Assembly (NCBI GenBank): GCA_016699085.1
Contig: CP064958.1
Coordinates: 540,619-604,618, forward strand
Reading direction: 5' to 3'
Source: Candidatus Nomurabacteria bacterium
Lineage (GTDB): Bacteria > Patescibacteriota > Minisyncoccia > Phycocordibacterales > UBA9973
Length of the DNA stretch: 64,000 nucleotides
Shown here: piece after piece, positions 1-64,000 of the stretch
How the letters are laid out: each line of letters starts with the position of its first letter
Position numbering within the stretch: position 1 is the stretch's first letter
The notes under the pieces: model-generated
Databases searched by the model: none
What the model was told of the DNA's origin: nothing
The model's input: the letters and a program-made list of their open reading frames with translations, nothing else
Translations under genes and position numbers: made by a program

Positions 1-143
1 TTCGAGTGACTGCTTCTCAATGTTTGTGACGTAGCCTTTCATATACCTATTGTAGCACAACATAGAGCTCTATAAGTCCAGTGTAGGGAGGAGAATTTTT
101 CCAACCCTACTGGTAGTGAGATAAAAAATGCTAAAATGACTAT

Positions 144-512
144 ATGAAGTCAATCCTCGCTATATGTATTCTTATCGCGTTTGCTACATTTGGTGGATTT
201 GGCATGCTGGCTATAGCGGGAATGGACGGACACCACCATGAGCCAGGCTGTCCTTTTATGCCTGGTGAGCAGGCTATCTGCGACATGAATGCCTCGGACC
301 ATGTTACCGCATGGAAAAATGCGTTTACCGTTCCACTTCCGATGCTCTTCACATACTTCTTACTCGCAGTAGCAGTTTTATTTGTTTGGAAATATTACAG
401 TCCTTCAGACCTCTTTGTTCGGCGACTTCTACCAAGTCGTAGAGATCTTGCATCAATCTCGCTCTACCAAGAATTGTTCTCAGGCGGTATTTTGAACCCT
501 AAAGCCCCTTAA
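144..512 (+). CDS. small membrane protein with His-rich (GHHHEPGCPFMPGE) loop, putative metal-binding; hypothetical
   Basis: ATG ORF with two hydrophobic segments and an HHH/CPxMP-like motif; antisense ORF 140..352 judged spurious. Confidence 0.45.
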   Translation: MKSILAICILIAFATFGGFGMLAIAGMDGHHHEPGCPFMPGEQAICDMNASDHVTAWKNAFTVPLPMLFTYFLLAVAVLFVWKYYSPSDLFVRRLLPSRRDLASISLYQELFSGGILNPKAP

Positions 513-553
513 TATTTTTAAGGATTTTATTAATATTTAATCTTTAAAACATT

Positions 554-964
554 ATGCAAAAAAATACAGCAATTATTATCGCAATCGTTACGCTTGTCGC
601 AGGTCTTGGTATCGGATATCAATTAGGCGGAAGTAGGGGGTCGTTCGAAACAGCCAATCAAAACACTCCAGGTACTCACATGATGCCAAATGGCCAAATG
701 ATGGGTAATGGGGCAAGTATGAGTATGGCAGACATGATGACCAGTATGAATGCAGAGCTAGAAGGGAAGACAGGAGATCTATTCGACCAAGCATTTCTTG
801 CTGAAATGATCGTCCATCACCAAGGTGCGGTAGAGATGGCGGAGCTTGCTCTTACCAATGCCAAGCATCAAGAGCTCAAGGATTTGGCAACCGGAATCAT
901 TTCTGCGCAGAATAAAGAAATTGCAGAAATGAAGTTGTGGCAAACTGATTGGTATAACCAGTAG
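554..964 (+). CDS. DUF305 (ferritin-like) domain protein with Met-rich N-terminal region
   Basis: Motif MIVHHQGAVEMAE typical of DUF305; N-terminal signal/TM; Met-rich stretch MMPNGQMMGNG...MSMADMMTSM resembles Cu-binding Met motifs. Confidence 0.7.
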   Translation: MQKNTAIIIAIVTLVAGLGIGYQLGGSRGSFETANQNTPGTHMMPNGQMMGNGASMSMADMMTSMNAELEGKTGDLFDQAFLAEMIVHHQGAVEMAELALTNAKHQELKDLATGIISAQNKEIAEMKLWQTDWYNQ

Positions 965-1140
965 AAGTGTAATGGGGTCTAAGCTATATCTGAACAAAGC
1001 ACCACAATATATGGTGCTTTGTTTGATGCTCCCTCTGGTGGACAAGTTCAGAACCCTCAATTGGATTCAAATTAAAAGAGATTTAGAGTTTTCTAAAATT
1101 TTTGAGGTATTCCCAATGGTAGCACTTCAGAAATCATAAT

Positions 1141-1178
1141 AAAAAAAAAGACCCGCCCAAGAGCAGGTCTTTTTAAAA
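1141..1178. terminator. bidirectional intrinsic terminator (A-run, GC hairpin agacc..ggtct, T-run)
   Basis: aaaaaaaaagacccgcccaagagcaggtctttttaaaag between convergent genes 554..964 and 1185..1457. Confidence 0.7.
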
Positions 1179-1184
1179 GTCGAT

Positions 1185-1457
1185 TTATAATTTTTCGGCA
1201 ACAACCTTACCTTTCTCGGTCAGATAATAGTACCCTTTGTTGTCTAATTCTCCGAATGAGAAACCAATGAGTTTCATATCCCAGAGGTTGCCACATGGTG
1301 TTCCTGTAAATATTTTTTCTCGTTCATCGAGAGTAATATCTACATCGCCTTTCTTTTTAGTTTCTTTAATAATTTTTTCTTCAGCACTTGAGATTTGAAT
1401 TGATAGTGTACTTTTTATTTGTTTGTGGAGGTTTTTTTCAATTATGATTGTTTTCAT
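1185..1457 (-). CDS. hypothetical protein (90 aa) driven by family-B promoter/leader
   Basis: ATG ORF; conserved leader hairpin ends about 8 nt upstream of the start. Confidence 0.5.
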   Translation of the reverse strand: MKTIIIEKNLHKQIKSTLSIQISSAEEKIIKETKKKGDVDITLDEREKIFTGTPCGNLWDMKLIGFSFGELDNKGYYYLTEKGKVVAEKL

Positions 1458-1571
1458 TTTTTACTTGATTGGTTTCCATAAACCCCAATAAAGGATCTCT
1501 GAAAACCAATCAAATACATGTGAAAGGGCAGTGCTGTTCATATAATACTTATAATATATGTATTTGTCAAA
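1458..1571 (-). promoter_or_regulatory. family-B module: sigma70-like promoter (TTGACA-N17-TATTAT, minus sense) plus conserved 5'-leader hairpin TTGATTGGTTTCC...GGAAACCAATCAA
   Basis: rc of tgtcaa at 1565-1570 and rc of ataata at 1542-1547; inverted repeat ttgattggtttcc / gaaaaccaatcaa at 1467-1513; same module at 4247-4369 and 10506-10627. Confidence 0.65.
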
Positions 1572-1575
1572 CCTT

Positions 1576-1605
1576 GCTCCGAACATGGGTTGACTAAGGA
1601 AACCG
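1576..1605 (+). repeat. family-A-like palindromic element (gctccgaac...ggaaaccg)
   Basis: Shares the CTCCGAAC core with repeats listed below. Confidence 0.5.
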
Positions 1606-1607
1606 AA

Positions 1608-2057
1608 TTAATACACAGTCGGAAACTCAGCAACTGATTCATATTGATACGATGGCGAGGTGTAGTCGGGGAGTGCCTCCTCAAAAGTTTTACGCAGTAC
1701 TAGGTAGGAGTTTTCACCTTTAGTTATCTTAAACCATTGTCCCAACCCAGCTGCATAGCACTGAATCTTGCTGGAACCCGCTACGATATCCGTATCTTCC
1801 TCTGAAGGAAGGATATCATTACAAGAACCATCGACCTCGTCAATTTCTTTTGAAAGCACCTTTCCATTGGCATTCATTGCATCCAAGAAAATTTTAGTAC
1901 CTGGTATACCATCAAGATTTAAAGCGCCTTCTTGATATCGCCATGTAAAAGATACAAGTGGAGCTTGTTTTATAGTAGTAGATTTATATCCCCCTATGCC
2001 TACATAGGTAGCTATAGCTAATATCACAATCACGAGAACTATTGCAATTCTTTTCAT
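1608..2057 (-). CDS. membrane-anchored hypothetical protein
   Basis: ORF with N-terminal TM; the track start at 2081 is TTG, so the ATG at 2057 is preferred. Confidence 0.45.
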   Translation of the reverse strand: MKRIAIVLVIVILAIATYVGIGGYKSTTIKQAPLVSFTWRYQEGALNLDGIPGTKIFLDAMNANGKVLSKEIDEVDGSCNDILPSEEDTDIVAGSSKIQCYAAGLGQWFKITKGENSYLVLRKTFEEALPDYTSPSYQYESVAEFPTVY

Positions 2058-2130
2058 AAAAAAAGTATAGCACAGGTTCAAATTCTTAGTTTTGGCAACA
2101 AAAAAACTTACAGACTAAGAGTACTTAATT

Positions 2131-2178
2131 GTCCGAACCTACTTGTTTATCCTTCAACAGGGGAGGATACTCGGAAAG
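2131..2178 (+). repeat. family-A palindromic element (gtccgaacc...ctcggaaag)
   Basis: Terminal inverted cores ccgaac / ctcgg around a variable centre, upstream of the arsR promoter. Confidence 0.55.
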
Positions 2179-2207
2179 TTTCCAAAACAAATTTAAAATA
2201 AAAGTCA

Positions 2208-2235
2208 TTGACTTTATAAAATACTTTGCTATAAT
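2208..2235 (+). promoter_or_regulatory. sigma70-like promoter TTGACT-N16-TATAAT for the ArsR-family gene
   Basis: ttgactttataaaatactttgctataat located about 25 nt upstream of ATG 2260. Confidence 0.6.
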
Positions 2236-2259
2236 AATTTCAAACAAAAACTAAGCGTT

Positions 2260-2577
2260 ATGGCAGAAAAAAACGGTTTGACCAATGTAAAATTGGTCGC
2301 ATCTATTTTACGTGCTCTCAATCATAAGTTGAGACAGAGCATGATGGAATTAATGGAGAATAAGCCGGGAATCACCGTCACAGAAATATACGCCAAGTTG
2401 CACTTGGAACAGTCTGTGGCATCACAACATCTTGCTATCCTGCGACAGGCGGGAATTGTAAAGATCGAACGAGACAAGAAAATGATTCGCTATTCTTTAA
2501 ACAAGGAGCGAATCAAAGAAATCGATTTGCTGCTTCAAAAAATTGTTGCAGGGCATAAGTCGATAACCAAAGCCTGA
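2260..2577 (+). CDS. ArsR/SmtB-family HTH transcriptional regulator
   Basis: Classic ArsR helix-turn-helix: TVTEIYAKLHLEQSVASQHLAILRQAGIV. Confidence 0.85.
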   Translation: MAEKNGLTNVKLVASILRALNHKLRQSMMELMENKPGITVTEIYAKLHLEQSVASQHLAILRQAGIVKIERDKKMIRYSLNKERIKEIDLLLQKIVAGHKSITKA

Positions 2578-2582
2578 GTCAA

Positions 2583-2612
2583 AAAAGCATCCCAAAATAC
2601 CGGGGTGCTTCT
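2583..2612 (+). terminator. intrinsic terminator after the ArsR gene
   Basis: gcatcccaaaataccggggtgc hairpin followed by ttcttctttt. Confidence 0.5.
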
Positions 2613-2620
2613 TCTTTTGT

Positions 2621-2676
2621 CAGACCTTCACCACATTCACAATGTTCACGTGCTCCGAATGTGAATGTTCGGAGAG
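2621..2676 (+). repeat. family-A element with a short palindromic core (ctccgaa tgtgaatg ttcggag)
   Basis: ccttcaccacattcacaatgttcac module followed by a perfect 7-bp inverted repeat. Confidence 0.65.
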
Positions 2677-2719
2677 TAATAATTGAAACTACTAGTTAAA
2701 CAATAACAGTAAATTACCT

Positions 2720-3169
2720 TTATTTCTCAGCTAACTGCTTTAATGTTTCTAGGGCTTTTGGCCACATACCGTTAAACATATCCTTGTACTCATCTTTCAC
2801 GTTAATGTCTATAATCAATTCAGTTCCACCATCTTTTTCCTTGAACGTGTAGTTTTCAAAATACAACTCATCAGGTCCATAGCTATTTTCCTTGCCCTGC
2901 ATGATTTCACCCGAGTATTTGATAGAAATAAATTCACCTGGTCTGGATTCTTGTATTTTTCCGATCATCCCTGAAATAGTGCCATTTTTTTCCTTGCCTA
3001 AAAACTTAATATCACTTCCTTCATCCCAACCACCTTCAACATATGATTGTGCTGTGGGGTCAGGATTAAAAACTGATGTCCATTGCTTGTATGTTTCTTC
3101 GCCTAGCATTGTGTCCCAAACTTTTTGCTGAGGAGCATTGATATCAATTGTATAGTGTAAATGTTCCAT
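2720..3169 (-). CDS. SRPBCC superfamily protein (AHSA1/Aha1-like START fold)
   Basis: About 150 aa with polyketide-cyclase/Aha1-like pattern (HYTIDINAPQQKVWD...); ArsR-SRPBCC pairs are a known association; track start 3214 is GTG and ATG 3169 is preferred. Confidence 0.65.
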   Translation of the reverse strand: MEHLHYTIDINAPQQKVWDTMLGEETYKQWTSVFNPDPTAQSYVEGGWDEGSDIKFLGKEKNGTISGMIGKIQESRPGEFISIKYSGEIMQGKENSYGPDELYFENYTFKEKDGGTELIIDINVKDEYKDMFNGMWPKALETLKQLAEK

Positions 3170-3237
3170 ATGTGTATTATTGATTATTCTAATAAAGTTA
3201 TTATAACAAAACACCTGCTTTTAACAGATGTGTCTTG

Positions 3238-3296
3238 TTGGCTCCGAACCTGCTCGCCCGACCTCTGGTGGGGAGGATAATCAGAAGAGTTTGGCA
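3238..3296 (+). repeat. family-A element (ggctccgaacc-tgctcgcccgacctctggtgggg-...)
   Basis: Same core and inner cccgacctctggyggg module as copies at 6371, 7471 and 10630. Confidence 0.65.
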
Positions 3297-3304
3297 AGGA
3301 AGTA

Positions 3305-3330
3305 AAAAAACCTGCTGGTGCAGGTTTTAA
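3305..3330 (-). terminator. intrinsic terminator for gene 3350..3805
   Basis: aaaaaaacctgctggtgcaggtttt. Confidence 0.6.
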
Positions 3331-3349
3331 GCTAATCTTTAGCTAATGG

Positions 3350-3805
3350 TTAGTGATAGAGTACTACTTGTGGATCTGCTTTCTCAATTGCGCTGAAGAT
3401 TATTGGAAGATGAGCTTTGTTCCAAAGTTTCTCTTCCAAAGAGAGTGCAATAGGGCCACTGTTCTGTATTTTGTTTAAGCAGCTCTGAAGTGTACTGATA
3501 TCTTCTATTTCATTCTCTGCATGCAATTTGTAACAGACAATGCCATGGTAAGTATGGTCACTCTTCTTTATTTCAATGATCTCACCAAGTTTTCTCTGTC
3601 TAAAATAATTAAACTCTGGAACTATTTTAGTTTTAACAAGTAATCCTGCAAAACTACTCACTCCTTTTTTTGCGTAAAATTGGCTGCTTAAATCGTTGTA
3701 TCCTGAGGGTGGGTACATATAGATACCATCTGTATTCAGGAGCACTGCAATGTCATGGCACCTAGTTGTGAGAATTGATTCGAGGGATACGTGTTTGAGT
3801 AGCAT
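3350..3805 (-). CDS. hypothetical protein (151 aa)
   Basis: ATG ORF with its own promoter; no recognisable motif. Confidence 0.45.
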   Translation of the reverse strand: MLLKHVSLESILTTRCHDIAVLLNTDGIYMYPPSGYNDLSSQFYAKKGVSSFAGLLVKTKIVPEFNYFRQRKLGEIIEIKKSDHTYHGIVCYKLHAENEIEDISTLQSCLNKIQNSGPIALSLEEKLWNKAHLPIIFSAIEKADPQVVLYH

Positions 3806-3849
3806 AGCTTTATTTATTGATTAGGAATGTGAAAAAACTATCTGGATAT

Positions 3850-3878
3850 ATACTACAATATCATTTTATTTAGTCAAC
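3850..3878 (-). promoter_or_regulatory. promoter TTGACT-N17-TAGTAT (minus sense) for gene 3350..3805
   Basis: rc of agtcaa at 3873-3878 and rc of atacta at 3850-3855. Confidence 0.55.
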
Positions 3879-3881
3879 TCA

Positions 3882-3913
3882 TGCTCCAAGCTTGGGAGGA
3901 TATTCGGAAGGGG
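3882..3913 (+). repeat. family-A element (gctccaagcttgggaggatattcggaagggg)
   Basis: Abuts the -35 box of the promoter above. Confidence 0.55.
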
Positions 3914-3967
3914 ATGGTAAAAATAAAAAGCCAACTAAATGAGTTGGCTTCTCTAATCATTTCCTTC

Positions 3968-4246
3968 TCAACAAAAAAGAAATTCCTTACACTTGTCTCT
4001 AACGGCTCTACAATGACTCATTTGTTTTAAGGTAGTGATAATTTCTAAATTTGGCTTATCTTTTTTGAGCAAAATGTTGACTGCGAAAAGAGCTTCTTCA
4101 TCTGAATATTCATTATTTTTAGCCTTAGCTATCTTATATAGTTCATCATCGGACATTTTTTTGATTTGCCTTTTCTTCTGTTCATTTTGTACTTCAGTGG
4201 CAAGATTTTTTAGCTCTTCATCAGTCATGGTTTTTGTTTCTTTCAT
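3968..4246 (-). CDS. hypothetical Lys/Glu-rich protein (92 aa), family-B leader
   Basis: Preferred start ATG at 4246 (MKETK...), because the upstream 66 nt are the conserved leader hairpin; the track ORF extends to 4312. Confidence 0.4.
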   Translation of the reverse strand: MKETKTMTDEELKNLATEVQNEQKKRQIKKMSDDELYKIAKAKNNEYSDEEALFAVNILLKKDKPNLEIITTLKQMSHCRAVRDKCKEFLFC

Positions 4247-4369
4247 TTTATTACGTATTGAATTGGTTCCCACAAAAGCCAGAAGCTTCTCTGGAAACCA
4301 ATCAAATACCATGTGAAAGGGCAGTGCTGTTCTCTACATTACTACGATATTGTTTTTTGTCAAACCTTC
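4247..4369 (-). promoter_or_regulatory. family-B promoter (TTGACA-N17-TAATGT) plus leader hairpin
   Basis: tttgtcaaa at 4355-4363; leader ttggttcc...ggaaaccaatcaa at 4263-4305. Confidence 0.55.
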
Positions 4370-4392
4370 CTTCGGACATGTCTCTTCCTGCC

Positions 4393-4505
4393 AGGTTCAC
4401 AACATACACAACGTTCACTTGACTCCGAACTTGGGACGATGCTCCCGATTTATTAAATTGTACTCAATTTGTTTAAATCGCAGTCCTGTTAAGGGTTCGG
4501 AAAGA
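4393..4505 (+). repeat. family-A long variant (ccttcacaacatacacaacgttcac + gactccgaac...gatttattaaattgtactcaatttgtttaaatcgcag...gggttcggaaag)
   Basis: Near-identical 110-nt copy at 8300-8411 and a mosaic copy at 6371-6497. Confidence 0.75.
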
Positions 4506-4544
4506 GTTTGATAGAAAATTAAAAAGACCAACACTCGGTTGGTC

Positions 4545-4868
4545 TTAAATCAGACTCGGATCATTCTTGAACAAAAAAGGTTTTCTCTTTTCAATAAATT
4601 GGATAATCAGTAAGCATAAGACTCCCATAAGTGCGTTATACCAAATACAATCTACTGAATAAGCGTTGCTTTTTATTTTGAAAAGCCAAACAAAAATTGC
4701 TGAAATAGAGGTGCCAAAGAAAAACTGACTAAGGAGCTCTAATCCCTTAACACGCTTTACTAATAGAGAGACAAGTATTGTTATGACAAATAACAATACT
4801 GTGAAATAAAACCAATGTTCATGACTGTCGTTGCGAAAATGGAAAAGTTCACAGAAGAAATTTTGCAC
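4545..4868 (-). CDS. small integral membrane protein (hypothetical)
   Basis: Two or three TM segments; GTG start. Confidence 0.4.
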   Translation of the reverse strand: MQNFFCELFHFRNDSHEHWFYFTVLLFVITILVSLLVKRVKGLELLSQFFFGTSISAIFVWLFKIKSNAYSVDCIWYNALMGVLCLLIIQFIEKRKPFLFKNDPSLI

Positions 4869-4936
4869 AGCTATTAAGTTTTATAGTGTTAAAGAACTGA
4901 TATTATAATAGCATAAAATATTACAATAGTCAACTA

Positions 4937-4963
4937 TGTTCCGAACGTGGATGTTCGGAAGGG
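4937..4963 (+). repeat. family-A short element (gttccgaacgtggatgttcggaaggg)
   Basis: Perfect inverted cores ttccgaac / gttcggaa next to the -35 box (rc TTGACT) of gene 4545..4868. Confidence 0.6.
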
Positions 4964-4986
4964 TCTATCAAGAAAAGTTAATCACT

Positions 4987-5793
4987 CTATAAAAAGTATT
5001 TATAGGTAAGGAGGATGATTCCGATAAGAGAAAGAGATACAGAAAGGACTTTTGCACTTTTATCTGGTAGCTTATTAAGTATTTTTTTTCCATAGTGTTG
5101 AGCTAATAGTAGGAAGGGGATAACGGTAACTACAAGGATAAGGTCTCTTGCATTAAGATGGTTATGAAATAGAATAATAATTCCAGTTACAAAAAACACT
5201 GAAAGTCCAAGAGTTGAGCCAATTGCTCGCACAGAGACTTCAGAAACTACTGTTCGCAAGTAATTGTTTCTAATATCTGCCCCAGGTAAACCTCCCCCTT
5301 GTAGAAAACCAGAAAATAGTGCAACCATACTAAGCTTTGCTCTGTGCACAGACTCAATTGGTGTTTGGTCTGTTGAAACGTGTCGAAGTGTCTTGTAGAT
5401 AAAATATATTGATGCAATTACAACGACTGCAGCTAAAAGTTTTGCACTCATATATGAAATAAGGGTACCACCTAAGATTGCTCCAATGATTGAGAAGGGC
5501 ATAAGAGCTTTTACAATATCCAGATTCCTCTTTTCAGTAAATGCTTCTTTTCTAAATAAATAGACTCGATGTATACCACTAAAGAAAAAAATAAATGCAC
5601 CAATCCCTATTGCTCTTTGGGGGTCTGTAAAGAACGCAGTTACAGGATTGATAATCATTGATCCAGAAGTTTGAACAACGATGTTTATAAATGTTGTAGC
5701 AATAAGCCAAATATATACAAAAAGATACTCAGAAAGAAAATCTGTTAGTATAGTCATCGGATCACTGTAACATAGTTTTCTGAGAGTGACCAT
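4987..5793 (-). CDS. TauE/SafE (DUF81) family membrane permease
   Basis: Polytopic membrane protein with the GxGGGxxxxP motif (FLQGGGLPGA). Confidence 0.6.
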   Translation of the reverse strand: MVTLRKLCYSDPMTILTDFLSEYLFVYIWLIATTFINIVVQTSGSMIINPVTAFFTDPQRAIGIGAFIFFFSGIHRVYLFRKEAFTEKRNLDIVKALMPFSIIGAILGGTLISYMSAKLLAAVVVIASIYFIYKTLRHVSTDQTPIESVHRAKLSMVALFSGFLQGGGLPGADIRNNYLRTVVSEVSVRAIGSTLGLSVFFVTGIIILFHNHLNARDLILVVTVIPFLLLAQHYGKKILNKLPDKSAKVLSVSLSLIGIILLTYKYFL

Positions 5794-5803
5794 GCAGCTC
5801 TAA

Positions 5804-5858
5804 AACCTTCACAACATACACAACGTTCACTTGCTCCGAACGTGGATGCTCGGAAGAG
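5804..5858 (+). repeat. family-A element (ccttcacaacatacacaacgttcac + gctccgaacgtggatgctcggaagag)
   Basis: Conserved module immediately upstream of ATG 5793. Confidence 0.7.
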
Positions 5859-5909
5859 TATTAGTCAAATAAAATAATAGATTTCGTATGATTATTAAAT
5901 GATTCAAAA

Positions 5910-5945
5910 ACAAAAAAGATACCTGCTCCTACAGATATCTTTTAC
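5910..5945 (-). terminator. intrinsic terminator for gene 5964..6296
   Basis: minus sense aaagatatctgtaggagcaggtatcttttttg. Confidence 0.6.
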
Positions 5946-5963
5946 ATACAAAGTCAGAAGATT

Positions 5964-6296
5964 TTAAACTCCAAGTAATTTTTTAGACTTCAAAATTCCT
6001 TCAGGGTCAAAGGGGGTGTTTAGTTGTCGAACAATCCTTGCTCTTGAAACTTCAAGCTCCACTTCCTTCTCAACTGAATGATTAAGGATTTCACTTTTTA
6101 AATCTGGCACATCGTTCTGCATTTCTATTACTGAAGTAAGTAATTCAAGAAATGTATCCTTGTCGATTGAATGATTTCCAAACTTCCCACAAATAAACCT
6201 AATCGCCCCTAATCGACTTTCGTAAAAATTAGATTGAATATTGTTGATAATTATAGCAACCAACAAGCCATTTTCCGAAATTAAAACGTTTTTCAT
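5964..6296 (-). CDS. hypothetical protein (110 aa)
   Basis: ATG ORF with promoter TTGACT-N16-TAGTAT (rc of 6330-6366). Confidence 0.4.
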   Translation of the reverse strand: MKNVLISENGLLVAIIINNIQSNFYESRLGAIRFICGKFGNHSIDKDTFLELLTSVIEMQNDVPDLKSEILNHSVEKEVELEVSRARIVRQLNTPFDPEGILKSKKLLGV

Positions 6297-6370
6297 ATAT
6301 ATGGGTTTATGTGAAAGTTTGACTTAACAATTTAAACCAATACTACGATATTATTCTATTTAGTCAATGG

Positions 6371-6497
6371 TGCTCCGAACTTGCCTGCCCGACCTCTGGC
6401 GGGGGATGATGCTCCCGATTTATTAGATTGTACTCAATTTGTTTAAATCGCAGTTGATTCAACAGGATCATACTAGGTACACGGAAGGGTTCGGAAA
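6371..6497 (+). repeat. family-A mosaic element (v2 head gctccgaacttgcctgcccgacctctggcggggg joined to v1 tail gatgctcccgatttatta...gggttcggaaaa)
   Basis: Chimeric structure shows the repeat units are modular. Confidence 0.75.
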
Positions 6498-6505
6498 ATT
6501 TTAAA

Positions 6506-7042
6506 TTAACTATTCGCTAGAAACCAAGTTATCTCTTCACTGACACTGGCAAACAAATCATCAAGTTCTTTACTTACACCTCTACACGCATTCGCAACTT
6601 TTTTTACACCTTCAAATCTTTCCAGCCTTTCCTCCTTACTCATTAGTGTATTCTTGGCATCTAATTCACCTCCAGAAATTTGATCCGCAATCTTTATCCG
6701 TCGTACCGACTCACTTTCTTTAGAAATTTTTTCTGCCTGTATTGCTTTTCTTTCACCCACAGGAAGATTTTTCCATTCAGGAGAATCAGTTAAACCATTC
6801 ACCATGGTTGCAATATGTTTACCAAATTCTCTCTCGATATCTTCTATCGTTACACCAGTATCTTCCACAGTGTCATGCAGCCAGGCTGCAGCAATCTCTT
6901 CTTCACTGCCTCCTGATAACTGTACTAGACTAGCAACTCTTTGAAGATGAAAATAATATGGTGTTTTGAATGCATCACTTTCGGTGTGATTTTTGTGAGC
7001 TTCTTTGGCAAACTGCTTTGCTTTTTCGATAAGTGTAGTCAT
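6506..7042 (-). CDS. stand-alone HD-domain (p)ppGpp hydrolase (small alarmone hydrolase, Mesh1/SpoT-hydrolase-like)
   Basis: HD motifs YYFHLQRVA...AAWLHDTVEDT...IEREFG are paralogous to the N-terminal hydrolase domain of the RelA/SpoT gene at 49063..50583. Confidence 0.7.
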   Translation of the reverse strand: MTTLIEKAKQFAKEAHKNHTESDAFKTPYYFHLQRVASLVQLSGGSEEEIAAAWLHDTVEDTGVTIEDIEREFGKHIATMVNGLTDSPEWKNLPVGERKAIQAEKISKESESVRRIKIADQISGGELDAKNTLMSKEERLERFEGVKKVANACRGVSKELDDLFASVSEEITWFLANS

Positions 7043-7059
7043 TAGTAGATTATAGAAAG

Positions 7060-7431
7060 TTAATTTCGATAGATCTCAATTCGTATTCCATCTGGGTCAT
7101 CAAGCCAGATGTATTCATTACCAAATTTGCCTAGTTTTATTTCACTGTGTTCTATATCAACTTCAGAAAGAAGTTTTTGAAATTGTTTTAGTTCATCTAT
7201 TGTTTTTACACCAAAGCCAATATGGTTCATGCCAATACTATCCTTATCGTACTCTCTATCCGAAACATCTTTTGGACTTAGCTTGAAAAACAATCTGGTC
7301 TCTCCAACCTTATACACGACCATGTGTTCATCATGAATAATCGGTTTAGGCAGGAATTTTGAGTAAAACTCTGCAGTCCTACTTATATCTCTAACTATTA
7401 AAGACATGTGATCAATAAATGCTGGTTGCAT
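7060..7431 (-). CDS. VOC (glyoxalase/bleomycin-resistance/dioxygenase) family protein
   Basis: IDHMSLIVRDI...NHIGFGV...IWLDDPDGIRIEI pattern. Confidence 0.75.
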   Translation of the reverse strand: MQPAFIDHMSLIVRDISRTAEFYSKFLPKPIIHDEHMVVYKVGETRLFFKLSPKDVSDREYDKDSIGMNHIGFGVKTIDELKQFQKLLSEVDIEHSEIKLGKFGNEYIWLDDPDGIRIEIYRN

Positions 7432-7470
7432 GGTTGGATTATAGCAGATTGAGAAAGCTTATCTCCTGCA

Positions 7471-7548
7471 AACCTTCACAACATACACAACGTTCACAGG
7501 CTGCGAACTTGCCTGCCCGTCCTCTGGCGGGGGATGATGTTCGGAAGA
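7471..7548 (+). repeat. family-A element (ccttcacaacatacacaacgttcac + gctgcgaacttgcctgcccgtcctctggcgggggatgatgttcggaagaa)
   Basis: Lies in the divergent promoter region between 7060..7431(-) and 7642..8244(+). Confidence 0.7.
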
Positions 7549-7641
7549 ATTTATTGATATAGTTATATTGACAATTTAATTTAAAAATGTTACTATTTCA
7601 CTAGTAAATAAGTTCATTAAATCACATAAACTAATAACATA

Positions 7642-8244
7642 ATGAAAAAAGCTATTCAACCTCAAGGGTTTGGTGAAGGACTAACTGTCCCGATGCCTAA
7701 AATCTGGGTATCAGATGATGACATGATTGACCAAAAGGTTGGAATTCACATGTGTGAATTCCATGAAGATTGTGATCCTGCTCCAGGATGGAAGAGAAAA
7801 GATGTAAGTATGACTGGGAATTGTAACTGTCACCTTAAAGGAACAACAGTGACAATAACTGGTCTGAAAGCAACCAGTCGTGCCACCTTTTATCGTTCCA
7901 CCTGTTACACGATTGCTGAAGATAAAAACCTTATTCATGAATCTGAATTTTCATCTGAAAAAGAAGACTCAGCAGGGGTTTCGGGCTATGTACTGGAAAA
8001 TGAAAAGGGTCAGTTACTTACTGCTGCGTATACATATACCTCAGCTATTAAACAGCCTCTGTTTGGATATGTATTCAATACTGGTCTTCTTAAGATCATG
8101 TTAAAAAACGGACTTGCAGTAGGTAATCCTATTAAGGCCTGGCCTGTAAAATGTAAAAACAATGAGGGTAGCAAAAGATCCTTAAATGGATCATCCCTCA
8201 CATGGCAGGAATTAGCAAATGTTATTTTAGTGAAAAAGAAATAA
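7642..8244 (+). CDS. hypothetical Cys/His-containing protein (200 aa)
   Basis: ATG ORF preceded by TTGACA-N17-TACTAT. Confidence 0.45.
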   Translation: MKKAIQPQGFGEGLTVPMPKIWVSDDDMIDQKVGIHMCEFHEDCDPAPGWKRKDVSMTGNCNCHLKGTTVTITGLKATSRATFYRSTCYTIAEDKNLIHESEFSSEKEDSAGVSGYVLENEKGQLLTAAYTYTSAIKQPLFGYVFNTGLLKIMLKNGLAVGNPIKAWPVKCKNNEGSKRSLNGSSLTWQELANVILVKKK

Positions 8245-8299
8245 TAAAGAAAAGATTGTTTAAGCCAAACCGAAAGGGGAGGCTTTTTCTTTTCCCCCA

Positions 8300-8411
8300 C
8301 ACCTTCACAACATACACAACGTTCACTTGACTCCGAACTTGGGACGATGCTCCCGATTTATTAAATTGTACTCAATTTGTTTAAATCGCAGTCCTGTTAA
8401 GGGTTCGGAAA
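8300..8411 (+). repeat. family-A long variant, near-identical to 4393-4505
   Basis: More than 100 nt identical; preceded by the ggctttttcttttcccc element. Confidence 0.8.
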
Positions 8412-8465
8412 TCCTTGTTTGACACGGTATTGAGTGTATAGTAGGTTTAGTAAAATTATACTGAC

Positions 8466-9137
8466 ATGAAATACATCGATTTAACTCATACACTTTCATC
8501 ACCTATCCCAAGCTGGGATGGAGATTGTTGCTTTACTGCTCCTATTGTTTACGATTATAAGGATTCAAAAGAACCCAATCTATTCCGTATCCATAGAATC
8601 GAGGCAAAAGCTGGTTGTGGTACGCATATGGACGCTCCTGCACACTGTATTCCTGGTGGGAAGACTATCGATACCCTCGATCTTGATACTCTCTTAGTTG
8701 ATTGTATTGTTATCGACATCTCTGAATCTGCACATGAAAAGTATGTTGCTGGTTTAGATTGTATTGAAACTTTTGAGAGGGAACACGGCAAAGTGCCAGT
8801 AGGAAGCTTCGTGATTTTCTATACTGGTTGGGACAAGTATTGGGATGATAAAGAAAAATATCGCAACAATCTAAACTTCCCAAGTATTAGTGAAGATGTT
8901 GCCAAGTTTCTTATTGAGAGAAATGTTTCTGGTGTTGGTATTGATACCTTGTCACCAGATGCAGTCGGTAATGATTTTCCAGTACACCGCGTAATGCTTG
9001 GGGCAGGAAAGTACATTGTTGAAAATGTTGCAAATGCAGGGATGTTGCCTGCAACTGGTGCAAAAATTTCTGTCATGCCAATAAAGATAAAAGATGGCAC
9101 AGAAGCACCAATACGACTTGTCGCTCAGATTCAGTAA
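8466..9137 (+). CDS. cyclase-family protein / kynurenine (aryl)formamidase-like
   Basis: HxGTHxDxPxH motif (GCGTHMDAPAHC) of PF04199. Confidence 0.75.
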   Translation: MKYIDLTHTLSSPIPSWDGDCCFTAPIVYDYKDSKEPNLFRIHRIEAKAGCGTHMDAPAHCIPGGKTIDTLDLDTLLVDCIVIDISESAHEKYVAGLDCIETFEREHGKVPVGSFVIFYTGWDKYWDDKEKYRNNLNFPSISEDVAKFLIERNVSGVGIDTLSPDAVGNDFPVHRVMLGAGKYIVENVANAGMLPATGAKISVMPIKIKDGTEAPIRLVAQIQ

Positions 9138-9184
9138 GGCTTCTTTTAAAAGATCTCTCAAATGGGATCTTTTTCTTTTCCCCA

Positions 9185-9242
9185 GACCTTCACCACATGC
9201 ACAACATTCACTAGCTCCGAACTTGGGATGTTTGGAGGGTGG
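9185..9242 (+). repeat. family-A element (ccttcaccacatgcacaacattcac + gctccgaacttgggatgtttggagggtgg)
   Basis: Diverged copy. Confidence 0.6.
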
Positions 9243-9298
9243 AGCATAATATTGACAATAGTGCATATATAGTATATAATATATAAAAATTTAAGAGT

Positions 9299-9604
9299 AT
9301 GAAAAAGCACTATTTCTTTGTCACAGCTGATTTCAAATTTAGGAAAAAATATGTTAACACACAATATGATTCCCATCCAACTGATGTGTGGAGGTTTGAT
9401 CAGAAAGAGACCTACATGATTGAGCAAAAAAAAGATGAAACGGATGAAATTTTCTTCCCAGCTCTAAAAAAGTATATTACCGATGCTTTGGATGCATATG
9501 CGGATTCGTGGCTTGCTCAAAGTAATTCAAAAGTACCGCAAGATAGTGGGTGGCAATGGGCAAAAGACAGTGTTAGCTTGATAACCTTTTCAAAGTTAAA
9601 CTAA
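9299..9604 (+). CDS. hypothetical protein (101 aa)
   Basis: ATG ORF. Confidence 0.4.
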   Translation: MKKHYFFVTADFKFRKKYVNTQYDSHPTDVWRFDQKETYMIEQKKDETDEIFFPALKKYITDALDAYADSWLAQSNSKVPQDSGWQWAKDSVSLITFSKLN

Positions 9605-9648
9605 CATCTGAGTGTTGTGAGAAGTCTTGCATTATAGGCAAGGCTTTT

Positions 9649-9679
9649 TCTTTTCCCCAGACCTTCACAACGTTCACTT
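9649..9679 (+). repeat. family-A head (ccccagaccttcacaacgttcacttg) truncated by the 176-bp repeat
   Basis: Element interrupted exactly where ggctcgggaggtaggg begins. Confidence 0.6.
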
Positions 9680-9855
9680 GGCTCGGGAGGTAGGGTGATC
9701 TTTCGTTACACGAACAGTAGACCTTTTTGAAATGTTCAGAATATATTCTTCACATTTAGCAAAAAGCTTTTCGATCCCTACACGAAAGCCAAGCAGTTGG
9801 CTTTCTCTCCCTCGCCACAAAAACTAAAAACCCCCGAAGGGGTCTAAAGTTTTTG
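9680..9855 (+). repeat. 176-bp direct repeat copy 1, starting with a 16-nt copy of the tRNA-Asn 3' end (ggctcgggaggtaggg)
   Basis: Copy 2 at 11657-11832 lies exactly 1977 bp away; contains hairpins gaaagccaagcagttggctttc and ccccgaagggg and an inverted tRNA T-arm fragment ttcgatccctac. Confidence 0.85.
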
Positions 9856-9886
9856 GGCTCCGAACTTGGGATGATGTTCGAATGAA
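9856..9886 (+). repeat. family-A core (gggctccgaacttgggatgatgttcgaatg) directly after repeat copy 1
   Basis: Sits in the position that the tRNA body occupies after copy 2. Confidence 0.55.
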
Positions 9887-9950
9887 TATAATGAGGAAAT
9901 AAAAAAGCCCTTTATATCACTAAATGAGAAAGGGCTTTAATAAGTGAAAA

Positions 9951-10505
9951 TCAAAGTTTATTTATTTCGTTTGCAATCTCTAAAAGTTTAGGATCGTTAG
10001 TTTTACAAAGAAAAAATAATTGCTCATAATTTTCTGGTGTAGTAGGATTCTGAGCTTTTAATTTTTCAAGGATTTTAGTTGTTAAATTAAACCACTCGGC
10101 CTCAAGTCTTTTTTCAAGAAGAGAGGCTTTTGCACCCCATCCCATTTTTGAAGAGTCTTCATAGACGTTTTTTATCAGTCTAACTTGATCTAGATCATCT
10201 TCTTTTTTGATATTTGCAAGAAGTTTATTAAACGCAATATACATTTGAAGACAGATGAGATCTTTTATTTCCTGAGAAGCTACACTAACCTTTTCGCCAC
10301 TATAACCAAATGCATTTACACCATAATAAAGACTTATGTAATGTTTTAGTTCTCTGCATTTTGCTAGCACAGCTTTAGTTTCTTCAAGATCCCATTCCCA
10401 AATGTGGATACTATTAGCTTTGCTAACTAGATTTTCAATTGGAGAATCAAGAATGATTTCCATCTTTGTTGCACCTTGTCCCTGTGCTTTTTTAAAGAGT
10501 TGCAT
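9951..10505 (-). CDS. hypothetical protein (184 aa), family-B leader
   Basis: Preferred start ATG 10505 (MQLFKK...) placed after the conserved leader; the track start 10568 is TTG. Confidence 0.45.
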   Translation of the reverse strand: MQLFKKAQGQGATKMEIILDSPIENLVSKANSIHIWEWDLEETKAVLAKCRELKHYISLYYGVNAFGYSGEKVSVASQEIKDLICLQMYIAFNKLLANIKKEDDLDQVRLIKNVYEDSSKMGWGAKASLLEKRLEAEWFNLTTKILEKLKAQNPTTPENYEQLFFLCKTNDPKLLEIANEINKL

Positions 10506-10627
10506 AATTTTGTGTTTATTTGATTGGTTTCCACAAAAGCCATTTATGCTCCTCTGAAAACCAATCAAATACTATGTGAAAGGGCCGTACTGCTTATACA
10601 ATACTGTAATATCTTAATTTGTCAAAT
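10506..10627 (-). promoter_or_regulatory. family-B promoter (rc tttgtcaaa) plus leader hairpin tttgattggtttcc...gaaaaccaatcaa
   Basis: Third copy of the module. Confidence 0.6.
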
Positions 10628-10629
10628 TT

Positions 10630-10680
10630 TGCTCCGAACTTGCTTGCCCGACCTCTGGCGGGGGATGATGTTCGGAAGAG
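10630..10680 (+). repeat. family-A element (gctccgaacttgcttgcccgacctctggcgggggatgatgttcggaagag)
   Basis: Same variant as at 6371 and 7495. Confidence 0.7.
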
Positions 10681-10705
10681 TTTAAAAAAATGTTAATGTA
10701 TACTC

Positions 10706-11599
10706 ATGAACTCTAACCTCGCCCCAGAAATATTTCGCAAACGCCTTATTATTGAAGGGAAATACACGGTTGAAATAAAAGAGGAGCAATTTGTCACTGA
10801 TTTCCTCTCTGATCTCTCTAGAGAGCTTGGAATGACAATTATTGCTGGCCCATTTATTTCGAGTGCCACAGGTAAGTCGGTACCCCTTCATGATGGTTAT
10901 GAAGGTTCACTTGTGTGGGCAGAATCAGGAGCAAACACATATATTTGGACACGTTCGAAATTCTGCACCGTTGATATTTATTCATGCAAGGAATTTGATT
11001 CAGAAAAAGCAATCAGTTTTATAAAAGAACGATTTGGCATTATAGAATTTTCATATTTTGAATTACCAGACCCTATGGCTTCAAAGCAAGATTCTCGAAT
11101 CGTATTACGACAAAGTGAAAATAAGGGGAACGGTGTTTTTGCCAATAAGGCAATACCTCAAGGAACAGTCGTTTCTTATGTGGATGGACAGATTCACTAC
11201 GCTCAAAAAGAATCTGAAGTATATGTGCATGCTTCAAATCACGCAGTTCCTTTTCATAAATATTTTTATAGAAATGGCTTCAACACAGACGCAGTCAAAT
11301 TAAATCACTCGTGTGAACCAAATTGCTATGTAAAAGATTTATTTTTCGTGACAACCATGCGAGATATACAAGCTGGGGAAGAACTTACATACTGTTATGG
11401 GCTTTTCTGTAACTCTGATTGGGAAAATCCCGAAGGTGTGTGTCATTGTGGTTCTAAAGAATGTCTTGGAAAAATTCTGCCATGGAGAGAGCTCCCTCAA
11501 GACTTTAAGATTAAATACTTTGACTACACCGCTGATTGGATTTTGTTTGATGAAATAAAGAATAAAGGACTTCTTGAAGAACTAAAGAAAAGCATTTAG
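10706..11599 (+). CDS. fusion protein: N-terminal pyruvoyl-type S-adenosylmethionine decarboxylase-like domain (SpeH/AdoMetDC fold) plus C-terminal SET-domain lysine methyltransferase with post-SET Cys cluster
   Basis: SET: GNGVFA, NHSCEPNC, GEELTYCYG, CHCGSKEC. N-terminal: LVWAESGANTYIWTRSKFCTVDIYSCKEFD aligns to the AdoMetDC VVIAESHLTIHTWPE...AVDVFTCGD pattern including the ES self-cleavage site. Confidence 0.75.
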   Translation: MNSNLAPEIFRKRLIIEGKYTVEIKEEQFVTDFLSDLSRELGMTIIAGPFISSATGKSVPLHDGYEGSLVWAESGANTYIWTRSKFCTVDIYSCKEFDSEKAISFIKERFGIIEFSYFELPDPMASKQDSRIVLRQSENKGNGVFANKAIPQGTVVSYVDGQIHYAQKESEVYVHASNHAVPFHKYFYRNGFNTDAVKLNHSCEPNCYVKDLFFVTTMRDIQAGEELTYCYGLFCNSDWENPEGVCHCGSKECLGKILPWRELPQDFKIKYFDYTADWILFDEIKNKGLLEELKKSI

Positions 11600-11656
11600 G
11601 TTAGAATTTCTAAAAAGGTAACAAAAAATCACCTTGTTTTGAAAGGTGATTTTTCT

Positions 11657-11832
11657 GGCTCGGGAGGTAGGGTGATCTTTCGTTACACGAACAGTAGACC
11701 TTTTTGAAATGTTCAGAATATATTCTTCACATTTAGCAAAAAGCTTTTCGATCCCTACACGAAAGCCAAGCAGTTGGCTTTCTCTCCCTCGCCACAAAAA
11801 CTAAAAACCCCCGAAGGGGTCTAAAGTTTTTG
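11657..11832 (+). repeat. 176-bp direct repeat copy 2, abutting tRNA-Asn
   Basis: Identical to 9680-9855 as far as I can read. Confidence 0.85.
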
Positions 11833-11834
11833 GG

Positions 11835-11906
11835 CTCGGGAGGTAGGGATCGAACCTACGACCAACCGCTTAACAGGCGGTCGCTCTACCGCTGAGCTAC
11901 TCCCGA
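11835..11906 (-). tRNA. tRNA-Asn (GTT)
   Basis: Cloverleaf read by hand: acceptor TCGGGAG/CTCCCGA, anticodon loop CTGTTAA, T-loop TTCGATC. Confidence 0.85.
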
Positions 11907-12065
11907 ATCTATTTAAAGAAGGCTGTTTCGGCATCCTCTGCCTTCTCTACTCTTTAACCACTGAATAATTTTCTAACATTCTCATATAAGAATGTGCAAT
12001 TATCCTAGCAAAATTAGGCATAAAAAGCAAAAACAGGCATATATGCCTGTTTACTGTTAATTTCC

Positions 12066-12530
12066 TCATTGATAGTAGTCCTGCCCATTTATCCTGTAGC
12101 CATATTGTGTTACAACCTGACCAGTACTTAAAGTCACCGATCTTGAAATTGGTACTGCTTCTACGGCGTTCTCAGTCTTCTTAGTTTGTTGAGAAATATC
12201 TGATATGACTAGGTAGACTATTCCCACCGTCTGTAGTACATCATTTACAGTTCTCATTATTCGAATACCTTGCCCTCTGTCTGAATAGAAATAGCCAGTA
12301 GGGGTCATGTACCTCCTGTCGTTTCCATAGATCGATTGATTAGGAGTCCAATTCGGGTACTGATTTCTGTGTACTGTTTGTCCACTATTGGTATTCCAAC
12401 AGTTTCCATACATTTGTGAATTGGCAGGGTAATTCAATGGAGTATAGTTTGGAGGCGTCATGTTGTACTGTGCATTGACAGCATGTGCCATAAAGCTCAG
12501 TAAGGCTGTAATTACAATGAACGTTTTCAT
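12066..12530 (-). CDS. secreted N/Q/Y-rich hypothetical protein with signal peptide
   Basis: MKTFIVITALLSFMAHAVNA signal; low-complexity composition. Confidence 0.5.
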   Translation of the reverse strand: MKTFIVITALLSFMAHAVNAQYNMTPPNYTPLNYPANSQMYGNCWNTNSGQTVHRNQYPNWTPNQSIYGNDRRYMTPTGYFYSDRGQGIRIMRTVNDVLQTVGIVYLVISDISQQTKKTENAVEAVPISRSVTLSTGQVVTQYGYRINGQDYYQ

Positions 12531-12660
12531 AGTAGATGATTTTCTTCATTGAACCACTTTTGTGCATATACTGCAATGGGTGGAGGTTAATAATCCAATT
12601 CCTCAACATTCGTATATTTGCTATACTTATAGTAAGCATTATCACTAACTATTTACGCTT

Positions 12661-13047
12661 ATGCTTACAGTCAATATAAAAGCAACGAATATCGAACTAA
12701 CAGATGCCATCAAAGACTACGCTGAAAGAAAATTAAATAGTCTCGATAAATTCATGCATTCAGAGGCTGAAAATATGCATGTAGAAATCGGTAAAATTAG
12801 CAATCATCATAAACAAGGGGAAGTATACAAAGCAGAAGTGAACTTAAGTATTGGCGGCAAGAAATTTTATGCTATAGCTGAGAAAGAGGATCTCTATGCA
12901 GCGATCGATGAAGTGAGAGAAGACATTGTTCGACAGCTGACTGAGAACAAAGAGCGAAGTGTGACGTTGTTCCGCCGAGGAGCAAGAAGTGTCAAGAAAA
13001 TGATGAAGGGCATTTCAAAGAGAAATCCATTTACGTCGAAGTATTAA
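12661..13047 (+). CDS. hpf: ribosome hibernation-promoting factor (HPF/RaiA/YfiA family)
   Basis: N-terminal NIELTDAIKDYAERKL pattern and length typical of HPF. Confidence 0.8.
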   Translation: MLTVNIKATNIELTDAIKDYAERKLNSLDKFMHSEAENMHVEIGKISNHHKQGEVYKAEVNLSIGGKKFYAIAEKEDLYAAIDEVREDIVRQLTENKERSVTLFRRGARSVKKMMKGISKRNPFTSKY

Positions 13048-13077
13048 CTAGTAAATAGAAAATAGTTAATAGAAAGC

Positions 13078-13533
13078 ATGGAGACTCAAATTGAATTTAG
13101 AAAGGCAACGATTGCTGATGTGGAACGCTATATAGAGATAGAAAAAACAGCAATTGGTAAGAAAATATATTTAATCACCACTGATCCCGAGGAAGTGCGA
13201 GATGTAATAGAAACAAATGAAATTTTCTTTATATATGTAGATAATCTACTTGCTGGACGTGTTGCATACGAAATAAAAAATAAAAATGAAGTGTATCTGA
13301 GTGATTTAATTATACTACCTGAATTTCAAGGCCTGGGCATTGCTCGGAAAGCAGCTCTATTTCAATTGGATCAAACAAAAGAATATAACTACGTTTGGTT
13401 TGTGACACATCCGCATAATAATAAAATTCTCACTCTCTATTTATCTCTTGGATTCACTATCGAGTCTTGGAAAGATAATTATTTTGGTGACGGGGAACCA
13501 AGGTTGGTACTTGCTCGTACGAAATCTTCATAA
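13078..13533 (+). CDS. GNAT-family N-acetyltransferase
   Basis: Acetyl-CoA motif region LIILPEFQGLGIARKA. Confidence 0.6.
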   Translation: METQIEFRKATIADVERYIEIEKTAIGKKIYLITTDPEEVRDVIETNEIFFIYVDNLLAGRVAYEIKNKNEVYLSDLIILPEFQGLGIARKAALFQLDQTKEYNYVWFVTHPHNNKILTLYLSLGFTIESWKDNYFGDGEPRLVLARTKSS

Positions 13534-14360
13534 CGAACTTCCTTTTTGCCTTCGGGAATTACTTTCTGTATTTTAAACATACCATCTTCGTACATCGCAT
13601 CAGTGATTTTTACGCGCTTATTATTTTTATCCATAAAATAAATTCCTGGCCAGCCATAATACGCACGATATTTTCTCCACAGGACACTTGGGAGCTCAAC
13701 TCCCAAGTCTACGAGGCCATCTTCCTTTTTGATTTTCTTAGTGAAGGTTGCTTTGGTGTGATCCTGTTCTGTCAGAATAATTTTTCCGAGAATGTATTCT
13801 GGAATTATTTTACTTAACATTTCACCACCATGACAGAAAAGTTCATTACCAAGATCATTTGCCCGCTCATTACCAGTTAGTATTCGTTCGTCTTGGAACA
13901 TTATTGGTCCATGGTCGACTTTTGCATCAAGTTTAATAATACTTACTCCTGTTTTTATATCACCAGCAAGTATTGGTCCAACGACTGGCGCAGTGCCACG
14001 GTAGAGTGGCAAGAGCGATGGATGAATGTTGAGTGTGCCAAATGTGGGCATAGTGAGTAATTTCTCTGGCAAAATTTTGCCATAGGCAGCGACGATGCCG
14101 AGCTCAAAGTTCAAAGTTGAAAGTTCGGCAAAAAATGCATCATCAATTTTTGCAGGTTCGAGGACTGGTATATGGTGAGCTAACCCCCAAACTTTTGTAG
14201 GTGATGGTGAGAGAACTTGGTGTCTGCCGACTGGTTTGTCAGGCGAGGTAACAATGGCGGTCGGTAGATATCCATGTTTGGATAATCCTTCAAGTGCACT
14301 CACAGCCAAGTCCGGTGTGCCAAAAAATACGAATGATGGTTTTTGATTCTGGCTTGCCAT
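13479..14360 (-). CDS. fmt: methionyl-tRNA formyltransferase
   Basis: FVFFGTPDLAV...LNIHPSLLPLYRGTAPV. Confidence 0.9.
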   Translation of the reverse strand: MASQNQKPSFVFFGTPDLAVSALEGLSKHGYLPTAIVTSPDKPVGRHQVLSPSPTKVWGLAHHIPVLEPAKIDDAFFAELSTLNFELGIVAAYGKILPEKLLTMPTFGTLNIHPSLLPLYRGTAPVVGPILAGDIKTGVSIIKLDAKVDHGPIMFQDERILTGNERANDLGNELFCHGGEMLSKIIPEYILGKIILTEQDHTKATFTKKIKKEDGLVDLGVELPSVLWRKYRAYYGWPGIYFMDKNNKRVKITDAMYEDGMFKIQKVIPEGKKEVRYEDFVRASTNLGSPSPK

Positions 14361-14365
14361 TAGAA

Positions 14366-14914
14366 TTATTCAGTTTCCTCGTTATGTTTTGGAAGAATTT
14401 CTTCAATATTTTTTGCATGGTCAATGAAGAGTATGCCATCGAGGTGATCCATTTCATGTTGGAAAATTTGTGCCAAGAGTCCACCGCCACCACGAGTAAA
14501 CTTCTTGCCATATCTATCGTAGGCCTCAATCGTGGCATTCTTGGCACGTTTGGTGTCACCATAGAGCCATCTGACTGATAGACAGCCCTCTGGAGCAGTA
14601 ACTTTTTGCTTAGACATTTTGACAAATGTCGGATTGATACAGATAAGGTCATCGGGCCAGCCAGCCTTGGGTTCCTTGATAGGGCCTTTGGCTTTGAGAA
14701 AGTTTTTGTCAAAAATTTTACCAGAGACAATAAAGATACGCAGTGGTAATCCGATCTGCGGTGCAGCAATAGCGACACCATCATCTTCCGCGTGGAGTGC
14801 AGTTTGCATGTCGCGTATATAGCCTTCGAATTTTTTTGTGCCGATGTCAGAGAGGGATACTTCTTTAGCTTTTTTTCGAAGGATCGGATTGTCGGATTGG
14901 AGAATCGTAACCAT
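14366..14914 (-). CDS. def: peptide deformylase
   Basis: GIAIAAPQIGL, EGCLSV and QHEMDHLDG motifs. Confidence 0.9.
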   Translation of the reverse strand: MVTILQSDNPILRKKAKEVSLSDIGTKKFEGYIRDMQTALHAEDDGVAIAAPQIGLPLRIFIVSGKIFDKNFLKAKGPIKEPKAGWPDDLICINPTFVKMSKQKVTAPEGCLSVRWLYGDTKRAKNATIEAYDRYGKKFTRGGGGLLAQIFQHEMDHLDGILFIDHAKNIEEILPKHNEETE

Positions 14915-14924
14915 AGTTTGTAGA

Positions 14925-16229
14925 CTACTTCATTTCCTTGACGTATTCGAGTAGCTTGTCGAGTTTGATTGTTTCTTGGCTTCGGGTACGCATGTCACGG
15001 ACGATGACGGATTTCTCAAGTGCTTCTTTTTGTCCGAAGATAAGTGCGTGCGGGATTTCTAATTTCTCAGCAATAGCGAGCTGCTGTGAAAGACTATCTT
15101 TCGAAAGTGATTGCGCGATCGGGATATGAGCTTTGCGGAGAATTTCAATGACGTTGAGACTTTGGAGTTTTGCATCAGTGCCGAGTTGGATGAAGTACAT
15201 TTTAGGTTTCTTGATAATGCGTGGTGTGAGTTTCTTGTACCATGGAGAGCCGACAATGCGGTCAACGCCGATCGACATACCGACTGCAGGTACATCTTTC
15301 TTGCTGCCTAATTGTTTAGCGAGATAATCATAACGTCCACCACTTGCAATCGTAAGAGCATTGCCGTTCTCATCTGCTTCAGGTTGGATTATTTCAAATA
15401 CAGTTCGTGTGTAGTAGGAAAGACCTCGAACGAGAAGTTTGTTAATCGTATATGGAATACCCATGCCTTCAAGGTATTCGAGTACTTCTTTGAAATGTTT
15501 CTTGCAGTCGTGACAGAGATAGGCTACAGCATCAGGAGCGTTTTGGTTGATTTCCTTAGTCTTTTCTTCTTTAGAATCTAAGATCCGTAGTGGATTGGTC
15601 TTGAGCCGTTCACGATCAACAGGCGGCAAATTAGCCATGTATTTTTTGTAGTAATTCGTAAGTTCACGGATATACGTGTTTCGGCATTCTTTATCCCCTA
15701 TAGAATTAATATCGACAGAAAGATTTGTAGCCCCTGCTTCTTCGAGTATGGTCATCGTTGTCTTTATAGCGAGCGCATCCATGATAGCTTTGTCACTGCC
15801 TAGTATATCAGCGTCAAATTGCCAAAACTGTCGGTAGCGACCTTTCTGTGGGTTATCGTGACGAAAAACTGGACCGTATTGGTAGTACATGACAGGCTGT
15901 GGCATGTTTTGCATACCGTGTTCGATATAGACACGCATAAGAGATGCAGTATGTTCTGGTCGCATAGCGAGTTTGTCACCACCGCGTGTGCGGAGTGTGT
16001 ACATTTCTTTGTCGATAATATCAGTGCCAACGCCGATCGTCGAAGTGAAGACTTCTTCGTTTTCAAGGATTGGTGTTTCTATTGGTTTGAAGCCATAGTA
16101 GATAGCGACTTCTTGTGCTTTTTCGAAAAATCCCTGGAAGAGGTAGTACTCTTCATCTTTGATATCACGCATGCCTTTGACGCTCATGGGCGCTTCTTTT
16201 TTAACTTTTTTTGCTTGTGGTGTAGACAT
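14925..16229 (-). CDS. hisS: histidyl-tRNA synthetase
   Basis: Class II aaRS motifs (FRHDNPQKGRYRQFWQFD and others). Confidence 0.9.
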   Translation of the reverse strand: MSTPQAKKVKKEAPMSVKGMRDIKDEEYYLFQGFFEKAQEVAIYYGFKPIETPILENEEVFTSTIGVGTDIIDKEMYTLRTRGGDKLAMRPEHTASLMRVYIEHGMQNMPQPVMYYQYGPVFRHDNPQKGRYRQFWQFDADILGSDKAIMDALAIKTTMTILEEAGATNLSVDINSIGDKECRNTYIRELTNYYKKYMANLPPVDRERLKTNPLRILDSKEEKTKEINQNAPDAVAYLCHDCKKHFKEVLEYLEGMGIPYTINKLLVRGLSYYTRTVFEIIQPEADENGNALTIASGGRYDYLAKQLGSKKDVPAVGMSIGVDRIVGSPWYKKLTPRIIKKPKMYFIQLGTDAKLQSLNVIEILRKAHIPIAQSLSKDSLSQQLAIAEKLEIPHALIFGQKEALEKSVIVRDMRTRSQETIKLDKLLEYVKEMK

Positions 16230-16247
16230 AGAGATTACTGAATAGTA

Positions 16248-16844
16248 TTAATAGCTGTCGTAGCTTCCTGGGAGCGCTGAAATTTCTTTGATGGGGAAGA
16301 GTCTGAGAAATGCTCTTCCAACGATGAGATCTTTTTTGACACTACCCCAAATACGTGAATCTGAACTTGCCGGTCGATTGTCGCCCATAACATAGTATTC
16401 ATCTTGACCTAATATTTTTGTTTGTGCAATTTGATTGTGCATGTTGTTGACAACATATGGTTCGCTTAGAGTAAAGCCATCAGGGTGTTCACTATTTTTT
16501 ATCACAATCGTAGTATCACCTTTGACCTCAACTGTTTCATTTGGAAGTCCTATTACTCGCTTGATGAAATATTTCGTCGTATCTTTTGGATAATGGAAAA
16601 TAACGACGTCCCCTCGTGCAGGCTCGCCTAAATGGTACGAAAGTTCATCAACGATTAAATATTCGCCATCATGGAATGTTGGTACCATCGATGTACCCGA
16701 AACAATAAATGGTTGTGCCACCCATGTTCGGATCGGTATAACTATCAAAAGTGCAATGATACCAAAACGAACTACATCCCAAATACTTTCTTTTTTTGTT
16801 GGTTGAGGTATCGTCGTAGTCTCAGTACTGTTTTCATTTTGCAT
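16248..16844 (-). CDS. lepB: signal peptidase I
   Basis: SGTSMVPTF and GDNRPASSDSR boxes. Confidence 0.85.
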   Translation of the reverse strand: MQNENSTETTTIPQPTKKESIWDVVRFGIIALLIVIPIRTWVAQPFIVSGTSMVPTFHDGEYLIVDELSYHLGEPARGDVVIFHYPKDTTKYFIKRVIGLPNETVEVKGDTTIVIKNSEHPDGFTLSEPYVVNNMHNQIAQTKILGQDEYYVMGDNRPASSDSRIWGSVKKDLIVGRAFLRLFPIKEISALPGSYDSY

Positions 16845-16950
16845 GCGATGATTGTACTACGAATATGTTGTTGACACAAAGGCTCGTTTGATGGTCTTTT
16901 TTAAAAACACGAATAATTTGCTGATGCAAATTTTCTTTGCTCGCGCCGTC

Positions 16951-17096
16951 GCGCTGCGCAGAGTCTTTAAAAAAGATCATCTGCACTCGCTTGCAATAAG
17001 AGTCGCGCTGCGCAGAGTCTTTAAAAAAGATCATCTGCACTCGCTGTGATGACAAAATTTCTGCGCAAGGTCTTTTAAAACACCATCTTCATTCGC
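16951..17096. repeat. 54-bp tandem direct repeat (2 full copies plus 1 degenerate) with palindrome ctgcgcag; GC-rich
   Basis: gcgctgcgcagagtctttaaaaaagatcatctgcactcgct at 16951 and 17005; the preceding 17-mer gctcgcgccgtcgcgct is identical to the tRNA-Lys-linked element at about 32965; the track ORFs 16834..17055 and 16852..17049 are repeat artefacts. Confidence 0.8.
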
Positions 17097-17140
17097 ATCC
17101 TACACTTTCTACTTTCCACTTTTTACTCTATACTAGCTCT

Positions 17141-17731
17141 ATGTTTATTATCGTCGGACTTGGCAATCCAGGTGAAGAATATACGAAGACTCGTCATAAT
17201 ACTGGCAGGCAAGTATTAGAAATGATTGCCAAGAAATTGGCTTTTTCGCCATGGAAAGAAGATCTCAAGACAAAGTCCCTCATAGCAGAGGGGAAGATAG
17301 GTAAAACTAAGGTAGTCTTTGTGCTTCCGAACAATTTCATGAATAATTCTGGCAAGAGTGTTACGCCGTTTGTGAAAGTTAAAAAAGATCTTGAATCGCT
17401 TGTTGTGCTGTATGATGACCTGGATATTCCTATCGGCAGTATCAAAATTTCTCATAATCGAAGTGCTGGCGGGCATAATGGGCTTGGCTCTATTATCAAA
17501 GCGGTTAAATCAGAAGCATTCGCTCGTATACGTATCGGCATTACACCGACAACCCCTGGTGGAAAATTGAAGCGTCCCACTGGCGAGAAGCCGGTTATTG
17601 ATTTCCTTATGAAAGATTTTCGTGAGCCAGAATATGCTGAACTAAAAAAAGTCGCGAAGAAAATTACCGAAGCACTCGACGTGATGCTTAATGAAGGTCG
17701 ACCGAAAGCTATGAGTATGTTTAATAATTAA
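17141..17731 (+). CDS. pth: peptidyl-tRNA hydrolase
   Basis: IIVGLGNPG...HNTG...VLPNNFMNNSG. Confidence 0.9.
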   Translation: MFIIVGLGNPGEEYTKTRHNTGRQVLEMIAKKLAFSPWKEDLKTKSLIAEGKIGKTKVVFVLPNNFMNNSGKSVTPFVKVKKDLESLVVLYDDLDIPIGSIKISHNRSAGGHNGLGSIIKAVKSEAFARIRIGITPTTPGGKLKRPTGEKPVIDFLMKDFREPEYAELKKVAKKITEALDVMLNEGRPKAMSMFNN

Positions 17732-17878
17732 AATTATACCTAGTACAACTTATGTTCTTACCGCGGAACTCGCTCGACTAAAGTCGAGCTCAAACAGTCC
17801 TCAATAAGTACATTGACCTACTGGGTCGTTTCGGAAAAAATATTGCGTATAAAATTAACACCACTGATATTTAATTGT

Positions 17879-18622
17879 ATGTCTCAAGAATCTCTCTATA
17901 TATATGGCAAGCATCCAGTTGAAGAGCTGCTTACAAGTGATCCTAAACGTATCTCAAAGTTTTTTGTTAAAGAGGGAATTGATGCCCAATTTTTTAACAT
18001 AGTAAAAGCTGCGTCAACCAAACATCGCATTCCGATCGCTCATGTAGATCAAAGGAAATTAGACGAACTTGCAGGAGATGGTATACATCAGGGTATTGTT
18101 GCACTTGTTACCGACGTGCCGTACCTTGAGCTTAAGGAATGGCTCAAAACAATAGATATCACTACGAATCCTTGCTGTGTACTTCTCGATGAAATTGAAG
18201 ATCCGCATAATGTTGGTGCCATTGTGAGAAGTGTGGCTGCATTTGGGGCAAGTGGTATCATATTGGGCAAGCATAGACAGGCGCAGGTAACGGGTACTGT
18301 TGTCAAAGCTTCAGCTGGTACGATCGATAAGATTGCACTTATTCGTACAACAAATACGAATGATGCCATAGAAAAATTGAAAGAAAAAAAGTTCTGGATC
18401 GTTGGGCTTGCAGGTGAGGGCGCGACAACACTTAGAGACCTCGATATGCATATGCCTTTATGTTTCGTTATCGGTAGCGAAGAGCATGGTATTCGTGAAA
18501 AAACTCGCGAGCATTGTGATTTCTTGGCTTCTATCCCTATGCACAATAATGTTGAATCATTGAATGCATCTGTCTCAGCAGCAGTCGCGCTCTATGAATG
18601 GCAGCGGCAAGCAAAAAAATAA
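17879..18622 (+). CDS. rlmB: SpoU/TrmH-family 23S rRNA 2'-O-methyltransferase (RlmB-like)
   Basis: YGKHPVEELL...EDPHNVGAIVRS...GSEEHGI...ESLNASVSAAVALYE; the track start 17813 is TTG and ATG 17879 is preferred. Confidence 0.7.
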   Translation: MSQESLYIYGKHPVEELLTSDPKRISKFFVKEGIDAQFFNIVKAASTKHRIPIAHVDQRKLDELAGDGIHQGIVALVTDVPYLELKEWLKTIDITTNPCCVLLDEIEDPHNVGAIVRSVAAFGASGIILGKHRQAQVTGTVVKASAGTIDKIALIRTTNTNDAIEKLKEKKFWIVGLAGEGATTLRDLDMHMPLCFVIGSEEHGIREKTREHCDFLASIPMHNNVESLNASVSAAVALYEWQRQAKK

Positions 18623-18652
18623 ACTGTCCACAGTGTGGACAGTTTATTTTTT
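18621..18652. terminator. bidirectional intrinsic terminator (aaactgtccacagtgtggacagtttatttttt)
   Basis: Perfect 10-bp stem followed by a T-run, between convergent rlmB and rpsA. Confidence 0.85.
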
Positions 18653-18659
18653 ATTGTTT

Positions 18660-19776
18660 TTATTTCTTCTCCTCCAAATACGCTAGTGTCATGCGTTGAT
18701 CTTTTGGTTCAAAGAGTGTGACTTGGAAATTGTAGGTCTTACCAAGTTCAAGTGTCTCGCGGAGCTTTGCTTCAGAACCAAAGAGCGAATTGTGGACAAG
18801 TCCAGCAACGCCTTCTTTGATTGAGACGAGCGCGCCATGGCGATTGAATTTAATAATGACACCTTTGATAATATCGCCTTTCTTCAATTTGCCTTCAAAT
18901 TCTTTCCATGGATTTTCTTTAAGTGCTTTGATTGAGAGAGAGATTTTACCTTCTTTGATTTCGATTACTTTAGCTTTCACAGGATCACCTATCTTATACA
19001 TACTGCGCAAGTCTTCGATAAGTCCCCAATCGATTTCAGAAATATGAACAAGTCCTTCAAGTCCTTCTTCGATCTTCAAAAAGACACCGAAATCAACAAT
19101 GCCGGCCACCGTAGTGTCGAGCTCATCTCCGATATTGTATTTGCCAATAATTTCTTTGCGTTCCTCTGGATTGTTATCTTTTTCTGAGAAAATGAGTTTA
19201 CCTTCTTTTGGTAGTGCTGAGATCATAATGACAGAGAGTTTCTTGCCAACGAGTTTCTTGAGTTCGCGAAGAATTTTCTCTTTATCACTGTCTTCAACAC
19301 GAGGGTAGTGTTCAGGTTTAAGTTGTGAAGCAGGAAGGAAACCTTGGATGCCTTGCCATTCTAAGATAAGACCACCTTTGTTGGCTTCCTTGACCATAAT
19401 TTCAAGCAATGATTTTTCGCTGATTGCACGTTCTGCGTCACTCCAGATAAGAGCTTGTTTTGCTTCTTTGAGGGACAGTTCAATATAGCCATTGTCATTT
19501 TCTGATTCGACAACTTTCGCTTTGATAGCGTCGCCGATATTGATTTTCTTGATGATATCGCGTGCATTGATAAACTCACGTCCATAAATAATACCCGTAC
19601 CATACGGTGCGAGATCGATATAAACTGATGCTTTTTCAACAGCGATAACTGGTCCTTCGACAAGTGCGTCTACTTCAGGTCGAAGTGCTGCGCCATCGAG
19701 CAATGCTTTTGTTCCAGTTAATTTCTCCGGTACTTCTTTGTCTTTCTTTGTATCGTCTGATTTTACTTTCGGCATA
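18660..19776 (-). CDS. rpsA: 30S ribosomal protein S1 (four S1 domains)
   Basis: Repeated S1 motifs (GxV..I...GAFV-like); preferred ATG at 19776 (MPKVK), whereas the track start 19862 is GTG. Confidence 0.8.
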
Positions 19777-19977
19777 TAAATAAAAAATCCGCCGCAGCGG
19801 AAAAACTCCAACTTCGAGTATGGGTATTTTGGGTTGTTTCTCCCAAAAGGGTTATTCCACACTTCACGTAAAGCCTCTCGACTTCACGGCTGCTAATGTG
19901 GAGACTGTACCACAACACATGGAAATGCACAAGCAATTTTTATTTGAAATACAACGAATTTCTGGTACACTACAAAA

Positions 19978-20610
19978 GTGATTATTACCTATTACGGCAA
20001 ACAATTTTTCAAAGTGCAGCAAGGAGATCTAACGATTGCGCTTAATCCTATAGCAAAAGAAAGTGACTACAAAGGCACTGCCGCTCGCTTTGGTGCTGAT
20101 ATTGTACTTTCAACACTCCATCATCCAGATTACAATGGTCTTGAGACAGTGACGTACGGTGAACGGGAGCCTTTTATCGTTGACGGTCCTGGAGACTTTG
20201 AGGTAAAGAATGTATTCATCAAAGGTGCCATGACCAAGACATTGTTAGACAAGAAAGAGTATATCAATACAGTCTACTCATTTATTGTTGATGGTATTAC
20301 GGTTGTTTTTTTGGGTGGTATACAAGACTTAAGTCCAGAGGCTAAAGAACTCATTACAGATGCCGATATACTATTCGTTCCAGTCGGTGAGCCATTTGTG
20401 GCACCAGGGGCAGCGTATAAACTAGCTGTATCACTCGAATCAAGTATTGTTATCCCTATGGATTTTGGAAGCATGCAATCTGGTGAGCTTAAACAGTTCC
20501 TCAAAGAAGGCGGTGCAGAAAAAGTGACTGAAATTGATAAACTAACTATCAAGAAGAAAGATTTAGAAGGCAAAGTTGGAGAGATCGTATTACTATCATA
20601 TGGAGCATAA
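19978..20610 (+). CDS. metallo-beta-lactamase-fold hydrolase (UPF0173-like)
   Basis: N-terminal ITYYG...; GTG start; the HxHxDH motif is degenerate. Confidence 0.45.
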   Translation: MIITYYGKQFFKVQQGDLTIALNPIAKESDYKGTAARFGADIVLSTLHHPDYNGLETVTYGEREPFIVDGPGDFEVKNVFIKGAMTKTLLDKKEYINTVYSFIVDGITVVFLGGIQDLSPEAKELITDADILFVPVGEPFVAPGAAYKLAVSLESSIVIPMDFGSMQSGELKQFLKEGGAEKVTEIDKLTIKKKDLEGKVGEIVLLSYGA

Positions 20611-20612
20611 TT

Positions 20613-20891
20613 ATGTACCATCGCTTACTTACAACATTACATCAAAAACCAGAACACGTACGACAAAAAATTGCTCTTGTTAGTGCGATTTGTGTGACTG
20701 CTGTTATCGCTCTTGTTTGGATTAGTACGTTTCGCATTCATCCAGTATCGTCTTCTGCTGCGACTGCAATCAAACCACTCCTGCTCTTGAAAGAAGGTTT
20801 TGTCGGCATGCTACATACATCAGGATCAGGACTTGCAAATATTAAAGCCGGCTTTGATCAGCAATCACAACTAATTGTTCCAGGTAATTAA
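20613..20891 (+). CDS. small membrane protein (hypothetical)
   Basis: Single TM ORF upstream of gyrA. Confidence 0.35.
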
Positions 20892-20896
20892 TTCAT

Positions 20897-23362
20897 ATGG
20901 CAAAGAAAACTAATGAACCAATAGTTCCCGAACTTGCACCGCGACAAAGCGTGGTGGCGATGAATATTACGACAGAAATGAAAGATTCTTTCATTAGTTA
21001 CGCCATGTCGGTTATTACTGACAGAGCCCTGCCGGACGTCAGAGATGGGCTCAAGCCTGTGCATCGACGTATTCTCTATTCCATGCATGAAAATGGCCAT
21101 ACAGCGAGTGCGCGAACGGTCAAATCTTCCCGCATTGTGGGAGACGTGCTCGGTAAGTATCATCCTCACGGCGACGCATCTGTCTATGATGCTATGGTTA
21201 CGATGACACAGGAATTTTCTACGAGGTACCCACTCATTATTGGTCAGGGTAACTTTGGTACGATTGATGGTGATAATGCTGCTGCTATGCGTTATACAGA
21301 AGCTAAAATGTCACGAATTTCAGGTGAGCTCTTGCGGGATTTAGATAAAGAGACAGTAGATTTCAGGCCAAACTATGACAATACGCGCAAAGAACCAGTT
21401 GTGTTACCGACGGCCGTACCTAATTTGTTATTGAATGGAACTCTGGGAATTGCTGTTGGTATGGCGACAAGCATTCCGCCGCATCATTTGGGCGAAGTCA
21501 TCGATGCAACATTGCATTTGATTGATTCACCAGAAGCAACTACAGAAGATTTGGTTACCTATATCAAAGGCCCAGACTTTCCAACCGGTGGTGTTATTTT
21601 TGATCAAAAGGAAATTTTACGTGCCTATGCAACTGGCCGCGGTGGTGTGGTAACTCGTGGTGAAGCTGAAATTACAGAACAAAAATCTGGTCAAGCACAG
21701 ATCGTGATTACATCACTACCGTATCGAGTCAACAAAGCAGACCTTATTATGCATATGGCAGATTTGATTCGTGAGAAGAAACTCGAAGGCATCAAAGATG
21801 TTCGTGATCTTTCAACCCGCGATATACGTGTGGTGATCGATTTGAAAAATGGCATTCACCCACAGAAAGTATTGAACTTTTTATACAAACATACACAGCT
21901 TGAGAATACATTCCATTTCAATATTGTGGCTCTGGTTGATGGCGTACCGCAGACGTTATCCTTGAAATCATTGCTAACAGAATTTATCGCTCATCGCGAT
22001 ATTGTGGTTCGCAAACGTAGTGCCTATGATCTTCGCAAAGCCCAAGAGCGAGAACATATCCTGTTGGGTCTTAAAAAAGCGCTTGATCATATCGATAAGG
22101 TTATTTCAGTTATTCGTGCATCAAAAGATACAGCAATTGCTCGAGAAAATTTGATGAAAGAGTTCAAATTCTCAGAACTTCAGGCAATCGCAATCTTAGA
22201 GATGAAATTGCAAAAGCTTGCTGGACTCGAAAGAAAAAATGTTGAACTTGAGCTCAAAGAGAAACAAGAATTAATTGCATTTTTGACAGATCTTTTAGCA
22301 CATCCAAAAAAGATTATGGCAGTTGTTGCCAAAGAATTAGCAGAAATCAAAGATAAATATGCGGATGAGCGCCGGACAAAAGTCATCAAAGGTGGCGTCA
22401 AAGCAATAAGCGATGAAGATCTAATTCCAGAGAAAGAATCAGTCTTAGTTTTTACTGAAGGTGGTTATGTCAAACGCACTGACCCCGTAGAATATCGTAG
22501 CCAAAAGCGTGGTGGAGTCGGTGTCATAGATCTCGAAACCAAAGAAGAAGATTTCGTTACGATGCTTTTAAATACCAACACGCACAGTGATCTTTTATTC
22601 TTTACGAATTTAGGTAAAGCCTACCAGATCAAGATGTATGACATTCCCGAAGGACGCAAAGCAACCAAAGGCAAATCAATTATGAATTTCTTGTCGCTTA
22701 GTAGTGATGAGCGAGTCATGTCAATATTACCTGTCGGTAAAGCTGAAAAAGGTAAAGAACAATATCTGATGCTCGTCACAGCTGGTGGTACGGCCAAGAA
22801 AATGGCGTATTCACAATTCAAAGAAGTCAGACGCAGTGGTATCATTGCTATCAGACTAGATAAAGATGACTCACTTAAAACTGCCCTCCTTATTGAGCGA
22901 GGGGATGAAGTCATGCTCGCTACTCGCGGTGGACAATCAATCCGCTTTAAAGAAAGTGATATTCGTGAAATGGGGAGAACGGCTGGAGGTGTACGGGCGA
23001 TGAAGCTCAGCAAGACTGATACGCTCGTAGGAGTTGATGTTATCAAAAAAGATACCGCTAAAGATGCAGCACTGCTCGTCATGAGTGCCAATGGTCTCGG
23101 TAAGAAAACCAAGTTATCTGAATACAAAGTCCAGAACCGTGGTGGCTCCGGCATCAAGACCGCCAAGATAACTCCAAAGACTGGTCCACTCATTGTTGCT
23201 AAAATAATTACTATCGAAGAAGAATTAATCGCTATGTCAAAGAAAGGTCAGGTACTCCGCACTGAACTCAAATCAATTCCATCGCTCGGACGACAAACTC
23301 AAGGTGTTACTATTATGAAACTTCGCGCAGGGGATGGTATTGCATCGCTGACATGTTTCTAG
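20897..23362 (+). CDS. gyrA: DNA gyrase subunit A
   Basis: Quinolone-resistance-determining region region and GyrA box present. Confidence 0.95.
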
Positions 23363-23381
23363 AATATTTTATTAATTAAAT

Positions 23382-23479
23382 GAAATGTACCAAATTAAAA
23401 ATTTCGAACCGAACACTGTCTGAGTCCCGTCTTACGGGACGAGTTTGAGAGGAGAGAAATTTTTAATTTGGTACATTTT
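23382..23479. repeat. 98-nt structure: perfect 24-bp inverted repeat (gaaatgtaccaaattaaaaatttc / rc) enclosing the internal hairpin gtcccgtcttacgggac
   Basis: Fills the gyrA-methyltransferase intergenic region; could be a terminator, a structured RNA or a miniature IR element. Confidence 0.8.
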
Positions 23480-23493
23480 CTAACTTAGCGTAT

Positions 23494-24021
23494 ATGGAAT
23501 TCATTGACCCAGCCTCAACAATAAAATATCTCGAATTAGCTGATACGATGCATGTGGCTGACATGGGATCAGGTTCAGGTCACTACACAATCGCCCTTGC
23601 GAACATCGTCAAAGCGGGCAAGGTGTACTCCTTTGAAGTGCAAAAAGAAGTATTGGAGCGATTGCGCCATGAACTTCAAAGTCTCCATATTACAAATGTT
23701 GAATGCCTATGGGTTAATATGGAGAAAATGAATAGCACGAAACTTGCTGACAATTCACTCGATGCTGCGGTAGTCTCAAATGTGCTTTTCCAGATTGAAG
23801 ATACGTTTACCTTTATGAAAGAAATTGGGCGAATCATTAAGCCTGGGGGTAAAGTACTCTTTATTGACTGGTCGGATTCTTTTGGTGGCATGGGACCAAA
23901 GAGTGATGCAGTCATTACCAAAGACAAAGCGATTGCATTATTTGCCCAAGTCGGTTTTAGTGTCGGCAACGATGTTCCATGCGGATCGCATCATTACGGC
24001 GTACTATTTCGCAAGCAATAA
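23494..24021 (+). CDS. class I SAM-dependent methyltransferase
   Basis: VADMGSGSGHYT motif I and following motifs. Confidence 0.75.
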   Translation: MEFIDPASTIKYLELADTMHVADMGSGSGHYTIALANIVKAGKVYSFEVQKEVLERLRHELQSLHITNVECLWVNMEKMNSTKLADNSLDAAVVSNVLFQIEDTFTFMKEIGRIIKPGGKVLFIDWSDSFGGMGPKSDAVITKDKAIALFAQVGFSVGNDVPCGSHHYGVLFRKQ

Positions 24022-24117
24022 ACTGAGTTAGTAGATTCTCTTTACAAAAAGTACTATACTAGTAGTATACATTTTTAGCATAACGACAAATGTATACGTT
24101 GTCATACCTAAAATTGC

Positions 24118-25419
24118 ATGAATAATTTTCAAATTGGTCTGTCGATTACTTTTGTTGTTGCTTTTGTTGTTGCTGTAGCAATTTTTGCTGGAATTATTAA
24201 AGTTCCCACAAAGGCAAGCAAGGCTGTTGGTGGTGCTGAGGGTCAAGTCGTCATGTGGGGAACACTCGATGGTGGTGTATTAGCAAAGCCCCTTGAGGAT
24301 TTTAATTTCAAAAAGCCGTATAACGTCAAATACGTCAAGAAAAATATTGAGACTTTGGACCAAGAATTACTCGAAGCACTAGCCTCTGGCAAGGGTCCTG
24401 ATCTTGTCCTCATGCCATCTGAACTTCTCTGGCACTTCAAAGATAAAGCGTACATGATTCCCTACACTGGCTATAGTGAGCGATCGTATCTAGATACCTT
24501 TATACCTGAGGCAAATATGTACCTCTTTAAAGATGGAATATTGGCACTACCGTTTAGGATTGATCCCTTGGTGTTGTATTACAATCGGGATTACTTTACC
24601 AACGCTGGTATAGTCAATTATCCACGAACATGGACTGATGTCATTACTGATGTACCGTTACTTACCAACAAAGATGCCAATGGCAATATTATCCGCAGTG
24701 CTATCGCGCTCGGAACGTTTGGTAATACAACACATGCCAAAGCAATCATGTCAACACTACTTTTCCAAGCTGGGAATCCAATCATGAGTTATGACAGAAA
24801 TGAGGATACAATCAATCCAACATTCAAAGGTAATTTTTCTGGTAAAGCATCAGAAGATGCGCTAGCCTTTTACCAAAGTTTTGCGAACCCAGCTGTTAGT
24901 AATTATTCTTGGAATGCTGTTTTCCCGAATGCACGTGATGCGTTCGTGGCTGGTGATGTTGCGATGTATATAGGATACGCGAGTGAGCTCACATCACTGC
25001 ATGATAAAAATCCAAATCTTAATTTTGACGTCGTCACTATTCCTCAGACAGCGGAAGGTGATACGAAGGCAACCTATGGCAATCTCGAAGGGCTTATGGT
25101 GATGAACTCATCTCGAAATCTTACAACAGCCTATGTTGTAGCGGCGCTTCTTACGGGAAAAGATTTTATGAATACGATTATTCCAAATTTGCTACTACCA
25201 CCAGTGCGTCGTGATTTGTTGGCTGAGCGTCCTACTGATCCGGCGCTTCTTGTGTTCTATACTGCAGCATTGAACGCTCGAGGGTGGATAGATCCAAATA
25301 CCAAAGAAACTGATGCGATTTTTGCAAAAATGCTTCAGGATATTACAACTGGCATAGCAACACCCGCACAAGTGTTGACTGATGCGCAAGCTACATTATC
25401 TTTATATCTAGGTAAATAA
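24118..25419 (+). CDS. membrane-anchored extracellular solute-binding protein (family 1 ABC substrate-binding-protein-like); no cognate permease or ATPase nearby
   Basis: GKGPDLVL...DPLVLYYNRDYF pattern; N-terminal TM anchor. Confidence 0.65.
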   Translation: MNNFQIGLSITFVVAFVVAVAIFAGIIKVPTKASKAVGGAEGQVVMWGTLDGGVLAKPLEDFNFKKPYNVKYVKKNIETLDQELLEALASGKGPDLVLMPSELLWHFKDKAYMIPYTGYSERSYLDTFIPEANMYLFKDGILALPFRIDPLVLYYNRDYFTNAGIVNYPRTWTDVITDVPLLTNKDANGNIIRSAIALGTFGNTTHAKAIMSTLLFQAGNPIMSYDRNEDTINPTFKGNFSGKASEDALAFYQSFANPAVSNYSWNAVFPNARDAFVAGDVAMYIGYASELTSLHDKNPNLNFDVVTIPQTAEGDTKATYGNLEGLMVMNSSRNLTTAYVVAALLTGKDFMNTIIPNLLLPPVRRDLLAERPTDPALLVFYTAALNARGWIDPNTKETDAIFAKMLQDITTGIATPAQVLTDAQATLSLYLGK

Positions 25420-25422
25420 TAT

Positions 25423-25836
25423 ATGAAACTAAAACACCTCCTTGTTACGCTTATGTTCGCTGCTTCTTTCGTTGCAGTGCCAGTTTTTGCAGAACCTACG
25501 TATGATGCTTCGAAAGGTCTCGTGCCGTGTGGGGGCTACAACCCGGACGGGAGCGAGCAGGCAATGTGTACCTTTACTGACATTATGATTTTGATTAATA
25601 CCGTCATTAATTTCTTGATTTTTACATTAGCTCTACCGATAGCGGCCATCGTCTTTGCATGGGCAGGATTTATATTTATTACTGAAGGCTCAAATCAATC
25701 CAAACGCACACAAGCAAAAAATATGATGATAAACGTAGTTATCGGCCTGGTGCTGGCGCTTGCATCATGGCTCATCGTGAAGACGATCTTGGTGTCATTA
25801 GGAGTTAAAATTAATTTCCTTGGTATAGAAATGTAA
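25423..25836 (+). CDS. pilin-like two-TM small protein, paralog 1 (TrbC/VirB2 or T4SS-pilin-like architecture)
   Basis: Signal peptide, Cys pair, TM1, basic loop NQSKRTQAK, TM2 IGLVLALASW. Confidence 0.45.
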   Translation: MKLKHLLVTLMFAASFVAVPVFAEPTYDASKGLVPCGGYNPDGSEQAMCTFTDIMILINTVINFLIFTLALPIAAIVFAWAGFIFITEGSNQSKRTQAKNMMINVVIGLVLALASWLIVKTILVSLGVKINFLGIEM

Positions 25837-25845
25837 GGTATACTT

Positions 25846-26241
25846 ATGTATATGAAAAAACTTCTTAGTTCGATTGTAGTGATTGTAATACCGGTGCTCT
25901 TTGTTATGGGACTTGCGAGTATTGTCTATGCACTCGATGCTACATCAACTGAAAGCATTAGTCTCGATATAAATATTGCAAACCCGCTCAGTTCTGAAAT
26001 TGATACATTGCCAGCATTCGTCGAGGAAATACTTCGTATTGTGCTTAAGATTGGTATACCGATCGTCGTTATATTTATCATTTATGCTGGCTTCCTTTTT
26101 GTGACAGCTACAGGCAATGCAGAGAAACTAAAGACTGCTAAAGCTACATTGCTGTATACACTCGTAGGTTCTGCGATCCTATTAGGTGCGTGGGTTATTG
26201 CGGAAGCTATCCAAGGCACTATTAACCAGCTCGGCGCGTAA
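25846..26241 (+). CDS. pilin-like paralog 2
   Basis: Same architecture; loop NAEKLKTAK; TM2 LVGSAILLGAW. Confidence 0.45.
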   Translation: MYMKKLLSSIVVIVIPVLFVMGLASIVYALDATSTESISLDINIANPLSSEIDTLPAFVEEILRIVLKIGIPIVVIFIIYAGFLFVTATGNAEKLKTAKATLLYTLVGSAILLGAWVIAEAIQGTINQLGA

Positions 26242-26242
26242 T

Positions 26243-26605
26243 ATGCTAGATCTATTTGCTAAAACTGCCTTCGCTGATCTAACTGGCGGCAAAGCTGCTG
26301 TAACAGCTTCGTTTTGTCCCGCTAGTATCAAGACTGTCGCTGACTTTCTTAATTTCTTTACTTGCCTTATTAGCAAATCAGTTATACCGCTTTTGATCGC
26401 AGCCGCACTCATTTGTTTCATCTGGGGTATCCTTACATTTATTTTACATGCTGATGATGAGACCAAGCGCAAAGAAGGCAAGTTGTTTATTATGTGGGGC
26501 ATTATTGGGCTCTTTGTTATGGTCTCGATTTGGGGATTGGTGAATATTTTGGTTAATACGTTTGGTACAGCTAACGTTATTCCACTACTACCGACGAATT
26601 ATTAG
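26243..26605 (+). CDS. pilin-like paralog 3
   Basis: ATG 26243 lies right after the stop of paralog 2; loop DDETKRKEGK; TM2 IIGLFVMVSIWGLV. Confidence 0.45.
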   Translation: MLDLFAKTAFADLTGGKAAVTASFCPASIKTVADFLNFFTCLISKSVIPLLIAAALICFIWGILTFILHADDETKRKEGKLFIMWGIIGLFVMVSIWGLVNILVNTFGTANVIPLLPTNY

Positions 26606-26705
26606 TTGTGTTTTAAGCATGCTCTAGTATACTTAATCCATATACAGCTTATCTCATCCTGGTCGGAGAGAAGGCAATTATTAATAAAATTTAGGAACTG
26701 TTTTT

Positions 26706-27008
26706 ATGACAATTACATCAGTCTTACTTAAAATTGGAGGTATATTAAATGTTATCATTCCAATATTGATCACCTTAGGTGTTATCTACTTTATCTGGGG
26801 TGTTATCAAATACGTTACAGCGAAAGATGAAGAGCAGCAGAAAGAAGGCCGCACAACCATAGTTTCTGGTATCGTCGGACTCTTTGTTATCGTAGCGATT
26901 TGGGGTCTTGTTGGCATTCTTCAGAATACACTTTTTGGCGGAGCAACTAATAACCAGCTCAACACGAACCAAATTCCTTGTATTCCAGGAACAGGTGGTA
27001 ACTGCTAA
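26706..27008 (+). CDS. pilin-like paralog 4
   Basis: Loop DEEQQKEGR; TM2 IVGLFVIVAIWGLV. Confidence 0.45.
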   Translation: MTITSVLLKIGGILNVIIPILITLGVIYFIWGVIKYVTAKDEEQQKEGRTTIVSGIVGLFVIVAIWGLVGILQNTLFGGATNNQLNTNQIPCIPGTGGNC

Positions 27009-27009
27009 T

Positions 27010-27327
27010 ATGTTTCTTGATCTCATCAAGAGGGCATATGCAGCGGGTCCAATCGAGAGTTCTGTTGATTCGCTCCTAGCGAAAATCAATAAAGTCATAT
27101 TGAATCCACTCATCATTCTCATGTTCGCTGTTGCGCTGGTCTACTTCATGTATGGTGTCGTTGAATTTCTCGCGAACTCAACCAGTGAAGATGCTAGGAA
27201 AACAGGCAAGGCTCACATGCTCTACGGAGTTATCGGTATGTTCATTATGATTGCGGTGTATGCGATTATGAATATTATCGTGAACACACTCGGAGTCACG
27301 AATATCAATATTCCAAATCCACGTTAG
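27010..27327 (+). CDS. pilin-like paralog 5
   Basis: ATG 27010; loop SEDARKTGK; TM2 VIGMFIMIAVYAIM. Confidence 0.45.
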   Translation: MFLDLIKRAYAAGPIESSVDSLLAKINKVILNPLIILMFAVALVYFMYGVVEFLANSTSEDARKTGKAHMLYGVIGMFIMIAVYAIMNIIVNTLGVTNINIPNPR

Positions 27328-27344
27328 ATATTGCATGGTATAGA

Positions 27345-27385
27345 AATAAAAAAAGCCGCTCTCAGAAATGAGGGGCGGCTTTTGC
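27345..27385. terminator. bidirectional intrinsic terminator (aaaaaaagccgctc...gaggggcggcttttg)
   Basis: GC-rich stem flanked by an A-run and a T-run. Confidence 0.8.
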
Positions 27386-27402
27386 TGTAATAAAAATTCT
27401 TT

Positions 27403-27918
27403 TTAATGGGGGAATAATGGTGTCCATGTACCTGGACTTACACGAAGTTTAACCGTGTTGTTGTCTGCGCTATCCTCAAAAGGAGTCACGAAGCCAAGTA
27501 CATATGCACCAGCAGCTCCTGCAGCTTTAGCTTGGTCATATGCCATTTGCATTGCCTGAATTGGCTGCGATCCATCATCACTCAACCTTACTGTAAATAC
27601 CGGCCATGGATTATTTGAAATTGAAGACTGTAATAATCCAAGCACGCTGGCATTTAACGGCCACACATTTACGTTCCACGTATCTCCCCAAGGGCGTGGT
27701 GCGCTTGTTGAAATATATACATAAAATTGTGCTGGTTGATTAATACTGAATGCACAGGAGATCTTTCCTGTATAGTCATGAGTATAGAACCACTCACCGT
27801 TTGGTGAAGTGTTCGGGGCTACCTCTCCACCTATTCCAAACAGCTCGCTGCCTTTCGTGCAGCTTGCAAATGATAATGTAACAAAAACAAAAGTAAGAAT
27901 TTTTATTGAATTTTTCAT
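27403..27918 (-). CDS. secreted lipoprotein (hypothetical)
   Basis: MKNSIKILTFVFVTLSFASC signal plus lipobox. Confidence 0.5.
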   Translation of the reverse strand: MKNSIKILTFVFVTLSFASCTKGSELFGIGGEVAPNTSPNGEWFYTHDYTGKISCAFSINQPAQFYVYISTSAPRPWGDTWNVNVWPLNASVLGLLQSSISNNPWPVFTVRLSDDGSQPIQAMQMAYDQAKAAGAAGAYVLGFVTPFEDSADNNTVKLRVSPGTWTPLFPH

Positions 27919-28118
27919 AGTGTATGGTTTTTTTGAAAGGTTTAGAATGAATGATTCTAGGCACAAAGATGTGCTCACAATCATTCACTCAAACCAAAAC
28001 CAAACTACGAAGTAATGAACCTTTCTGATATAAGTATAGCATATACAACTATAAATGTCAAGTAGCTGTGATATCTAAAATGCTTTATAAAATAAGGCTT
28101 ATTTGCTAGGATAGGAGA

Positions 28119-28805
28119 GTGAAATTAACTATTCTCATCCCTTGCTTCAATGAAGAAAGAACTATCGCAACAGTTCTCGAAAGGGTAAAAAAGGCTCCGA
28201 TTGGGGATGTAACAAAAGAAATTATCGTAATTGATGATGGTTCGACAGATAAGACCAGAGATATTCTTTTGAGCTATCAAGATGATGCAGTAATCCAAGT
28301 CGTACATCATGCGGTAAATGAAGGCAAAGGCAAATCAATACGTACAGGACTTGAGATCGCAACAGGGGATATTGTTTTGATCCAAGATGCAGATCTTGAG
28401 TATGATCCCAACGAGTATATGAAACTTTTGGAACCGATGCTTCATACTAACGCACCTGTTGTATATGGTTCGAGATATATGACCCCTCTATCAAAAAATC
28501 TTCGACCTTGGGGAACAGGATTTATTACAGAGGTAACTAATGTGTTGTATGGCTCAAAACTTACTGATGAACCGACATGCTACAAATTATTTACAAGAGA
28601 AGTAATCAAAAATATTACATTTGAAACATCTGGTTTTGCGTTTTGTCCAGAAGTAACAGCAAAAATCCTAAGAAAGCATATATCTATCGTTGAAGTACCG
28701 ATAACATATCATCGCCGTACTAAAAGTGAAGGCAAGAAGTTATCGTGGTTTCGAGATGGTTTTGGTGCATTGTGGACACTTATAAAGTATCGAATTGTTG
28801 ACTAA
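28119..28805 (+). CDS. family-2 glycosyltransferase (polyprenyl-phosphate sugar synthase, Dpm1/GtrB/ArnC-like)
   Basis: ILIPCFNEE...VIDDGSTD...DADL...motifs; GTG start. Confidence 0.8.
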   Translation: MKLTILIPCFNEERTIATVLERVKKAPIGDVTKEIIVIDDGSTDKTRDILLSYQDDAVIQVVHHAVNEGKGKSIRTGLEIATGDIVLIQDADLEYDPNEYMKLLEPMLHTNAPVVYGSRYMTPLSKNLRPWGTGFITEVTNVLYGSKLTDEPTCYKLFTREVIKNITFETSGFAFCPEVTAKILRKHISIVEVPITYHRRTKSEGKKLSWFRDGFGALWTLIKYRIVD

Positions 28806-28936
28806 ACAGAAAATAATTTTCGGCGTGGATTTTTAAGAAGACGGATATTTTCTTGCTAGAAAATTCCTCGTACTCGGCTCGCCAGCCTCACAAGCATCTT
28901 AAAAATCCACACCTCAACAATAAGTATCGACTTATA

Positions 28937-30601
28937 TTATTTAAGGCTATACACTCGGACATTGGGGAATGTCGCGTCTTCGAATACTTTAGTAAATCTG
29001 GGGTCATTTTCCAAAAGCTTTTGAAATGTTGGCTTGTTTTTATTTTGTAAGAAATAACGCGTATCAATAAAGACAAATTGGGTCTTTATTGTATCTTGTA
29101 GGAATGCGTATGCATCTTCGCCTTGGCTGCATGTTGGTTCACCACAGATAAGCTCACCAGAGTTTAGGTGGAGCATTTTATAATATAGTGTCTCATCATG
29201 CATATAGGTAAATGTCGGATCAAGGCCGCTGGTGTACTGAAGTGTTGGGTTAAAGAAAAAGAGTCCCGTAAACATACCAAATCGTGGTGTGTAGATGATT
29301 GATCCTGGGATTACATGAGTTTGCAGGTATTCGCTCGCACCCTTGTACATAAGGTAGCTCGGTGCCTTTCTCTCTGTACGGATCATGCTGGTGGTTTGAG
29401 CGACAAATATAAGTGCCATAAAAAGGAATGCCAGTATTCTAAACTTTTTTGCATGGTCGATGAACATTCTGTATAAGACACGTAGTAAGTCTTGGAATTT
29501 ATGATGTATAGCAGTGACTTCGTATATATCCTGTTTAAGGATCGGTATATACAAAGTGATAGTTGTCAGTACATATAGTAATGCAAAAGGAAATGCGTAT
29601 TCAATCGTGCGTTCAACAACAAAAAATCCAATAACGAACGAACTAGCCAGGCAAAATAAAAACCACGTTGTAAAAGATACTACTCGTTTGCCGCGAGTGA
29701 AAAGTATGTAGAGTGTTGTCAGGAAGCATATAGCAAACAATGCTACCCAATATTCGTGGGCAATATTGCCTAGTGCATTGCCAAGTTCTGCTGGTTGACC
29801 TGGGGTATCGGTAAATATCGTTCTATAAATCGTGAGTATATGCACCAGGTAGCCATTGTACAGGTACTGGAGCGAATCTGGTCGGGTAGCTATACCGACG
29901 GCAAGTGCTGCAAAAGAGATAAGTAGTGGTTTTATTGATACAAGAAAAGATTGCTTGCCATGATAGAAAAGTGACGCAAGGAAATAAATTCCTGGTGGGA
30001 TAAGAATTAAAAATGAGGCAGAATAAAAGAATGGAAATAGAAAAATGGATAGAAATAACCAGGTGTATCTCTGCCTTACTAAGCAGGCAAAGACGATAAG
30101 CATAAAGATAATCGAAATCGTATGCGGCCGCTCTAATAAAATACGGAAGCTAAAAATATGTGAAACAGCAAAAAGGAGAATCGTCCCTATGAGTGCAGTT
30201 GGGATTTTGCTGAGTCTGCTATTGATTAAAAACAGACATCTGGAAATCACTAAGTAAAACGTCAGGAATAGTAATCCGTTAATGAGTGAATGATATATTT
30301 TATCTCCAATTATGAGCGCCTGGTAGTTATCTCCTTGGAAAAGGAATGTAAAAGGTGCCATGGTGACGTGATAGAGCGCATAGAGATTAACAGGCTTATC
30401 GGAAAGGGTAGAGAATACTGGCATCAGTATCGTTTCGTTACTCCAGATACTTGCAGAACGCATCGCATGATAGTACGGATCATCGGCAGATGATAGTGAG
30501 AAGGATTGGAGGCGAATACAGAGTGTAAAGAGAAAGAAAAAGAGAAATACAGCTAGCGGAAAGAACTTTTGATATTTCGTAAGGTTATGAGATATAGCCA
30601 T
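28937..30601 (-). CDS. large polytopic membrane protein, putative GT-C-fold glycosyltransferase (ArnT/PMT/YfhO-like)
   Basis: About 12 TM segments plus a C-terminal soluble domain, next to a GT2 gene; ATG 30601 preferred over the TTG track start. Confidence 0.45.
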   Translation of the reverse strand: MAISHNLTKYQKFFPLAVFLFFFLFTLCIRLQSFSLSSADDPYYHAMRSASIWSNETILMPVFSTLSDKPVNLYALYHVTMAPFTFLFQGDNYQALIIGDKIYHSLINGLLFLTFYLVISRCLFLINSRLSKIPTALIGTILLFAVSHIFSFRILLERPHTISIIFMLIVFACLVRQRYTWLFLSIFLFPFFYSASFLILIPPGIYFLASLFYHGKQSFLVSIKPLLISFAALAVGIATRPDSLQYLYNGYLVHILTIYRTIFTDTPGQPAELGNALGNIAHEYWVALFAICFLTTLYILFTRGKRVVSFTTWFLFCLASSFVIGFFVVERTIEYAFPFALLYVLTTITLYIPILKQDIYEVTAIHHKFQDLLRVLYRMFIDHAKKFRILAFLFMALIFVAQTTSMIRTERKAPSYLMYKGASEYLQTHVIPGSIIYTPRFGMFTGLFFFNPTLQYTSGLDPTFTYMHDETLYYKMLHLNSGELICGEPTCSQGEDAYAFLQDTIKTQFVFIDTRYFLQNKNKPTFQKLLENDPRFTKVFEDATFPNVRVYSLK

Positions 30602-30782
30602 ATCCCATAATAGCCCAAAAACCTTTATTTCCAATCTATTATTGACAAATAGGTATATTTATGATATTATGTTGTCTATATAGGTACTTTGACAAAGGTT
30701 GCATGTAATCAGTTTTGTCTGTCTCAAAAAGTAACAGAGATTGATAAACCTGATTACATTTCTAACCTAAAATAAAAAATAC

Positions 30783-31916
30783 ATGAAAAATCAAATCCTG
30801 TTTTTCTTTTTGTTGATTGTAATTCTTACTTCATGCAATAAAAAAAATGATACATCAGCAGATGGATCAACGTTTGTTATTTCTGAAAGAAACAGCAAAT
30901 GGGCAATTCATAAAGCAACTGATTCTGGTGTATATCGATATGATAGGGTTTATGATTTATACCTGAATGAAAATATGGATAAAACAATTCACCAGAATGC
31001 AATCGTAAAAAAACGAGATGCATATCCAACAAATTCCGATTATTTTTTTGTCACTGAAATTGCTGACCCAAAAACTTGGAAATCAATGTATGGGTTAGTT
31101 ATTGACGACGAAGTTCTATTTGAACCGGGTCAATTTGACTCGTATGAGTTATTGGATGCAAAAGAAAACGGCGTTTTTATCAGAACAAAAAAAGGCACGG
31201 CGTATAGTGTGTATGATATTTATGGAGAGATCATAGTGCCTGCCACTGACAGTCTCCCGGATATTGCACGTTGGCAGGAGAGTGCTTTTATTGTTAATTC
31301 GACAAAAGGAAAGTTAGTCTACACATTCAGTGGACAATATAAATTTGGTCCATACGAAAATATATATTTTACTGATGGGTGTCTTAATTGGAGAAACAAA
31401 AATATCGCTGGACTCATTGATTTGAGAAATAATAATAATGCCTTCTCAATTGAAGATAATGATAAAGATATGACGTTTTATCGATATGATGGTCGAGGGA
31501 AATTTTTCCTTATCTCAAAAGAGAAAAGTAGTATGTGGGGAATTGTAGATAAAAAAGGTAAAATTATTATTTCACCAAATAATACTGGGAGGCGTTGTTT
31601 TGTTACAGACAGTATAGTTGCGTATATTGAAAAAAACTTTCTTACATATTGTACTCTGTATAATGGGCAATGCTACTCAACTGATATTAAAGTTAGTTCA
31701 GTTGGGGATAAGGCGCAAGATGGGCTCTTTACAGTAGCCTTTGACAATAAGACAGGTGTCTTTGATTTTAAGTCAAAAAAATTACTTCTTCCCATGGAGT
31801 ATATAAGGGTGGATATTAATGAGAAAAACATTGAATGTAAGAAAAGTGTTGACGATGCGAAATGGGGAGTATTTGATTTTTCAGGAAAATTCATTATGTT
31901 TGACTACGTTTATTAA
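30783..31916 (+). CDS. WG-repeat lipoprotein
   Basis: Lipobox LTSC; repeated (K/M)WG(I/V)(V/F)D..GK.I(I/M) units (SMWGIVDKKGKIII, KWGVFDFSGKFIM and others). Confidence 0.6.
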   Translation: MKNQILFFFLLIVILTSCNKKNDTSADGSTFVISERNSKWAIHKATDSGVYRYDRVYDLYLNENMDKTIHQNAIVKKRDAYPTNSDYFFVTEIADPKTWKSMYGLVIDDEVLFEPGQFDSYELLDAKENGVFIRTKKGTAYSVYDIYGEIIVPATDSLPDIARWQESAFIVNSTKGKLVYTFSGQYKFGPYENIYFTDGCLNWRNKNIAGLIDLRNNNNAFSIEDNDKDMTFYRYDGRGKFFLISKEKSSMWGIVDKKGKIIISPNNTGRRCFVTDSIVAYIEKNFLTYCTLYNGQCYSTDIKVSSVGDKAQDGLFTVAFDNKTGVFDFKSKKLLLPMEYIRVDINEKNIECKKSVDDAKWGVFDFSGKFIMFDYVY

Positions 31917-32033
31917 GAAGTTAGTAAGTGAACAGATCCTATGCATTCATGCATGGGATTTTTTATATCTGGTCCTTAACTTTTAATCAAAAATAAGCTA
32001 TGATGCAAAAGCTATTCAATATATTGGATACAT

Positions 32034-32120
32034 GCCGGGATGGCGAAATTGGCAGACGCACTTGCCTTAGGAGCAAGCGAGAGTAATCTCATGGAGGTTC
32101 AAGTCCTCTTCCCGGCACCA
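32034..32120 (+). tRNA. tRNA-Leu (TAG)
   Basis: Acceptor GCCGGGA/TCCCGGC, anticodon loop CTTAGGA, long variable arm, CCA encoded. Confidence 0.85.
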
Positions 32121-32122
32121 AC

Positions 32123-32194
32123 GGCCTAGTCGCCAAGTGGTAAGGCAAGAGTCTGCAAAACTCTTATACGGCGGTCCGATTCCGCCCTAGGCCT
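32123..32194 (+). tRNA. tRNA-Cys (GCA)
   Basis: Acceptor GGCCTAG/CTAGGCC, anticodon loop CTGCAAA. Confidence 0.8.
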
Positions 32195-32213
32195 CCGTTT
32201 TGATATTTAACAT

Positions 32214-32297
32214 GCCCGGGTGACGGAATTGGTAGACGTAGGGGACTTAAAATCCCCAGACAGCAATGTCGTGCGGGTTCGATTCCCGCCCTGGGCA
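32214..32297 (+). tRNA. tRNA-Leu (TAA)
   Basis: Anticodon loop CTTAAAA, long variable arm. Confidence 0.85.
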
Positions 32298-32300
32298 CAT

Positions 32301-32852
32301 TTATATTTCATAGATATACAACGTATGGTATCCGCGAGGCAATGAATATTTTTTTGTCTCGATCGGGGCGAGATCTTTAAACTTAAAGTCACATGAGACG
32401 ATACGAGTGCCAGGCTTGAGTTCCTGCCTTAGTTTAGGTAGCAATGCATCCATAACTTTTGGTAAGAGGTACATAAAAATATGTGTGGCATTATGAATAT
32501 CTACGTTAAAAAAATCTCCGTGGATGAGTGTTAGATTTCTCTTTGACCAAAAGGTATTCCAAAACTTTGCAGTGTAGTAGGGAAGGTCTGCCCACTCAAC
32601 ACCGACCGTATGGATAGTTTTGTTTCTTTTCATAGCGTAGCGAAGCGCTCGGCTGTCGCCACAACCGAGGTCATACAGGATGGCATCCGGAGACAAATGT
32701 AATTCCTCGTAAATATAGGGGAGCATTTTCTCTGGAACTGGCAGAAATGGGACCTTGGTTTTGGCTTTGCCTCGAATAAGCATAATGAGCGCTATGAGCT
32801 CAAAGAGGATAGTGATGATGAGGAGAGTAAGGAAAATATAGTAGAGGGTCAT
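32301..32852 (-). CDS. class I SAM-dependent methyltransferase with N-terminal TM anchor
   Basis: ILYDLGCGDSRALRYA motif I; ATG 32852 preferred; the longer track ORF runs into the tRNA-Lys-linked element. Confidence 0.6.
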   Translation of the reverse strand: MTLYYIFLTLLIITILFELIALIMLIRGKAKTKVPFLPVPEKMLPYIYEELHLSPDAILYDLGCGDSRALRYAMKRNKTIHTVGVEWADLPYYTAKFWNTFWSKRNLTLIHGDFFNVDIHNATHIFMYLLPKVMDALLPKLRQELKPGTRIVSCDFKFKDLAPIETKKYSLPRGYHTLYIYEI

Positions 32853-32930
32853 GAGATGATTTTTGAAATTAATACTTGCGACCCCGCCTCGGCACCGACG
32901 TGCCTGCGGCTCGCACAAGTCCATCTTTGT

Positions 32931-33016
32931 GGTCAGGAATAGTTTTCTACTGAAAACTTTCCCGACCCTGGCTCGCGCCGTCGCGCTCCGCCTCGCACAA
33001 AGTGCCCCGCACTTTG
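32931..33016 (-). repeat. tRNA-linked conserved element, copy at tRNA-Lys (hairpin ggtcaggaatagttttctactgaaaactttcccgacc plus GC module ctcgcgccgtcgcgctccgcctcg)
   Basis: Same family as 45911-46036, 47705-47837 and 61421-61566; the most diverged copy. Confidence 0.7.
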
Positions 33017-33089
33017 TGCGCCCGGTAGGAATCGAACCTACGACAATCTCCTTAAGAGGGAGCTGCTCTACCAACTGAGCTACGGGCGC
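33017..33089 (-). tRNA. tRNA-Lys (CTT)
   Basis: Acceptor GCGCCCG/CGGGCGC, anticodon loop CTCTTAA. Confidence 0.85.
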
Positions 33090-33152
33090 AAATATTCTAA
33101 TTACGAATTAGGAATGCAAAATCAGTATACCGAAAATTATAACAAAATCCAG

Positions 33153-33491
33153 TTATCGGTCTTTGTCACCAAGTAGAAGCTCATCAATCTTCTGCCGGTT
33201 GATTTCACCACCATCAATCATGGCATCCAAATAGGGGATGGAATGAGTTCGCATATGTTCCATAAGGTATGTTCGAAGTTCGCCTAAGTTGCGCTTGATA
33301 AAATCAAGCACTTGTTCGCGTTTAGAATCAGGAAGAACTGAAAGTAGTATTGTCGCACTTTTTTCATCCTGTGAGACGATCACTCTCGTTACTGAAACCA
33401 ACGCATCTCTGTTACTGATAGTTTCAATAAATGTTGCTGCAAGTTCTCTAATAAGTTCTTCTATTCGATCGTGTCGGTGTGGATTATTCAT
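33153..33491 (-). CDS. rbfA: ribosome-binding factor A
   Basis: RIEELIRELAATFI...VSVTRV pattern. Confidence 0.85.
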   Translation of the reverse strand: MNNPHRHDRIEELIRELAATFIETISNRDALVSVTRVIVSQDEKSATILLSVLPDSKREQVLDFIKRNLGELRTYLMEHMRTHSIPYLDAMIDGGEINRQKIDELLLGDKDR

Positions 33492-34989
33492 AGATAGTTA
33501 CAAAGGTTTCAAGTATGTCGCCAGCTGAGATTTCAACTTTTGATTCAATCAAAATGCCGCACTCGACGCCTTCGATTACTTCTTTTACTTTTGCTCTGCC
33601 TTGCTCGATGCCGACAATATTACCTTTGCCGATTTCGAAATCACGGCGAAGAATTCTTACTGTTCCGCCATCGACAATTTTACCTTCGGTAACCTTACCG
33701 CCAACGACTTGTTTTTCTTTTGTCTTACTGAAGCATTTAATAATTTTAAGTCGTCCAGTGACCGAGAGTACCTCCTTGCGGGGTTTACGTTTCTCCGCTT
33801 CTTCCTTTAGGAAATCATTCATATGGTAAATAACATCAAATAATTTGATGGTGACGCCAGTTTTCTCATTCAAGTCACGTGCGCGTGGATCTAGTTTCGT
33901 ATTAAAGCCAAGAATTATTGTGGTTGGATCAGAGCCCGCGAGTCTAATATCGTTCTCGCCGATTGATCCGACTGTACTATCAAGAATTTTAAATTTCACT
34001 TCTTCGAGTTCGAGTTTTTTCAATTCTTTAACTACTGCTTCACTTGCACCTTGGACATCTGTTTTAATAATTATCGGAATAGTGACTGTGCCTACGGGAA
34101 CACTATAGGCATCAGGTACAATCTTTTGATTGTTGGCGCAAAAATTTTGTACGCATGCATCAGCTTCTTTTTTAGTAGCAAAGGTCGCAAAGACACTACC
34201 AGCAGGTGGTAGCTCAGAAAATCCTGCAATAGCAATAGGAGATGATACTGTTGCACTATCGATGCTCTTGCCCGTATAGTCTTCGAAAATTCGAACAGGC
34301 GCACTTGCTTTGTCTGCAACAATAAAGCTTCCGCGTGTTACGGTGCCATTTTTAATGATGAGAGTAGATGATATGCCGCGCTTGCGATCAAGATGAGACT
34401 CGATAATCACACCAACGCCTGGGAGGGTTGGATCGGCACGCAATTCTTTTACTTCTGCAACGAGGAGTATGGTATCGAGAAGTTCAGGTATGCCATCGCC
34501 TGTTTTAGCTGATATAGGAACGACTGGTACATCACCGCCATAGCCTTCGAGGTAAATACCTTTTTCCGCTAAATCAATTTTTACTTTTTCAATATTGGCA
34601 CCTGGCTTATCGATTTTATTAATAGCGACGATGAGTGACAATTTACTTTCGGAAATAGTTTGCCAAGCTTCTACTGTTTGTGCTTTGACAGAGTCTTCTG
34701 CTGAGACGACGAGTATGGCAATGTCTGCGGCGATCGCACCACGTTCGCGCATTTTGGTGAATGCTTCATGACCTGGTGTATCTAGAAAGGTAATTTTTTT
34801 ATCTTTGCCTTCATGCTTCTGGATAACTTCGTAGGCAGATAAATGTTGAGTAATGCCTCCGGCTTCACCTGCGGTACTGTTCGACTTCCGAATAAAATCA
34901 AGCAAGGTTGATTTGCCGTGGTCGATATGTCCCATGACAACGACAACAGGGGGACGCTCTATGCTTGTAGGTGTAGTTGCATTTTTCAT
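33484..34989 (-). CDS. infB: translation initiation factor IF-2 (short form)
   Basis: G domain GHIDHGKSTLLD, DTPGHEAF, NKIDK. Confidence 0.9.
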   Translation of the reverse strand: MKNATTPTSIERPPVVVVMGHIDHGKSTLLDFIRKSNSTAGEAGGITQHLSAYEVIQKHEGKDKKITFLDTPGHEAFTKMRERGAIAADIAILVVSAEDSVKAQTVEAWQTISESKLSLIVAINKIDKPGANIEKVKIDLAEKGIYLEGYGGDVPVVPISAKTGDGIPELLDTILLVAEVKELRADPTLPGVGVIIESHLDRKRGISSTLIIKNGTVTRGSFIVADKASAPVRIFEDYTGKSIDSATVSSPIAIAGFSELPPAGSVFATFATKKEADACVQNFCANNQKIVPDAYSVPVGTVTIPIIIKTDVQGASEAVVKELKKLELEEVKFKILDSTVGSIGENDIRLAGSDPTTIILGFNTKLDPRARDLNEKTGVTIKLFDVIYHMNDFLKEEAEKRKPRKEVLSVTGRLKIIKCFSKTKEKQVVGGKVTEGKIVDGGTVRILRRDFEIGKGNIVGIEQGRAKVKEVIEGVECGILIESKVEISAGDILETFVTIYE

Positions 34990-35450
34990 TATTGTTTACT
35001 GTTGGTTATTGCGTTTGTAACAACTGTACTCTCTTCGTCAGTAAGTTCATACGTTGATTCGCCGCGTACAATTGGTTTTGCGAATACACTCATTCGCTCT
35101 CGTGCATAGAGACTCGAAAGTACAATGCCATCGCCGTGTTCATCTGTTAGTGCAATCGCAAAACTTTGATTACTACCAGCATCAGGAAAAGGATTAAATC
35201 GAGTCATGGAAACGCCACGAATTGCTGTCGCGAGCTTGTGGTTAATCGTTGAGAGCTCTCCCTTTATCTGTTTGTTTTCGGATCGTATTTGGCTAATTTC
35301 TTGATTGAGTGCATTGATCTGTCCTTCGAGAGATTGTCCATCTTTACCGCGGAAAAACTTGGCTAGCCTGCGGTGGGTGTGTATAGTAAAAACAGCGAGT
35401 GCGATCGCAAGTAAAATGACTAATATGACGACAATAGTGATTGATTGCAT
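34989..35450 (-). CDS. DUF4446-like membrane-anchored protein
   Basis: N-terminal TM plus coiled coil, and RFNPFPDAGSNQSFAIALTDEHGDGIVLSSL pattern. Confidence 0.5.
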   Translation of the reverse strand: MQSITIVVILVILLAIALAVFTIHTHRRLAKFFRGKDGQSLEGQINALNQEISQIRSENKQIKGELSTINHKLATAIRGVSMTRFNPFPDAGSNQSFAIALTDEHGDGIVLSSLYARERMSVFAKPIVRGESTYELTDEESTVVTNAITNSKQ

Positions 35451-35489
35451 TGAGACAGAGATTATATACTATAAATCGACTTTCGTAAA

Positions 35490-36704
35490 ATGAAAAAAAA
35501 CACTAATAAAAAAAATAAGAGGATATATCTTGACCATGCATCGAGCACTCCGATAGATACATCGGTGTACAATATTCTCACAAAAACGACGAAGACGTTC
35601 TTCGGTAACCCGAGTGCGCTCTACCTTGAAGGACAACAGGCAAAAAAACTGATTGAAGATTCAACAGCAAGTATAGCGAGACTTTTCGACATCCATGCAG
35701 ATGAAATTATTTTTACAAGCGGCGGCACAGAAAGCGATACGCTTGCAATCCAGGGAGTCGTTCGGGGAATTATGACTGACGTTGCCTGGAAAAACCGTCG
35801 GCCACATATACTAGTAAGTGCAATTGAACATGTGGCTGTTTTAGAGACAGTGAAGCAGTTTACAAAGCAGGGGATTGACGTGACGTTGTTGTCGGTGACA
35901 AGCGAAGGTATTGTTGAACCAAAAAGTATTCGGCAGGCAATAACACCTGAGACGATTTTAGTTTCAATCATGTATGCAAACAATGAAATCGGCACTATAC
36001 AACCAATTCGCGAAATTGCAAAAGAAATACGCCATGCAAGAAAGAAAAATAAAAGCTCATATCCATATTTCCATACAGATGCAGCCCAGGCAATCAATTA
36101 TTTGCCAATTCGTATTCCTGCGCTCGGCATTGATATGCTAACCGCAAGCAGCTCAAAGCTATACGGACCAAAAGGTATTGGTATGCTCTATATAAAAAGA
36201 GGAGTTCTCGTTACTCCTATTTTATTTGGCGGTGATCAACAACAGGGATTGCGGCCTGGCACAGAAAGTGCACCGCTGATTGCTGCATTTGCTAAAGCGC
36301 TCGAAATAACAGAGAAAATAAAAGAAAAAGAAACGCTGCGATTGCTGGTACTTAAAAAATTTTTAACATTAGAACTCTTGCGAGCTTTCCCATCCATGCG
36401 TAGTAATGGAAGTAGTGAGGTGAGCTTGCCAAATATTCTCAATGTTACATTCCCGGGATTTACTAGTGAACTTTTGGTCATAGAACTAGACGCAAAAGGT
36501 ATTTCAGTTTCTGCAAAGAGTGCTTGCAAATCTGATGACCCTGAAATCTCTCATGTGCTCGCTGCTATTGGTAAAAATACTCACGATGAGGGAAGTATAC
36601 GCATAGCAATGGGCAGATCAACAACAAAAAATGAGCTGATACATTTTATTGCGTCACTTAAAACAATTTTTGCAAAATATAATACTGTACGTAAAAAATC
36701 CTAA
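35490..36704 (+). CDS. cysteine desulfurase (class V aminotransferase, IscS/NifS-like)
   Basis: SGGTESDTLAI, PLP-lysine region SSSKLYGPKGIG. Confidence 0.85.
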   Translation: MKKNTNKKNKRIYLDHASSTPIDTSVYNILTKTTKTFFGNPSALYLEGQQAKKLIEDSTASIARLFDIHADEIIFTSGGTESDTLAIQGVVRGIMTDVAWKNRRPHILVSAIEHVAVLETVKQFTKQGIDVTLLSVTSEGIVEPKSIRQAITPETILVSIMYANNEIGTIQPIREIAKEIRHARKKNKSSYPYFHTDAAQAINYLPIRIPALGIDMLTASSSKLYGPKGIGMLYIKRGVLVTPILFGGDQQQGLRPGTESAPLIAAFAKALEITEKIKEKETLRLLVLKKFLTLELLRAFPSMRSNGSSEVSLPNILNVTFPGFTSELLVIELDAKGISVSAKSACKSDDPEISHVLAAIGKNTHDEGSIRIAMGRSTTKNELIHFIASLKTIFAKYNTVRKKS

Positions 36705-36720
36705 ATGCTATACTTTTAGT

Positions 36721-37470
36721 ATGAATATTGAAGACTTAACAAAAACACAACTTGTCTTCCTCTTGCTTCTCATCACGTTTGTTACTTCGATTGCGACTAC
36801 CATAGCGACCTATACGCTTTTAGGCACAACACCAGCATCAGTTACAAGTGTTATCAATCGTGTTATTGAGCGAACAATAGAGAAAAATCCAATTGAGGAT
36901 ACAGTAACACCTGTGCAGTCAGTTTTGGTGAGTGAGCAAGATAAATTACTTGCTGTTATTGCAAAATATAAAAATGCAGTAGTCACAGTTGCTTCATCTG
37001 TCAACACAGATTCGTATACAGGGACTGTACTCGATACACAAGGTCATGTCGCGATGGTTGATGTACTTAACTTCACTAACCCTTTTACTGTATCAATCAA
37101 CAAAGAAATATATGATACGACATATGTACGGACCGAAGGAGATTTGGCACTGTATAGAATATTACCAAAGCCAGGCATAGCATTTACATTTGTGCCACTG
37201 CCAATTACTAGTTCACGGTCACCACAAATTGGGGAAGTTGTACTTTTCTTGGGACCTCAAGGTACATTTATTAATAAAGGTACAGTGACAAAAATTATAG
37301 GCGAAAATAGTTCTCAAGCATTTGAAACAACGGTCCCGTTGACCACTGAGCTTACTGGATTGCCGATATTTGGACTCGATGGGAAATTATTAGGGTTTGT
37401 TGATCATGACGCTTTACATATGCCTATAATTCAAAATCCAAGTAAGCTCACTGAACTGTTGCAACCATAG
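36721..37470 (+). CDS. membrane-anchored trypsin-like (S1C/HtrA-like) domain protein, possibly catalytically degenerate
   Basis: His (TQGHVAMV) and Asp (DLALYRI) regions are present, but the GNSGGP serine box is replaced by TGLPIFGLDG. Confidence 0.4.
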   Translation: MNIEDLTKTQLVFLLLLITFVTSIATTIATYTLLGTTPASVTSVINRVIERTIEKNPIEDTVTPVQSVLVSEQDKLLAVIAKYKNAVVTVASSVNTDSYTGTVLDTQGHVAMVDVLNFTNPFTVSINKEIYDTTYVRTEGDLALYRILPKPGIAFTFVPLPITSSRSPQIGEVVLFLGPQGTFINKGTVTKIIGENSSQAFETTVPLTTELTGLPIFGLDGKLLGFVDHDALHMPIIQNPSKLTELLQP

Positions 37471-37546
37471 GCATTGACAAAATATTATAAAGTTTCATAA
37501 TGTAGATTCAGTCATTAATACTTGACGCATTCGTTATACTATACAT

Positions 37547-40240
37547 ATGCAACCATTCAATAATTTCACAACAAAAGCCAAAGAAGCCATACGCAAAGCT
37601 CATGAGCTGGCAATCGAGCGTGGGCAAAATCACGTTAACTCGATTCACTTATTGACCGCACTTGTGTTACAAGAAGAGTCAATGGTTATTTCTGTGCTTG
37701 ACCGACTCGAAGTAGATACGGTTCTCCTTACTGATTCATTGCTCGAATCGATAGAATCTGCTGAGTCACGTACTACAGTTTCACCTTCGTATCAAATATT
37801 TCTTACCCCTGATTTGGCCCAAGTGATCGAGCACTCAAGTAAAATTGCGCAGTATCTTAAAGATGAATTTGTTTCAACTGAGCACTTACTCGTTGCGATA
37901 CTCGAAGTACCATCTGAAGCAAAAGAAATCATCAGTAAGTTTCGAATTACTAAAGAGCAAATACTTAAAGTACTCGAAGAGTTTAGAGCAAATAATATTA
38001 CTGATGCTGAGACGCCAAAGAAATTCCGTGTCCTAACTAAATTTACAAGAAATCTCACTAAGCTTGCACGCGAAGATAAGCTGGATCCTGTGATTGGTCG
38101 TGATACGGAAATCATGCGCATTATGCAGATTCTTTCTCGTCGTACAAAAAATAATCCAATACTCATCGGTGAGGCAGGTACCGGCAAGACCGCTGTTGTT
38201 GAGGGGCTTGCACTTCGAATCACAAAAGGTGAGGTGCCAGAATCTTTAAAAGATAAAGAACTTGTTTCGCTTGATCTGGGGTCACTCTTGGCTGGTACTA
38301 AATATCGGGGAGAATTTGAAGAGCGTCTCAAAGCTATTATGAAAGAGATCGAGCGTTCTGACGGCAAGATAATTTTATTTGTCGACGAAATTCACACAAT
38401 AGTTGGTGCAGGATCAACTGAAGGATCGCTCGATGCAGCAAATATGTTAAAGCCGGCACTTGCTCGGGGGGAACTCAGAGCTATCGGAGCAACAACACTG
38501 AAGGAATATCAGAAGCATATCGAAAAAGATCCAGCACTCGCACGACGATTCCAACCAGTCTTTATTGATGAGCCATCACCTGAGGATGCTATTGCAATAT
38601 TGCGTGGGCTCAAGGAAAAGTATGAGTTATATCATGGCGTTAGAATTACAGACGATGCAATTATCGCAGCTGTCCAGCTTTCGTCGCGCTATATAACCAA
38701 TCGCTACTTGCCTGATAAGGCAGTTGATCTGATCGATGAAGCATCATCGGCACTGCGGATCGCACTTGAGAACAAGCCACCACTACTCGAAGAGGCGCAT
38801 CGGAAAATTATGCGACTTGAAATAGAAAAAGAAGCGCTTAAAAAAGAGCTTGAAGTTCATGAGTCAGATAAAGCTACCAAAGCTCGTGTCAAAATCATCG
38901 ACAAGGAAATTGCTAATCTTAAAGAAAAGACTCGGGAACTTGAACTCAAGTGGCAAAATGAAAAGGAGACGGTTACTGAAATCAGGAGTATTAAGAAAGA
39001 ATTAGAGGCACTTCGCCTCGAAGCTGAGTCTGCAGAAGTGCGAGCTGACCTAGGGCGTGCTGCAGAGATACGCTATGGCAAAATTCCAACACTGCAAAAG
39101 GAGCTTGAAACCAAATCAAATCGTTTGAAAAAATTGCAAAAATCACGCCGAATTCTAAAGGAAGAAATAATTGAAGAGGATATTGCTGAAGTGGTATCAC
39201 GCTGGACTGGCATACCACTTGTAAAAATGCTCGAAGAAGAACGTACTAAGCTTGCGCGCATGGAAGCTGAACTTAAAAAGCGCGTGGTTGGGCAAGATGA
39301 AGCTATCAAAAAGATCGCTGATGTTGTGAGACGTTCACGGGCTGGGATCGCCGATCCAAATCGTCCTATCGGATCCTTTATATTTTTGGGCCCGACAGGT
39401 GTGGGAAAGACAGAGCTAACTAAAGCATTGGCTCAGTTTATGTTCAATGATGATAAAGCGCTTATTAGGATTGATATGAGTGAATATATGGAACGGCATA
39501 GTATATCGAAATTGCTAGGCTCTCCTCCAGGATATGTTGGCTACGATGAATCTGGACAACTAACTGAAGCCATCCGTCATCGCCCATACTCAGTGATACT
39601 TTTTGATGAAATTGAAAAGGCACATCCAGAAGTCTTCAATATACTTCTCCAGGTCTTGGATGAAGGTCGTATGACTGACGGAAAGGGAAGAGTGGTAAAC
39701 TTCAAAAATGCGATTATTATATTGACCTCTAATAGCGGATCAAACTTTATCGATAAAATGGAATCAATGGGCTTTACCGCCAAAGATACTCAAGCTGAAT
39801 ACGCTTCTATGAAAGAGCGCGTACTAGAAAGTCTCAAAGATTACTTCCGCCCAGAATTTCTAAATCGACTCGATGAAGTGATTGTCTTTGATGTGTTATC
39901 TCCAGAAGTTATCCGACAAATCGTCACGATTCGAGTACAGCTGGTGATCGAGCGGTTGGGGCAAAAAGAAATTAAATTAGAATTAAGTGATGCGGCATAT
40001 ATGTATCTCGCTAAAGAAGGATACAATCCCCACTATGGTGCGCGCCCACTCAATCGTCTCATCCAGACGAAGATTTTGAGTCCTGTTGCAATGCATATCA
40101 TCGAAGGTGGCGTTGGGAAAGGTGATGCCGTTATTGTCGATGTTAAAGACAATGAGCTTACAATTGAAACTAAGAAAATGAAAAGTAAAGCAAGGATTAA
40201 AAGTTCGATTCAAATGAGAAATTCAGAGCAAACAGTATAA
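37547..40240 (+). CDS. clpB: ATP-dependent chaperone ClpB
   Basis: Two AAA+ modules, a coiled-coil middle domain, and N-domain repeats. Confidence 0.95.
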
Positions 40241-40276
40241 AAACGAAAACACCCAAATGGGTGTTTTCGTTTTTAT
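40240..40276 (+). terminator. intrinsic terminator after clpB
   Basis: aaaacgaaaacacccaaatgggtgttttcgtttttat. Confidence 0.85.
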
Positions 40277-40316
40277 ACTTGTAGACTTCTCTATTAAGAA
40301 ACTGTAGAATTGGCAC

Positions 40317-41705
40317 ATGGAAGGAAGAAAAGCACCATCATTAATCGAGACAAAAAAGGGGACTAGGCCCAAGCCAGAGGATGCATATGGCGAAAATCAG
40401 GTAATTAGCAAATATCCTAAAAAACGTGAGGAAGGCAATAGCAGCATAGAAGAAATTCGTGAGTTGCTTGCCCAAGGTGTCGACCGAATTGTGGTGCATG
40501 GTAATACCAAGGAGCTCCTAGGTGGACAGAAACATTTAATCTCGGAGCCTGATCTTGATGTTTTGGGGGCAACGTACTTGCTTAATACACTTACCAAAAA
40601 TGGCAAACCGCTTGTCTCGTATAATATGGGAGATCTGAATCGCGATGGAGCCTATAGTGAAATTGTCCCTAAAGGATCAAAAGCTATTAATCCTACACAA
40701 CGTGGTGAAGTGATTGTGCATATTGATACTGGAGAGGAATCATTTTCTGTAGAAACTCAAAATGGCACTAAAACTATATATATTGACCACCATGGCAAAG
40801 AGAAAGAAAAACGTCCAACATCTGCAACAAGCATTATGGCGGAAGTGTTAGGCCATTCAGATACCTGGAGAGAAAAGCCGTGGCTCAACAACTTCGTCAA
40901 ATTTGTTAATGCAGCTGATAACCTGTCATATGTTGATGATATGCGAGATGGTAAAAGAATGTTTAATGAGGGATCGTTTCAAAGTGCGTGGCCAAAATCT
41001 CTCTATGCTTTGTATAAAGAATTACCTTTCGATATGATCCTCAAGCTTTTTGAGGAGAAACGAGATCCATGGAAACCGTTTACAGAGGATGAACTTACAG
41101 GAAAAGATAAAAACTTTCTTCTCACGAAAAAAGTCACTAAGAAAGGATGGAAAGCCACCAAAGAAGAAAATGCACTTCTAGCAAAAGATCCTGAGAAAAA
41201 GTCAGATGAAGAGAAAAAGGCAACATTAGCGATATTTAAAGATATATATGAAATTAAAACTTCAACCATACATGAAGTAGTTAAGACATTACAAGAAACT
41301 GCAAAATATTCAGTTTGGTCTGCCAAAAACGCAGATATCATTGCAAGGCGAGAAGCTATTCGTACTGAAACTAAGGATCTCGGCACTTTTACCTATCATA
41401 ACTATGGTCAGTTACCAGATAAAGATGATCCAAAAAAAATGTATGTTAATACGTTTCCACCATTCGAGTTTGGATTTCTCAGTGCAAAAGCCCTGGGTAA
41501 TGAGACCTTCCTTTCATTTAATCCTAAAAACAGATCTGTGTATGTTAATTCATCGCGAGACCTGATGCCGGTATTTCAGAAACTAGAAAAGGTATGCCCG
41601 GGTCTTAAATTGATCAGAGGTGTCATGATTTTATCGCCCCGGGGTGAGGAGACGTGTCCAGGTCTTACTGAAGCAAAATTTATACAAATATTAGGGCTGA
41701 AATAA
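40317..41705 (+). CDS. hypothetical protein with N-terminal DHH-phosphoesterase-like motifs
   Basis: HGNT...DLDVLGAT and IYIDHHG motifs; the remainder has no recognisable motifs. Confidence 0.35.
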   Translation: MEGRKAPSLIETKKGTRPKPEDAYGENQVISKYPKKREEGNSSIEEIRELLAQGVDRIVVHGNTKELLGGQKHLISEPDLDVLGATYLLNTLTKNGKPLVSYNMGDLNRDGAYSEIVPKGSKAINPTQRGEVIVHIDTGEESFSVETQNGTKTIYIDHHGKEKEKRPTSATSIMAEVLGHSDTWREKPWLNNFVKFVNAADNLSYVDDMRDGKRMFNEGSFQSAWPKSLYALYKELPFDMILKLFEEKRDPWKPFTEDELTGKDKNFLLTKKVTKKGWKATKEENALLAKDPEKKSDEEKKATLAIFKDIYEIKTSTIHEVVKTLQETAKYSVWSAKNADIIARREAIRTETKDLGTFTYHNYGQLPDKDDPKKMYVNTFPPFEFGFLSAKALGNETFLSFNPKNRSVYVNSSRDLMPVFQKLEKVCPGLKLIRGVMILSPRGEETCPGLTEAKFIQILGLK

Positions 41706-41790
41706 AAATTAGGATAAAACTCTTGCCTACATGAGGTATTTATTCGTTGCCGTTAGACAAATATGAAGTTTTAAGTATAATCGATGTATT

Positions 41791-41876
41791 GCGTCGGTGG
41801 TAGAGTGGTCAATTACAACAGACTGTAAATCTGTCGCCTTCGGGCTACGAAGGTTCGAATCCTTCCCGACGCACCA
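41791..41876 (+). tRNA. tRNA-Tyr (GTA)
   Basis: Acceptor GCGTCGG/CCGACGC, anticodon loop CTGTAAA, long variable arm, CCA encoded. Confidence 0.85.
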
Positions 41877-41984
41877 GAATAGAACTTAGCGGTTTCTTCG
41901 AAACCAAGGAATGGGCGTGCCGAAGGCACGCCCATTCTGTTTGCCCTGATTTTACGGGCGGGTAACTGGAAAAAATATCTAAAA

Positions 41985-42794
41985 ATGATAAAGTATGAAT
42001 ACTTTATGGAATCTTTAGATAACCGCAAACCTCTTACTGGCGGAAAGAAAAAAATTGAAGAATACGTCAATCGTATAAAAAACGGAGAATCTAAAGATTC
42101 CATTTTTCAAGGTTTGCCAGAATCATTTATATCTGGTGTCAAAAAAAAACTTGTAGAGCCACCTGATGAAAAAACGAAACAAGAATTAAATGAAATTCCT
42201 TCGCAGTATAAAGGATTAGATTTTGAAATTCTAAAAACACAAAGACGTGAAGCTGATCAAAAAAAGATTGAGGAACTGAGAAAACAATTAGGAGTCACTG
42301 AAGAACACCTAGATAAAAAAAATATTAATTATGATTTACTAAAACCTGAAGAAGTCTTGATAAAACTTGCAGAATATTGTGAGCCCTATATGAGTGCTCC
42401 ACGAGAGGCTGTACAAGATGGTACGTTTGCAGGTGTAGCGAAACTTAAGATTGAAGCAGGAAATATTGTTCTTATTCGCCATGCTGCAGATGAGAATCAT
42501 TTAATTAAGCAAGGAAAAAATGCATCCGCGCAAGAAATGATGGATTCCAGTTTGTTTTCTGGTGGATCCCATGAAGCAGGAGCAGTTCATACCTCCGCAG
42601 ATGTTGAGAATTGGATTGGTAGATATGAGAGATATCCAGTATATGGAGAATTTCGAATACCGGTAAAAGATTTTTTAGATTTGGCAAAAGAAGGTAAAGT
42701 GATTATTGGTAATCTCGGAGAAGCAGAAATTGTAATTTCAGGTGATGTAGCCAAAAAATATCTAACAAAAATTATTGAGAAAGCTAAAGAATAA
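41985..42794 (+). CDS. hypothetical protein (269 aa, Lys-rich)
   Basis: ATG ORF inside the tRNA-Tyr-linked element. Confidence 0.4.
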   Translation: MIKYEYFMESLDNRKPLTGGKKKIEEYVNRIKNGESKDSIFQGLPESFISGVKKKLVEPPDEKTKQELNEIPSQYKGLDFEILKTQRREADQKKIEELRKQLGVTEEHLDKKNINYDLLKPEEVLIKLAEYCEPYMSAPREAVQDGTFAGVAKLKIEAGNIVLIRHAADENHLIKQGKNASAQEMMDSSLFSGGSHEAGAVHTSADVENWIGRYERYPVYGEFRIPVKDFLDLAKEGKVIIGNLGEAEIVISGDVAKKYLTKIIEKAKE

Positions 42795-42800
42795 ATTTTT

Positions 42801-43376
42801 ATGAAAGATGATCTAAGAATAAAACAATTAGAGAAAAAATTTAAGGTCAAAAATATTGGTCTTTTAACTACTGGTCTATTTTTAGAAGATTTCGGTTTAA
42901 CTATACAAATATCAGACGGAATTCTTGATAAAGAAAGTTTGATTGCGCCCTGTATAGTTTTTGAATTATCAAAAAAGCCAAAATTTAGATTTTTGAGTGA
43001 AAATAAATTCCTTAAATCATACCTGACTAAAATTGGCAAAAAGAACATCAAAGAAATGGGTAATCATGAATATATTAATTATATTTTTTCTTCTACAAAA
43101 AACGGTGAAACACGAGAGTATAAAAAATGGAGAGAGAATAATCAGAAGAAAGTTAAATATATTCACTCCCTAATTTCTAAATTTAATAAGAAAAGAAAAA
43201 ATCCAATATTAGAACTTACTCAATTTGAAGATGGTGTTGCACGAATAGATTTTGGAGCTGACGATTCTCTTTTTAATAAAAGACAAAAAATGAGTTTTGT
43301 AAAAAAGAAAAAGCTTTTCGGTGAAATGCTAAATGAGTTTGGCTTATTTTCTACTAATCTGAAAGTACTTAAATAA
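42801..43376 (+). CDS. hypothetical protein (191 aa)
   Basis: ATG ORF inside the tRNA-Tyr-linked element. Confidence 0.4.
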   Translation: MKDDLRIKQLEKKFKVKNIGLLTTGLFLEDFGLTIQISDGILDKESLIAPCIVFELSKKPKFRFLSENKFLKSYLTKIGKKNIKEMGNHEYINYIFSSTKNGETREYKKWRENNQKKVKYIHSLISKFNKKRKNPILELTQFEDGVARIDFGADDSLFNKRQKMSFVKKKKLFGEMLNEFGLFSTNLKVLK

Positions 43377-43838
43377 ATTCAGCCAGTTTTTCTTTTTTAA
43401 TACCCGCCCACCAAAAATCCAAAATGAATCTGCCTCCCATTCCTCCCCAGACTCCTCCTGCGGGGCGGAAGCTTAAACCCCGCCGAATTTCAAAAACCGA
43501 ACTCGCATTTGTATTCGTACACTCCGTCTTTTCCCTTTGGGAAAGCTCTGTGCTTCGCACAGAGGCGCTTCAGTGCACGGATGTCCGATTAGTGTTTGTT
43601 TTGAAAAATTGTTCGAGCTTGGTACAATAGAGACACAAACAAATCCCGAAAGGGATTTTTGTCTTGTGCGTCGAGAGAAAGCCAACTACTTGGCTTTCGT
43701 AAGGATTCGAAAGATTTTTCGTTATCCGTGTATTACGGATCGAAAAATACCTGTGGCAGTCGGCCGAGAAATTCCTTCCCGACGCACAAAAAAATCAATT
43801 ATATCTCATTTACTTGACAGCTTTGCTATACTTGAAAC

Positions 43839-44393
43839 ATGAATACACAAACAGTTATATTTTCTGGAGGATGTTTCTGGTGCACTGAACATGACTTGAG
43901 GGCGCTTACTGGTGTCAACAACGCAATTTCAGGTTATACAGGAGGAAGCGAAAATACAGCAAGGTATAGTGAAGTTGTAAAGGAAACAACAGGGCACAGA
44001 GAGTCAGTTCTGGTGACCTATAATCCCGAAGTAACAAGCTTCAAGAAAATCTGTCAGTTTTTCTTGGACCACATTGATCCAACTGATGCAGGAGGTCAGT
44101 TTGCTGATCGTGGTGAAAGTTACAAAACAGCAATTTACTACGAAAATGAGGAAGAGAAAGCTATTGCAGAAAGTTTACTCAAAGAGCTCGCTGAAAGCGG
44201 TATTTATGACAAAGCGATCGCAGTTGAAGTATTGCCACGACAAGTATTCTACAATGCTGAAGACTATCATCAAGACTATGCTGATAAAAATCCAGGACAT
44301 TATGGTATGTATCGCAAAGGCTCAGGCAGAGAAGACTTTGTGAACCAAGTGTGCCAAATCCGTGATGATAAAAAGGTGCAGTGGAAGGAGTAA
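43839..44393 (+). CDS. msrA: peptide methionine sulfoxide reductase A
   Basis: GGCFWC active-site motif. Confidence 0.9.
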   Translation: MNTQTVIFSGGCFWCTEHDLRALTGVNNAISGYTGGSENTARYSEVVKETTGHRESVLVTYNPEVTSFKKICQFFLDHIDPTDAGGQFADRGESYKTAIYYENEEEKAIAESLLKELAESGIYDKAIAVEVLPRQVFYNAEDYHQDYADKNPGHYGMYRKGSGREDFVNQVCQIRDDKKVQWKE

Positions 44394-44575
44394 AACTAGT
44401 AAATAGCAATAAGTGAGCAGCGAACAGAGTAAGTCAAAGCACTACATGTGCTGTTTTTGAGTTGAGAACGGTTTGAACATCGCAAAGCGAGGTGAGTTTT
44501 CGAAAGGAGAAAACAGTATATTTGGTGCTTCAAATAAGTATTTACAAGGATTTTTTTTCATGCTAAGATACTCCC

Positions 44576-44734
44576 ATGCCGCAAAAACAATTAATTAAGC
44601 TGACCAATAAAGACACAAAAGAGGTCTATTGGACTCGGAAAAACAAGAAGCTCGTGACTCGCAAGATTGAGCTCAAAAAATACAGTAAAAAACTCCGCAA
44701 ACATATCATGTTTAAGGAAGCAAAGAAAAACTAA
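44576..44734 (+). CDS. rpmG: 50S ribosomal protein L33 (non-zinc form), 52 aa; not in the ORF track
   Basis: MPQKQLIKLTNKDTKEVYWTRKNKKLVTRKIELKKYSKKLRKHIMFKEAKKN matches the L33 pattern Y.T.KNK...ELKKY...RKH; followed by terminator aaaaaatcccttaagggatttttt. Confidence 0.75.
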   Translation: MPQKQLIKLTNKDTKEVYWTRKNKKLVTRKIELKKYSKKLRKHIMFKEAKKN

Positions 44735-44754
44735 AAAATCCCTTAAGGGATTTT

Positions 44755-45783
44755 TTAGTTTTCAGTAACTTTTACCTTACAAACAAATATTTTTGGATGT
44801 AAATATGCACCGCTTGCAGTAGGTATTGTAAGATCCAAAATCTCTATGATAGTAAATTTTGATTGCAGTAGCAGTGTGTGCAAAAGAGTATGTTCGGATG
44901 TGTATGCAACTAGTATTCCATTAGGATTTAGAGATCTCTCGCTGTAGTCTAAAAAACATGTATAGAGCTTGTGTAGATCTTCACCTTTGCCGATTTGCAT
45001 ACCAAATGGTAGATCAGAAGTAATAACATCGAAAGTACCTATGGTTGGTGTCGAGTAAATATCCTCAGTTTTAAGAGTAATCTTTTTTAAACTCCCAGCT
45101 TTTTTTATATTTTTTATTGCTTCTGATACAGTTTTTCCATTATTATCAAAACCTACAAGATGTAAGTTTGGATTTATATCTGCCGCTTCGATAAGTAGTG
45201 TTGCACTACCACAAAAGATATTTAGATACGAATGTTGTGAATTTAAATTGCAGAAAGTATTCATTGCATAGGCAATAGTAGGGTTAAGGCCACCTTTTAT
45301 ATTTGCTACTTTATAGTCCCTTAAGGATAGGGGACGCCCACTAAGTCTTACTCCAATTTCCCAAATTGTTCCTATTTTACCTATATAGATTTCTAAATCA
45401 GCATCTTCTGTCTCAGTGATTGTATATGTTTCTGTTATAAATTTTTTTATTGCCTGGATTTCTTTGGTGTCAGAACCTGCACAGCTTAATTTAAATGTTG
45501 TAAATGTATCATTGCTAGTGTTTAAAACAGTTTCAATTAGTTCCCCAAGTATTGATTTATGGTTAGATACATAAAGGGGATTATACTTCGCGTCTTGTTT
45601 AACAAGATAGGCATTCATTACACTTCTAAGGTTAAGCAAATTTCTTGTGTTTTGAATAAAATCAAGATATATCGCATTGTTTGTACTTTTTACAATGGTA
45701 AATTCTGGGTATTGTTTTGTCTCATCGAGGACAACTTCTTTTAATCCTGGAATAAATGTAAGTTTAAGAAAAGTTTGTAGCAT
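44755..45783 (-). CDS. THUMP-domain class I SAM-dependent RNA methyltransferase (RlmL/Trm14-like)
   Basis: NIFCGSATLLIEAA motif I and DLPFG motif IV; ATG 45783 preferred over the GTG track start. Confidence 0.6.
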   Translation of the reverse strand: MLQTFLKLTFIPGLKEVVLDETKQYPEFTIVKSTNNAIYLDFIQNTRNLLNLRSVMNAYLVKQDAKYNPLYVSNHKSILGELIETVLNTSNDTFTTFKLSCAGSDTKEIQAIKKFITETYTITETEDADLEIYIGKIGTIWEIGVRLSGRPLSLRDYKVANIKGGLNPTIAYAMNTFCNLNSQHSYLNIFCGSATLLIEAADINPNLHLVGFDNNGKTVSEAIKNIKKAGSLKKITLKTEDIYSTPTIGTFDVITSDLPFGMQIGKGEDLHKLYTCFLDYSERSLNPNGILVAYTSEHTLLHTLLLQSKFTIIEILDLTIPTASGAYLHPKIFVCKVKVTEN

Positions 45784-45836
45784 TAGTAGGCAAAATAGCA
45801 CAAATAAGCTTACTTTGCTATAGTATTCAAATATTA

Positions 45837-45910
45837 GGGCGATTAGTTTAGTGGTAGAACAGCGGTCTCCAAAACCGCTGGCGGGGGTTCGATTCCCTCA
45901 TCGCCCGCAA
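45837..45910 (+). tRNA. tRNA-Trp (CCA)
   Basis: Acceptor GGGCGAT/ATCGCCC, anticodon loop CTCCAAA. Confidence 0.85.
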
Positions 45911-46036
45911 CTTCGAAGAAGTTATCTTTGGGGGAATCGAAGGCCGGAGCGCACGAAGTCGGTCGAAGACCGGCGCGAGGCGGGGTAGCGGAAATTTTCG
46001 AAGAAAATTATCTGTGACCGATTCCCTCATCGCCCT
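45911..46036 (+). repeat. tRNA-linked conserved element, copy at tRNA-Trp, ending with a duplicate of the tRNA-Trp 3' end (cgattccctcatcgccc)
   Basis: gaatcgaaggccggagcg...acgaggcgggg, hairpin gcggaaattttcgaagaaaattatctgtgacc, then the 17-nt tRNA 3'-end copy. Confidence 0.8.
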
Positions 46037-46045
46037 CAGAATAAA

Positions 46046-46396
46046 ATGAATTTAGACGAAATAAATAAAAAAATAAATCCTAAGAATATTCCTTGGTATT
46101 ATCAGAATCCAACAACCTGGCAAAAAATTCGCTACGTATTTTGCCTTATTTTATTAGTTGCATTTTTTACCATACTCATATGGATTATCATCCAGATCAG
46201 TAAGTATAGTATTCTCTGTAAAAACATGGGCGGGACATACCATCAGACTTGGGGAAAACATCAAAACTATAATCATCCAGATGGTTGCTACCTTGATGAA
46301 TTTCAATATCAGTCAAAACAAGAAGAAATAAATGTACTGACTACAAAATACAAGTCCCATTTTCCATCGCTCAAATTTTATATTCAGCAATTTTAA
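46046..46396 (+). CDS. small membrane protein (hypothetical)
   Basis: One TM; ATG ORF. Confidence 0.4.
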   Translation: MNLDEINKKINPKNIPWYYQNPTTWQKIRYVFCLILLVAFFTILIWIIIQISKYSILCKNMGGTYHQTWGKHQNYNHPDGCYLDEFQYQSKQEEINVLTTKYKSHFPSLKFYIQQF

Positions 46397-47249
46397 ATTT
46401 TCTTGGATCAATCCAATCAATCTCTTTGTTCCTCTTAAACCAAGTCTTTTGCCGCTTGGCATACTGCCAGATTTCTTGCTCAAGTTTCTCCAGCATTTCT
46501 TTTTTGTTTATCTTGCCCTGCAAATATAGTGCAGTATAGCGTACTTCCAAGCCTAGCTCATGCATGCGTTTCCAAGATACACCACTCTCATGGAGTTTCT
46601 TTGCTTCACGTAGCATGCCACTTTTTAATCGGTTTTGAAGTCTGATATGGATTTTTTTCTTTAGAAGTTCATCTGGTACATTAAGTCCAATCCATGTTGT
46701 TTCATATTTGGACAGTCCATGTTTCAAAGGTGGTACTTTGCCAACAGCTTGCACAATTTCAATTGCTCGTATAATTCGAACATTATTATGTCTATCTATT
46801 GTTTTCGCACGGTTGGGGTCAAGCTTTTTCAATAGTACAAAATTTTTCTCAGCAGAATTTAAAGTTAGCTTTTTGCGCAATACTTGGTTTGGTGGGACCT
46901 CTGGCAAGACATTGCCTGAGACGAGTGCATCAATATAAAATCCGGTACCTCCCACAATGATCGGTGTTTTGTCCCTACTTAAAATATCTTGTATTATTTT
47001 TTCTCCAGTCTTTTTGAAATCCGCGACTGTATATGATTTCTTGGGACTAACAATATCGAGCATATGATGGGGGATACCCCGCATCTCTTTTTTAGTGATT
47101 TTACCCGAAAGGAGATTGAGTCCTCTATATACCTGTCTCGAATCCGCAGAAATAATCTCACCTTTGATATTCTTGGCGAGTGTAACTGCAAATGCACTTT
47201 TGCCAGTAGTTGTTGCTCCGACGATGACTATAACTTTGGGTTTTTTCAC
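46371..47249 (-). CDS. miaA: tRNA dimethylallyltransferase
   Basis: P-loop GATTTGKS and DSRQVYRGL; GTG start. Confidence 0.85.
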   Translation of the reverse strand: MKKPKVIVIVGATTTGKSAFAVTLAKNIKGEIISADSRQVYRGLNLLSGKITKKEMRGIPHHMLDIVSPKKSYTVADFKKTGEKIIQDILSRDKTPIIVGGTGFYIDALVSGNVLPEVPPNQVLRKKLTLNSAEKNFVLLKKLDPNRAKTIDRHNNVRIIRAIEIVQAVGKVPPLKHGLSKYETTWIGLNVPDELLKKKIHIRLQNRLKSGMLREAKKLHESGVSWKRMHELGLEVRYTALYLQGKINKKEMLEKLEQEIWQYAKRQKTWFKRNKEIDWIDPRKFKIAEYKI

Positions 47250-47529
47250 ACTCGGAGTATAGTCTTTCGTAATATAGTTGGATACTTGACAAATTTAGAT
47301 AGGTATGATAGGCTTTATTCGAATCAAATTGTATCCAGCATGCAGATCAAAATAGGAAGTTTCATACACTTCCTTTATTTGTTGCCAATGCTGTTGTTGC
47401 CCCCGGTTTTTTTGAAAGTGCCACAGCAATCAATGCCTTACCACCTCCACCAGAGGTTGCGTATGGTTGCTGTTGTACTAAAAACAACAGTATCTCGAAC
47501 ATTGCCCCCTGATCTTTATCGGGGGGCTT

Positions 47530-47704
47530 TTTGTTGTGCCCAGAGACAATCCCCCGCGACTCTCGTTTTGTCGTCACAAGACTCGGTCTGGGCACCAGCT
47601 CGTCTATTTTTGAAGCTTCAAAAATGAGACTCCGCTGTTCGATTCTCTACAGGAGCAAAGCAGTTTGCTCGTTCTCAGGACACAAAAAACGCTATGCTTA
47701 TTTT
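47530..47704. repeat. decayed region with partial tRNA-Leu(CAA) fragments in both orientations (gtgcccagagacaatcc; ggtctgggcaccag; ctgttcgattctctacagg)
   Basis: Several short matches to the tRNA 3' end and T-arm within about 590 bp of non-coding DNA. Confidence 0.55.
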
Positions 47705-47837
47705 GTGCCCAGAGAGAGAATCGGTCACGAGTATTTTTCTACTGAAAAATCTCGCGACCCCGCCTCGTGTCGCCACGCTCCGGCTTTCGATTCTCTTGAC
47801 CATTATAAAAACACTTCAAAAAGAAGTGTTTTTATAA
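47705..47837 (-). repeat. tRNA-linked conserved element, copy at tRNA-Leu(CAA): 19-nt duplicate of the tRNA 3' end, hairpin ggtcacgagtatttttctactgaaaaatctcgcgacc, GC module, then a perfect palindrome cattataaaaacacttc/gaagtgtttttataatg
   Basis: gtgcccagagagagaatcg appears at 47705 and again as the tRNA 3' end at 47840. Confidence 0.85.
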
Positions 47838-47924
47838 TGGTGCCCAGAGAGAGAATCGAACTCTCATGATGTTGCCATCGAAGGATTTTGAGTCCTTTGC
47901 GTCTACCAATTCCGCCATCTGGGC
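47838..47924 (-). tRNA. tRNA-Leu (CAA)
   Basis: Anticodon loop CTCAAAA, long variable arm, CCA encoded. Confidence 0.85.
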
Positions 47925-48016
47925 ATATACTTAAACTAGCTTATACGCTAATACACTTTTTCGCAAATAATAAAACTGCTCTTTTATGAGTTGCAAAAAT
48001 AAGCTATACTCTCTCC

Positions 48017-49066
48017 ATGCAAGGATCATACGAAAAGGCGATTTTTTTTATTGATGTAGAAAAGATTCTGCCGAACCCATTCCAACCCCGTCGCGAATTC
48101 GAAGAAGGTCCACTTCGTGACTTGGCGGACTCTATTCGTCAGTACGGTGTACTCCAACCACTTGTTGTCTCACGTACAGAGAAAGAAACGCCTGAAGGAG
48201 GTCTCACAACCGAATACGAACTTATCGCTGGTGAACGTCGACTGCGAGCATCAAAGCTCGCAGGACTACCACAGGTGCCCGTCATTATTCGTACCGGTGA
48301 TGACTCAATGGCAAAGCTTGAGCTTGCGATCATTGAGAACCTGCAGCGCGAAGATCTCAACGCTGTCGATCGGTCACGTGCGTTTCTTAGACTTCAAGAT
48401 GAATTCAAATTTACCCATGGCCAGATTGGCCAGAAAGTAGGCAAGAGTCGTGAATATGTCTCGAATACGATGCGTTTATTGGCATTACCGCAAGAAATTC
48501 TTGAGGCGCTTTCTCAAGGTAAAATCAGTGAAGGTCATACACGTCCACTGCTTATGCTTTCAGACAAGCCAGAAGAGCAGATGGTACTATTTAAAGAAAT
48601 AGTCTACAAGAAAATGACGGTTCGCGAGGCAGAACGAGCGGCACGGCGGGTTGCGGTTAATAAAATTCGCAATAAAGAATATCTGCCTGATCCAGAAATA
48701 TCTGAAATCGAAACCAGGCTCGAAGAAGCGTTGGGTACTCGAGTTCATATCGAACGTAAAGAAAATGGCGGACATATTACGATTGATTTCTTTACTAACG
48801 ATGACTTGAGGACAATACTCGGCATGATTCATGCAGAAGAAATCAAAGACAAAAATGCCATGCTCGAGAAATTTATTGCTGCCGGCAAAGAAATACCACC
48901 AGAAATTAAATTAGAGGAAAACCCAACACCTGAATCAGAATCAATAGAAACGCCTTTGACTGACGCATTAGCAGCCGAGTCTATCGAACTTGTCGATGAT
49001 CGAGGAACTACAGAAAAAACCGAGGATGATGCTGATCTCTACAGTATCAAGAATTTCTCTATTTAA
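48017..49066 (+). CDS. parB: ParB/Spo0J-family partition protein
   Basis: ParB box YELIAGERRLRASKLAGL and HTH region. Confidence 0.85.
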   Translation: MQGSYEKAIFFIDVEKILPNPFQPRREFEEGPLRDLADSIRQYGVLQPLVVSRTEKETPEGGLTTEYELIAGERRLRASKLAGLPQVPVIIRTGDDSMAKLELAIIENLQREDLNAVDRSRAFLRLQDEFKFTHGQIGQKVGKSREYVSNTMRLLALPQEILEALSQGKISEGHTRPLLMLSDKPEEQMVLFKEIVYKKMTVREAERAARRVAVNKIRNKEYLPDPEISEIETRLEEALGTRVHIERKENGGHITIDFFTNDDLRTILGMIHAEEIKDKNAMLEKFIAAGKEIPPEIKLEENPTPESESIETPLTDALAAESIELVDDRGTTEKTEDDADLYSIKNFSI

Positions 49067-50583
49067 CGTCCAAATGATAAAAACTTGGAAAGTAGGCTGT
49101 GCTCTTTGAGGTACTTTTGTATTTTATTTCGTGCGAGGGTTGTTTTTGCAAACGTAAGCCACTTACTCGATGGTACAGTTTCTTTTTTTACAATTATTTC
49201 GACGATGTCGCTATTTTTAAGCTTTGTTGCAATGGCATTGAACTTGCCATTGATATGCGCACCACTTGCATGATCGCCAATATCAGTATGTACCGCATAG
49301 GCAAAATCAATCACACTTGAATCTTCGGGCAAATCAATAATGTCACCATTTGGGGTAAAGACAAAAACTCGATCTTTGAAGAAGTCCATTTTAAGTGTTT
49401 CAACAAATTTGTTCGTATTCGCAATTTCACGTTGAGCTTCTCGGAGTTCTTCTACCCAAGCATATTGTTTTGTTAGTTTCTTTTTAGTTCGAGATACGGG
49501 TAACTTTTCTTTGTAGGTAAAATGCGAAGCAATACCGTATTCGGCTTGTGCATGCATTGCTTGTGTCCTAATTTGTATTTCCACAACACCGCCGGTGCCA
49601 GTAAAGATAGTGGTATGGAGACTTTTGTATCCATTTGGTTTTGGTGTTGCAATATAATCCTTGATACGTCCCGGTAGAGGCTTCCAGAGGCCGTGTACGA
49701 CACCCAATACTCGATAGCATTCTTCAATATCACTAACAATTATTCGAAGCGCCATAATGTCATATATCTTATCTATATCCATGTCGTATTTCTTGAGTTT
49801 CTTGTACAGAGAGTACAAATGTTTAAGTCGATGATCAATCGTAATGGCAGATACCTCAAGCTTTCTAAGTTCACGCTTCAATGCTCGCTCAACTTCAAGC
49901 ATGTATTTCTCGCTGATTCTAGATTGCTCACCTAAAAGCGCGGTAACTTGTTCGAATTCTTTTGGATATGCATATGGAAATGCTGCGTCTTCAAGCCAGC
50001 CTTTCAATTTACCTATACCCAAGCGATTTGCTAAAGGTGCATAAATCTCAAGTGTTTCAAGCGCGATACGCTCTCGTTTGTCGGGGCGAACATATTCCAG
50101 TGTTCGTACATTATGTAGTCGGTCAGCAAGTTTGATAACAATTACTCGTAAGTCTTCTGCCATCGAAATAAAAAATTTGCGTAGATTTTCAACATTACGT
50201 TCAATGCCGCGGTACTTTACTTTACCAAGTTTTGTAACACCGTTGACGAGGAATAAAATTTCTTTACCGAATTCCCGGTCAATATCTGCTTCGGTTGCTT
50301 GGGTGTCTTCAATCGTGTCGTGAAGCAATCCTGCAGCGACTACTGTCGGACTCATGCCGAGTTCTGCAAGCGTAAGCCCTGTGGCAAAAACATGGTTGAA
50401 GTATGGCTCGCCAGAAGCACGCTTCTGACCTTCGTGGGCAAACTCAGCGAAGTGATATGCTTTGGTTATAAGTTCGCGATCCTTGTGATCAGTAAGTTCA
50501 AGCTTTTGAGTGAGGAGACGGATATGGGGCTTTTGTATTTTATAGGTAGTAGTTTTCATGCGTGTATAGTATAGCGAACGCAT
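49063..50583 (-). CDS. RelA/SpoT-family bifunctional (p)ppGpp synthetase/hydrolase (short form)
   Basis: HD hydrolase, a synthetase domain (RIKDYIATPKPNGYKSLHTT) and a TGS domain. Confidence 0.85.
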   Translation of the reverse strand: MRSLYYTRMKTTTYKIQKPHIRLLTQKLELTDHKDRELITKAYHFAEFAHEGQKRASGEPYFNHVFATGLTLAELGMSPTVVAAGLLHDTIEDTQATEADIDREFGKEILFLVNGVTKLGKVKYRGIERNVENLRKFFISMAEDLRVIVIKLADRLHNVRTLEYVRPDKRERIALETLEIYAPLANRLGIGKLKGWLEDAAFPYAYPKEFEQVTALLGEQSRISEKYMLEVERALKRELRKLEVSAITIDHRLKHLYSLYKKLKKYDMDIDKIYDIMALRIIVSDIEECYRVLGVVHGLWKPLPGRIKDYIATPKPNGYKSLHTTIFTGTGGVVEIQIRTQAMHAQAEYGIASHFTYKEKLPVSRTKKKLTKQYAWVEELREAQREIANTNKFVETLKMDFFKDRVFVFTPNGDIIDLPEDSSVIDFAYAVHTDIGDHASGAHINGKFNAIATKLKNSDIVEIIVKKETVPSSKWLTFAKTTLARNKIQKYLKEHSLLSKFLSFGR

Positions 50584-50691
50584 GGCACGTTGGTCTACTG
50601 CTCATTGTACATTTGACAATTTGACAATATTCGCTAGGATTTGGAAAGATAACATTCTTTCATAAAATCTTTTCCGAAGGAGGGAAATCCT

Positions 50692-51117
50692 ATGAAAAAA
50701 TTCTACGTGACGGTTAAAAGAAACGAAGGAAGAATCGCTTCTGCCATGAGAGTACTCTTTCTTCTTTTTGGAATTTTTATGTACGTGTATTTTCCTTTCT
50801 CACGCCTTTTGTATTGGGTAGCACTTTTAATTGGCATGGTTGTCTTTGCTTCCATTTCAAGGAAAATGTTTGCACCGACATTTACAGAAGAACATGATAT
50901 TTTTGTTGACATCTGTATATTTATTTTTGATGTCGTTATTATTTTAGTTGCACTAAGTGTGGGGTGCTTCTTCAGACATATTCTCAGCCTTAATCACAAC
51001 CTTCCATGGCTTATTTTTGGTATAGATTTTGTCTTTTTATATTTTGATATAAAAGATTGGATACATCAATCAAAAAGGATGCAGTATAAATCATGGGTCA
51101 AGTATCGACCTGGGTAA
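50692..51117 (+). CDS. integral membrane protein (hypothetical)
   Basis: Four hydrophobic segments. Confidence 0.4.
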   Translation: MKKFYVTVKRNEGRIASAMRVLFLLFGIFMYVYFPFSRLLYWVALLIGMVVFASISRKMFAPTFTEEHDIFVDICIFIFDVVIILVALSVGCFFRHILSLNHNLPWLIFGIDFVFLYFDIKDWIHQSKRMQYKSWVKYRPG

Positions 51118-51157
51118 TACAAAACAATATAAAAAAAGTTCCCACATGGGAACTTTT

Positions 51158-53353
51158 CTATTTTTTATTAAGTTTATCGGGTCTATGGTTGGGACACTTA
51201 GTATTACTGCATCGTTCTGGAATCGTTTTGGTGCCTTCCATCATGAGAGAGTCACACATAGTGCAAATATTACCAGTTGGTTTGGCTTTGATGGCATTTT
51301 TGCAATCTGGATAATTTGAGCATGAATAAAATATCCCAAATCTGCCCCGGCGCTCCATCATTTCACCTTTCTTGCACGTTGGGCAAGCAACACCAGTCAT
51401 CTTTTTTTTCCTCTCTTCTTCGTCCTCCTTTATGAATTTACATTTTGGATATCTTGAACAGGAGACAAACATACCGAAGCGACCTTCGCGTGTTACTAAT
51501 TTGCCGCCTTGCTTCTCCCCGCAAAGTGGGCACATTTCTCCAGTTTCTTTTGGTCCCTCCATAACCTTGCCTTCAATAGTTCGTGCTCCTTCGCAATCAG
51601 GATAGCGCGAACAAGACATGAACTTGCCATTCTTACCGAGTTTGATAATCATATCAGCGTTGCATGTCGGGCATTTAAATTCTTCTGGTGCATCACCAAG
51701 TGTTGTTAGTTTATCCATTTTTTCTTTGGACTTCACTTCTTTGGTAAATGGACCATAAAAATCTTTAAGAGTTTTTACATATTCGCGTTCACCCCGAGAA
51801 ATTTCATCGAGTTCATCTTCGAGTTCGGCTGTAAAAGTATCGCTTATATAGTGTTCGAAGTTTTTCTCAAGAAAACTTGATACGACATCGCCTGTATCGG
51901 TAGGGAAAAGTGTTCGGCCTTCTTTGGTAACGTACCCGCGCTCTTCGAGTGTGCGCATGATTGATGCATAGGTTGACGGTCGACCGATGCCTCGAGCTTC
52001 GAGCTCTTTGACGAGTCCTGCTTCAGTGTAGCGGTTGGGTGGCTCGGTCGCTTTTTCTTTGCTCGTTAAATCTGTGAGCTTGAGTATTTCCCCCTCATGC
52101 ACTTCTGGTAGTTCTACGTCATCACCTCGTGATGCAACATCAGCTATAAGCCAGCCAGGGAAAAGCACTCGAGACCCATTGGCAGAGAATTCAGGAATCG
52201 TATCGTTACCATCTACCATTGCAGAAATTTTAGTCTTCAAAAGTTTGGCGTCAGTCATCTGTGAAGAAATAGTTCTCTCCCAAATGAGTTTATACAATTT
52301 GCCTTGCTCGTCATTGGCGCCTTCGCTCATATGTTCCGGATGTGTTGGTCGGATTGCCTCATGTGCCTCCTGCGCATTTTTACTTTTTGTTTTGTAGGTT
52401 CTAACTTCTAGATATTCTTTGCCATATTTTTTCACAATAATATCTGTGATTTGTGATTGGGCAGTTTGTGCCAAGTTTGTACTGTCGGTACGCATATAGG
52501 TAATATGACCAGCCTCATAGAGTTTCTGGGCAACTTGCATGGTACGTGATGGTGAAAAACCAAGACGTGTACTTGCAGTCTGTTGTAGTGTAGATGTAGT
52601 AAATGGTGCTCGAGGTGAACGTTTCTGTTCAGAGGCTTTTACACCACTTACTTTCCATGTGCCAGCTTTGCCTTCTTTTAGTATTTTTTCTACTACTTTT
52701 TCATCTCGTGGCTCAACGCTACAAATGAGTGTAAGCATGTCCTTTTTCTTTGTTTCGAAAATGCCTTGCAGTGTCCAATATTTCTCTGGGATAAATGCTC
52801 TAATTTCGCGTTCGCGTTCCATAATGATACGGAGCGCAGGTGATTGGACGCGTCCCGCAGAAAGTCCATAGCGGACTTTTTTCCAGATAAGACCTGACAA
52901 ATCATACCCAACCAGTCGATCAAGTACTCGGCGTGCTTCTTGGGCTTTGACTAAGTTGCCATCAATTTTTCGTGGATGTAGTAATGCCTCTTCAATCGCT
53001 TCTTTTGTTATTTCGTGGAACGCGACTCGCTGTATTGGTGCTTTTACTTTCTTATCTTCATGCAATAACTCTCCGATATGCCATGAGATGGCTTCACCTT
53101 CGCGGTCCGGATCAGTTGCAAGCATGATTTCTTTGGCAGTATGTGCCAGACTGCGAAGTTCGTTAACAATTTTTTCTTTACCTTTTGAAATTTCATAGTT
53201 GGGTACAAAGCCAGCTTCGATATTGATTGCTTTCTTATTTGATTTTGGCAGGTCACGAATATGTCCAACTGAAGCACGCACTGTATAGCTGCCGCCTAAA
53301 TATTTTTCTATTGTCTTGGCTTTTGAAGGGGATTCGACAATTAATAGTTTCAT
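51158..53353 (-). CDS. topA: DNA topoisomerase I with C-terminal zinc ribbons
   Basis: TOPRIM plus active-site Tyr region, and several CxxC...CxxC modules. Confidence 0.95.
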   Translation of the reverse strand: MKLLIVESPSKAKTIEKYLGGSYTVRASVGHIRDLPKSNKKAINIEAGFVPNYEISKGKEKIVNELRSLAHTAKEIMLATDPDREGEAISWHIGELLHEDKKVKAPIQRVAFHEITKEAIEEALLHPRKIDGNLVKAQEARRVLDRLVGYDLSGLIWKKVRYGLSAGRVQSPALRIIMEREREIRAFIPEKYWTLQGIFETKKKDMLTLICSVEPRDEKVVEKILKEGKAGTWKVSGVKASEQKRSPRAPFTTSTLQQTASTRLGFSPSRTMQVAQKLYEAGHITYMRTDSTNLAQTAQSQITDIIVKKYGKEYLEVRTYKTKSKNAQEAHEAIRPTHPEHMSEGANDEQGKLYKLIWERTISSQMTDAKLLKTKISAMVDGNDTIPEFSANGSRVLFPGWLIADVASRGDDVELPEVHEGEILKLTDLTSKEKATEPPNRYTEAGLVKELEARGIGRPSTYASIMRTLEERGYVTKEGRTLFPTDTGDVVSSFLEKNFEHYISDTFTAELEDELDEISRGEREYVKTLKDFYGPFTKEVKSKEKMDKLTTLGDAPEEFKCPTCNADMIIKLGKNGKFMSCSRYPDCEGARTIEGKVMEGPKETGEMCPLCGEKQGGKLVTREGRFGMFVSCSRYPKCKFIKEDEEERKKKMTGVACPTCKKGEMMERRGRFGIFYSCSNYPDCKNAIKAKPTGNICTMCDSLMMEGTKTIPERCSNTKCPNHRPDKLNKK

Positions 53354-53587
53354 ATGACCTTAACTAATACTATAGTTTCTTTTTTAAAGCAAATAAAAAC
53401 CACCGATAACTGCTTATCGGTGGAGACGCTCATCTTTTCATGTATCATTCAGGGGTGTTGTGTTTCATCCATGCTCAGTATCCGACGTGATTAGCACTTT
53501 GTGCTCGAATCCGGGATAAAGACAAATCTGAACTAGCACATCATAGAGCTATCTAAGATAAGTATACCATTTTCTGCAATATACTAT

Positions 53588-54439
53588 TTAGCACCTGCGG
53601 ATTTCACCGAGTTCTTCTTTGATAAGTCCTTTGATTTCAAGTATTGAGATAGTTGCATTGGCTTCGTGAATTGGCTTTTCAAGTAGTCTTAAAAGTTCAT
53701 CTTTTGGTATTGGTTCGCGCAGAAGGTCTAATATTTGTAATTCTTCTATAGAGCAATCAATGAGCTCTCGTGAGACATCTGCATTTTCCGTAGGTTCAAA
53801 CCCAAGCAATTCCAAAAGCTGTGAAGCATTTGTTATAGGGGTGGCGCCAAGTCGGATGAGCATATGAGTTCCAGCAGAAAGTTCTGAAAAAATTGACCCA
53901 GGCACAGCGCCGATATCACGGTTATATTCGGTGGCAAGCTTAGAGGTAATAAGGGTGCCGGATTTTTCTTGCGCCTCAATAATAAGTACCGCTTTGGCAA
54001 TACCAGCCATTAAGCGGTTGCGCTTTGGGAATGTCCACATCGCTGCTTTGGTGTCTGGTTCAAATTCCGAAATGAGCGCACCACCCGAAGTGACTATTTT
54101 TTCAGCCAATGCACGATTACTCGCCGGATATAGATTTTTTGGATTAAGTCCAGAGCCCGGGAAGGCTACAGTCGTAAGACCACTATCTATGGCCTTACGG
54201 TGTGCAATACTATCAATGCCAAGTGCTAGTCCTGATACAATGACGATAGGGTATCCTCGTAATCCTTCAATTAATTTTTCACACACATCTCTGCCGTAAC
54301 TTGTATGTTTTCGTGAACCGACAATAGTTAAGTATACGGATCCAGGTTTGGGTAGGGTCCCGATGCAATAGAGCTTCTTTGGTGGTTGAGGGATTTCAAG
54401 AAGCTGCTTAGGTATCTCGTTTTCCTCTAGAAGTTTCAT
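53588..54439 (-). CDS. dprA: DNA-processing protein DprA (Smf)
   Basis: Rossmann-like GIDSIAHRKAI core. Confidence 0.85.
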   Translation of the reverse strand: MKLLEENEIPKQLLEIPQPPKKLYCIGTLPKPGSVYLTIVGSRKHTSYGRDVCEKLIEGLRGYPIVIVSGLALGIDSIAHRKAIDSGLTTVAFPGSGLNPKNLYPASNRALAEKIVTSGGALISEFEPDTKAAMWTFPKRNRLMAGIAKAVLIIEAQEKSGTLITSKLATEYNRDIGAVPGSIFSELSAGTHMLIRLGATPITNASQLLELLGFEPTENADVSRELIDCSIEELQILDLLREPIPKDELLRLLEKPIHEANATISILEIKGLIKEELGEIRRC

Positions 54440-54486
54440 ACGCTATGACATTTGTCCATTTTAGCATTTTTTTGTATACTCGAGCC

Positions 54487-55770
54487 ATGCTAGATATCAA
54501 GTTTATAAAAGAGAATAAAGATATTGTCACAGCAGCTATAAAGAATAAGAATATTAAGGCGCCTATTGACCTTGATCGACTTTTCGTTTTATACGATGAA
54601 CGCCAAGCAAAGAGAACTCAACTGGATGAGCTAAATCAAAAAAGAAACCTGGCCGCTGGAGAGCGAAACATTGAAGAGGGGAAAAGATTAAAAGAAGAAT
54701 CCACAGAGATTGAAACAGCATTTGAAGCTATCAATAAAGAATTTATGGCGATGATGCTTTTAATCCCAAATATACCATCACCTGATACTCCTGTCGGACC
54801 AGATGAAAGCGGAAATGTAGTTATTAGAAAATGGGGAGAGCCTAAGGTTTTTGATTTTACTCCCAAGGAACATTTTGAACTTGGGAAAGCATTAGACGTA
54901 ATCGATAATGAGACTGCTGGGGAAGTAGCTGGTGCAAGATTTACGTATCTTAAAGGTGATCTTGCGTTGATGCAATTTGCGTTAATTCAGTATGCATTTT
55001 CTGTACTCACCAATAAAACAATTCTTGAGCAAATCGCACGTACTGCAAATATTGATATCGCGATTACGGCGTTTATGCCGATCATTCCGCCTGTGTTTAT
55101 AAAACCTGCAGTTTTTAATCGTATGGCTCGACTTGAACCAAGAGATGAGCGGTATTATATTCCAAGCGATGATCTTTTTCTTATTGGCAGTGCTGAACAT
55201 ACAATTGGACCAATACACATGGACCAAATTATTGAGGAAAAGGATTTGCCAAAACGTTATGTTGGTTACTCAACAGCATTTCGAAGGGAGGCAGGGACTT
55301 ATGGAAAAGATACAAAAGGCATATTGCGAATGCATCAATTTGATAAGATCGAAATGGAAACCTTCTGTCTACCAGAACGTTCAATGGTGGAACAAGATTT
55401 TATTGTTGCAATTCAAGAATATTTAATGCAGCAACTTCAATTACCATATCAAGTTATTTTAATTTGTACTGGTGATATGGGTGCTCCAGATTATCGTCAG
55501 CTGGATATAGAAACTTGGCTTCCTGGTCAAAATAAATATCGAGAAACTCAAACGGCAGATCTCATGGGAAGTTATCAGGCACGAAGGTTAAATACTCGTG
55601 TTCGAAGAATAGATGGGAAAGTAGAGCCAGTGCATATGAATGATGCTACTGCATTTGCAATTGGTCGTACTCTTATTGCAATTATGGAAAATTACCAACA
55701 AGCTGATGGATCAATCAAAGTACCAGATGTCCTGAAACTATATCTCGGGAAAGATAGCATTACACACTAG
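54487..55770 (+). CDS. serS: seryl-tRNA synthetase
   Basis: N-terminal coiled coil plus class II motifs; ATG 54487. Confidence 0.9.
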   Translation: MLDIKFIKENKDIVTAAIKNKNIKAPIDLDRLFVLYDERQAKRTQLDELNQKRNLAAGERNIEEGKRLKEESTEIETAFEAINKEFMAMMLLIPNIPSPDTPVGPDESGNVVIRKWGEPKVFDFTPKEHFELGKALDVIDNETAGEVAGARFTYLKGDLALMQFALIQYAFSVLTNKTILEQIARTANIDIAITAFMPIIPPVFIKPAVFNRMARLEPRDERYYIPSDDLFLIGSAEHTIGPIHMDQIIEEKDLPKRYVGYSTAFRREAGTYGKDTKGILRMHQFDKIEMETFCLPERSMVEQDFIVAIQEYLMQQLQLPYQVILICTGDMGAPDYRQLDIETWLPGQNKYRETQTADLMGSYQARRLNTRVRRIDGKVEPVHMNDATAFAIGRTLIAIMENYQQADGSIKVPDVLKLYLGKDSITH

Positions 55771-55779
55771 GAAAAGCTC

Positions 55780-56670
55780 ATGGAAATAAATCGAGCACCA
55801 ATAAAACCCTCGCATATTGTACGACGAGAACGGCGCTTGAAATTCCGCAAGCGTATATTGATAGTTTTTTTAACCCTCGTGTTTTTAGGTGGTCTTATTT
55901 ATTCCACCCATGCACGATTTATGAGGATTGAAACAATTACAATTGAAGGAAATCGCGTCGTTGATACAAGAGAAGTTAATCGTTTACTTGAAGCAAGTAT
56001 TGATGGCAATATGATCTTTGTTTTTCCTAAAAATAATATTTTTTTAGTAGGAACACATAGCTTAGAAAATACAATATTACGTGATTTTCCAAGAATTGAA
56101 ATGGTTAGTATTACGAAACATTTTTTCCACGAACTCAAGGTGTCAATCACAGAACGTAAAGGAACATACCTATGGTGTGGTGCACTACTTAGTAATGATT
56201 CACAAGAAAATACTTCTTGTTACTTTGTCGATGATGCAGGGTATATATTCTCTCCGTCCCCATATTTTTCTGGTGGCGCATATTTTAAATTTTATGGGGG
56301 ACTCGACACAAATGAGATCGCAAATCCCGTTGGTGCATATATCTTAGAAGAAGACACATTTGCATCACTAGTACATTTTACCGATCAAATTTTGACATTA
56401 GGATTTGAGAGTGAGGCACTTGAAATCGAGGAAAATGGTACATATAGCATTTTACTGAGCAAGAATTCAGATAAGCAAGAATCAAACACAAAAATTATTT
56501 TCACAAAGGATAATACACTAGATGATATATATAAGAATTTAGTTACAGCATTATCATCTGTTGATTTCAAGCGTGAGGTTCGGGATAATCGTGATCGCTT
56601 ATTATATATTGATCTACGATTTACGAATAAAATTTATTATAAATTTGCTCCTGCAACCGCTTCATTCTAA
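55780..56670 (+). CDS. FtsQ/DivIB-like cell-division protein (TM plus POTRA)
   Basis: IETITIEGNRVV...FPRIEMVSITKHFFHELKVSITERK resembles the POTRA-domain pattern. Confidence 0.5.
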   Translation: MEINRAPIKPSHIVRRERRLKFRKRILIVFLTLVFLGGLIYSTHARFMRIETITIEGNRVVDTREVNRLLEASIDGNMIFVFPKNNIFLVGTHSLENTILRDFPRIEMVSITKHFFHELKVSITERKGTYLWCGALLSNDSQENTSCYFVDDAGYIFSPSPYFSGGAYFKFYGGLDTNEIANPVGAYILEEDTFASLVHFTDQILTLGFESEALEIEENGTYSILLSKNSDKQESNTKIIFTKDNTLDDIYKNLVTALSSVDFKREVRDNRDRLLYIDLRFTNKIYYKFAPATASF

Positions 56671-56671
56671 T

Positions 56672-57682
56672 ATGGCTTCATTTTGGAATAGTCTACCCAA
56701 GCCCTTCTTTGCCCTTGCACCTATGGCGGATGTTACGGACGCAGCATTTCGAAGTATAATTGCAAAATATTCTAATCATGGTACTCCCGATGGGGGCCCC
56801 GATGTTTTTTGGACTGAGTTTGTTTCTGCTGATGGTCTCATGAGTCAAGGCAGGGAAGTATTGAAAAGAGATTTAATTTTTAGTGATAATGAACGTCCAA
56901 TAGTTGCGCAGCTTTTTGGTTCTAATCCTGAAGTTATGGAAGGTGCAGCAAGGCTCTGTATGGAGCTTGGATTTGATGGTATCGACATCAATATGGGTTG
57001 TCCAGATAAATCTATTGAGAAACAAGGATCCGGAGCAGCCATGATACAAAATCCTGAACAAGCTAAAGCTGTTATTGTTGCAGCGAAACGTGGGGCACCA
57101 ACGCTACCAGTATCAGTTAAAACAAGGGTTGGCTATAACAAGGTCATACTCGATGATTGGTTGCCCCAACTACTTCGTTGCGATCTTGCTGCTATTACTG
57201 TTCATGCGCGGACTCGCAAAGAAATGTCGAGTGTGCCGGCGCGTTGGGAACACGTAAAAGAAGCTGTAGAAATTAGAAATGCTATAGGGGCAGAGACGCT
57301 CATTATTGGGAACGGCGATGTTAAAAATATTGAAGATGCAAAACAAAAAGCATTTGAAACCAATTGCGATGGTGTGATGTTGGGGAGAGCAATTTTTGGC
57401 AACCCATGGTTGTTTGCCCAATCGAGAAATAATCAAGACAGTGTGCAAGGTATTTTATTAGAAGAGCGATTGCTAGTTATGGTTGAACATACAAAACTTT
57501 TTGAAGAATTACTCGGTGATATCAAAAGTTTCGCGATTATGAAAAAACACTTCAAGTCTTATATTGGAAGTTTTGAAGGCGCTAAGGAGTTTCGAATGCA
57601 GCTTATGGATGAAGCCAAAAACAGCCATGATGTAGAGAAGATTGTGGATAACTTTCTTGCTGTGCACAAGAATCTGTTATAA
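56672..57682 (+). CDS. tRNA-dihydrouridine synthase (Dus family)
   Basis: ALAPMADVTD...IDINMGCP FMN/active-site motifs; ATG 56672. Confidence 0.85.
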   Translation: MASFWNSLPKPFFALAPMADVTDAAFRSIIAKYSNHGTPDGGPDVFWTEFVSADGLMSQGREVLKRDLIFSDNERPIVAQLFGSNPEVMEGAARLCMELGFDGIDINMGCPDKSIEKQGSGAAMIQNPEQAKAVIVAAKRGAPTLPVSVKTRVGYNKVILDDWLPQLLRCDLAAITVHARTRKEMSSVPARWEHVKEAVEIRNAIGAETLIIGNGDVKNIEDAKQKAFETNCDGVMLGRAIFGNPWLFAQSRNNQDSVQGILLEERLLVMVEHTKLFEELLGDIKSFAIMKKHFKSYIGSFEGAKEFRMQLMDEAKNSHDVEKIVDNFLAVHKNLL

Positions 57683-57746
57683 TGCATTCTGATGAGTCAA
57701 AAGAAAAAGCAAAGATGTTTTTTGTCGACCATTTTTGTTGTTTCGC

Positions 57747-57782
57747 AAAAACACCCCGCTATCGCGGGGTGTTTTTGTTTTA
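57747..57782 (+). terminator. intrinsic terminator after the dus gene
   Basis: aaaaacaccccgctatcgcggggtgtttttgtttt. Confidence 0.85.
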
Positions 57783-57865
57783 TCACTTCTTATGCATTAT
57801 TAAAAACTATTTGAAATAATCAGTTTTTTTGTTTTATTCCCATATGCGCTATACTCTCATTATCT

Positions 57866-58900
57866 ATGCAAGAACTGACTCTCTATCGTAAATATCGCCC
57901 ACAGAAATTTGATGAAGTTATGGGGCAGGAACATATTGTAAAAGTTCTATCTGCTTCGATAAAAAGTGGCAAGATTGCTCATGCCTATCTCTTCTGTGGT
58001 GGTCGAGGCACCGGCAAGACAACGATTGCAAGAATCTTGGCAAAAGAGCTCGGTACCAATGAAAATGATATTTATGAAATCGATGCTGCGTCCAATAATG
58101 GCGTTGATGATATTCGCGAGCTTCGTGAAGGCGTATCGACGCTACCGTTTGATTCAAAGTATAAGATTTATATTCTTGATGAAGTGCACATGCTTTCGAA
58201 AGGTGCATTTAATGCATTACTGAAAACACTCGAAGAGCCGCCACAGCATGCCTTGTTTATGCTTGCAACAACAGAGATTGAGAAAGTACCTGAGACGATT
58301 ATTTCTCGCTGCCAAGTGTTTACGTTAAAAAAGCCGAACGAAGCGATGCTCAAAGAAATAGTGAAAAATACTGCCAAGAAGGAAGGGTATACATTGGCTG
58401 ATGGATCTCTTGGGCTTATTGCAACACTCGGTGATGGGTCATTTCGTGATACGTTAGGTATACTGCAGAAAGTAATCAGCTACTCAAAAGATACTAAAAT
58501 TAATGAAGCAGAAGTTGCATTGATAACTGGTGCGCCACGGAGTGAATTAGTGAATGACTTTATCACAATGCTTGCAACGAGAGATATTGCTGGTGGCTTT
58601 GCAACTATCCAAGAAGCAGTGAAAGCTAATATTGATATTAAAATATATTTGAAACTTATACTTGCAAAGCTCCGCTTTGCACTGGTGCTTCGGTATGCAC
58701 CTAGTATGAAGCCATTGCTCGCAGAATCAGTTTCGGAAAGCGACCTGATATTTCTAGAAAAATTAATTAAAGATAAGCCTGATACAATAACCTCTAAGTC
58801 CCTGGAAGTGCTTCTGGCAACGTCTCAAAAACTTCGATACGCGTTTATTCCAAATCTACCTCTTGAGCTCGCACTCGTTGAAATTATTGAGGGAAAATAA
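57866..58900 (+). CDS. dnaX: DNA polymerase III subunit gamma/tau (short)
   Basis: YRPQKF...GGRGTGKTT...DEVHML...SRCQ. Confidence 0.85.
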   Translation: MQELTLYRKYRPQKFDEVMGQEHIVKVLSASIKSGKIAHAYLFCGGRGTGKTTIARILAKELGTNENDIYEIDAASNNGVDDIRELREGVSTLPFDSKYKIYILDEVHMLSKGAFNALLKTLEEPPQHALFMLATTEIEKVPETIISRCQVFTLKKPNEAMLKEIVKNTAKKEGYTLADGSLGLIATLGDGSFRDTLGILQKVISYSKDTKINEAEVALITGAPRSELVNDFITMLATRDIAGGFATIQEAVKANIDIKIYLKLILAKLRFALVLRYAPSMKPLLAESVSESDLIFLEKLIKDKPDTITSKSLEVLLATSQKLRYAFIPNLPLELALVEIIEGK

Positions 58901-58932
58901 AATCTCAAGCAACTTGTGCTTGAGATTCGTGC

Positions 58933-59616
58933 TTAAGATGATGTGGCTACCTGGAGGATTCTCTCCTTTATTTTAGAGAGTAATATTTCAGGCTTATGCA
59001 TTAGCCAATAAAAAGGAAGCTCAATGACAACATCCTTTTTACTTTTCATCATCAGGCGCAAATAATATTCCAGATCACACGGCTCATTTTTCAAAAAATA
59101 TGATAGTTCAGACCACGATCTGGTTTGGAAATGAAGCACTCTTGTTATTCTTTTCCCCAGTACCTGATGTAAGAAATCTTCTTTTTTGTAGCGAGTACAT
59201 TTGAATTCCTTAATGTGTTGTGTATCGAGTACAAGTCCATGAGGATGATGTAGAAAATAATCAAAATTTCCATTTACCGGTGAAACTTCTACGAGACTTA
59301 TTGGATCTGTTGCAATGTCTATTCTCATTGCATTAGGGAAAAATGATTCAAATAAATAAAGTGTGTAGTCAACTTCATTTTGATTTCGGAAAAAAATATC
59401 CGCAATTAGGTCCCATTTTTTCTTAGGATCTCTAAAACTTCCCTTATACGCTACAACTAGGTCTTTGGGATAATTGCGCAAAACATCAAAATGAATTCCT
59501 CTGGCAGGCACAAGTTGGAGTCCGTCAAGCTTTGCATCTTTTCGTATTACTTCGATTTGTTGAATTTTTCTTGGCCAAAGTGTCAAAGTCGATATGTAGA
59601 TTTTTGGAATGTACAT
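58933..59616 (-). CDS. hypothetical protein (227 aa)
   Basis: ATG ORF. Confidence 0.4.
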   Translation of the reverse strand: MYIPKIYISTLTLWPRKIQQIEVIRKDAKLDGLQLVPARGIHFDVLRNYPKDLVVAYKGSFRDPKKKWDLIADIFFRNQNEVDYTLYLFESFFPNAMRIDIATDPISLVEVSPVNGNFDYFLHHPHGLVLDTQHIKEFKCTRYKKEDFLHQVLGKRITRVLHFQTRSWSELSYFLKNEPCDLEYYLRLMMKSKKDVVIELPFYWLMHKPEILLSKIKERILQVATSS

Positions 59617-59661
59617 TTTTACCTCCTGTTTTTTTCAATTTACATTGTATTTTAAATTTTG

Positions 59662-59946
59662 TCAATCAATTGTATATTTTATTTTGTTATTTTTGATTAT
59701 AGTTAGCTTATCCTTTCGACTTAATTTTTTTAATTCAGCTTCTCGATGGCGAGCTTCATTGTATGTCGCAAAGACTTCCTTGTATTGTAATGTGACAGGC
59801 CGTCTAATCTTTGTATAATGAGCACCAGATTTCAAATTATTATGGGCATACAGCCTCTTGGTAAGATTATTCGTTGACCCTATATAGAAAGTAGCATCAC
59901 TGCATTTTAAAATGTAGGTGAAGTATGCTTGGTGTGCAGTTTTCAT
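59662..59946 (-). CDS. GIY-YIG nuclease-family protein (UPF0213-like)
   Basis: YILKCSDATFYIGSTNNLTKRLYAHN... Confidence 0.8.
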   Translation of the reverse strand: MKTAHQAYFTYILKCSDATFYIGSTNNLTKRLYAHNNLKSGAHYTKIRRPVTLQYKEVFATYNEARHREAELKKLSRKDKLTIIKNNKIKYTID

Positions 59947-59947
59947 T

Positions 59948-60688
59948 TTATTTTCCGCTTATTGTGAGACTTTCAACCATTTTCTTGAGATCATCTCCAA
60001 ATGCTCTAACAGGAACTGCCGTTATGCCTTTATTTATATACTGTTCCATATCACCACTGAAGTTATTTTCCAATTCTTCAAGCTCTGGTGAGTCAAAATA
60101 GGGAATAAAACTCATGTATGCTTGAAGTACAGTAAGACCAGTGGATTGGTTTTTCGGGATGAAAAATGTGTATTGTGTTCGAGATTCGGTATTGAGTCTG
60201 CTAGCTTCGGGATTATGTATTCCTGATAGTCCAGATGGAGTTGTTATAGAAAAAAGTCTGAAAGATGAAAGTATTTCTGGGGCCACTTCTCCTGTGGCAA
60301 TTTTCAAAAGAAAATCATCTCCACAATCATTTTTGTTTTGTGGTTCAAGCTCATACATTCTAATGCCACTGCGGATAAAACTCTCTGAATTTTCAAGTTG
60401 TACATCTGGAAATACATATTCAAAGTCAAAGACATTCAAGGTGTCAGCTGTACGATAAGTGTCTTCCTCAGGACAATTTTTGTTACCCTCATTGAGACTA
60501 ATAGAGCCCCAGCTTTTAGGAAAAATAAATTCTAATCCGTACTCTGAAATTTTATATGTTACATATTCTTGTGATTCTGAAATATGTGTCGCATCAGGCT
60601 TGTTGATTGTTTCGTTTTTAATCGAAACAATCAATGCGATACCAACTAATGCAATGATGCCAAGAGCAATAAGATGCGATCTATTCAT
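59948..60688 (-). CDS. membrane-anchored hypothetical protein
   Basis: N-terminal TM. Confidence 0.4.
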   Translation of the reverse strand: MNRSHLIALGIIALVGIALIVSIKNETINKPDATHISESQEYVTYKISEYGLEFIFPKSWGSISLNEGNKNCPEEDTYRTADTLNVFDFEYVFPDVQLENSESFIRSGIRMYELEPQNKNDCGDDFLLKIATGEVAPEILSSFRLFSITTPSGLSGIHNPEASRLNTESRTQYTFFIPKNQSTGLTVLQAYMSFIPYFDSPELEELENNFSGDMEQYINKGITAVPVRAFGDDLKKMVESLTISGK

Positions 60689-60740
60689 ATGAATAGTATA
60701 GCAAATAGATTAATCTTTTTATCTTGATTCGCTTAACAGT

Positions 60741-61352
60741 TTATTGTGTCGCAATACATTGTGATTCGGCCAAATCTTTTTTAATTAGAGTAGTCAAATC
60801 TAGGCTTACTTTCGTATGTATTATTGCGTCAAAACCATCAGATATATAGCTACTTGCTTCGGGACAATTTTCTGGAGTTACTGGAAGAGTTGTTGGATTC
60901 CAGTAGGTAAGCACATCTGCCTCTGCTACAACTGGTTTTTTATATAAATCCTCGTACACTTTTTTACGAGAATTTAAGTCATATATTTTTAAACCTCGAT
61001 CAGGGCCAGTGCCGCTATCTAATACAAGGAAATTATTAGTGAAAAGCATAAAATATTCGGCATACTCATTCTTCACTTCAAAGTCATTTGTGCCTACTGT
61101 ATATGAACATTCAAATTTCTCATTTTCATCTGTCTTAAACTTTACTAAAATATCTGAACCAGCGTCAAGATTTGAATTTTTTTGAATAGCAAAATATTTT
61201 GAATTCTCAAAACATTTATTTAAATTAGGTGTATTAGTAGTAGCAAGTTGTGCAGGTTGAATATTATTTTTGTCGTATATATATATTCCGTAACAAATCG
61301 CTAAAATTGTTACAATTATTATTGAAATAATGAGGCCTTTTTGTTTGTTCAT
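60741..61352 (-). CDS. membrane-anchored hypothetical protein
   Basis: N-terminal TM. Confidence 0.4.
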   Translation of the reverse strand: MNKQKGLIISIIIVTILAICYGIYIYDKNNIQPAQLATTNTPNLNKCFENSKYFAIQKNSNLDAGSDILVKFKTDENEKFECSYTVGTNDFEVKNEYAEYFMLFTNNFLVLDSGTGPDRGLKIYDLNSRKKVYEDLYKKPVVAEADVLTYWNPTTLPVTPENCPEASSYISDGFDAIIHTKVSLDLTTLIKKDLAESQCIATQ

Positions 61353-61420
61353 GCGTATGAGTAATTAATAATAAACTAAACTTAGTAAACTCAACAAGCA
61401 AATGACGCTTCGCTTGACTT

Positions 61421-61566
61421 GCTGGGGGACAGGGATTCGGTCACAGGTATTTTTCTACTGAAAAATCTCGCGACCCTGCCTCGCACCGTCGTGCTCCGGC
61501 TTTCGAATCCCAACCCGCCCCATCGATGCAAATTTGCAATAGAAGTATCTATACAAATTTCCATTG
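61421..61566 (-). repeat. tRNA-linked conserved element, copy at tRNA-Gln: 19-nt duplicate of the tRNA 3' end (gctgggggacagggattcg), hairpin gtcacaggtatttttctactgaaaaatctcgcgacc, GC module ctgcctcgcaccgtcgtgctccggctttcgaatcc
   Basis: Duplicate of 61564-61582; the track ORF 61391..61705 is spurious. Confidence 0.85.
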
Positions 61567-61637
61567 CTGGGGGACAGGGATTCGAACCCCGATTAAAGGC
61601 TTCAAAGGCCTCTGTCCTACCATTAGACGATCCCCCA
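61567..61637 (-). tRNA. tRNA-Gln (TTG)
   Basis: Acceptor TGGGGGA/TCCCCCA, anticodon loop CTTTGAA. Confidence 0.8.
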
Positions 61638-61822
61638 ATGTATGTATCTTCGGGCCAATAGAGTGGTAGTAGGCAGAAGATTTGCTTGACGAATTGAGAA
61701 TACACTATTTTTCTTTCTCTTACAATAAATAGATGTATCTCTAAGGTTGCATTGCCTTTGCATATAGTGATTTTCCCCAGAAAATCTTACGTTTTACATG
61801 GTATACTTAAGGAACTATATCT

Positions 61823-64000
61823 ATGCATTTTCTTCAACACTTTTTTAAAAGACGCAAAGAGTCTGAACAGGCCCATCTTGATGATATTTTTTTTGATGAA
61901 AAGAATACAGTTTTGTCTTTAAAAGAGAAAGTTTGGACGATTACCCTAAGCTACAATCGAATCAAGTCATTTTTACGGCAGCATGAATGGCCACTTTTTT
62001 ATATTACAATCACGATTGTTGTCTTTGTTATTCTCGGTAGTTCCATGAGGAGTCAAGCCTCTGTTGCGCAGTTATATGCTACTTCATGTCTTGGAGGCTG
62101 GCAGAATACTAAAAATGCAGAAAATGCACCCGATGTTGCCGATAGAAATAATCTTTCACTTTTCTCAAAAGCAAACTCTGCATTCCTCGATAGTGCGAGT
62201 GGACAAATGTACTGTGGAGGATTTATCGGTGAATTTCCTGAAGCATCAATTCCAAATCAAATTAATGTTAAGTTTTCCTTATCAGTAGATACAGGCGATG
62301 TCCTTCATACAATAAATGAAGTTCCACAAAATGTTTCGCCGATTGACGCCTCACTAAATGGAACTGGCGACACTATACAAATACTTGAAGATATTAGTAC
62401 AACAAATACAGAAGATACAAATGTCCCAAGTGATGTTGAGATTGTGCCAGAACCTCAGGCGATTGAAGAGCCTGCTGCACCAAGTGAAGAAGTCCCTGTC
62501 GTGCCACCATCTCCAGAACTCGGTGCATTTCTTTTTAGAAATCTTTTTGCTAGGGCTCTTGCAGAAGATACTGTGCCTGAGTCTGTAGTACCATCTGAGC
62601 CACCTGTTTCAGATGTTATTCCAGAAACCAACAATGAATCTTTAGTAGAGGTAATACCTATTGAAACGCCATCAGATGTCGAGCCAGTGCCTGAAGTGTC
62701 AAATAGTGAGGAACAAGTTCTTGAGGTGTCCAATACTGAACAGATAATAGATGCGACTATAACCGCAGAAGAAGTAAGCAAAGCGGGAGACATATCATCT
62801 TCTGGATCATCTGCTGCAACATCTAACGTGCAGGAGTCAGTACTGAAAGTTGCGTACACCTTAAATGGTGTAGATTGGAAACCGCTTGGTTTTATTACTT
62901 GGAATACTTGGAAAGATGCTAGCTTCTCAATTCCATTGTCAGAAGCAAGCACATGGGGCGATATTGCAAAAATCCAAATAAGCATCGAGAGTGTTCCGAG
63001 TATTGATGAGCCACCAATTATCTATGTGGATAGTGTCTACATTGAAGTCGGGTATGATGAAATCAATGAATCAGATAATCATCCAGTCATTAAAATTATT
63101 GATCGATCCCTCAACCCGATTTCTGGAGAAACAAATTTCACGACTAATGATGCTGTTATTTTTGATGTCGTAGAACCTAATTTCACTAATGAGGAGATTA
63201 CACGTCTTATTCAAGAAGGCAAAGTTGAAGTGCTCCATGAAAAAGAAAATATATTTGGAGATGAGACATTTTCAGATGAGTTACTTCCGTCAGAAAGCTT
63301 AGATTCATTAAAGGAAGTTATTCAGCCTGCTATTGATGGAATAACTACTGAGGCCAATAACCAGTCTGATGAAAATGCTATAAATGACTTACAAATTATA
63401 GAAGGTGCTCCGCCTGAATCTTCTGAGCAAAGCATGGTACATGCCACCCCACTTAGTTTACTTCGTACTAGTAACACTAGAAAAGATTTTTTTTCGTTTA
63501 GTCCAAACGTTGCAATTGCAGCATCAATATATAACCAACCGCTTGATGTTGTTGTTTTAGATACTGATGGCAAGCCTACTGAAATTGCTGTAACAGTAAC
63601 AAATGTAGAAGTAGACGGTATCTTTAAGCGCCACATTAGTATCGAAAAACCTGAACGAAGATTTCGTCCAGGTAAATACACATTACGTATTGGGATTCAT
63701 ACACAAAATGCTGTCATTCAGTCAGATCAGGATTTTACATGGGGAGTGCTGGCTATTAACATAGATCGTTCAATTGAATTACCAGGCAAAGACGCATATA
63801 TCCAAATGGGCGTATTGAATGATCTGGGTCATACAATATGTAATGCCGTACTTACTCTTGATATAAAAAGTCCAAGTGGAATTGTGACGCATTTTGATAC
63901 GAGCGATGACAGTATTGTATCAGCAGATGAATGTGGCCCCGATAATATAACTGAAGTTCCAGATTACTTTAGTCACTATGTAGTTCCGGAAGAGATTGGT
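61823..64000 (+). CDS. large membrane-anchored surface protein with acidic Pro/Glu/Ser-rich linker, truncated at the window end (at least 726 aa); not in the ORF track
   Basis: Hand translation from ATG 61823 found no stop before the window end; TM segment WPLFYITITIVVFVILG; antisense track ORFs 62455..62985 and 63322..63681 are spurious. Confidence 0.55.
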   Translation, partial: MHFLQHFFKRRKESEQAHLDDIFFDEKNTVLSLKEKVWTITLSYNRIKSFLRQHEWPLFYITITIVVFVILGSSMRSQASVAQLYATSCLGGWQNTKNAENAPDVADRNNLSLFSKANSAFLDSASGQMYCGGFIGEFPEASIPNQINVKFSLSVDTGDVLHTINEVPQNVSPIDASLNGTGDTIQILEDISTTNTEDTNVPSDVEIVPEPQAIEEPAAPSEEVPVVPPSPELGAFLFRNLFARALAEDTVPESVVPSEPPVSDVIPETNNESLVEVIPIETPSDVEPVPEVSNSEEQVLEVSNTEQIIDATITAEEVSKAGDISSSGSSAATSNVQESVLKVAYTLNGVDWKPLGFITWNTWKDASFSIPLSEASTWGDIAKIQISIESVPSIDEPPIIYVDSVYIEVGYDEINESDNHPVIKIIDRSLNPISGETNFTTNDAVIFDVVEPNFTNEEITRLIQEGKVEVLHEKENIFGDETFSDELLPSESLDSLKEVIQPAIDGITTEANNQSDENAINDLQIIEGAPPESSEQSMVHATPLSLLRTSNTRKDFFSFSPNVAIAASIYNQPLDVVVLDTDGKPTEIAVTVTNVEVDGIFKRHISIEKPERRFRPGKYTLRIGIHTQNAVIQSDQDFTWGVLAINIDRSIELPGKDAYIQMGVLNDLGHTICNAVLTLDIKSPSGIVTHFDTSDDSIVSADECGPDNITEVPDYFSHYVVPEEIG

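Follow-up and report, generated by a model that had tools for sequence, protein, structure and literature searches.

The question raised by this locus is whether the DNA beside the tRNA-Asn gene of a Nomurabacteria-like (Patescibacteria/CPR) chromosome is a genomic island built by insertions at the tRNA, or a store of genes organised in another way. In the window, i.e. the whole 64,000-nt stretch of DNA that was analysed, the original prediction had assigned roughly the first 12 kb to an accessory region with patchily distributed genes. Comparison with the sister strain L003 upholds this for positions 1091-11841 and not for positions 1-1090, which are conserved: the flanks 1-1090 and 11842-12954 are shared with L003 at 89.5% and 96.7%, respectively, and between them that strain harbours an unrelated 8.4-kb copper-resistance segment with CsoR-CopA and small ORFs. 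The left flank aligns to L003 and L004 with 89.5-90.2% identity, and the independent L004 contig breaks inside the terminal site Z (Table 1). The His-rich membrane protein and the DUF305 protein, formerly counted as island cargo, both lie in this flank, for which a copper-handling role is supported because CsoR-CopA-HMA/DsbD-cupredoxin follows the DUF305 gene in L003. On the other side, the order def-fmt-HPF-tRNA-Asn is conserved in seven genomes (L005, L006, L007, L013, L026, L057 and L079), none of which shows homology to the window past the tRNA-Asn; the synteny check proposed at the outset thus found gene order kept up to the tRNA and ending there. On one side, the variable segment borders on tRNA-Asn and the tRNA-like element X that follows it; on the other, it borders on a conserved zone in which small stress and detoxification genes lie.

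This segment is made of about 15 self-contained cassettes, each with its own promoter-like signal, sometimes a shared leader hairpin, one gene (once two) and a signal resembling an intrinsic terminator. The strongest sigma-70-like matches are the cassette promoters, terminator-like sites number 27 against 9.0±2.9 expected, and five of the 16 genes (about a third) are inverted. Pfam bears out the gene names given beforehand (DUF305, ArsR, SRPBCC, TauE, ppGpp hydrolase, VOC, cyclase and SET fusion), and nine other ORFs have no match in Pfam, NCBIfam or PHROG searches. The stored functions concern metal, redox, small-molecule and stress, plus orphans.

Table 1. Features of the variable segment and its borders (hyp, hypothetical protein; site scores in bits are those of the covariance model)
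Feature	Position	Strand	Remarks
Conserved left flank	144..964	+	Outside variable array
Small membrane protein	144-512	+	HHHE/CPF motif (His/Cys); left flank
Met-rich DUF305 protein	554-964	+	Pfam DUF305, 6e-21; left flank
Site Z	1046..1075	-	Degenerate terminal half-site GCTC|CCTCTGGTGGACAAGTTCAGAAC; tRNA-distal end of array
Cassettes 1-3	1185..10568 (cassettes 1-14)		hyp90(-), hyp157(-), ArsR(+); Pfam
Cassettes 4-7	within 1185..10568		SRPBCC(-), hyp151(-), hyp114(-), hyp107TM(-); Pfam
Cassettes 8-10	within 1185..10568		TauE(-), hyp110(-), HD_4+VOC(-); Pfam
Cassettes 11-14	within 1185..10568		hyp200(+), cyclase(+), hyp101(+), hyp205(-); Pfam
Leader hairpin (repeat family 2)	1455..1540	-	z -4.4 to -5.2
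S1	1576..1624	-	hyp90/hyp157; one arm degenerate
S2	2131..2176	-	hyp157/ArsR; diverged; weak, 9.3 bits
ArsR HTH	2260-2577	+	Pfam
S3	2607..2678	-	ArsR/SRPBCC; conserved extension, P motif, 6-nt-loop hairpin; 31.3 bits
AHSA1/SRPBCC	2720-3214	-	Pfam
S4	3241..3290	-	SRPBCC/hyp151; D-type loop GCCCGACCTCTGGTGGGG, one arm degenerate
S5	3880..3913	-	hyp151/hyp114; 31.3 bits, outside training set
S6	4394..4503	-	P motif, hairpin with 64-nt structured loop (C module); dG -14.6, z -3.9; 4396-4503 100% identical to 8304-8411 (S11)
S7	4935..4964	-	hyp107TM/TauE; TTCCGAAC-ATCCAC-GTTCGGAA; 41.2 bits; next cassette's promoter follows
TauE	4987-5793	-	Pfam
S8	5806..5859	-	TauE/hyp110; P motif, 6-nt-loop hairpin; 40.7 bits
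S9	6369..6498	-	hyp110/HD_4; hairpin, 108-nt loop with D and C modules; dG -20.5, z -2.9
HD_4	6506-7042	-	Pfam; matches RelA/SpoT hydrolase region
Glyoxalase/VOC	7060-7431	-	Pfam
S10	7473..7548	-	VOC/hyp200; P motif, D-type hairpin; 13.2 bits, outside training set
S11	8284..8411	-	hyp200/cyclase; extension, P, C-module hairpin; covariance model
Cyclase	8466-9137	+	Pfam
S12	9169..9241	-	cyclase/hyp101; extension, P, hairpin; 33.7 bits
S13	9644..9887	-	Split at GGCTC|CGAAC by 177-nt insertion X'; 44.4 bits (hairpin part)
S14	10628..10679	-	Upstream of AdoMet_dc-SET cassette; D-type hairpin; z -2.9; 23.7 bits, outside training set
AdoMet_dc-SET cassette	10662..11661	+	Gene 10706-11599
AdoMet_dc+SET fusion	10706-11599	+	Pfam
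X element	11656..11837	-	tRNA terminator and tRNA-like structured element
tRNA-Asn(GTT), intact	11831-11907	-	ARAGORN; Rfam 71.9 bits

The cassettes are separated by 14 hairpin sites of the form GCTCCGAAC-loop-GTTCGGAAG, which share one strand irrespective of how the genes are oriented. In the sense of the tRNA strand, a site consists of CTTCCGAAC, a loop of 6 to ~110 nt and GTTCG|GAGC; together with site Z, there is one site per gene boundary, i.e. for essentially every gene. It is because co-oriented hairpins lie between essentially every gene that the segment is regarded here, with a probability of roughly 55%, as a hypervariable gene-cassette array with its own recombination sites. With at most one mismatch, GCTCCGAAC has 16 matches against 7.3±2.7 expected (13 of them in 1576-10639), while the 23-mer TTCACAACATACACAACGTTCAC has six, all on the plus strand, against none expected; both counts lie far above chance. 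The two repeat families announced from the first reading are real, and the saturation with repeats turns out to be the key feature of the region. A covariance model of the site, searched with filters off and a cut-off of E<0.05, yielded 10 matches, all on the minus strand and within 2649-10677, and none from 12 to 64 kb of the window. The degeneracy of S1, S2, S4 and Z, as well as the length of six to eight sites, only 23-30 nt, count against a cassette array.

Rather than recombination sites, these hairpins could be short selfish repeats, whether REP/MITE-like or portable promoter-hairpin modules, that have colonised the long intergenic spacers of an accessory region prone to recombination. 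Genes would then turn over through homologous recombination between repeats and conserved flanks, together with natural transformation, and without any dedicated site-specific recombinase; this we hold to be unlikely. As in REP/BIME and MITE-type palindromes, short conserved intergenic hairpins occur in nested and composite forms, with D and C modules inside hairpin loops, and sites as short as 23-27 nt would suit such repeats. Some sites are 100% identical despite unrelated neighbours, as for the 108-nt copies, which also fits a self-propagating repeat or gene conversion. A ~130-nt site-promoter-leader block is common to the upstream regions of three unrelated genes, DprA is encoded within the window, no recombinase was found among the ORFs scanned, and L086 carries a SET gene, 82% identical, without hairpin. 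Unlike REP/BIME or MITE families, however, these hairpins are confined to variable arrays, and neither the 52 kb of core DNA nor the relatives devoid of hairpins hold any significant copy; they stand one per gene boundary, move with the cassette between genomes and are strictly co-oriented within each contig (33 of 33 sites, 9 contigs). Selfish repeats also account poorly for a polarity kept in two arrays without a common cassette, those of the window and of the unrelated contig L079 (three hairpins), relative to tRNA-Asn, and for a site split precisely at GGCTC by a GGCTC-flanked 177-nt unit.

For the cassette array, other genomes show cassettes in different orders and loci, and the AdoMet_dc-SET cassette is demonstrated to be mobile as a unit. 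With X, the SET cassette is 99.6% identical in L001, another species, where both flanks are unrelated, as compared with 72-86% for other genes common to L001 and L003; against L092, the cassette has 83% nucleotide identity over window positions 10659-11661, ending at TTTTTCTGGCTC|. The SET gene (at least 90% amino-acid identity) occurs in at least four different contexts, and its cassette is hairpin-flanked in L092, L093 and L094, the hairpin travelling with the gene. In L093, a trio of cassettes lying between uvrD and ksgA, with no tRNA, is flanked by three hairpins; L070 also has three, and L001, L068, L074, L080 and L094 have two each. Counted against a cassette array are that the tracing through different contexts covers a single cassette (SET, with X) and that L006 has one weak site with opposite polarity relative to fmt. 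Besides, L001, L003, L005 and L079 share accessory genes devoid of sites, so gene flux here is not always hairpin-dependent. The perfect 182-nt and 108-nt repeats mark recent activity.

At the tRNA end, the 3' extremity of tRNA-Asn, GAGCC, is the anchor and junction of the array: the 5-nt core GGCTC/GAGCC is common to the outer foot of the hairpins and the 3' ends of tRNA-Asn and X, and the mappable junctions, as read from the sequence, lie at GGCTC (9683, 9860, 11661 and 11837 in the window, 11132 in L001). Crossover was mapped only at junctions involving tRNA-like sequence, a further point against a cassette array. The att-like duplications initially noticed are real: the terminal 16 nt of the tRNA, GGCTCGGGAGGTAGGG, are present at positions 11833, 11657 and 9680, within a perfect direct repeat of 182 nt (9679-9860 and 11656-11837). 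The 3' end of X duplicates this 16-nt stretch of tRNA-Asn (11657-11672), and X' (9684-9860, 177 nt, inside S13) reproduces the tRNA-proximal X without a mismatch and is flanked by GGCTC. Downstream of tRNA-Asn, the X architecture recurs in L005 and, as two diverged copies, in L026; in L079 it comes after the first cassette, which is inserted between tRNA and X. The consensus structure of X (5 sequences) has 24 pairs, 9 with compensatory changes, and X has no match in Rfam.

These duplications could also be remnants of a classical tRNA-targeted island, in which successive integrase-driven integrations into the tRNA-Asn 3' end left tandem remnants and att duplications, the integrase being lost or outside the window. 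As in tRNA-linked islands and integrative elements, strain-variable cargo lies on the 3' side of a tRNA gene with repeated copies of its 3' end (the 16-nt copies at 11657 and 9680), at what is an integration hotspot among relatives: in L013, tRNA-Asn has a large serine recombinase gene immediately beside it, the tRNA 3' half is duplicated in L007, the tRNA of L003 is a hybrid whose acceptor stem is broken, and a duplicated tRNA-Ser 3' end flanks the SET gene in L085. Such an origin is nonetheless improbable. The tRNA-derived direct repeat belongs to a tRNA-like element conserved in several lineages with compensatory changes, rather than to a simple att scar, and does not bound the island, nothing tRNA-like being present at the distal end near 1091; the 14 co-oriented hairpins, the modularity at the single-gene level with dedicated sites and the tRNA-less arrays would be left unexplained. 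Compositional deviation is weak and near-native: the expected contrast with core genes holds for a small GC difference (0.365 vs. 0.396; gene GC, p=0.03) but not for GC3, which is identical, and codon-frequency divergence is 0.016 against a null of 0.008±0.002. Among ~50 larger window ORFs scanned (a few of 150-820 aa outside the island being excluded), no recombinase domain was found, as predicted, and none was found beside the L079, L092 and L093 arrays; no integrase lies beside tRNA-Asn, and the upstream search once recommended returned none in the Pfam lists of sister-strain contigs for 10 kb beyond the window start. Of the island by repeated insertions at a tRNA, many small independent insertions are retained and the classical integrase-borne anatomy is abandoned.

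In the cassette array, site-specific recombination at the hairpins would excise and insert cassettes singly, an enzymatic step that we purely infer; closing a cassette into a circle would restore one complete hairpin, the tRNA/X 3' end may serve as primary insertion point in an attI-like role, and the recombinase would act in trans, encoded elsewhere. In function, the locus is comparable to a sedentary chromosomal integron or a CALIN (cluster of attC sites lacking an integron integrase): a reserve of accessory genes that are open to exchange and each expressed on their own, with a row of small, mostly single-gene cassettes, many of them orphans, strain-specific content, one cassette in different arrays, and co-oriented imperfect palindromes with conserved stem bases (...AAC / GTT...) around a structured centre of variable length (6-110 nt). 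That it is a canonical CALIN, with divergent attC sites and IntI encoded elsewhere, is very doubtful, even if D-type sites fold as two stems with an internal loop between, ~48 nt in all. Known attC sites measure at least ~55 nt. The window sites fail attC criteria in sequence and architecture, since RYYYAAC/GTTRRRY fits at only 5 of 7 positions and in most sites, which fall below this minimum, a second (L-box) stem is missing; the mapped crossover lies at the outer stem foot (GTTCG|GAGC) and not at G|TT, each cassette brings a promoter and a terminator of its own, a third being inverted, and the array is anchored by a tRNA 3' end with a tRNA-like element where an integron would have attI/intI, no intI being found. 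Integrons in CPR arrays are not reported in the searchable literature.

Xer-dependent modules (Acinetobacter pdif modules and IMEX arrays at dif) likewise have short dyad-symmetric sites around small cargo, a recombinase in trans, as would be the case here, and arrays growing by repeated insertion at one site. While pdif sites alternate in orientation and keep to a fixed 11-6-11 layout, the window sites are all direct, their centre varies between 6 and ~110 nt, and the junction is located outside this centre. Site Z, aligned and conserved in the window, L003 and L001, resembles a D-type site without one arm. As for the second repeat family, three unrelated cassettes carry the leader hairpin, a ~75-nt palindrome with a ~24-bp stem, in their 5' UTR; besides the copy listed in Table 1, it lies at 4238-4332 and 10503-10595, and L001 and L003 have it as well.

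Regarding base composition, the island signal is weak: GC amounts to 0.365 over 1091-11830 vs. 0.396 in the rest of the window and gene GC differs (p=0.03), GC3 is identical in both parts (0.32), and the codon-frequency divergence of 0.016 is about twice the null (0.008±0.002). It is the comparison with relatives that is decisive for the island question. In the sister strain (contig L003, JGI 3300056831), window positions 1-1090 are matched at 89.5% and 11842-12954 at 96.7%, and the two flanks enclose an unrelated 8.4-kb segment that encodes CsoR, CopA, a cupredoxin and an HMA/DsbD protein besides small ORFs. Seven relatives that are more distant keep the gene order def-fmt-(GNAT)-HPF-tRNA-Asn, and their homology ends at the tRNA. 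It follows that 1091-11841 is strain-specific and 1-1090 is a conserved flank, so that the island originally predicted to span 1-11906 is upheld for the former and not for the latter. A second related contig, L004, stops within 1046-1075. The conserved flank is part of a larger zone with small genes for stress and detoxification (Cupin_2, OmdA, DoxX_2, AHSA1, DUF1801, DUF1428, 3-dmu-9_3-mt) common to contigs L001, L003, L005 and L079, where gene order is shuffled and some of the genes reach 85-92% nucleotide identity between genomes that show only 72-75% in their core genes. No different hairpin family was found in the site-less accessory zones of these four contigs. An assembly artefact is ruled out because the flanks, the unit formed by the SET cassette and the tRNA-like element X, and the hairpins are all reproduced in independent assemblies.

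The variable segment is made up of 15 cassettes of ~0.5-1.7 kb with one gene each, except for HD_4 and VOC, which share one, while the rest of the window is housekeeping DNA (ClpB, S1, SpoU methylase, ParB, DprA, FtsQ, Dus, SerRS, MiaA, MsrA). The cargo comprises metal handling, alarmone hydrolysis, permeases, VOC, cyclase and SET enzymes, as well as many orphans. All domains originally assigned by eye were recovered with Pfam (DUF305, ArsR, AHSA1/SRPBCC, TauE, HD_4, VOC, Cyclase and the AdoMet_dc+SET fusion), and the HD_4 protein aligns with the hydrolase part of RelA/SpoT. Nine other ORFs had no match in Pfam, NCBIfam or PHROGs, and the three of these orphans compared with PDB sequences had none there either. 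Exact-protein look-ups returned QQR50031.1 (Candidatus Nomurabacteria bacterium) for the AdoMetDC-SET protein and no record for the His-motif protein, the cyclase and HD_4; the formyltransferase matched only Paceibacteria, Nomurabacteria and Parcubacteria-type MAGs (best 71%). Each cassette carries promoter-like and terminator-like signals, the best sigma-70-type matches of the region being exactly the cassette promoters and terminator-like sites numbering 27 vs. 9.0±2.9 expected.

Essentially every gene pair is separated by one repeat, as found by intergenic reading and motif mapping, with 14 sites and a degenerate terminal half-site Z in total; together with a leader hairpin of ~24 bp, these sites account for the two repeat families noticed at the outset. 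On the tRNA strand, a site is a hairpin of the form CTTCCGAAC - loop - GTTCGGAGC, with short loops of 6, 7 or 10 nt (consensus ATCMTCCCAN) or loops made longer by a D module (20 nt) or a C module (~54 nt), which add internal stems, the central part measuring 6, 7, 10, 30, 64 or 108 nt across sites; 6-8 of the 14 sites have a single stem and only 23-30 nt. The adjacent motif TTCACAACATACACAACGTTCAC occurs in six copies (at most 3 mismatches), four of which also have a conserved extension, and a seventh, truncated copy lies in site S13. One 108-nt site is perfectly duplicated between unrelated neighbours. With at most one mismatch, GCTCCGAAC gave 16 matches vs. 7.3±2.7 expected, 13 of them inside 1576-10639, and a 23-mer gave 6 vs. 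0 expected. The covariance model R1, built from 20 short sites and run without filters across all 64 kb, returned 10 matches with E<0.05, five outside the training set, all on the minus strand and within 2649-10677, with no significant copy in the 52 kb of core DNA. All hairpin sites lie on one strand, unlike the genes between Z and the tRNA, of which 5 out of 16 are inverted. The hairpins are not intrinsic terminators, since they lack a T-run and the cassettes own separate canonical terminators; likewise, the P motif, a named part of the sites, is not a small Cys-rich peptide because its copies differ by frame-shifting indels. Rfam searches of 1-13 kb in e-value mode and of the entire window in gathering mode found only tRNAs and nothing for the hairpins, the leader or X.

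Features of the window and of the compared contigs, with positions counted on the sequence named
Feature	Sequence	Positions	Strand	Remarks
Conserved flank	window	1-1090		His/Cys-motif membrane protein and DUF305
Half-site Z	window	1046-1075		degenerate, terminal
Strain-specific segment	window	1091-11841		cassette array
Leader hairpin	window	1455-1540	minus	~24 bp, 5' UTR; the three copies lie in unrelated cassettes, z -4.4 to -5.2
Leader hairpin	window	4238-4332	minus	as for 1455-1540
Leader hairpin	window	10503-10595	minus	as for 1455-1540
Duplicated 108-nt site	window	4396-4503 = 8304-8411	minus	
X copy in S13	window	9684-9860		177 nt
AdoMet_dc-SET fusion gene	window	10706-11599		SET cassette
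X	window	11656-11837	minus	tRNA-like element
tRNA-Asn(GTT)	window	11831-11907	minus	intact (ARAGORN and Rfam)
Secreted orphan	window	12066-12530		154 aa, Asn/Gln/Tyr-rich
Tandem repeat	window	16951-17080		54 nt, 2.4 copies, 81% matches
Low-GC stretch	window	28937-31916		GC of both stretches 0.34-0.37
Low-GC stretch	window	41985-43376		
Copper operon	L003	10625-15714		CsoR-CopA-HMA/DsbD-cupredoxin, in place of cassette array
Hybrid tRNA-Asn	L003	18930-19010		foreign anticodon/T-arm
Split tRNA-Asn	L005	11468-12125		group I intron in anticodon loop (Rfam 76 bits), HNH-type ORF
tRNA 3' half	L007	11855-11925		duplicated, diverged, 30 nt downstream
Large serine recombinase gene	L013	11486-13171		561 aa, overlaps tRNA-Asn 3' end

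The same sites are found in other genomes. A pattern scan of metagenome contigs located the hairpin on low-GC CPR-like contigs from several environments; the high-GC metagenome matches are coding-sequence coincidences, and viral contigs gave high-GC chance matches only. In L079, def-fmt-HPF-tRNA-Asn is followed by three cassettes, each ending in a hairpin with the same polarity to the tRNA as in the window, and none of these cassettes is in common with it. In L093 (GCA_040384045.1), three co-oriented sites between uvrD and ksgA, with no tRNA nearby, delimit the SET gene and two further genes, of 178 aa and 83 aa. Every contig with at least two sites has them all on one strand, i.e. 14 in the window, three each in L079, L093 and L070, and two each in L001, L068, L074, L080 and L094 (33 sites, 24 independent agreements). 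The hairpin is missing from L003, L005, L007, L013, L026 and L057.

As for mobility, the SET cassette together with X (10662-11837) matches L001, a contig from another species, at 99.6% identity, and there both flanks are unrelated and no tRNA is present; other genes common to L001 and L003 are 72-86% identical. SET proteins at least 90% identical occur in at least four contexts, namely this array, L001, between DUF4015 and EF-Ts (L086), and between uvrD and ksgA (L092, L093). A hairpin lies directly upstream of the SET promoter in L092, L093 and L094, as in the window, and homology with L092 spans from the hairpin loop (window 10659) to TTTTTCTGGCTC (11661). More distant SET homologues (80-81% at the protein level) are ordinary chromosomal genes; the one in L084 lies beside gyrB, and the one in L085 is flanked by a duplicated tRNA-Ser 3' end. 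The fusion of AdoMet_dc (pyruvoyl SAM-decarboxylase-like) and SET is widespread in Patescibacteria (62 matches with both domains, 35-100% identity) and shows the behaviour of a mobile unit made of one gene, with at least five genomic contexts, often near a tRNA gene (Asn, Ser, Thr). The locus is an array of self-expressed single-gene cassettes, anchored at a tRNA and variable between strains, with boundaries formed by conserved co-oriented hairpins that travel with cassettes between genomes and loci.

Regarding the anchor, the tRNA ends on its own strand in ...CCCTACCTCCC-GAGCC, followed by a terminator and a 160-nt sequence ending again in CCCTACCTCCCGAGCC, which constitutes X. This element has a long outer stem, whose 3' strand copies the 3' strand of the tRNA acceptor and T-stem and which follows the acceptor sequence of the local tRNA, a 9-bp hairpin whose sequence varies, and a T-like stem at the base of a large variable loop; the consensus of five sequences has 24 pairs, nine with compensatory double changes (RNAalifold). 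A simple att scar is ruled out, as the X-like architecture, with its compensatory changes, is found after tRNA-Asn in L005 and, as two diverged copies, in L026, and after the first cassette of L079. In the window, a perfect X copy bounded by GGCTC on either side is inserted in S13, precisely where GGCTC meets CGAAC. GGCTC is the outer foot of the hairpin stem as well as the 3' end of the tRNA and of X, and the junctions at 9683, 9860, 11661, 11837 and L001 11132 all fall within it (GAGCC on the tRNA strand), being mappable only where a tRNA-like partner is involved. L079 has one cassette between the tRNA and X and two after X, which indicates that both tRNA-like 3' ends are used as insertion points. 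In addition, the motif CCGGGGGAGCC, made up of a hairpin and the GAGCC after it, reappears at junctions of the unrelated contigs L074 (flipped, ~1900-1945) and L003 (~18935), which suggests the stem with GAGCC as a general recombination signature.

Throughout the lineage, the tRNA-Asn locus is a hotspot, as seen from the serine recombinase gene of L013, the duplicated tRNA 3' half of L007 and the hybrid tRNA-Asn of L003 with its broken acceptor stem. In the latter, the 3' acceptor strand (CGGGGGA) is unable to pair with the 5' strand, and this copy is apparently a recombinant pseudo-tRNA. ARAGORN made no tRNA call in L005, the closest genus-level relative, because the intron interrupts tRNA-Asn. 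The classical integrase island at tRNA-Asn envisaged by the original prediction accounts for this hotspot and for the copies of the tRNA end but leaves the array unexplained. Such islands have a tRNA gene at one boundary, as here; they differ by a distal repeat of the tRNA 3' part, none of which lies near 1091 (copies occur only at 11657 and 9680), and by an integrase beside the tRNA, which the window lacks in contrast to L013. The observation itself is confirmed and its interpretation supported in part, the classical island as a full explanation being decidedly improbable.

No Phage_integrase or other recombinase domain, nor any Y1_Tnp match, was present in the ~50 window ORFs scanned, in agreement with the initial reading, and the integrase sought beyond the window start was absent from the Pfam lists over 10 kb in L003 and L004. 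In 24 CPR relatives, 84 ORFs located downstream of fmt were surveyed by family, and among the families listed no recombinase family was common to at least two of the relatives. Two candidate enzymes were discarded: the 475-aa protein between the X copies of L026 is repeat plus kinase-like, and the 223-aa protein of L001 is a membrane-anchored secreted protein. That no enzyme for site-specific exchange was found speaks for the main rival, in which the hairpins are selfish repeats and genes turn over by transformation and homologous recombination. This is nonetheless unlikely given the strict polarity of the sites, the presence of one site per gene boundary, their confinement to variable arrays and the precise GGCTC-bounded insertion. 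Besides, REP and MITE copies are dispersed in ordinary intergenic regions, whereas no significant copy of the hairpin lies in the 52 kb of core DNA of the window or in the hairpin-free relatives.

Among known systems, integrons and CALINs come closest, with co-oriented sites less than 4 kb apart that delimit cassettes, the 14 sites here being spaced by 0.5-1.7 kb. The array works in an integron-like manner but departs from integrons in consensus, two-box architecture, site length, crossover position, intI and promoterless cassettes. An attC site combines R''=RYYYAAC and R'=GTTRRRY with R and L boxes, extrahelical bases and a length of ~55-141 nt, a design from which the sites here deviate, their arms TCCGAAC/GTTCGGA fitting 5 of 7 consensus positions. 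The integron crossover lies between G and TT of R', while here it lies in GGCTC at the outer end of the stem, as judged from junctions with a tRNA-like partner only; integron cassettes are promoterless, while those here carry promoter-like signals of their own; and the adjacent intI tyrosine-recombinase gene that integrons require is absent from the same ORFs and upstream stretches. Xer/dif modules have 28-nt sites of 11-6-11 design in alternating orientation, whereas the central region varies here (6-108 nt) and all sites are direct. Elements of the IS200/IS605 type (HUH) depend on a Y1 transposase, possibly in trans, and are cleaved at a fixed tetra- or pentanucleotide beside subterminal hairpins, with which the constant GAGC next to a hairpin is compatible. 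The locus is best described as an integron-like cassette array, or tRNA-linked flexible locus, whose sites and tRNA-like anchor are novel; in the literature searched, no report of integron-like arrays in CPR/Patescibacteria was found.

The most far-reaching reading, put forward tentatively and with a probability of roughly 0.3, is that Patescibacteria possess an undescribed, IntI-independent system of cassette capture and exchange, in which self-promoted single-gene cassettes would have as their boundary a hairpin of ~26 nt (expandable) with a terminal GAGC, and a putative enzyme acting in trans would use hairpin feet and the 3' end of tRNA-Asn or of the conserved tRNA-like decoy X as points of insertion. 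In the main interpretation, cassettes would be excised and inserted singly and site-specifically at the hairpin/GAGC core by an enzyme presumably encoded elsewhere; on the plus strand, a cassette would read C-GAAC-loop-GTTCGRAAG - cargo - GCTC, and its circularisation would restore a single hairpin. This interpretation has its chief weakness, and also its chief opportunity, in the missing recombinase. With genomes of ~0.8 Mb, CPR/Patescibacteria are commonly portrayed as having few mobile elements. If the proposed system holds true, these tiny-genome episymbionts would own a dedicated flexible-gene locus, and a store-and-swap locus for individually expressed accessory genes would explain the adaptation of such reduced symbionts. 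R1 provides a concrete searchable signature of the CPR flexible gene pool in metagenomes, and the putative enzyme, the GAGC/hairpin site and the tRNA-like element form a testable lead to a new site-specific recombination system.

The leader hairpin follows CAGCACTGCCCTTTCACAT and lies between the promoter and the start codon of unrelated cassette genes; its inner stem varies with compensation, and it also occurs in L001 (~9830-9890) and L003 (8922-8964). Its role may lie in translation or stability, or it may act as an operator. In the ORFs listed at 3968-4312 and 9951-10568, the first 20-24 codons translate the leader palindrome, and these longest-ORF starts are artefacts, the true starts probably being internal ATGs (MKETKT..., MQLFKK...). 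Outside the array, the secreted orphan between tRNA-Asn and HPF is kept in the sister strain and missing from more distant relatives, and the tandem repeat is intergenic, between the ORFs at 16248-16844 and 17141-17731. The two low-GC stretches are possible additional variable loci; they hold orphan ORFs of 565, 377, 269 and 191 aa without Pfam match and adjoin tRNA-Tyr and a cluster of tRNA genes (Leu-Cys-Leu, Lys).

Follow-up and report, generated by a model that had tools for sequence, protein, structure and literature searches.

A shared promoter and leader hairpin in front of unrelated genes in a cassette array of a Candidatus Nomurabacteria bacterium

Can one expression signal serve genes that have nothing else in common, and would such a signal act as DNA or as RNA? 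This question is raised by a 64-kb stretch of a Candidatus Nomurabacteria chromosome (hereafter the window), in which an earlier note had reported the same promoter and leader upstream of three unrelated genes.

A repeated promoter and leader upstream of unrelated ORFs

We recovered the three copies where the earlier note had placed them, the 20-mer CAGCACTGCCCTTTCACATG occurring three times in 64 kb (with up to three mismatches) for none expected. The copies, called here module B, are about 130 nt each and all lie on the minus strand (Table 1). Base-by-base alignment showed that they are conserved from a boundary half-site, GTTCGGAGC, about 12 nt upstream of the -35 box, to the 3' foot of the hairpin, and that the similarity ends 4-10 nt upstream of each ATG. 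The half-site is followed by a sigma70-like promoter, a conserved 5' segment of about 20 nt and a two-part hairpin. Directly downstream of each copy is an ORFan, and the three encoded proteins are unrelated, as previously claimed (best match in an all-against-all BLASTP: 29 aa, E=0.014). None of them belongs to a Pfam, NCBIfam or PADLOC family; the first is identical to a protein annotated as hypothetical in a Candidatus Nomurabacteria MAG and the third had no homologue among 5.8 billion proteins.

The putative promoters have sigma70-type hexamers (TTGACA/TATAAT-like, spaced by 16-18 nt, upstream of a gene). They read TTGACA-N17-TATTAT in copy 1 and TTGACA-N16-TATTGT in copy 3 (promoter scan and direct reading; 11/12 and 10/12 consensus matches in the scan), and TTGACA-N16-TAATGT in copy 2 (direct reading), whose -10 box is weak (3/6 matches) with A-11 and T-7 kept. 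The near-consensus hexamers of the initial description therefore stand, except that the 17-nt spacer is present only in copy 1 and that copy 3 has TATTGT. Promoter activity and transcription start are predicted from this consensus matching. No -10-like box was seen by direct reading between the hairpin and the ATG, so that the nearest promoter is the one upstream of the hairpin.

Table 1. Coordinates of module B, its cargo ORFs and the surrounding features (positions in the window unless a related locus is named).
Feature	Position	Strand	Remarks
Cargo ORF 1	1185..1457	-	90 aa, no family
Cargo ORF 2	3968..4246	-	92 aa, no family
Cargo ORF 3	9951..10505	-	184 aa
Module B copy 1	1458..1584	-	fold, alignment, promoter scan; ATG at 1457
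Copy 1 boundary half-site GTTCGGAGC	1576-1584	-	
Copy 1 predicted -35 TTGACA	1565-1570	-	
Copy 1 predicted -10 TATTAT	1542-1547	-	
Copy 1 conserved 5' segment CAGCACTGCCCTTTCACATG	1517-1536	-	
Copy 1 hairpin	1462-1516	-	4 nt to ATG at 1457
Module B copy 2	4247..4376	-	fold, alignment; ATG at 4246
Copy 2 boundary half-site	4368-4376	-	degenerate
Copy 2 predicted -35 TTGACA	4358-4363	-	
Copy 2 predicted -10 TAATGT	4336-4341	-	
Copy 2 conserved 5' segment	4310-4329	-	
Copy 2 hairpin	4255-4309	-	8 nt to ATG at 4246
Module B copy 3	10506..10639	-	fold, alignment, promoter scan; ATG at 10505
Copy 3 boundary half-site	10632-10639	-	
Copy 3 predicted -35 TTGACA	10620-10625	-	
Copy 3 predicted -10 TATTGT	10598-10603	-	
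Copy 3 conserved 5' segment	10573-10592	-	
Copy 3 hairpin	10517-10571	-	about 11 nt to ATG at 10505
Gene-1 cassette, site to site	1050..1593	-	module B, ORF, terminator, distal boundary site
Gene-1 cassette terminator	1145-1174	-	
Family A promoter/leader	3810..3897	-	without hairpin
Second family A promoter/leader	6291..6386	-	without hairpin
tRNA-Asn gene	11831..11907	-	end of the array holding the three modules
Module B copy	L004:515-653		before a 137-aa ORF
Module B copy	L030:9812-9960		before a lipoprotein
Module B copy	L032:893-1037		before the gene-1 orthologue
Module B copy	L033:8902-9039		before a 72-aa membrane protein

The leader search in other genomes proposed in the earlier note yielded four additional copies, all from related metagenomic strains, three of them before other unrelated ORFs and one before an orthologue of cargo ORF 1 (76% identical, in L032). 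The L030 and L033 copies scored 66-68 bits versus about 154 for the seed copies. Species-representative genomes, plasmids and phages gave no matches. With Rfam, only tRNAs passed the gathering threshold in the window and no curated leader or cis-regulatory family was matched; at E<=5, the leader gave only a chance match to the mir-315 hairpin (30 bits for a threshold of 63).

Two longer ORF calls, of 114 aa from 4312 and of 205 aa from a TTG at 10568, read through the leaders of cargo ORFs 2 and 3. As already suspected, they are very probably mis-started, the extension being translated leader, because the copies do not share a reading frame there (copy 2 has one additional base), the corresponding stretch of copy 1 is not in frame with its ORF and terminates at the ATG, and the L030 lipoprotein signal peptide starts exactly at the post-hairpin ATG. 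By direct reading, a frame is nevertheless open through the hairpin in all copies (in copy 1 and L004 it ends by overlapping the main start as ATGA, and in copies 2 and 3 it is in frame), as would be expected of a conserved upstream peptide or a real N-terminal extension. However, the frames encode different peptides (LIGFQRS in copy 1, VFDWFPEK in copy 2), copy 3 and L004 lack the ATG, the composition of the arms by itself keeps two of their three frames free of stops and the leader peptides matched nothing in a protein search; together with the L030 signal peptide, this makes a coding leader highly improbable. ORFs starting inside the leader, here at 4312 and 10568, should be shortened in annotations.

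Module B in a strain-variable cassette array

The modules sit in a strain-variable array that extends from position 1 to about 11.8 kb of the window, beside tRNA-Asn. Palindromic boundary sites (CTCCGAAC-spacer-GTTCGGAG, with spacers of 6 to 66 nt) separate successive cassettes, each of which contains a sigma70-type promoter of its own, one ORF and a terminator. Promoter and terminator are present in essentially every cassette, and both orientations occur. The array also encodes an ArsR-family regulator (2260-2577) and carries a small palindromic unit of 52 nt (4433-4484, 6403-6454 and 8341-8392).

The gene-1 cassette is homologous as one block to L032:890-1428 (79% identity, unrelated flanks), cassette order differs between strains and strain differences map to the recurrent boundary site, which supports the view that module B travels with mobile cassettes. 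The portable expression cassette proposed earlier thus holds as far as this mobility is concerned, but the module is not free-standing. The family A sister leader at 3810-3897 aligns with module B from the half-site through the -35 and -10 boxes to UUUCACAU and lacks the hairpin of about 55-57 nt; the second sister also aligns and likewise lacks it. From these alignments, module B can be regarded as that subtype of the array's common 5' boundary promoter which carries a hairpin.

The leaders of the other cassettes are unstructured and 10-45 nt long. In this host, a Shine-Dalgarno core precedes 4 of 28 long ORFs and a -10 box lies 5-9 nt upstream of the ATG in 10/43 ORFs, versus 2.4% at random positions. 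Judged from these counts, the host makes little use of Shine-Dalgarno sequences and many of its messages are leaderless; a structured leader of 80-90 nt would therefore be unusual there.

The pdif (Xer-site-flanked) modules of Acinetobacter plasmids have short inverted-arm sites with a 6-bp spacer. They resemble the present array, in its context only, by their discrete gene modules, their short inverted-arm boundary sites and their reshuffling between replicons, whereas the present array is chromosomal, adjoins tRNA-Asn and has more variable spacers. Integrons are likewise arrays of single-gene mobile cassettes, some of which have their own promoter and a structured 5' UTR, e.g., cmlA, and ORF-less promoter cassettes exist among them (10.1101/427781; 10.1101/2023.11.21.568050). 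In contrast to integrons, this array has no IntI among the ORFs of window 1-16 kb, no attC consensus, cassettes in both orientations and a promoter and terminator in essentially every cassette, and the module B hairpin sits within the cassette, downstream of the promoter and upstream of the ORF, rather than at the recombination site.

A conserved hairpin between promoter and start codon

The hairpin of the three window copies is about 55-57 nt long, with 23-24 bp and a foot 4 to about 11 nt upstream of the ATG. The hairpin of 12-13 bp previously described by the start codon is present but actually twice as long, its 13-bp arms TTGATTGGTTTYC/GGAAACCAATCAA lying at the core of an outer stem of 17 bp, which a 1x1 internal loop separates from an inner stem of 6-7 bp. 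Fold energies were -31 to -33 kcal/mol (z about -4.8), none of 200 shuffles being as good. In copy 1, with a 7-bp inner stem, a 5-nt loop and five G.U pairs, the sense strand folded at -28.8 kcal/mol versus -13.7 for the antisense strand; in all six hairpins tested, which have 2-5 G.U pairs each, the sense strand was the more stable by 8-15 kcal/mol. Across the whole set, the hairpins have 23-29 bp and a foot 3-15 nt from the AUG.

The pairs were kept by compensatory changes among homologues: 95.8% of cells were paired and 9 of 24 pairs had changed on both sides, counts somewhat inflated by the fitting of the alignment to the model and drawn from seven distinct sequences of one lineage. No shuffle out of 500 scored as high, and slid controls gave 33-56%. 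The outer and apical stems covary freely, and the centre is conserved in sequence (GGUUUYCAGAG / YUUUUGUGRAAACC, with a G-G 1x1 loop); these central arms, GGTTTYC/GRAAACC in DNA, would equally suit a protein-binding site. One G.U pair is invariant (7/7 sequences), and the hairpin of the L032 orthologue differs by transitions that preserve pairing. Because of the compensatory changes, the conserved G.U pairs and the strong strand asymmetry, the comparison points to a transcribed RNA structure, and the choice posed in the earlier note between RNA structure and protein operator leans to the former; an operator with symmetry in the DNA fits less well.

The seven copies agree best in sequence over the inverted arms TGGTTTYC ... 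GRAAACCA, which could still be half-sites for a dimeric repressor co-regulating the cargo genes. The array does encode an ArsR-family regulator, and a further DNA palindrome, perfect over 17 bp, covers the -10 and start region of the L032 orthologue. However, the half-sites would have a centre-to-centre distance of about 35 bp and lie 25-80 nt past the transcription start, covariation of the outer and inner stems is not required of an operator, four of the seven copies break the DNA symmetry by a change that gives a G.U pair in RNA and the antisense strand folds far worse. We therefore consider an operator improbable.

A site acting as DNA, either a folded single-strand recombination site (attC-like) or a nicking site for ORF swapping or promoter-unit insertion, would fit with the end of homology at the 3' foot and with L032, where the hairpin stays with the ORF and the promoter-proximal leader has diverged, so that breakpoints appear on both sides of the hairpin. 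A conserved structure with a mismatch, a variable apex and strand-specific folding are attC properties too (PMC8876359). By direct reading, however, the hairpin ends (GTATTTGA.../...TCAAATAC) lack the RYYYAAC ... GTTRRRY motifs, and a search of the ORFs of window 1-16 kb revealed neither an integron integrase nor another recombinase. Strain differences map to another, recurrent boundary site of the array, and a second site type beside it would be unparsimonious, which leaves a DNA-level role of the hairpin with little probability.

The hairpin could also be a functionless passenger: a small palindrome, MITE-like or arisen by inverted duplication, that was inserted a single time into a leader of the family A type and has since spread with the promoter by recombination between cassettes. 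Family A leaders correspond to the module B scaffold minus 57 nt, other small palindromic insertions such as the 52-nt unit are present, the hairpin has 17-bp inverted arms like the terminal repeats of MITE or Correia-like elements, and it begins and ends with TA (direct reading). Dispersed copies with a target-site duplication were not found in the window and 30 related loci, all copies share the promoter flank and none was seen outside the promoter-to-ATG position. Moreover, the structure was kept through substantial divergence (the low-scoring L030 and L033 copies, the compensatory changes, the pairing-preserving transitions in L032), and long leader hairpins of different sequence occupy the analogous place in another cassette (L004:166-236) and, in another CPR class, in three cassettes of the Saccharibacteria array L022. 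All this makes a neutral passenger unlikely.

Possible action of the hairpin on the mRNA

The explanation that we tentatively prefer, slightly on the favourable side of even, is that module B forms the 5' end of some of the small, self-expressed gene cassettes, its RNA hairpin near the AUG acting after transcription. The repeat, its position at the cassette 5' end, the mobility and reshuffling of the cassettes and the sense-specific conservation of structure are observed; we infer that the promoter fires and that the hairpin is in the mRNA. A long, almost perfectly paired helix would begin about 20 nt into the transcript and, lying beside the AUG, could damp or gate ribosome access; alternatively, as dsRNA it could be processed or protected in the manner of RNase III targets, so that the half-life of the mRNA is set or its leader trimmed. 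Post-transcriptional action is suggested by the scarcity of Shine-Dalgarno sequences in the host and by its frequent use of messages with very short leaders or none. Exchange or homogenisation of inter-cassette regions by recombination, independent of the ORFs themselves, would account for the same unit standing before different ORFs.

The predicted helices of all copies and analogues (20-29 bp with 1x1 loops) reach the roughly 20 bp of near-continuous dsRNA expected of an RNase III substrate. The hairpin does not look like an intrinsic terminator or attenuator, an A-rich sequence following it with no direct U tract; a terminator scan flagged only the inner stem of copy 2, a feature that is not conserved. 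Of the seven copies, three (copies 1, 2 and L032) showed significant sequestration of the AUG by the 5' segment and four did not; therefore no single translational mechanism is evident.

Stem-loops that stabilise or process 5' UTRs include the ompA-type 5' hairpins and the RNase III sites of phage lambda N and T7 early leaders. Module B shares with them a stable mRNA-leader helix near the start codon, with a proposed action on decay or ribosome access. Each of these elements serves a particular gene, and they are usually shorter or placed right at the 5' terminus, whereas the module B helix would begin about 20 nt into the transcript, has 23-29 bp and is common to unrelated genes. In integrons, imperfect hairpins in the cassette mRNA just upstream of an ORF lower the translation of that ORF (PMC8876359). 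In Neisseria, transcribed Correia repeats (CREE) form hairpins that are bound or cleaved by RNase III and alter expression (PMC2649163). Like CREE and other transcribed MITEs, module B is a short repeat upstream of many unrelated genes that supplies or adjoins a sigma70 promoter and has a long inverted-repeat hairpin in the 5' UTR, its transcription being predicted. CREE, however, are transposable, duplicate a TA target and are scattered over the genome in about 100-250 copies, whereas module B occurs only at the cassette 5' boundary in one array, with a constant upstream flank, no copy elsewhere in the 64 kb and no sign of independent transposition.

A broader proposal, which we regard as rather doubtful, is that CPR cassette leader hairpins, including those of the Saccharibacteria array, are a dedicated processing or recombination signal of an undescribed cassette system. 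In its processing version, dsRNA cut sites would trim the leader of 80-90 nt into a near-leaderless mRNA, in hosts that would translate mainly leaderless, Shine-Dalgarno-free messages. In its recombination version, the hairpins would be folded single-strand DNA sites where promoters and ORFs are exchanged, which would explain the homology breaks at the hairpin foot on either side.

With post-transcriptional control as our preferred reading, module B is probably a portable expression-control unit that may act by translation damping, mRNA stability or RNase III-type processing. Expression signals of CPR/Patescibacteria are almost unstudied, and module B offers a concrete, testable unit: a near-consensus promoter and a structurally conserved 5'-UTR helix, reused before at least six unrelated cargo genes. 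Should the hairpin gate translation or direct processing, mobile cassettes would bring their own expression control into CPR genomes, and the module would be a ready-made expression part for CPR organisms.

Module B and its cargo genes

Base-by-base alignment of the three minus-strand upstream regions recovered the same promoter and leader before three genes (module B), as the earlier note had proposed. The repeat runs from GTTCGGAGC through TTGACA, a -10 box (TATTAT, TAATGT or TATTGT) and the segment CAGCACTGCCCTTTCACAT to the end of the inverted repeat, and the likeness among the three copies ends 4-10 nt upstream of three different ATGs. A 20-mer of the 5' segment had 3 matches in the 64 kb at up to 3 mismatches, with none expected. 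The promoter spacer, described as N17, is indeed of 17 nt in copy 1 and of 16 nt in copies 2 and 3; the hairpin, described as of 12-13 bp, is present and longer, with 17 bp, a 1x1 loop and then 6-7 bp. Its folding energies in the three window copies are -31 to -33 kcal/mol (z about -4.8).

The three downstream genes were confirmed as unrelated, their proteins being without mutual similarity. No family matched the cargo proteins in the PADLOC and NCBIfam searches, both empty, and the protein homologue search detected no homologue of ORF 3. A public source lists a protein identical to that of ORF 1 under a Candidatus Nomurabacteria bacterium, which gives the host its name. The longer ORFs at 4312 and 10568, suspected of being mis-started, both contain the translated leader; in the annotation, the 114-aa ORF (start 4312) should begin at 4246 and the 205-aa ORF (start 10568) at 10505. 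Reading the leader as an upstream peptide or coding sequence was rejected because the copies do not share one frame and because the translated leader, used as a protein query that would also catch mis-started ORFs elsewhere, had no matches.

We found a fourth copy upstream of a fourth unrelated ORF in one metagenome contig (L004), the sole match of the metagenome scan, and a covariance model built from these four copies retrieved three more, diverged in sequence, from related strains (contigs L030, L032 and L033; see the table). Viral contigs gave only two chance 21-mers, both without the hairpin. Judging from the lack of any relevant match in Rfam (at gathering and permissive thresholds), of any match among 185,579 species-representative genomes (the reach of the genome and metagenome searches being that of exact-pattern scans) and of any BLASTN match in plasmids and phages, the motif itself appears to be undescribed and so far limited to one lineage.

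The gene-1 cassette orthologue in L032 also carries a perfect 17-bp DNA palindrome (AAAAAGAACTGTATCAT..ATGATACAGTTCTTTTT) across the -10 box and presumed start site, absent from the window copy; since it is predicted to fold equally on both strands, it looks like an operator.

Coordinates of module B copies and of other features in the window and in the compared contigs
Feature	Location	Remark
Module B copy 1	1458-1584 (-)	before ORF 1 (1185..1457)
Module B copy 2	4247-4376 (-)	before ORF 2 (3968..4246)
Module B copy 3	10506-10639 (-)	before ORF 3 (9951..10505)
Module B copy	L030:9812-9960	precedes lipoprotein; signal peptide begins at ATG directly after hairpin
Module B copy	L032:893-1037	precedes ORF 1 orthologue, 76% identical
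Module B copy	L033:8902-9039	precedes small membrane protein
Palindrome, 17 bp	L032:923-961	
Family A leaders	3810-3897; 6291-6386	
tRNA-Asn	11831-11907	array terminates here
Direct repeats, 182 nt	9679-9860; 11656-11837	
52-nt unit	4433-4484; 6403-6454; 8341-8392	
Fusion-gene cassette	10706-11599	
Long leader hairpin	L004:166-236	
Genuine TTCAC repeats	L005, L006, L007, L020, L024	CPR loci
TTCACAACATNCACAACGTTCAC-CTCC junction element	L020:392-489; L024:5000-7800; L005:4294; L007:1384; L006:1779	
Saccharibacteria array	L022:2302-4021; L022:3987-8000	
~70-nt element	47716-47790; 61431-61505; 32841-32960 (all -)	

The cassette array and its counterparts in CPR genomes

At least 18 single-gene cassettes, in both orientations, fill the window from position 1 to about 11.8 kb and form an array that is also present in L030, L033 and another compared contig, L001. 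Every cassette has a promoter-like site, and most also have a terminator. Between neighbouring cassettes lie palindromic sites CTCCGAAC-spacer-GTTCGGAG (spacer of 6 to 66 nt), which are confined to the island and often preceded by TTCAC-N4-TWCAC-N4-TTCAC (three TTCAC-like repeats with 9-nt spacing). Module B always starts with the GTTCGGAG half-site and is thus the 5' end of a cassette.

Comparison between contigs shows that the cassettes are mobile. L032 contains the whole gene-1 cassette (window 1050-1593) as one block, at 79% identity and between unrelated flanks; in contig L003, cassette 2 is joined directly to a SET-domain gene that lies 6 kb away in the window; another cassette occupies the position of cassette 3 in L030; and cassette content varies among strains whose neighbouring genes are 99-100% identical. 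The portable cassette suggested earlier was recovered in part: the modules travel in mobile cassettes but are not free-standing. Family A leaders can be aligned with module B over the half-site, -35 and -10 as far as UUUCACAU and lack the 57-nt hairpin, and those of the remaining cassettes are unstructured and 10-45 nt long; module B is thus a hairpin-bearing subtype of the common cassette promoter scaffold. Neither the window nor 20 kb of L033 showed a recombinase.

Other repeats were observed in the island. Two exact 182-nt direct repeats each open with 14 nt that repeat the 3' end of tRNA-Asn (CTCGGGAGGTAGGG), the second continuing into the real tRNA gene; they look as if left behind by one integration after another at this tRNA. 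Three boundary-site spacers each contain a 52-nt unit (copies 96-100% identical), which has an imperfect hairpin of its own and could be a small insertion element restricted to such sites. The product of one cassette is unusual in combining an S-adenosylmethionine decarboxylase-like domain and a SET methyltransferase domain in one protein, and the array also encodes an ArsR-type protein (2260-2577).

The scan for inter-cassette TTCAC repeats returned mostly unrelated 8-nt tandem repeats, genuine ones being recovered only in five CPR loci, and module B was absent from all five. The same junction element, TTCACAACATNCACAACGTTCAC-CTCC, occurs in these loci in other CPR classes (Saccharibacteria, Paceibacterota, Nomurabacteria) and directly abuts the 3' end of a tRNA-Asn gene in L020, which suggests a conserved tRNA-Asn-targeting cassette system across CPR. 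In a Saccharibacteria genome (L022), a comparable array begins where a frameshifted gene for a large serine recombinase (domains Recombinase and Zn_ribbon_recom) has its 3' end; the last codons of this gene (..ADLMFGFQNF) overlap an inter-cassette repeat that recurs four times, and the recombinase had no counterpart in the window or related loci. Three L022 cassettes and another cassette of L004 have long hairpins, unrelated in sequence, at the same place in their leaders, and L022 has a promoter-plus-hairpin unit in two copies, again upstream of unrelated ORFs.

Evidence for an RNA structure

In the seven-sequence alignment, standard pairs filled 95.8% of cells and 9 of the 24 pairs had changes on both sides; none of 500 shuffles reached any of the five measures, and pairing fell to 33-56% when the partner was slid by 1-3 columns. 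As this alignment is model-fitted and the set small, we regard the covariation evidence as good, though not overwhelming. All six hairpins folded on both strands were more stable in sense than in antisense, by 8-15 kcal/mol, because 2-5 G.U pairs turn into A-C mismatches on the opposite strand; one G.U pair is invariant in 7/7 sequences. This predicted asymmetry is independent support for an RNA structure. The helix centre is conserved in sequence (GGUUUYCAGAG / YUUUUGUGRAAACC, with a G-G 1x1 loop) and covariation was seen in the outer and apical stems. On the choice between operator and RNA structure posed by the earlier note, covariation, strand asymmetry and this distribution of conservation together speak for a transcribed structure of the sense strand rather than for a symmetric operator in double-stranded DNA. 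A sliding-window fold scan found no strand-specific long hairpins in other island leaders.

With lower probability, the hairpin could act at the DNA level, either as a site that folds for recombination or as an operator bound through the conserved central arms: the copies stop being homologous at the hairpin foot, and in L032 hairpin and ORF have stayed together, with divergence in the promoter-proximal part of the leader, although the mappable strain differences sit at CTCCGAAC...GTTCGGAG sites and no integrase was found nearby.

The hairpin leader also stands out among host leaders. A Shine-Dalgarno core was present in 4 of 28 long ORFs outside the island (housekeeping genes, window 12000-64000), and a -10-like box (TATACT/TATAAT) ended 5-9 nt upstream of the ATG in 10/43 ORFs, versus 2.4% at random positions; these signals indicate that leaderless mRNAs, or very short leaders, are common in the host. 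Against this background of the genome, an 80-90-nt leader whose 23-29-bp helix has its foot 3-15 nt from the AUG is an exception. Direct reading found no -10-like box between hairpin and ATG in the window copies, so that the hairpin should belong to the mRNA.

Elsewhere in the window, the tRNA-Leu, tRNA-Gln and tRNA-Lys genes are each followed closely, on the same strand, by a conserved element of ~70 nt (..GCCGGAGCGCGACGGCGCGAGGCAGGGTCGCGAGATTTTTCAGTAGAAAAATAC.CGTGACC..) that is predicted to be structured and has no Rfam match at gathering score.

Possible functions and related elements

We thus observed that one promoter-leader unit recurs at the 5' ends of cassettes, that the cassettes are mobile and that a strand-specific, structurally conserved helix lies beside the start codon. 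The helix would act post-transcriptionally. It could plausibly lower or gate ribosome access, as described for hairpins in integron cassette mRNAs (PMC8876359), or offer an RNase III-type enzyme a double-stranded RNA to recognise, as transcribed Correia repeats do (PMC2649163); protection of the mRNA is also plausible. Start-codon sequestration was rejected as a general mechanism because pairing between the 5' segment and the AUG region exceeded shuffled controls only in copies 1, 2 and L032, and the terminator reading because the U tract is absent.

Module B has parallels in promoters that cassettes carry together with a structured leader, and in Correia-like units of promoter and hairpin. 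It does not belong with attC sites, with terminators, or with MITEs, having no independent dispersed copies. This kind of element is already known; of the two, the array of cassettes around it is probably the more unusual.

Follow-up and report, generated by a model that had tools for sequence, protein, structure and literature searches.

Architecture of the island

The island occupies positions 1032–11837 (10.8 kb) of the window, the 64-kb stretch of DNA analysed here, and abuts a tRNA-Asn gene. It is composed of 16 cassettes of 0.45–1.1 kb and two copies of a 176-nt tRNA-Asn-like unit. A typical cassette carries a single gene with its own promoter and terminator, the genes run in both directions, and the cargo consists of small, mutually unrelated accessory genes. 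Terminator-like hairpins number 26, compared with 7.2 expected. No recombinase gene is present in the island. The joints between cassettes carry a tetranucleotide, GCTC, with an arm on its right, and some cassettes end in a left module (CCTTCACAACATACACAACGTTCAC).

The left boundary is the joint J0 (1028–1146, + strand), in which GCTC at 1028–1031 is followed by a right arm of roughly 115 nt (CCTCTGGTGGACAAGTTCAGAAC...) of the type found in elements that encode a large serine recombinase (LSR). Cassette U0 (1032–1579, −) carries a 90-aa gene (1185–1457) that has a conserved hairpin leader; its promoter abuts joint J1 (1576–1624, +), which reads GCTC|CGAAC... and has a decayed right arm. U1 (1580–2133, −) contains a 157-aa gene (1608–2081) with a relative in contig L069 (87% identical) and is followed by a decayed joint, J2 (2130–2175). 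U2 (2134–2655, +) consists of a promoter, an ArsR-family gene (2260–2577), a terminator and a left module (2625–2649). U3 (2656–3244, −) has a short arm, CGAATGTGAATGTTCGGAG, and an SRPBCC/AHSA1 gene (2720–3214); U4 (3245–3886, −) has a 151-aa gene and an arm in which the inner hairpin module is present and the distal motif decayed; U5 (3887–4372, −) has a small gene (3968–4312) with a hairpin leader. U6 (4373–4425, +) is an empty 53-nt unit, made of a decayed arm and a left module.

U7 (4426–4941, −) combines a 76-nt arm, including a 52-nt nested hairpin module, with the gene for a 107-aa membrane protein. U8 (4942–5836, −) carries a TauE/SafE exporter gene and a left module at its end, and U9 (5837–6375, −) a 110-aa gene. 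U10 (6376–7503, −) has a chimeric 120-nt arm, HD-domain and glyoxalase genes, and a left module at its end. Three + strand cassettes follow: U11 (7504–8333), with an inner-module arm, promoter, 200-aa gene, terminator and left module; U12 (8334–9217), which repeats the arm of U7 exactly and continues with a cyclase-family gene, terminator and left module; and U13 (9218–9684), with a 101-aa gene and a shortened left module joined to the first tRNA-like unit. Beyond this unit lie U15 (9861–10634, −), with a canonical arm, CGAACTTGGGATGATGTTCGAATG, and a 205-aa gene with a hairpin leader, and U16 (10635–11661, +), with an inner-module arm, an AdoMet-decarboxylase/SET-domain gene and a terminator.

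The two tRNA-Asn-like units (9685–9860 and 11662–11837, both −) form, with the flanking core, a 182-nt exact repeat (9679–9860 and 11656–11837). The second copy contains the terminator hairpin downstream of tRNA-Asn (GTT; 11831–11907, −), whose 3′ end, GAGC in the sense direction and GCTC on the + strand, provides the right-hand attachment arm. The tRNA-like unit directly downstream of the tRNA gene duplicates the target arm; we regard it as a second landing pad, and most cassettes lie beyond it.

A unidirectional repeat family confined to the island

An earlier note on this DNA had described at least 14 copies of a modular palindromic repeat, all in one orientation whichever way the genes run. 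By eye and by alignment we count 15 cassette-type copies of (G)CTCCGAAC…GTTCGGAAG, every one on the + strand and within 1576–10680. Their GCTC-equivalent tetranucleotides lie at 1576, 2130, 2652, 3241, 3883, 4369, 4422, 4938, 5833, 6372, 7500, 8330, 9214, 9857 and 10631, and the same core is found at four further joints (1028, 9681, 11658 and 11834). The sequence CTCCGAAC occurs 10 times in the window (0.82 expected; at least 10 in 0 of 100 shuffles), always within 1577–10639; nine of these are + strand matches, the remaining one being the right arm of a perfect palindrome. A search with one mismatch recovers 13 left and 9 right ends, spanning 1576–10678 and on the + strand without exception. 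Left modules are found at 2625, 4394, 5806, 7473, 8302 and 9187; a seventh, at 9661, is shortened. The family is restricted to this locus: the remaining 52 kb of the window and the 9.4 kb upstream, read on a contig that is 100% identical (L002), contain no copy.

Two particular observations of the note are borne out by alignment. The copies that it placed at 4393 and 8300 are 100% identical over 108 nt (4396–4503 and 8304–8411), and the copy at 6372 is indeed a chimera, in which an inner module 81–93% identical to those at 7500 and 10631 is combined with a 52-nt module 96% identical to those at 4433 and 8341. Folding shows that intact arms with inserts form nested hairpins (z = −2.5 to −3.3). 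Copies were not found between every gene, however, as the HD and glyoxalase genes (6506–7431) share one cassette with no repeat between them. The reported position just upstream of −35 boxes is borne out as adjacency, which follows from the compactness of the cassettes: the −35 box of a + gene comes after the right arm, that of a − gene lies against the next joint, and where a copy sits relative to a promoter depends only on the direction of the gene.

Anatomy of a joint

The left module and the palindrome, previously read as one element, belong to different cassettes: each joint is the right end of one cassette, GCTC and the left end of the next. The conserved part comprises GCTC and about 27 nt on its right, with the consensus GCTCCGAACTTGGGAYGATGTTCGAAT derived from 77 distinct sites, and in the lineage of this window the right arm ends in GTTCGGAAG. 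The tetranucleotide is nearly invariant (G in 67, C in 74 and T in 76 of the 77 sites), these three positions having been free in the search and the last C fixed by the search pattern. Further out to the left of GCTC, the 77 sites show no conservation. Pairing within the sites is limited to 5 bp, the next position being a C–A mismatch in 59 of 77; variants of the right arm disrupt pairing without compensation, and no covariation is seen in the stem. Most family members have only a 5-bp stem, without L boxes; the arms of this window, read on the minus strand, form a 7-bp stem followed by GC.

The conserved right arm of about 30 nt resembles the T-arm and acceptor end of tRNA-Asn, a likeness that extends along the + strand of the gene from the acceptor end through the T-loop, with 4–5 additional bases. 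In some arms, insertions of 20–90 nt separate the proximal CGAAC from the distal GTTCGGAAG. The distal motif of the left module, CTTCACAAC, mirrors GTTCGGAAG, so that the two form an imperfect inverted repeat, roughly 56 bp long, whose centre is the G of GCTC. The left module is an optional left arm that matches the right arm and completes an attP-like site; a serine-integrase attP has this layout. Most cassettes lack a conserved left arm.

Breakpoints and arm swapping in related contigs

In related contigs, homology ends precisely at GCTC. L024 and L052 share a two-cassette block (94–97% identical) from GCTC|CAAA to tatttGCTC(C), past which L024 continues into an LSR-type arm and L052 into a CGAAC arm. 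In L052 and L059 the shared stretch is a tRNA-like unit that starts at GCTC and stops at GCTCCCC; one contig then runs on into an LSR-type arm and the other into tRNA-Asn. The homology between L045 and L069 begins at (G)CTC. Cassettes also reassort. U9 of the window (5837–6375) is present in another array (L058, 4447–4990) at 91.5% identity over 544 nt, with different neighbours on both sides, and its right arm has diverged more than its body. L058 also contains the glyoxalase gene and left module as a cassette without the HD gene, accompanied, as in the window, by the inner-module arm. Between arrays that are 95% identical, inner modules have been gained or lost.

GCTC is the point at which arms are exchanged with three partners, namely the tRNA-Asn 3′ end, the tRNA-Asn-like unit and the 3′ end of the LSR gene. 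The left module is joined to tRNA-Asn in L008; in L006, L037 and L025 the LSR gene end (...CCTAACTGGCTC) is followed by a CGAAC arm; and in the window the left module leads into the tRNA-like unit at 9681, which leads into a CGAAC arm at 9857. A metagenome scan located the right-arm core on 60 contigs, commonly in arrays of 2–7 co-oriented sites; these loci were picked by the arm sequence itself, so the conservation of the arm among them is partly circular. Of these contigs, 11 also carry tRNA-Asn; in every case the sites are 3′ of it and have the polarity seen in the window.

LSR elements at the same joint

In related Patescibacteria genomes, elements of 6.5–8.6 kb encoding an LSR, restriction-modification genes and an HTH_17 protein occupy the same tRNA-Asn joint, which is also used by the left-module cassette of L008. 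The LSR is roughly 505 aa long, with Resolvase, Recombinase and Zn_ribbon_recom domains. It is no more than a distant relative of characterized LSRs, its sole PDB sequence match being the TP901-1 catalytic domain (E = 4e-5). Its gene ends directly at GCTC and tRNA-Asn in L009, L010/L011, L072, L073 and L074, and in a decayed copy in L001. In four of these (L009, L072, L073 and L074), the left end of the intact element, 6.5–8.6 kb upstream, is the LSR-type right arm found at 1028 in the window. This module is also present in L024, L033 and L061, and in the L001 relative homology fades past about 1090. The element arms carry the motif GGAY-GAKG-TTC(A)GAA at equal distance from GCTC, with TTCGAA 4–5 bp further out than in the tRNA arm. 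In L009 the order is cassettes, tRNA-like unit, intact LSR element and tRNA-Asn.

A proposed origin of the array, and alternatives

The repeats are junctions of site-specific recombination, and not integron attC sites, REP/BOX elements or operators. The repeats themselves, their fixed polarity, the GCTC breakpoints, the reassortment of cassettes, the arm swapping with tRNA-Asn and LSR gene ends, and the presence of LSR elements at the tRNA-Asn joint are all observed. We consider it probable, with a fair margin for doubt, that they are the attachment-site joints of a tandem array of recombinase-less cassettes, built by recombination at the 3′ end of tRNA-Asn, likely by an LSR. As far as can be read from sequence, about 16 small, independently expressed cassettes were most likely stacked by serial LSR-mediated insertion in this member of the Nomurabacteria, a CPR lineage with a tiny genome. 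The enzyme would likely be the roughly 505-aa Patescibacteria LSR, probably cutting at a dinucleotide within or beside GCTC, most likely GC, and the cassettes may move as circles. Every product would again be 'anything-GCTC-right arm', and recombination in trans could therefore insert cassettes, remove them one at a time or in blocks, and reshuffle them. The outcome is most likely an integron-like gene-capture system made of different parts, integron-like in its result and, we infer, SCC- or CIME-like in its mechanism.

The earlier note had compared the repeats to REP, BOX or Correia elements. Such generic repeats, spread by a RAYT-like transposase or acting as mRNA-stabilizing or terminator hairpins, are also short, modular, palindromic and intergenic, and the nested insertions recall BIME mosaics; but confinement to one 10.8-kb island flanked by 61 kb without a copy, a single orientation, coincidence with homology breakpoints and reassortment, a constant position 3′ of tRNA-Asn in other genomes, and genes served by separate T-run terminators make this origin very improbable. 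Still less probable is the note's other suggestion, that they are operators through which a shared regulator, for example the ArsR-family protein of U2, controls the island promoters. A CGAAC-N6–10-GTTCG palindrome does lie 15–35 nt upstream of the −35 box of four + genes, but in ten cassettes with − genes it lies downstream of the 3′ end of the gene, tracking the cassette boundary and not the promoter, and arrays in other genomes have sites without this regulator. The note's comparison to attC-bounded cassettes is accurate in that the copies delimit the cassettes of a unidirectional array with unrelated cargo. A chromosomal integron or CALIN recombined by the IntI tyrosine integrase would also explain small (0.45–1.1 kb) cassettes, imperfect palindromes with AAC...GTT ends, and glyoxalase, ArsR and SRPBCC cargo, which is typical of integron cassettes. 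We rejected attC identity, and consider this reading highly unlikely, because the ORFs scanned in the 64 kb include neither IntI nor any other tyrosine recombinase, the arms TCCGAAC and GTTCGGA do not match the R″/R′ consensus (RYYYAAC and GTTRRRY), the 24-nt core site has a mostly 5-bp stem without L″/L′ boxes or extrahelical bases, and the crossover falls at GCTC, outside the stem, and not at G|TT. Genes in both directions with their own promoters, and anchoring at tRNA-Asn and LSR elements, also argue against an integron.

A more serious, although unlikely, alternative keeps the same cassette boundaries but invokes a different recombinase acting on a folded single strand, convergent with attC recombination, in which the hairpin, together with the GAGC tail at its 3′ end, would imitate the tRNA-Asn acceptor/T minihelix. 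Conservation is one-armed, entirely at and to the right of GCTC; the palindrome tolerates self-complementary insertions of 20–90 nt that come and go between closely related arrays; the 7-bp stem and GC of the minus strand resemble the acceptor stem, discriminator base and C74 of a tRNA; and the window has no LSR. Against it, only 5 bp can pair, variants break pairing instead of compensating, cassette arms meet LSR gene ends at this very tetranucleotide, the element arms share their motif at a fixed spacing, and no recombinase gene other than the LSR was seen in the arrays or LSR elements. The LSR model faces difficulties of its own. Neither the window nor the 9.4 kb upstream encodes an LSR or other recombinase, so the link is drawn through other genomes. 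Classical serine integrases need two half-sites per site, and most cassettes here lack a conserved left arm; nor do such integrases recombine like with like. Large arm insertions would disrupt a double-stranded half-site, and their nested hairpins fit a folded-strand substrate better. The divergence of the U9 arm and the partial circularity of arm conservation also weigh against the model, and our searches found neither an excised circle nor an attP.

Comparison with known systems

The closest analogues of the proposed LSR-built array would be SCCmec/ψSCC composite islands, CIME accretion and tycheposon islands. SCCmec/ψSCC islands are located at rlmH (orfX) and are mobilized by Ccr large serine recombinases. 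As here, an LSR is associated, a conserved housekeeping gene receives the insertions at its 3′ end and remains intact, direct repeats mimic the end of the target, recombinase-less elements form one-orientation tandem stacks beside recombinase-bearing ones, and only the gene-side arm is well conserved. Here, however, a tRNA gene and a tRNA-like decoy unit serve as the target, cassettes are single-gene and 0.45–1.1 kb, with up to 16 or more per array (SCC elements are 3–60 kb), the host is a CPR bacterium and the LSR is a distant relative of characterized ones.

CIMEs accreting with ICEs in Streptococcus and tycheposons of Prochlorococcus likewise target 3′ ends of tRNA or housekeeping genes, with serial insertions pushing older elements into the island and recombinase-less remnants flanked by att or partial-tRNA repeats. 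Their elements are multi-kb, with replication modules and usually tyrosine integrases, although a minority of tycheposons have large serine recombinases (bioRxiv 10.1101/2020.12.28.424599). Their remnants are decay products, unlike the uniform family of single-gene cassettes here, whose arm is a diverged tRNA-end mimic of roughly 30 nt and not a partial tRNA copy.

The full sites here (a left module with a right arm, or an LSR end with an LSR-type arm) resemble attP/attB of φC31, Bxb1, A118/LI and TP901-1 in being imperfect inverted repeats of roughly 56 bp about a central point, in the absence of target duplication beyond a short shared core and in having the integrase gene directly beside the site. 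The TTCGAA shift between element and tRNA arms recalls a motif offset between attP and attB that is reported for the LI integrase. Most cassette joints here, by contrast, show one recognizable arm, which tolerates large insertions, and all sites look interchangeable, unlike the strict attP–attB pairing of classical integrases.

With integrons and CALINs (IntI plus attC), the island shares unidirectional arrays of small unrelated cassettes, imperfect palindromic sites of variable length contributed almost wholly by one cassette, and reassortment between arrays. It differs in having no IntI gene, attC consensus or L boxes, in a crossover outside the stem, in cassettes with their own promoters and terminators and genes in both orientations, in its anchor, a tRNA gene in place of attI, and in the site lying at the start of the cassette, relative to array polarity, and not at its end.

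A unidirectional repeat family in a tRNA-Asn island

The sequence CTCCGAAC occurs 10 times in the window, compared with 0.82 matches expected by chance, and every match lies within 1577–10639; GTTCGGA occurs 21 times (4.8 expected), with 18 of the 21 in the same stretch. When one mismatch is allowed, all left and right ends in 1576–10678 are on the plus strand, bearing out the earlier note's view that the copies share one orientation, and the matches outside are scattered single ends. Altogether there are 15 copies within 9 kb, in a single orientation, and 0 in 61 kb of flanking DNA. It follows from these counts inside and outside the stretch that the repeat family is real, unidirectional and confined to it; the restriction of the copies to this locus holds for the window and its flanks, the source contig being 808,221 bp long and belonging to a Candidatus Nomurabacteria MAG. 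The left module (25 nt) is present in six copies and a shortened one at 9661. Sequence comparison also confirmed that the copies near 4393 and 8300 are almost the same over more than 100 nt (a 108-nt identity, 4396–4503 and 8304–8411) and that the copy at 6371/6372 is a chimera.

The arm at 1028 is the same as that found at the left end of large serine recombinase (LSR) elements in relatives, which sets the left boundary of the island and places it at 1032–11837. On its left is a DUF305 gene (554–964) and on its right a tRNA-Asn (11831–11907, minus strand), followed by the core genes HPF, fmt, def and hisS. The island ORFs are small and unrelated (ArsR, SRPBCC, TauE, HD, glyoxalase, cyclase, AdoMetDC–SET and several without a family). 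Cassette edges carry strong promoter matches, and terminator-like hairpins number 26, against 7.2 expected. An Rfam scan of the window at the gathering threshold returned tRNAs only. Exact-sequence look-ups of the cyclase and glyoxalase cassette proteins in other contexts returned nothing but short contigs of one and the same sample that break off at the repeats. Between two joints, at 4373–4425, lies a 53-nt 'empty cassette' that consists of a decayed arm and a left module and nothing else.

Pfam scans found no recombinase among the island ORFs and none of any type among 20 larger ORFs elsewhere in the window; no tyrosine recombinase was detected in either set across the 64 kb. The window also gave no tBLASTN match with an LSR query, and gene calls on a contig 100% identical to the window (L002) contain no tyrosine integrase in the 9.4 kb upstream. 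A relative with flanks 90–97% identical to those of the island (L001) has a different 8.4-kb insert at the same place, which ends in a frameshifted LSR gene abutting tRNA-Asn.

Cassettes reassort at GCTC

The window contains an exact direct repeat of 182 nt (9679–9860 and 11656–11837), the first 15 nt of which copy the 3′ end of tRNA-Asn (GCTCGGGAGGTAGGG) and the last bases of which are GGGCTC. The left module is fused to this repeat at joint 9681 (...cacttgGCTC/GGGAGG); at joint 9857, the repeat is fused to a palindromic element (...tttttggGCTC/CGAAC); and at joint 11834, it is fused to tRNA-Asn itself. Thus, four kinds of arm meet at one tetranucleotide. Related contigs provide further combinations: in L008 GCTC joins the left module straight to tRNA-Asn, in L006 it joins what is left of an LSR C terminus (...CCTAACTGGCTC) to CGAACTTGGGATGATGTTCGAAGG, and in L037 and L025 LSR ends are again joined to cassette arms.

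Pairs of near-identical arrays provided breakpoints at the nucleotide level. Homology between L024 and L052 starts exactly at GCTC and is lost after tatttGCTC(C), past which one array has an LSR-type arm and the other a CGAAC arm; the breakpoints between L052 and L059 and between L045 and L069 behave in the same way. In these pairs, homology breaks at GCTC, 5′ of the palindrome. Cassettes are also found with new neighbours. The window cassette at 5837–6375 is present in L058 at 91.5% identity with other neighbours; there the glyoxalase gene and left module occur without the HD gene, and the inner-module arm is kept on the left. Breakpoints and reassortment together show that the palindromic element goes with the right-hand cassette and the left module with the left-hand cassette, the two meeting at GCTC. 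As expected for tandem accretion, the same unit occurs in different contexts with its boundaries at the att core. The differing arm types have GCTC(C) alone in common, and tRNA-Asn stays complete. That the repeats are cassette-boundary recombination sites is well supported; the crossover dinucleotide is probably GC or a pair next to it.

Anatomy and recognition of the site

The tetranucleotide hardly varies among 77 distinct simple sites (G in 67, C in 74 and T in 76, none of these being required by the search; its pattern did fix the last C). Rightward of GCTC, conservation extends over about 27 nt (CGAACTTGGGAYGATGTTCGAAT). To the left of GCTC, the 77 sites show no conservation; the left arms comprise terminators, minus-strand promoters, LSR ends, the left module and other recurring modules. 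By inspection, the right arm can be set against the plus strand of tRNA-Asn (GCTC-CGAACTT-GGGAYGATG-TTCGAAT versus GCTC-acceptor-TAGGGA-TCGAACC), with the TTCGAA motif 4–5 nt further out in the cassette arm than in tRNA-Asn. The LSR-type arm has TGGAC-GAG-TTCAGAA at equal distance. The distal motif is mirrored 18–19 nt to the left of GCTC, as CTTCACAAC in the left module and as CTAGAAC in the LSR end, so that full sites are imperfect inverted repeats of about 56 bp centred at the G of GCTC. Inspection shows this layout in left-module joints (CTTCACAAC-N18-GCTC-N15-GTTCGGAAG) and in the predicted attP of LSR elements; most cassette joints, the left arms of which are unrelated, lack it.

The main rival to recognition of the sequence is recombination through a folded strand. 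Intact arms with insertions do fold as nested hairpins (z = −2.5 to −3.3), whereas decayed copies do not, and arrays that are 95% identical differ through gain and loss of inner modules. However, pairing across the family is limited to 5 bp, and outside these 5 bp, which the search pattern fixed, the palindrome shows no covariation, which leaves a structure-only model without covariation support. Given the 5-bp limit and the absent covariation, we favour recognition of the sites by the LSR through their sequence.

Small self-complementary modules are inserted within right arms: a 52-nt module (4433–4484, 6403–6454 and 8341–8392) and an inner hairpin (3255–3273, 6386–6404, 7514–7532 and 10645–10663). 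Such modules vary between arrays that are otherwise 95% identical (L052 at 2652 versus L024 at 4853), and the direct repeat GCCTGC lies on both sides of one insertion. The modules could be tiny insertion elements with the arm as their target.

LSR elements adjoin the same site in relatives

A gene for an LSR lies beside the site in several relatives: it is intact in L009, L010, L072, L073 and L074, decayed in L001, reduced to remnants in L006 and L037, and absent from the window. In the five long contigs with an intact copy, the gene ends directly at GCTC and tRNA-Asn, and in four of them (L009, L072, L073 and L074) a GCTC/CCTCTAGTGGACGAGTTCAGAAC... arm marks the left end 6.5–8.6 kb upstream. 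The elements (L009, 5081–11536; L010, 211–6708; L072, 3916–11542; L073, 6897–11512; L074, 5354–11518) have a fixed gene order: two proteins of about 370 residues with an ORF of about 52 residues between them, HTH_17, a DNA methyltransferase, a restriction endonuclease and the LSR. Besides HTH_17 and the restriction–modification (RM) pair, which changes from element to element, they carry two or three genes of no assigned function; the two large proteins match no Pfam family. The elements are not flanked by partial tRNA duplications, which fits a serine recombinase and speaks against a tyrosine integrase that uses a long segment of identity. The predicted attP of an excised element (LSR end plus LSR-type arm) had 0 matches in viral contigs.

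The LSR family has 1,893 matches at E ≤ 1e-30, with members of about 505 residues and Resolvase, Recombinase and Zn-ribbon domains; a sequence search of the PDB matched the catalytic domain of TP901-1 alone, and weakly. Scanning metagenomes with the arm core yielded 60 contigs, many with 2–7 co-oriented sites, and all 11 contigs that include tRNA-Asn have sites on its 3′ side with the polarity of the window. The left module was found in four GTDB species-representative genomes, labelled as Nomurabacteria, Saccharibacteria or 'uncultured bacterium' MAGs. In L009 the order is cassettes, tRNA-like unit, LSR element and tRNA; as in tandem accretion, recombinase-less units with direct att repeats on either side are stacked at the 3′ end of a conserved gene, and in some genomes the same array includes a recombinase-bearing unit. 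We reason from these arrangements that the LSR is probably the enzyme acting on the sites.

A tRNA-like unit next to the target tRNA

Units that start with a copy of the local tRNA 3′ end adjoin tRNA-Asn in the window (11656–11795 and 9679–9818, minus strand), L070 (298–437), L014 (1991–2117), L009 (3646–3802), L059 (about 654–820) and L032, and one such unit lies beside tRNA-Arg in L058. In the consensus fold of five units, the acceptor-like stem matches that of the local tRNA, a 9-bp hairpin carries the conserved loop AAACUGCUUU, and a T-stem-like helix surrounds an insert that varies from 60 to 110 nt; compensatory changes occur at 12 of 20 predicted pairs. The unit has no Rfam family, and a scan by E value gave only chance-level matches. 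Its 3′ end forms a second target arm, beyond which cassettes follow, and only this 176-nt unit carries a tRNA-identical stretch (15 nt), the repeats being otherwise diverged mimics. The exact duplication in the window is as would be expected if a circle of cassettes U15 and U16 plus the unit had inserted at the unit–tRNA joint. The unit, which is conserved, tRNA-derived and situated immediately downstream of the tRNA, may be a new non-coding RNA or a decoy attachment site.

Comparison with known systems

Confinement (none in 61 kb of flanking DNA) and shared orientation argue against REP, BIME, BOX and Correia repeats, which would be dispersed genome-wide in both orientations; all of these but BIME had been named in the earlier note. 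Its likening of the locus to an attC-bounded array survives in part: the outcome resembles that of integrons, but neither attC features nor IntI were found. Integrons have an IntI-type tyrosine integrase beside the array (not needed for CALIN), whereas none is present in the window ORFs scanned or upstream in L002. The comparison of sites rests on box consensus, stem and breakpoints. In attC, R″ is RYYYAAC and R′ is GTTRRRY, whereas the window has TCCGAAC and GTTCGGA as its arms, the latter reading GTTCGAA in most relatives; attC sites span 55–140 nt with L″/L′ boxes and extrahelical bases, whereas the window core is 24–30 nt, with a single 5–7-bp stem and no second box pair. Finally, attC lies at the cassette 3′ end and is crossed between G and TT of R′, whereas here breakpoints are at GCTC and the palindrome moves with the right-hand cassette. 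We regard both the integron attC and the CALIN reading as improbable. The short 9-6-9 palindromes are not tyrosine-recombinase core sites, since the arm on the left of the palindrome moves together with the cassette on the right, and IS200/IS605 or RAYT (HUH) activity was rejected because each cassette has one hairpin, not two, and LSR ends join at the same core.

By contrast, LSR attachment sites have a tiny shared core and leave the target gene intact, as do GCTC(C) and the complete tRNA-Asn here. In its presumed mode of working, the array comes closest to Ccr/SCC composite islands and to CIME accretion. Tycheposon islands, the nearest concept in the literature, are similar too, but tycheposons have integrase and replication modules and partial tRNA copies, whereas the window cassettes have neither module and their repeats are diverged mimics. 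We found no description of such a system in Patescibacteria in the literature on serine recombinases, tRNA-Asn, integrons and genomic islands.

Taken jointly, the observations could describe a Patescibacteria analogue of the integron run by an LSR, a reading that we advance tentatively, rating its chances a little short of even. Single-gene, self-expressed cassettes, each with a one-armed mimic of about 30 nt of the tRNA-Asn 3′ end, would be captured, stacked and reshuffled at tRNA-Asn and at a dedicated tRNA-like decoy RNA gene beside it; the small RM-carrying LSR element would serve as a mobile 'integrase platform', and the whole would be a major route of gene gain in ultra-small genomes. 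CPR/Patescibacteria have tiny genomes and few recognized mobile elements; for their gain of accessory genes, a cassette system anchored at tRNA-Asn and widespread (60 metagenome contigs with the arm, more than 1,800 related LSRs) would offer a concrete, testable mechanism. It would also give gene-cassette arrays a second architecture, evolved independently of integrons and using a serine rather than a tyrosine recombinase. Short, well-defined sites and a compact LSR could interest genome engineers, and the arrays catalogue self-contained units of expression, with promoter, gene and terminator, from uncultured bacteria.

Altered tRNA-Asn genes and a shared leader

Two tRNA-Asn genes beside LSR genes go uncalled by ARAGORN. 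The one next to the decayed LSR in L001 (18925–19000) is a hybrid, its 3′ 65 nt being identical to the tRNA of another lineage (L009) and its 5′ acceptor strand local, so that pairing in the acceptor stem is impossible. It is likely to have arisen by homologous recombination inside the tRNA while the element was acquired. In L074 (11506–11700), an interruption follows the anticodon-loop region of the tRNA-Asn next to the LSR element, which fits the group I introns described at position 35/36 in Patescibacteria tRNA-Asn (PMC13011429).

Unrelated small cassette genes share a promoter-plus-leader module of about 100 nt, found in the window at 1455–1545, 4250–4338 and 10510–10600 (minus strand), in L001 at 8915–9005, and in L029, L031, L033 and L042. 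Rfam has no match for it, an E-value scan of the joint and leader region giving only chance-level hits. Within it, a long conserved hairpin (TTGATTGGTTTCC...GGAAACCAATCAA) stops just short of the start codon and shows compensatory changes at four pairs; the module could be a portable regulatory leader.
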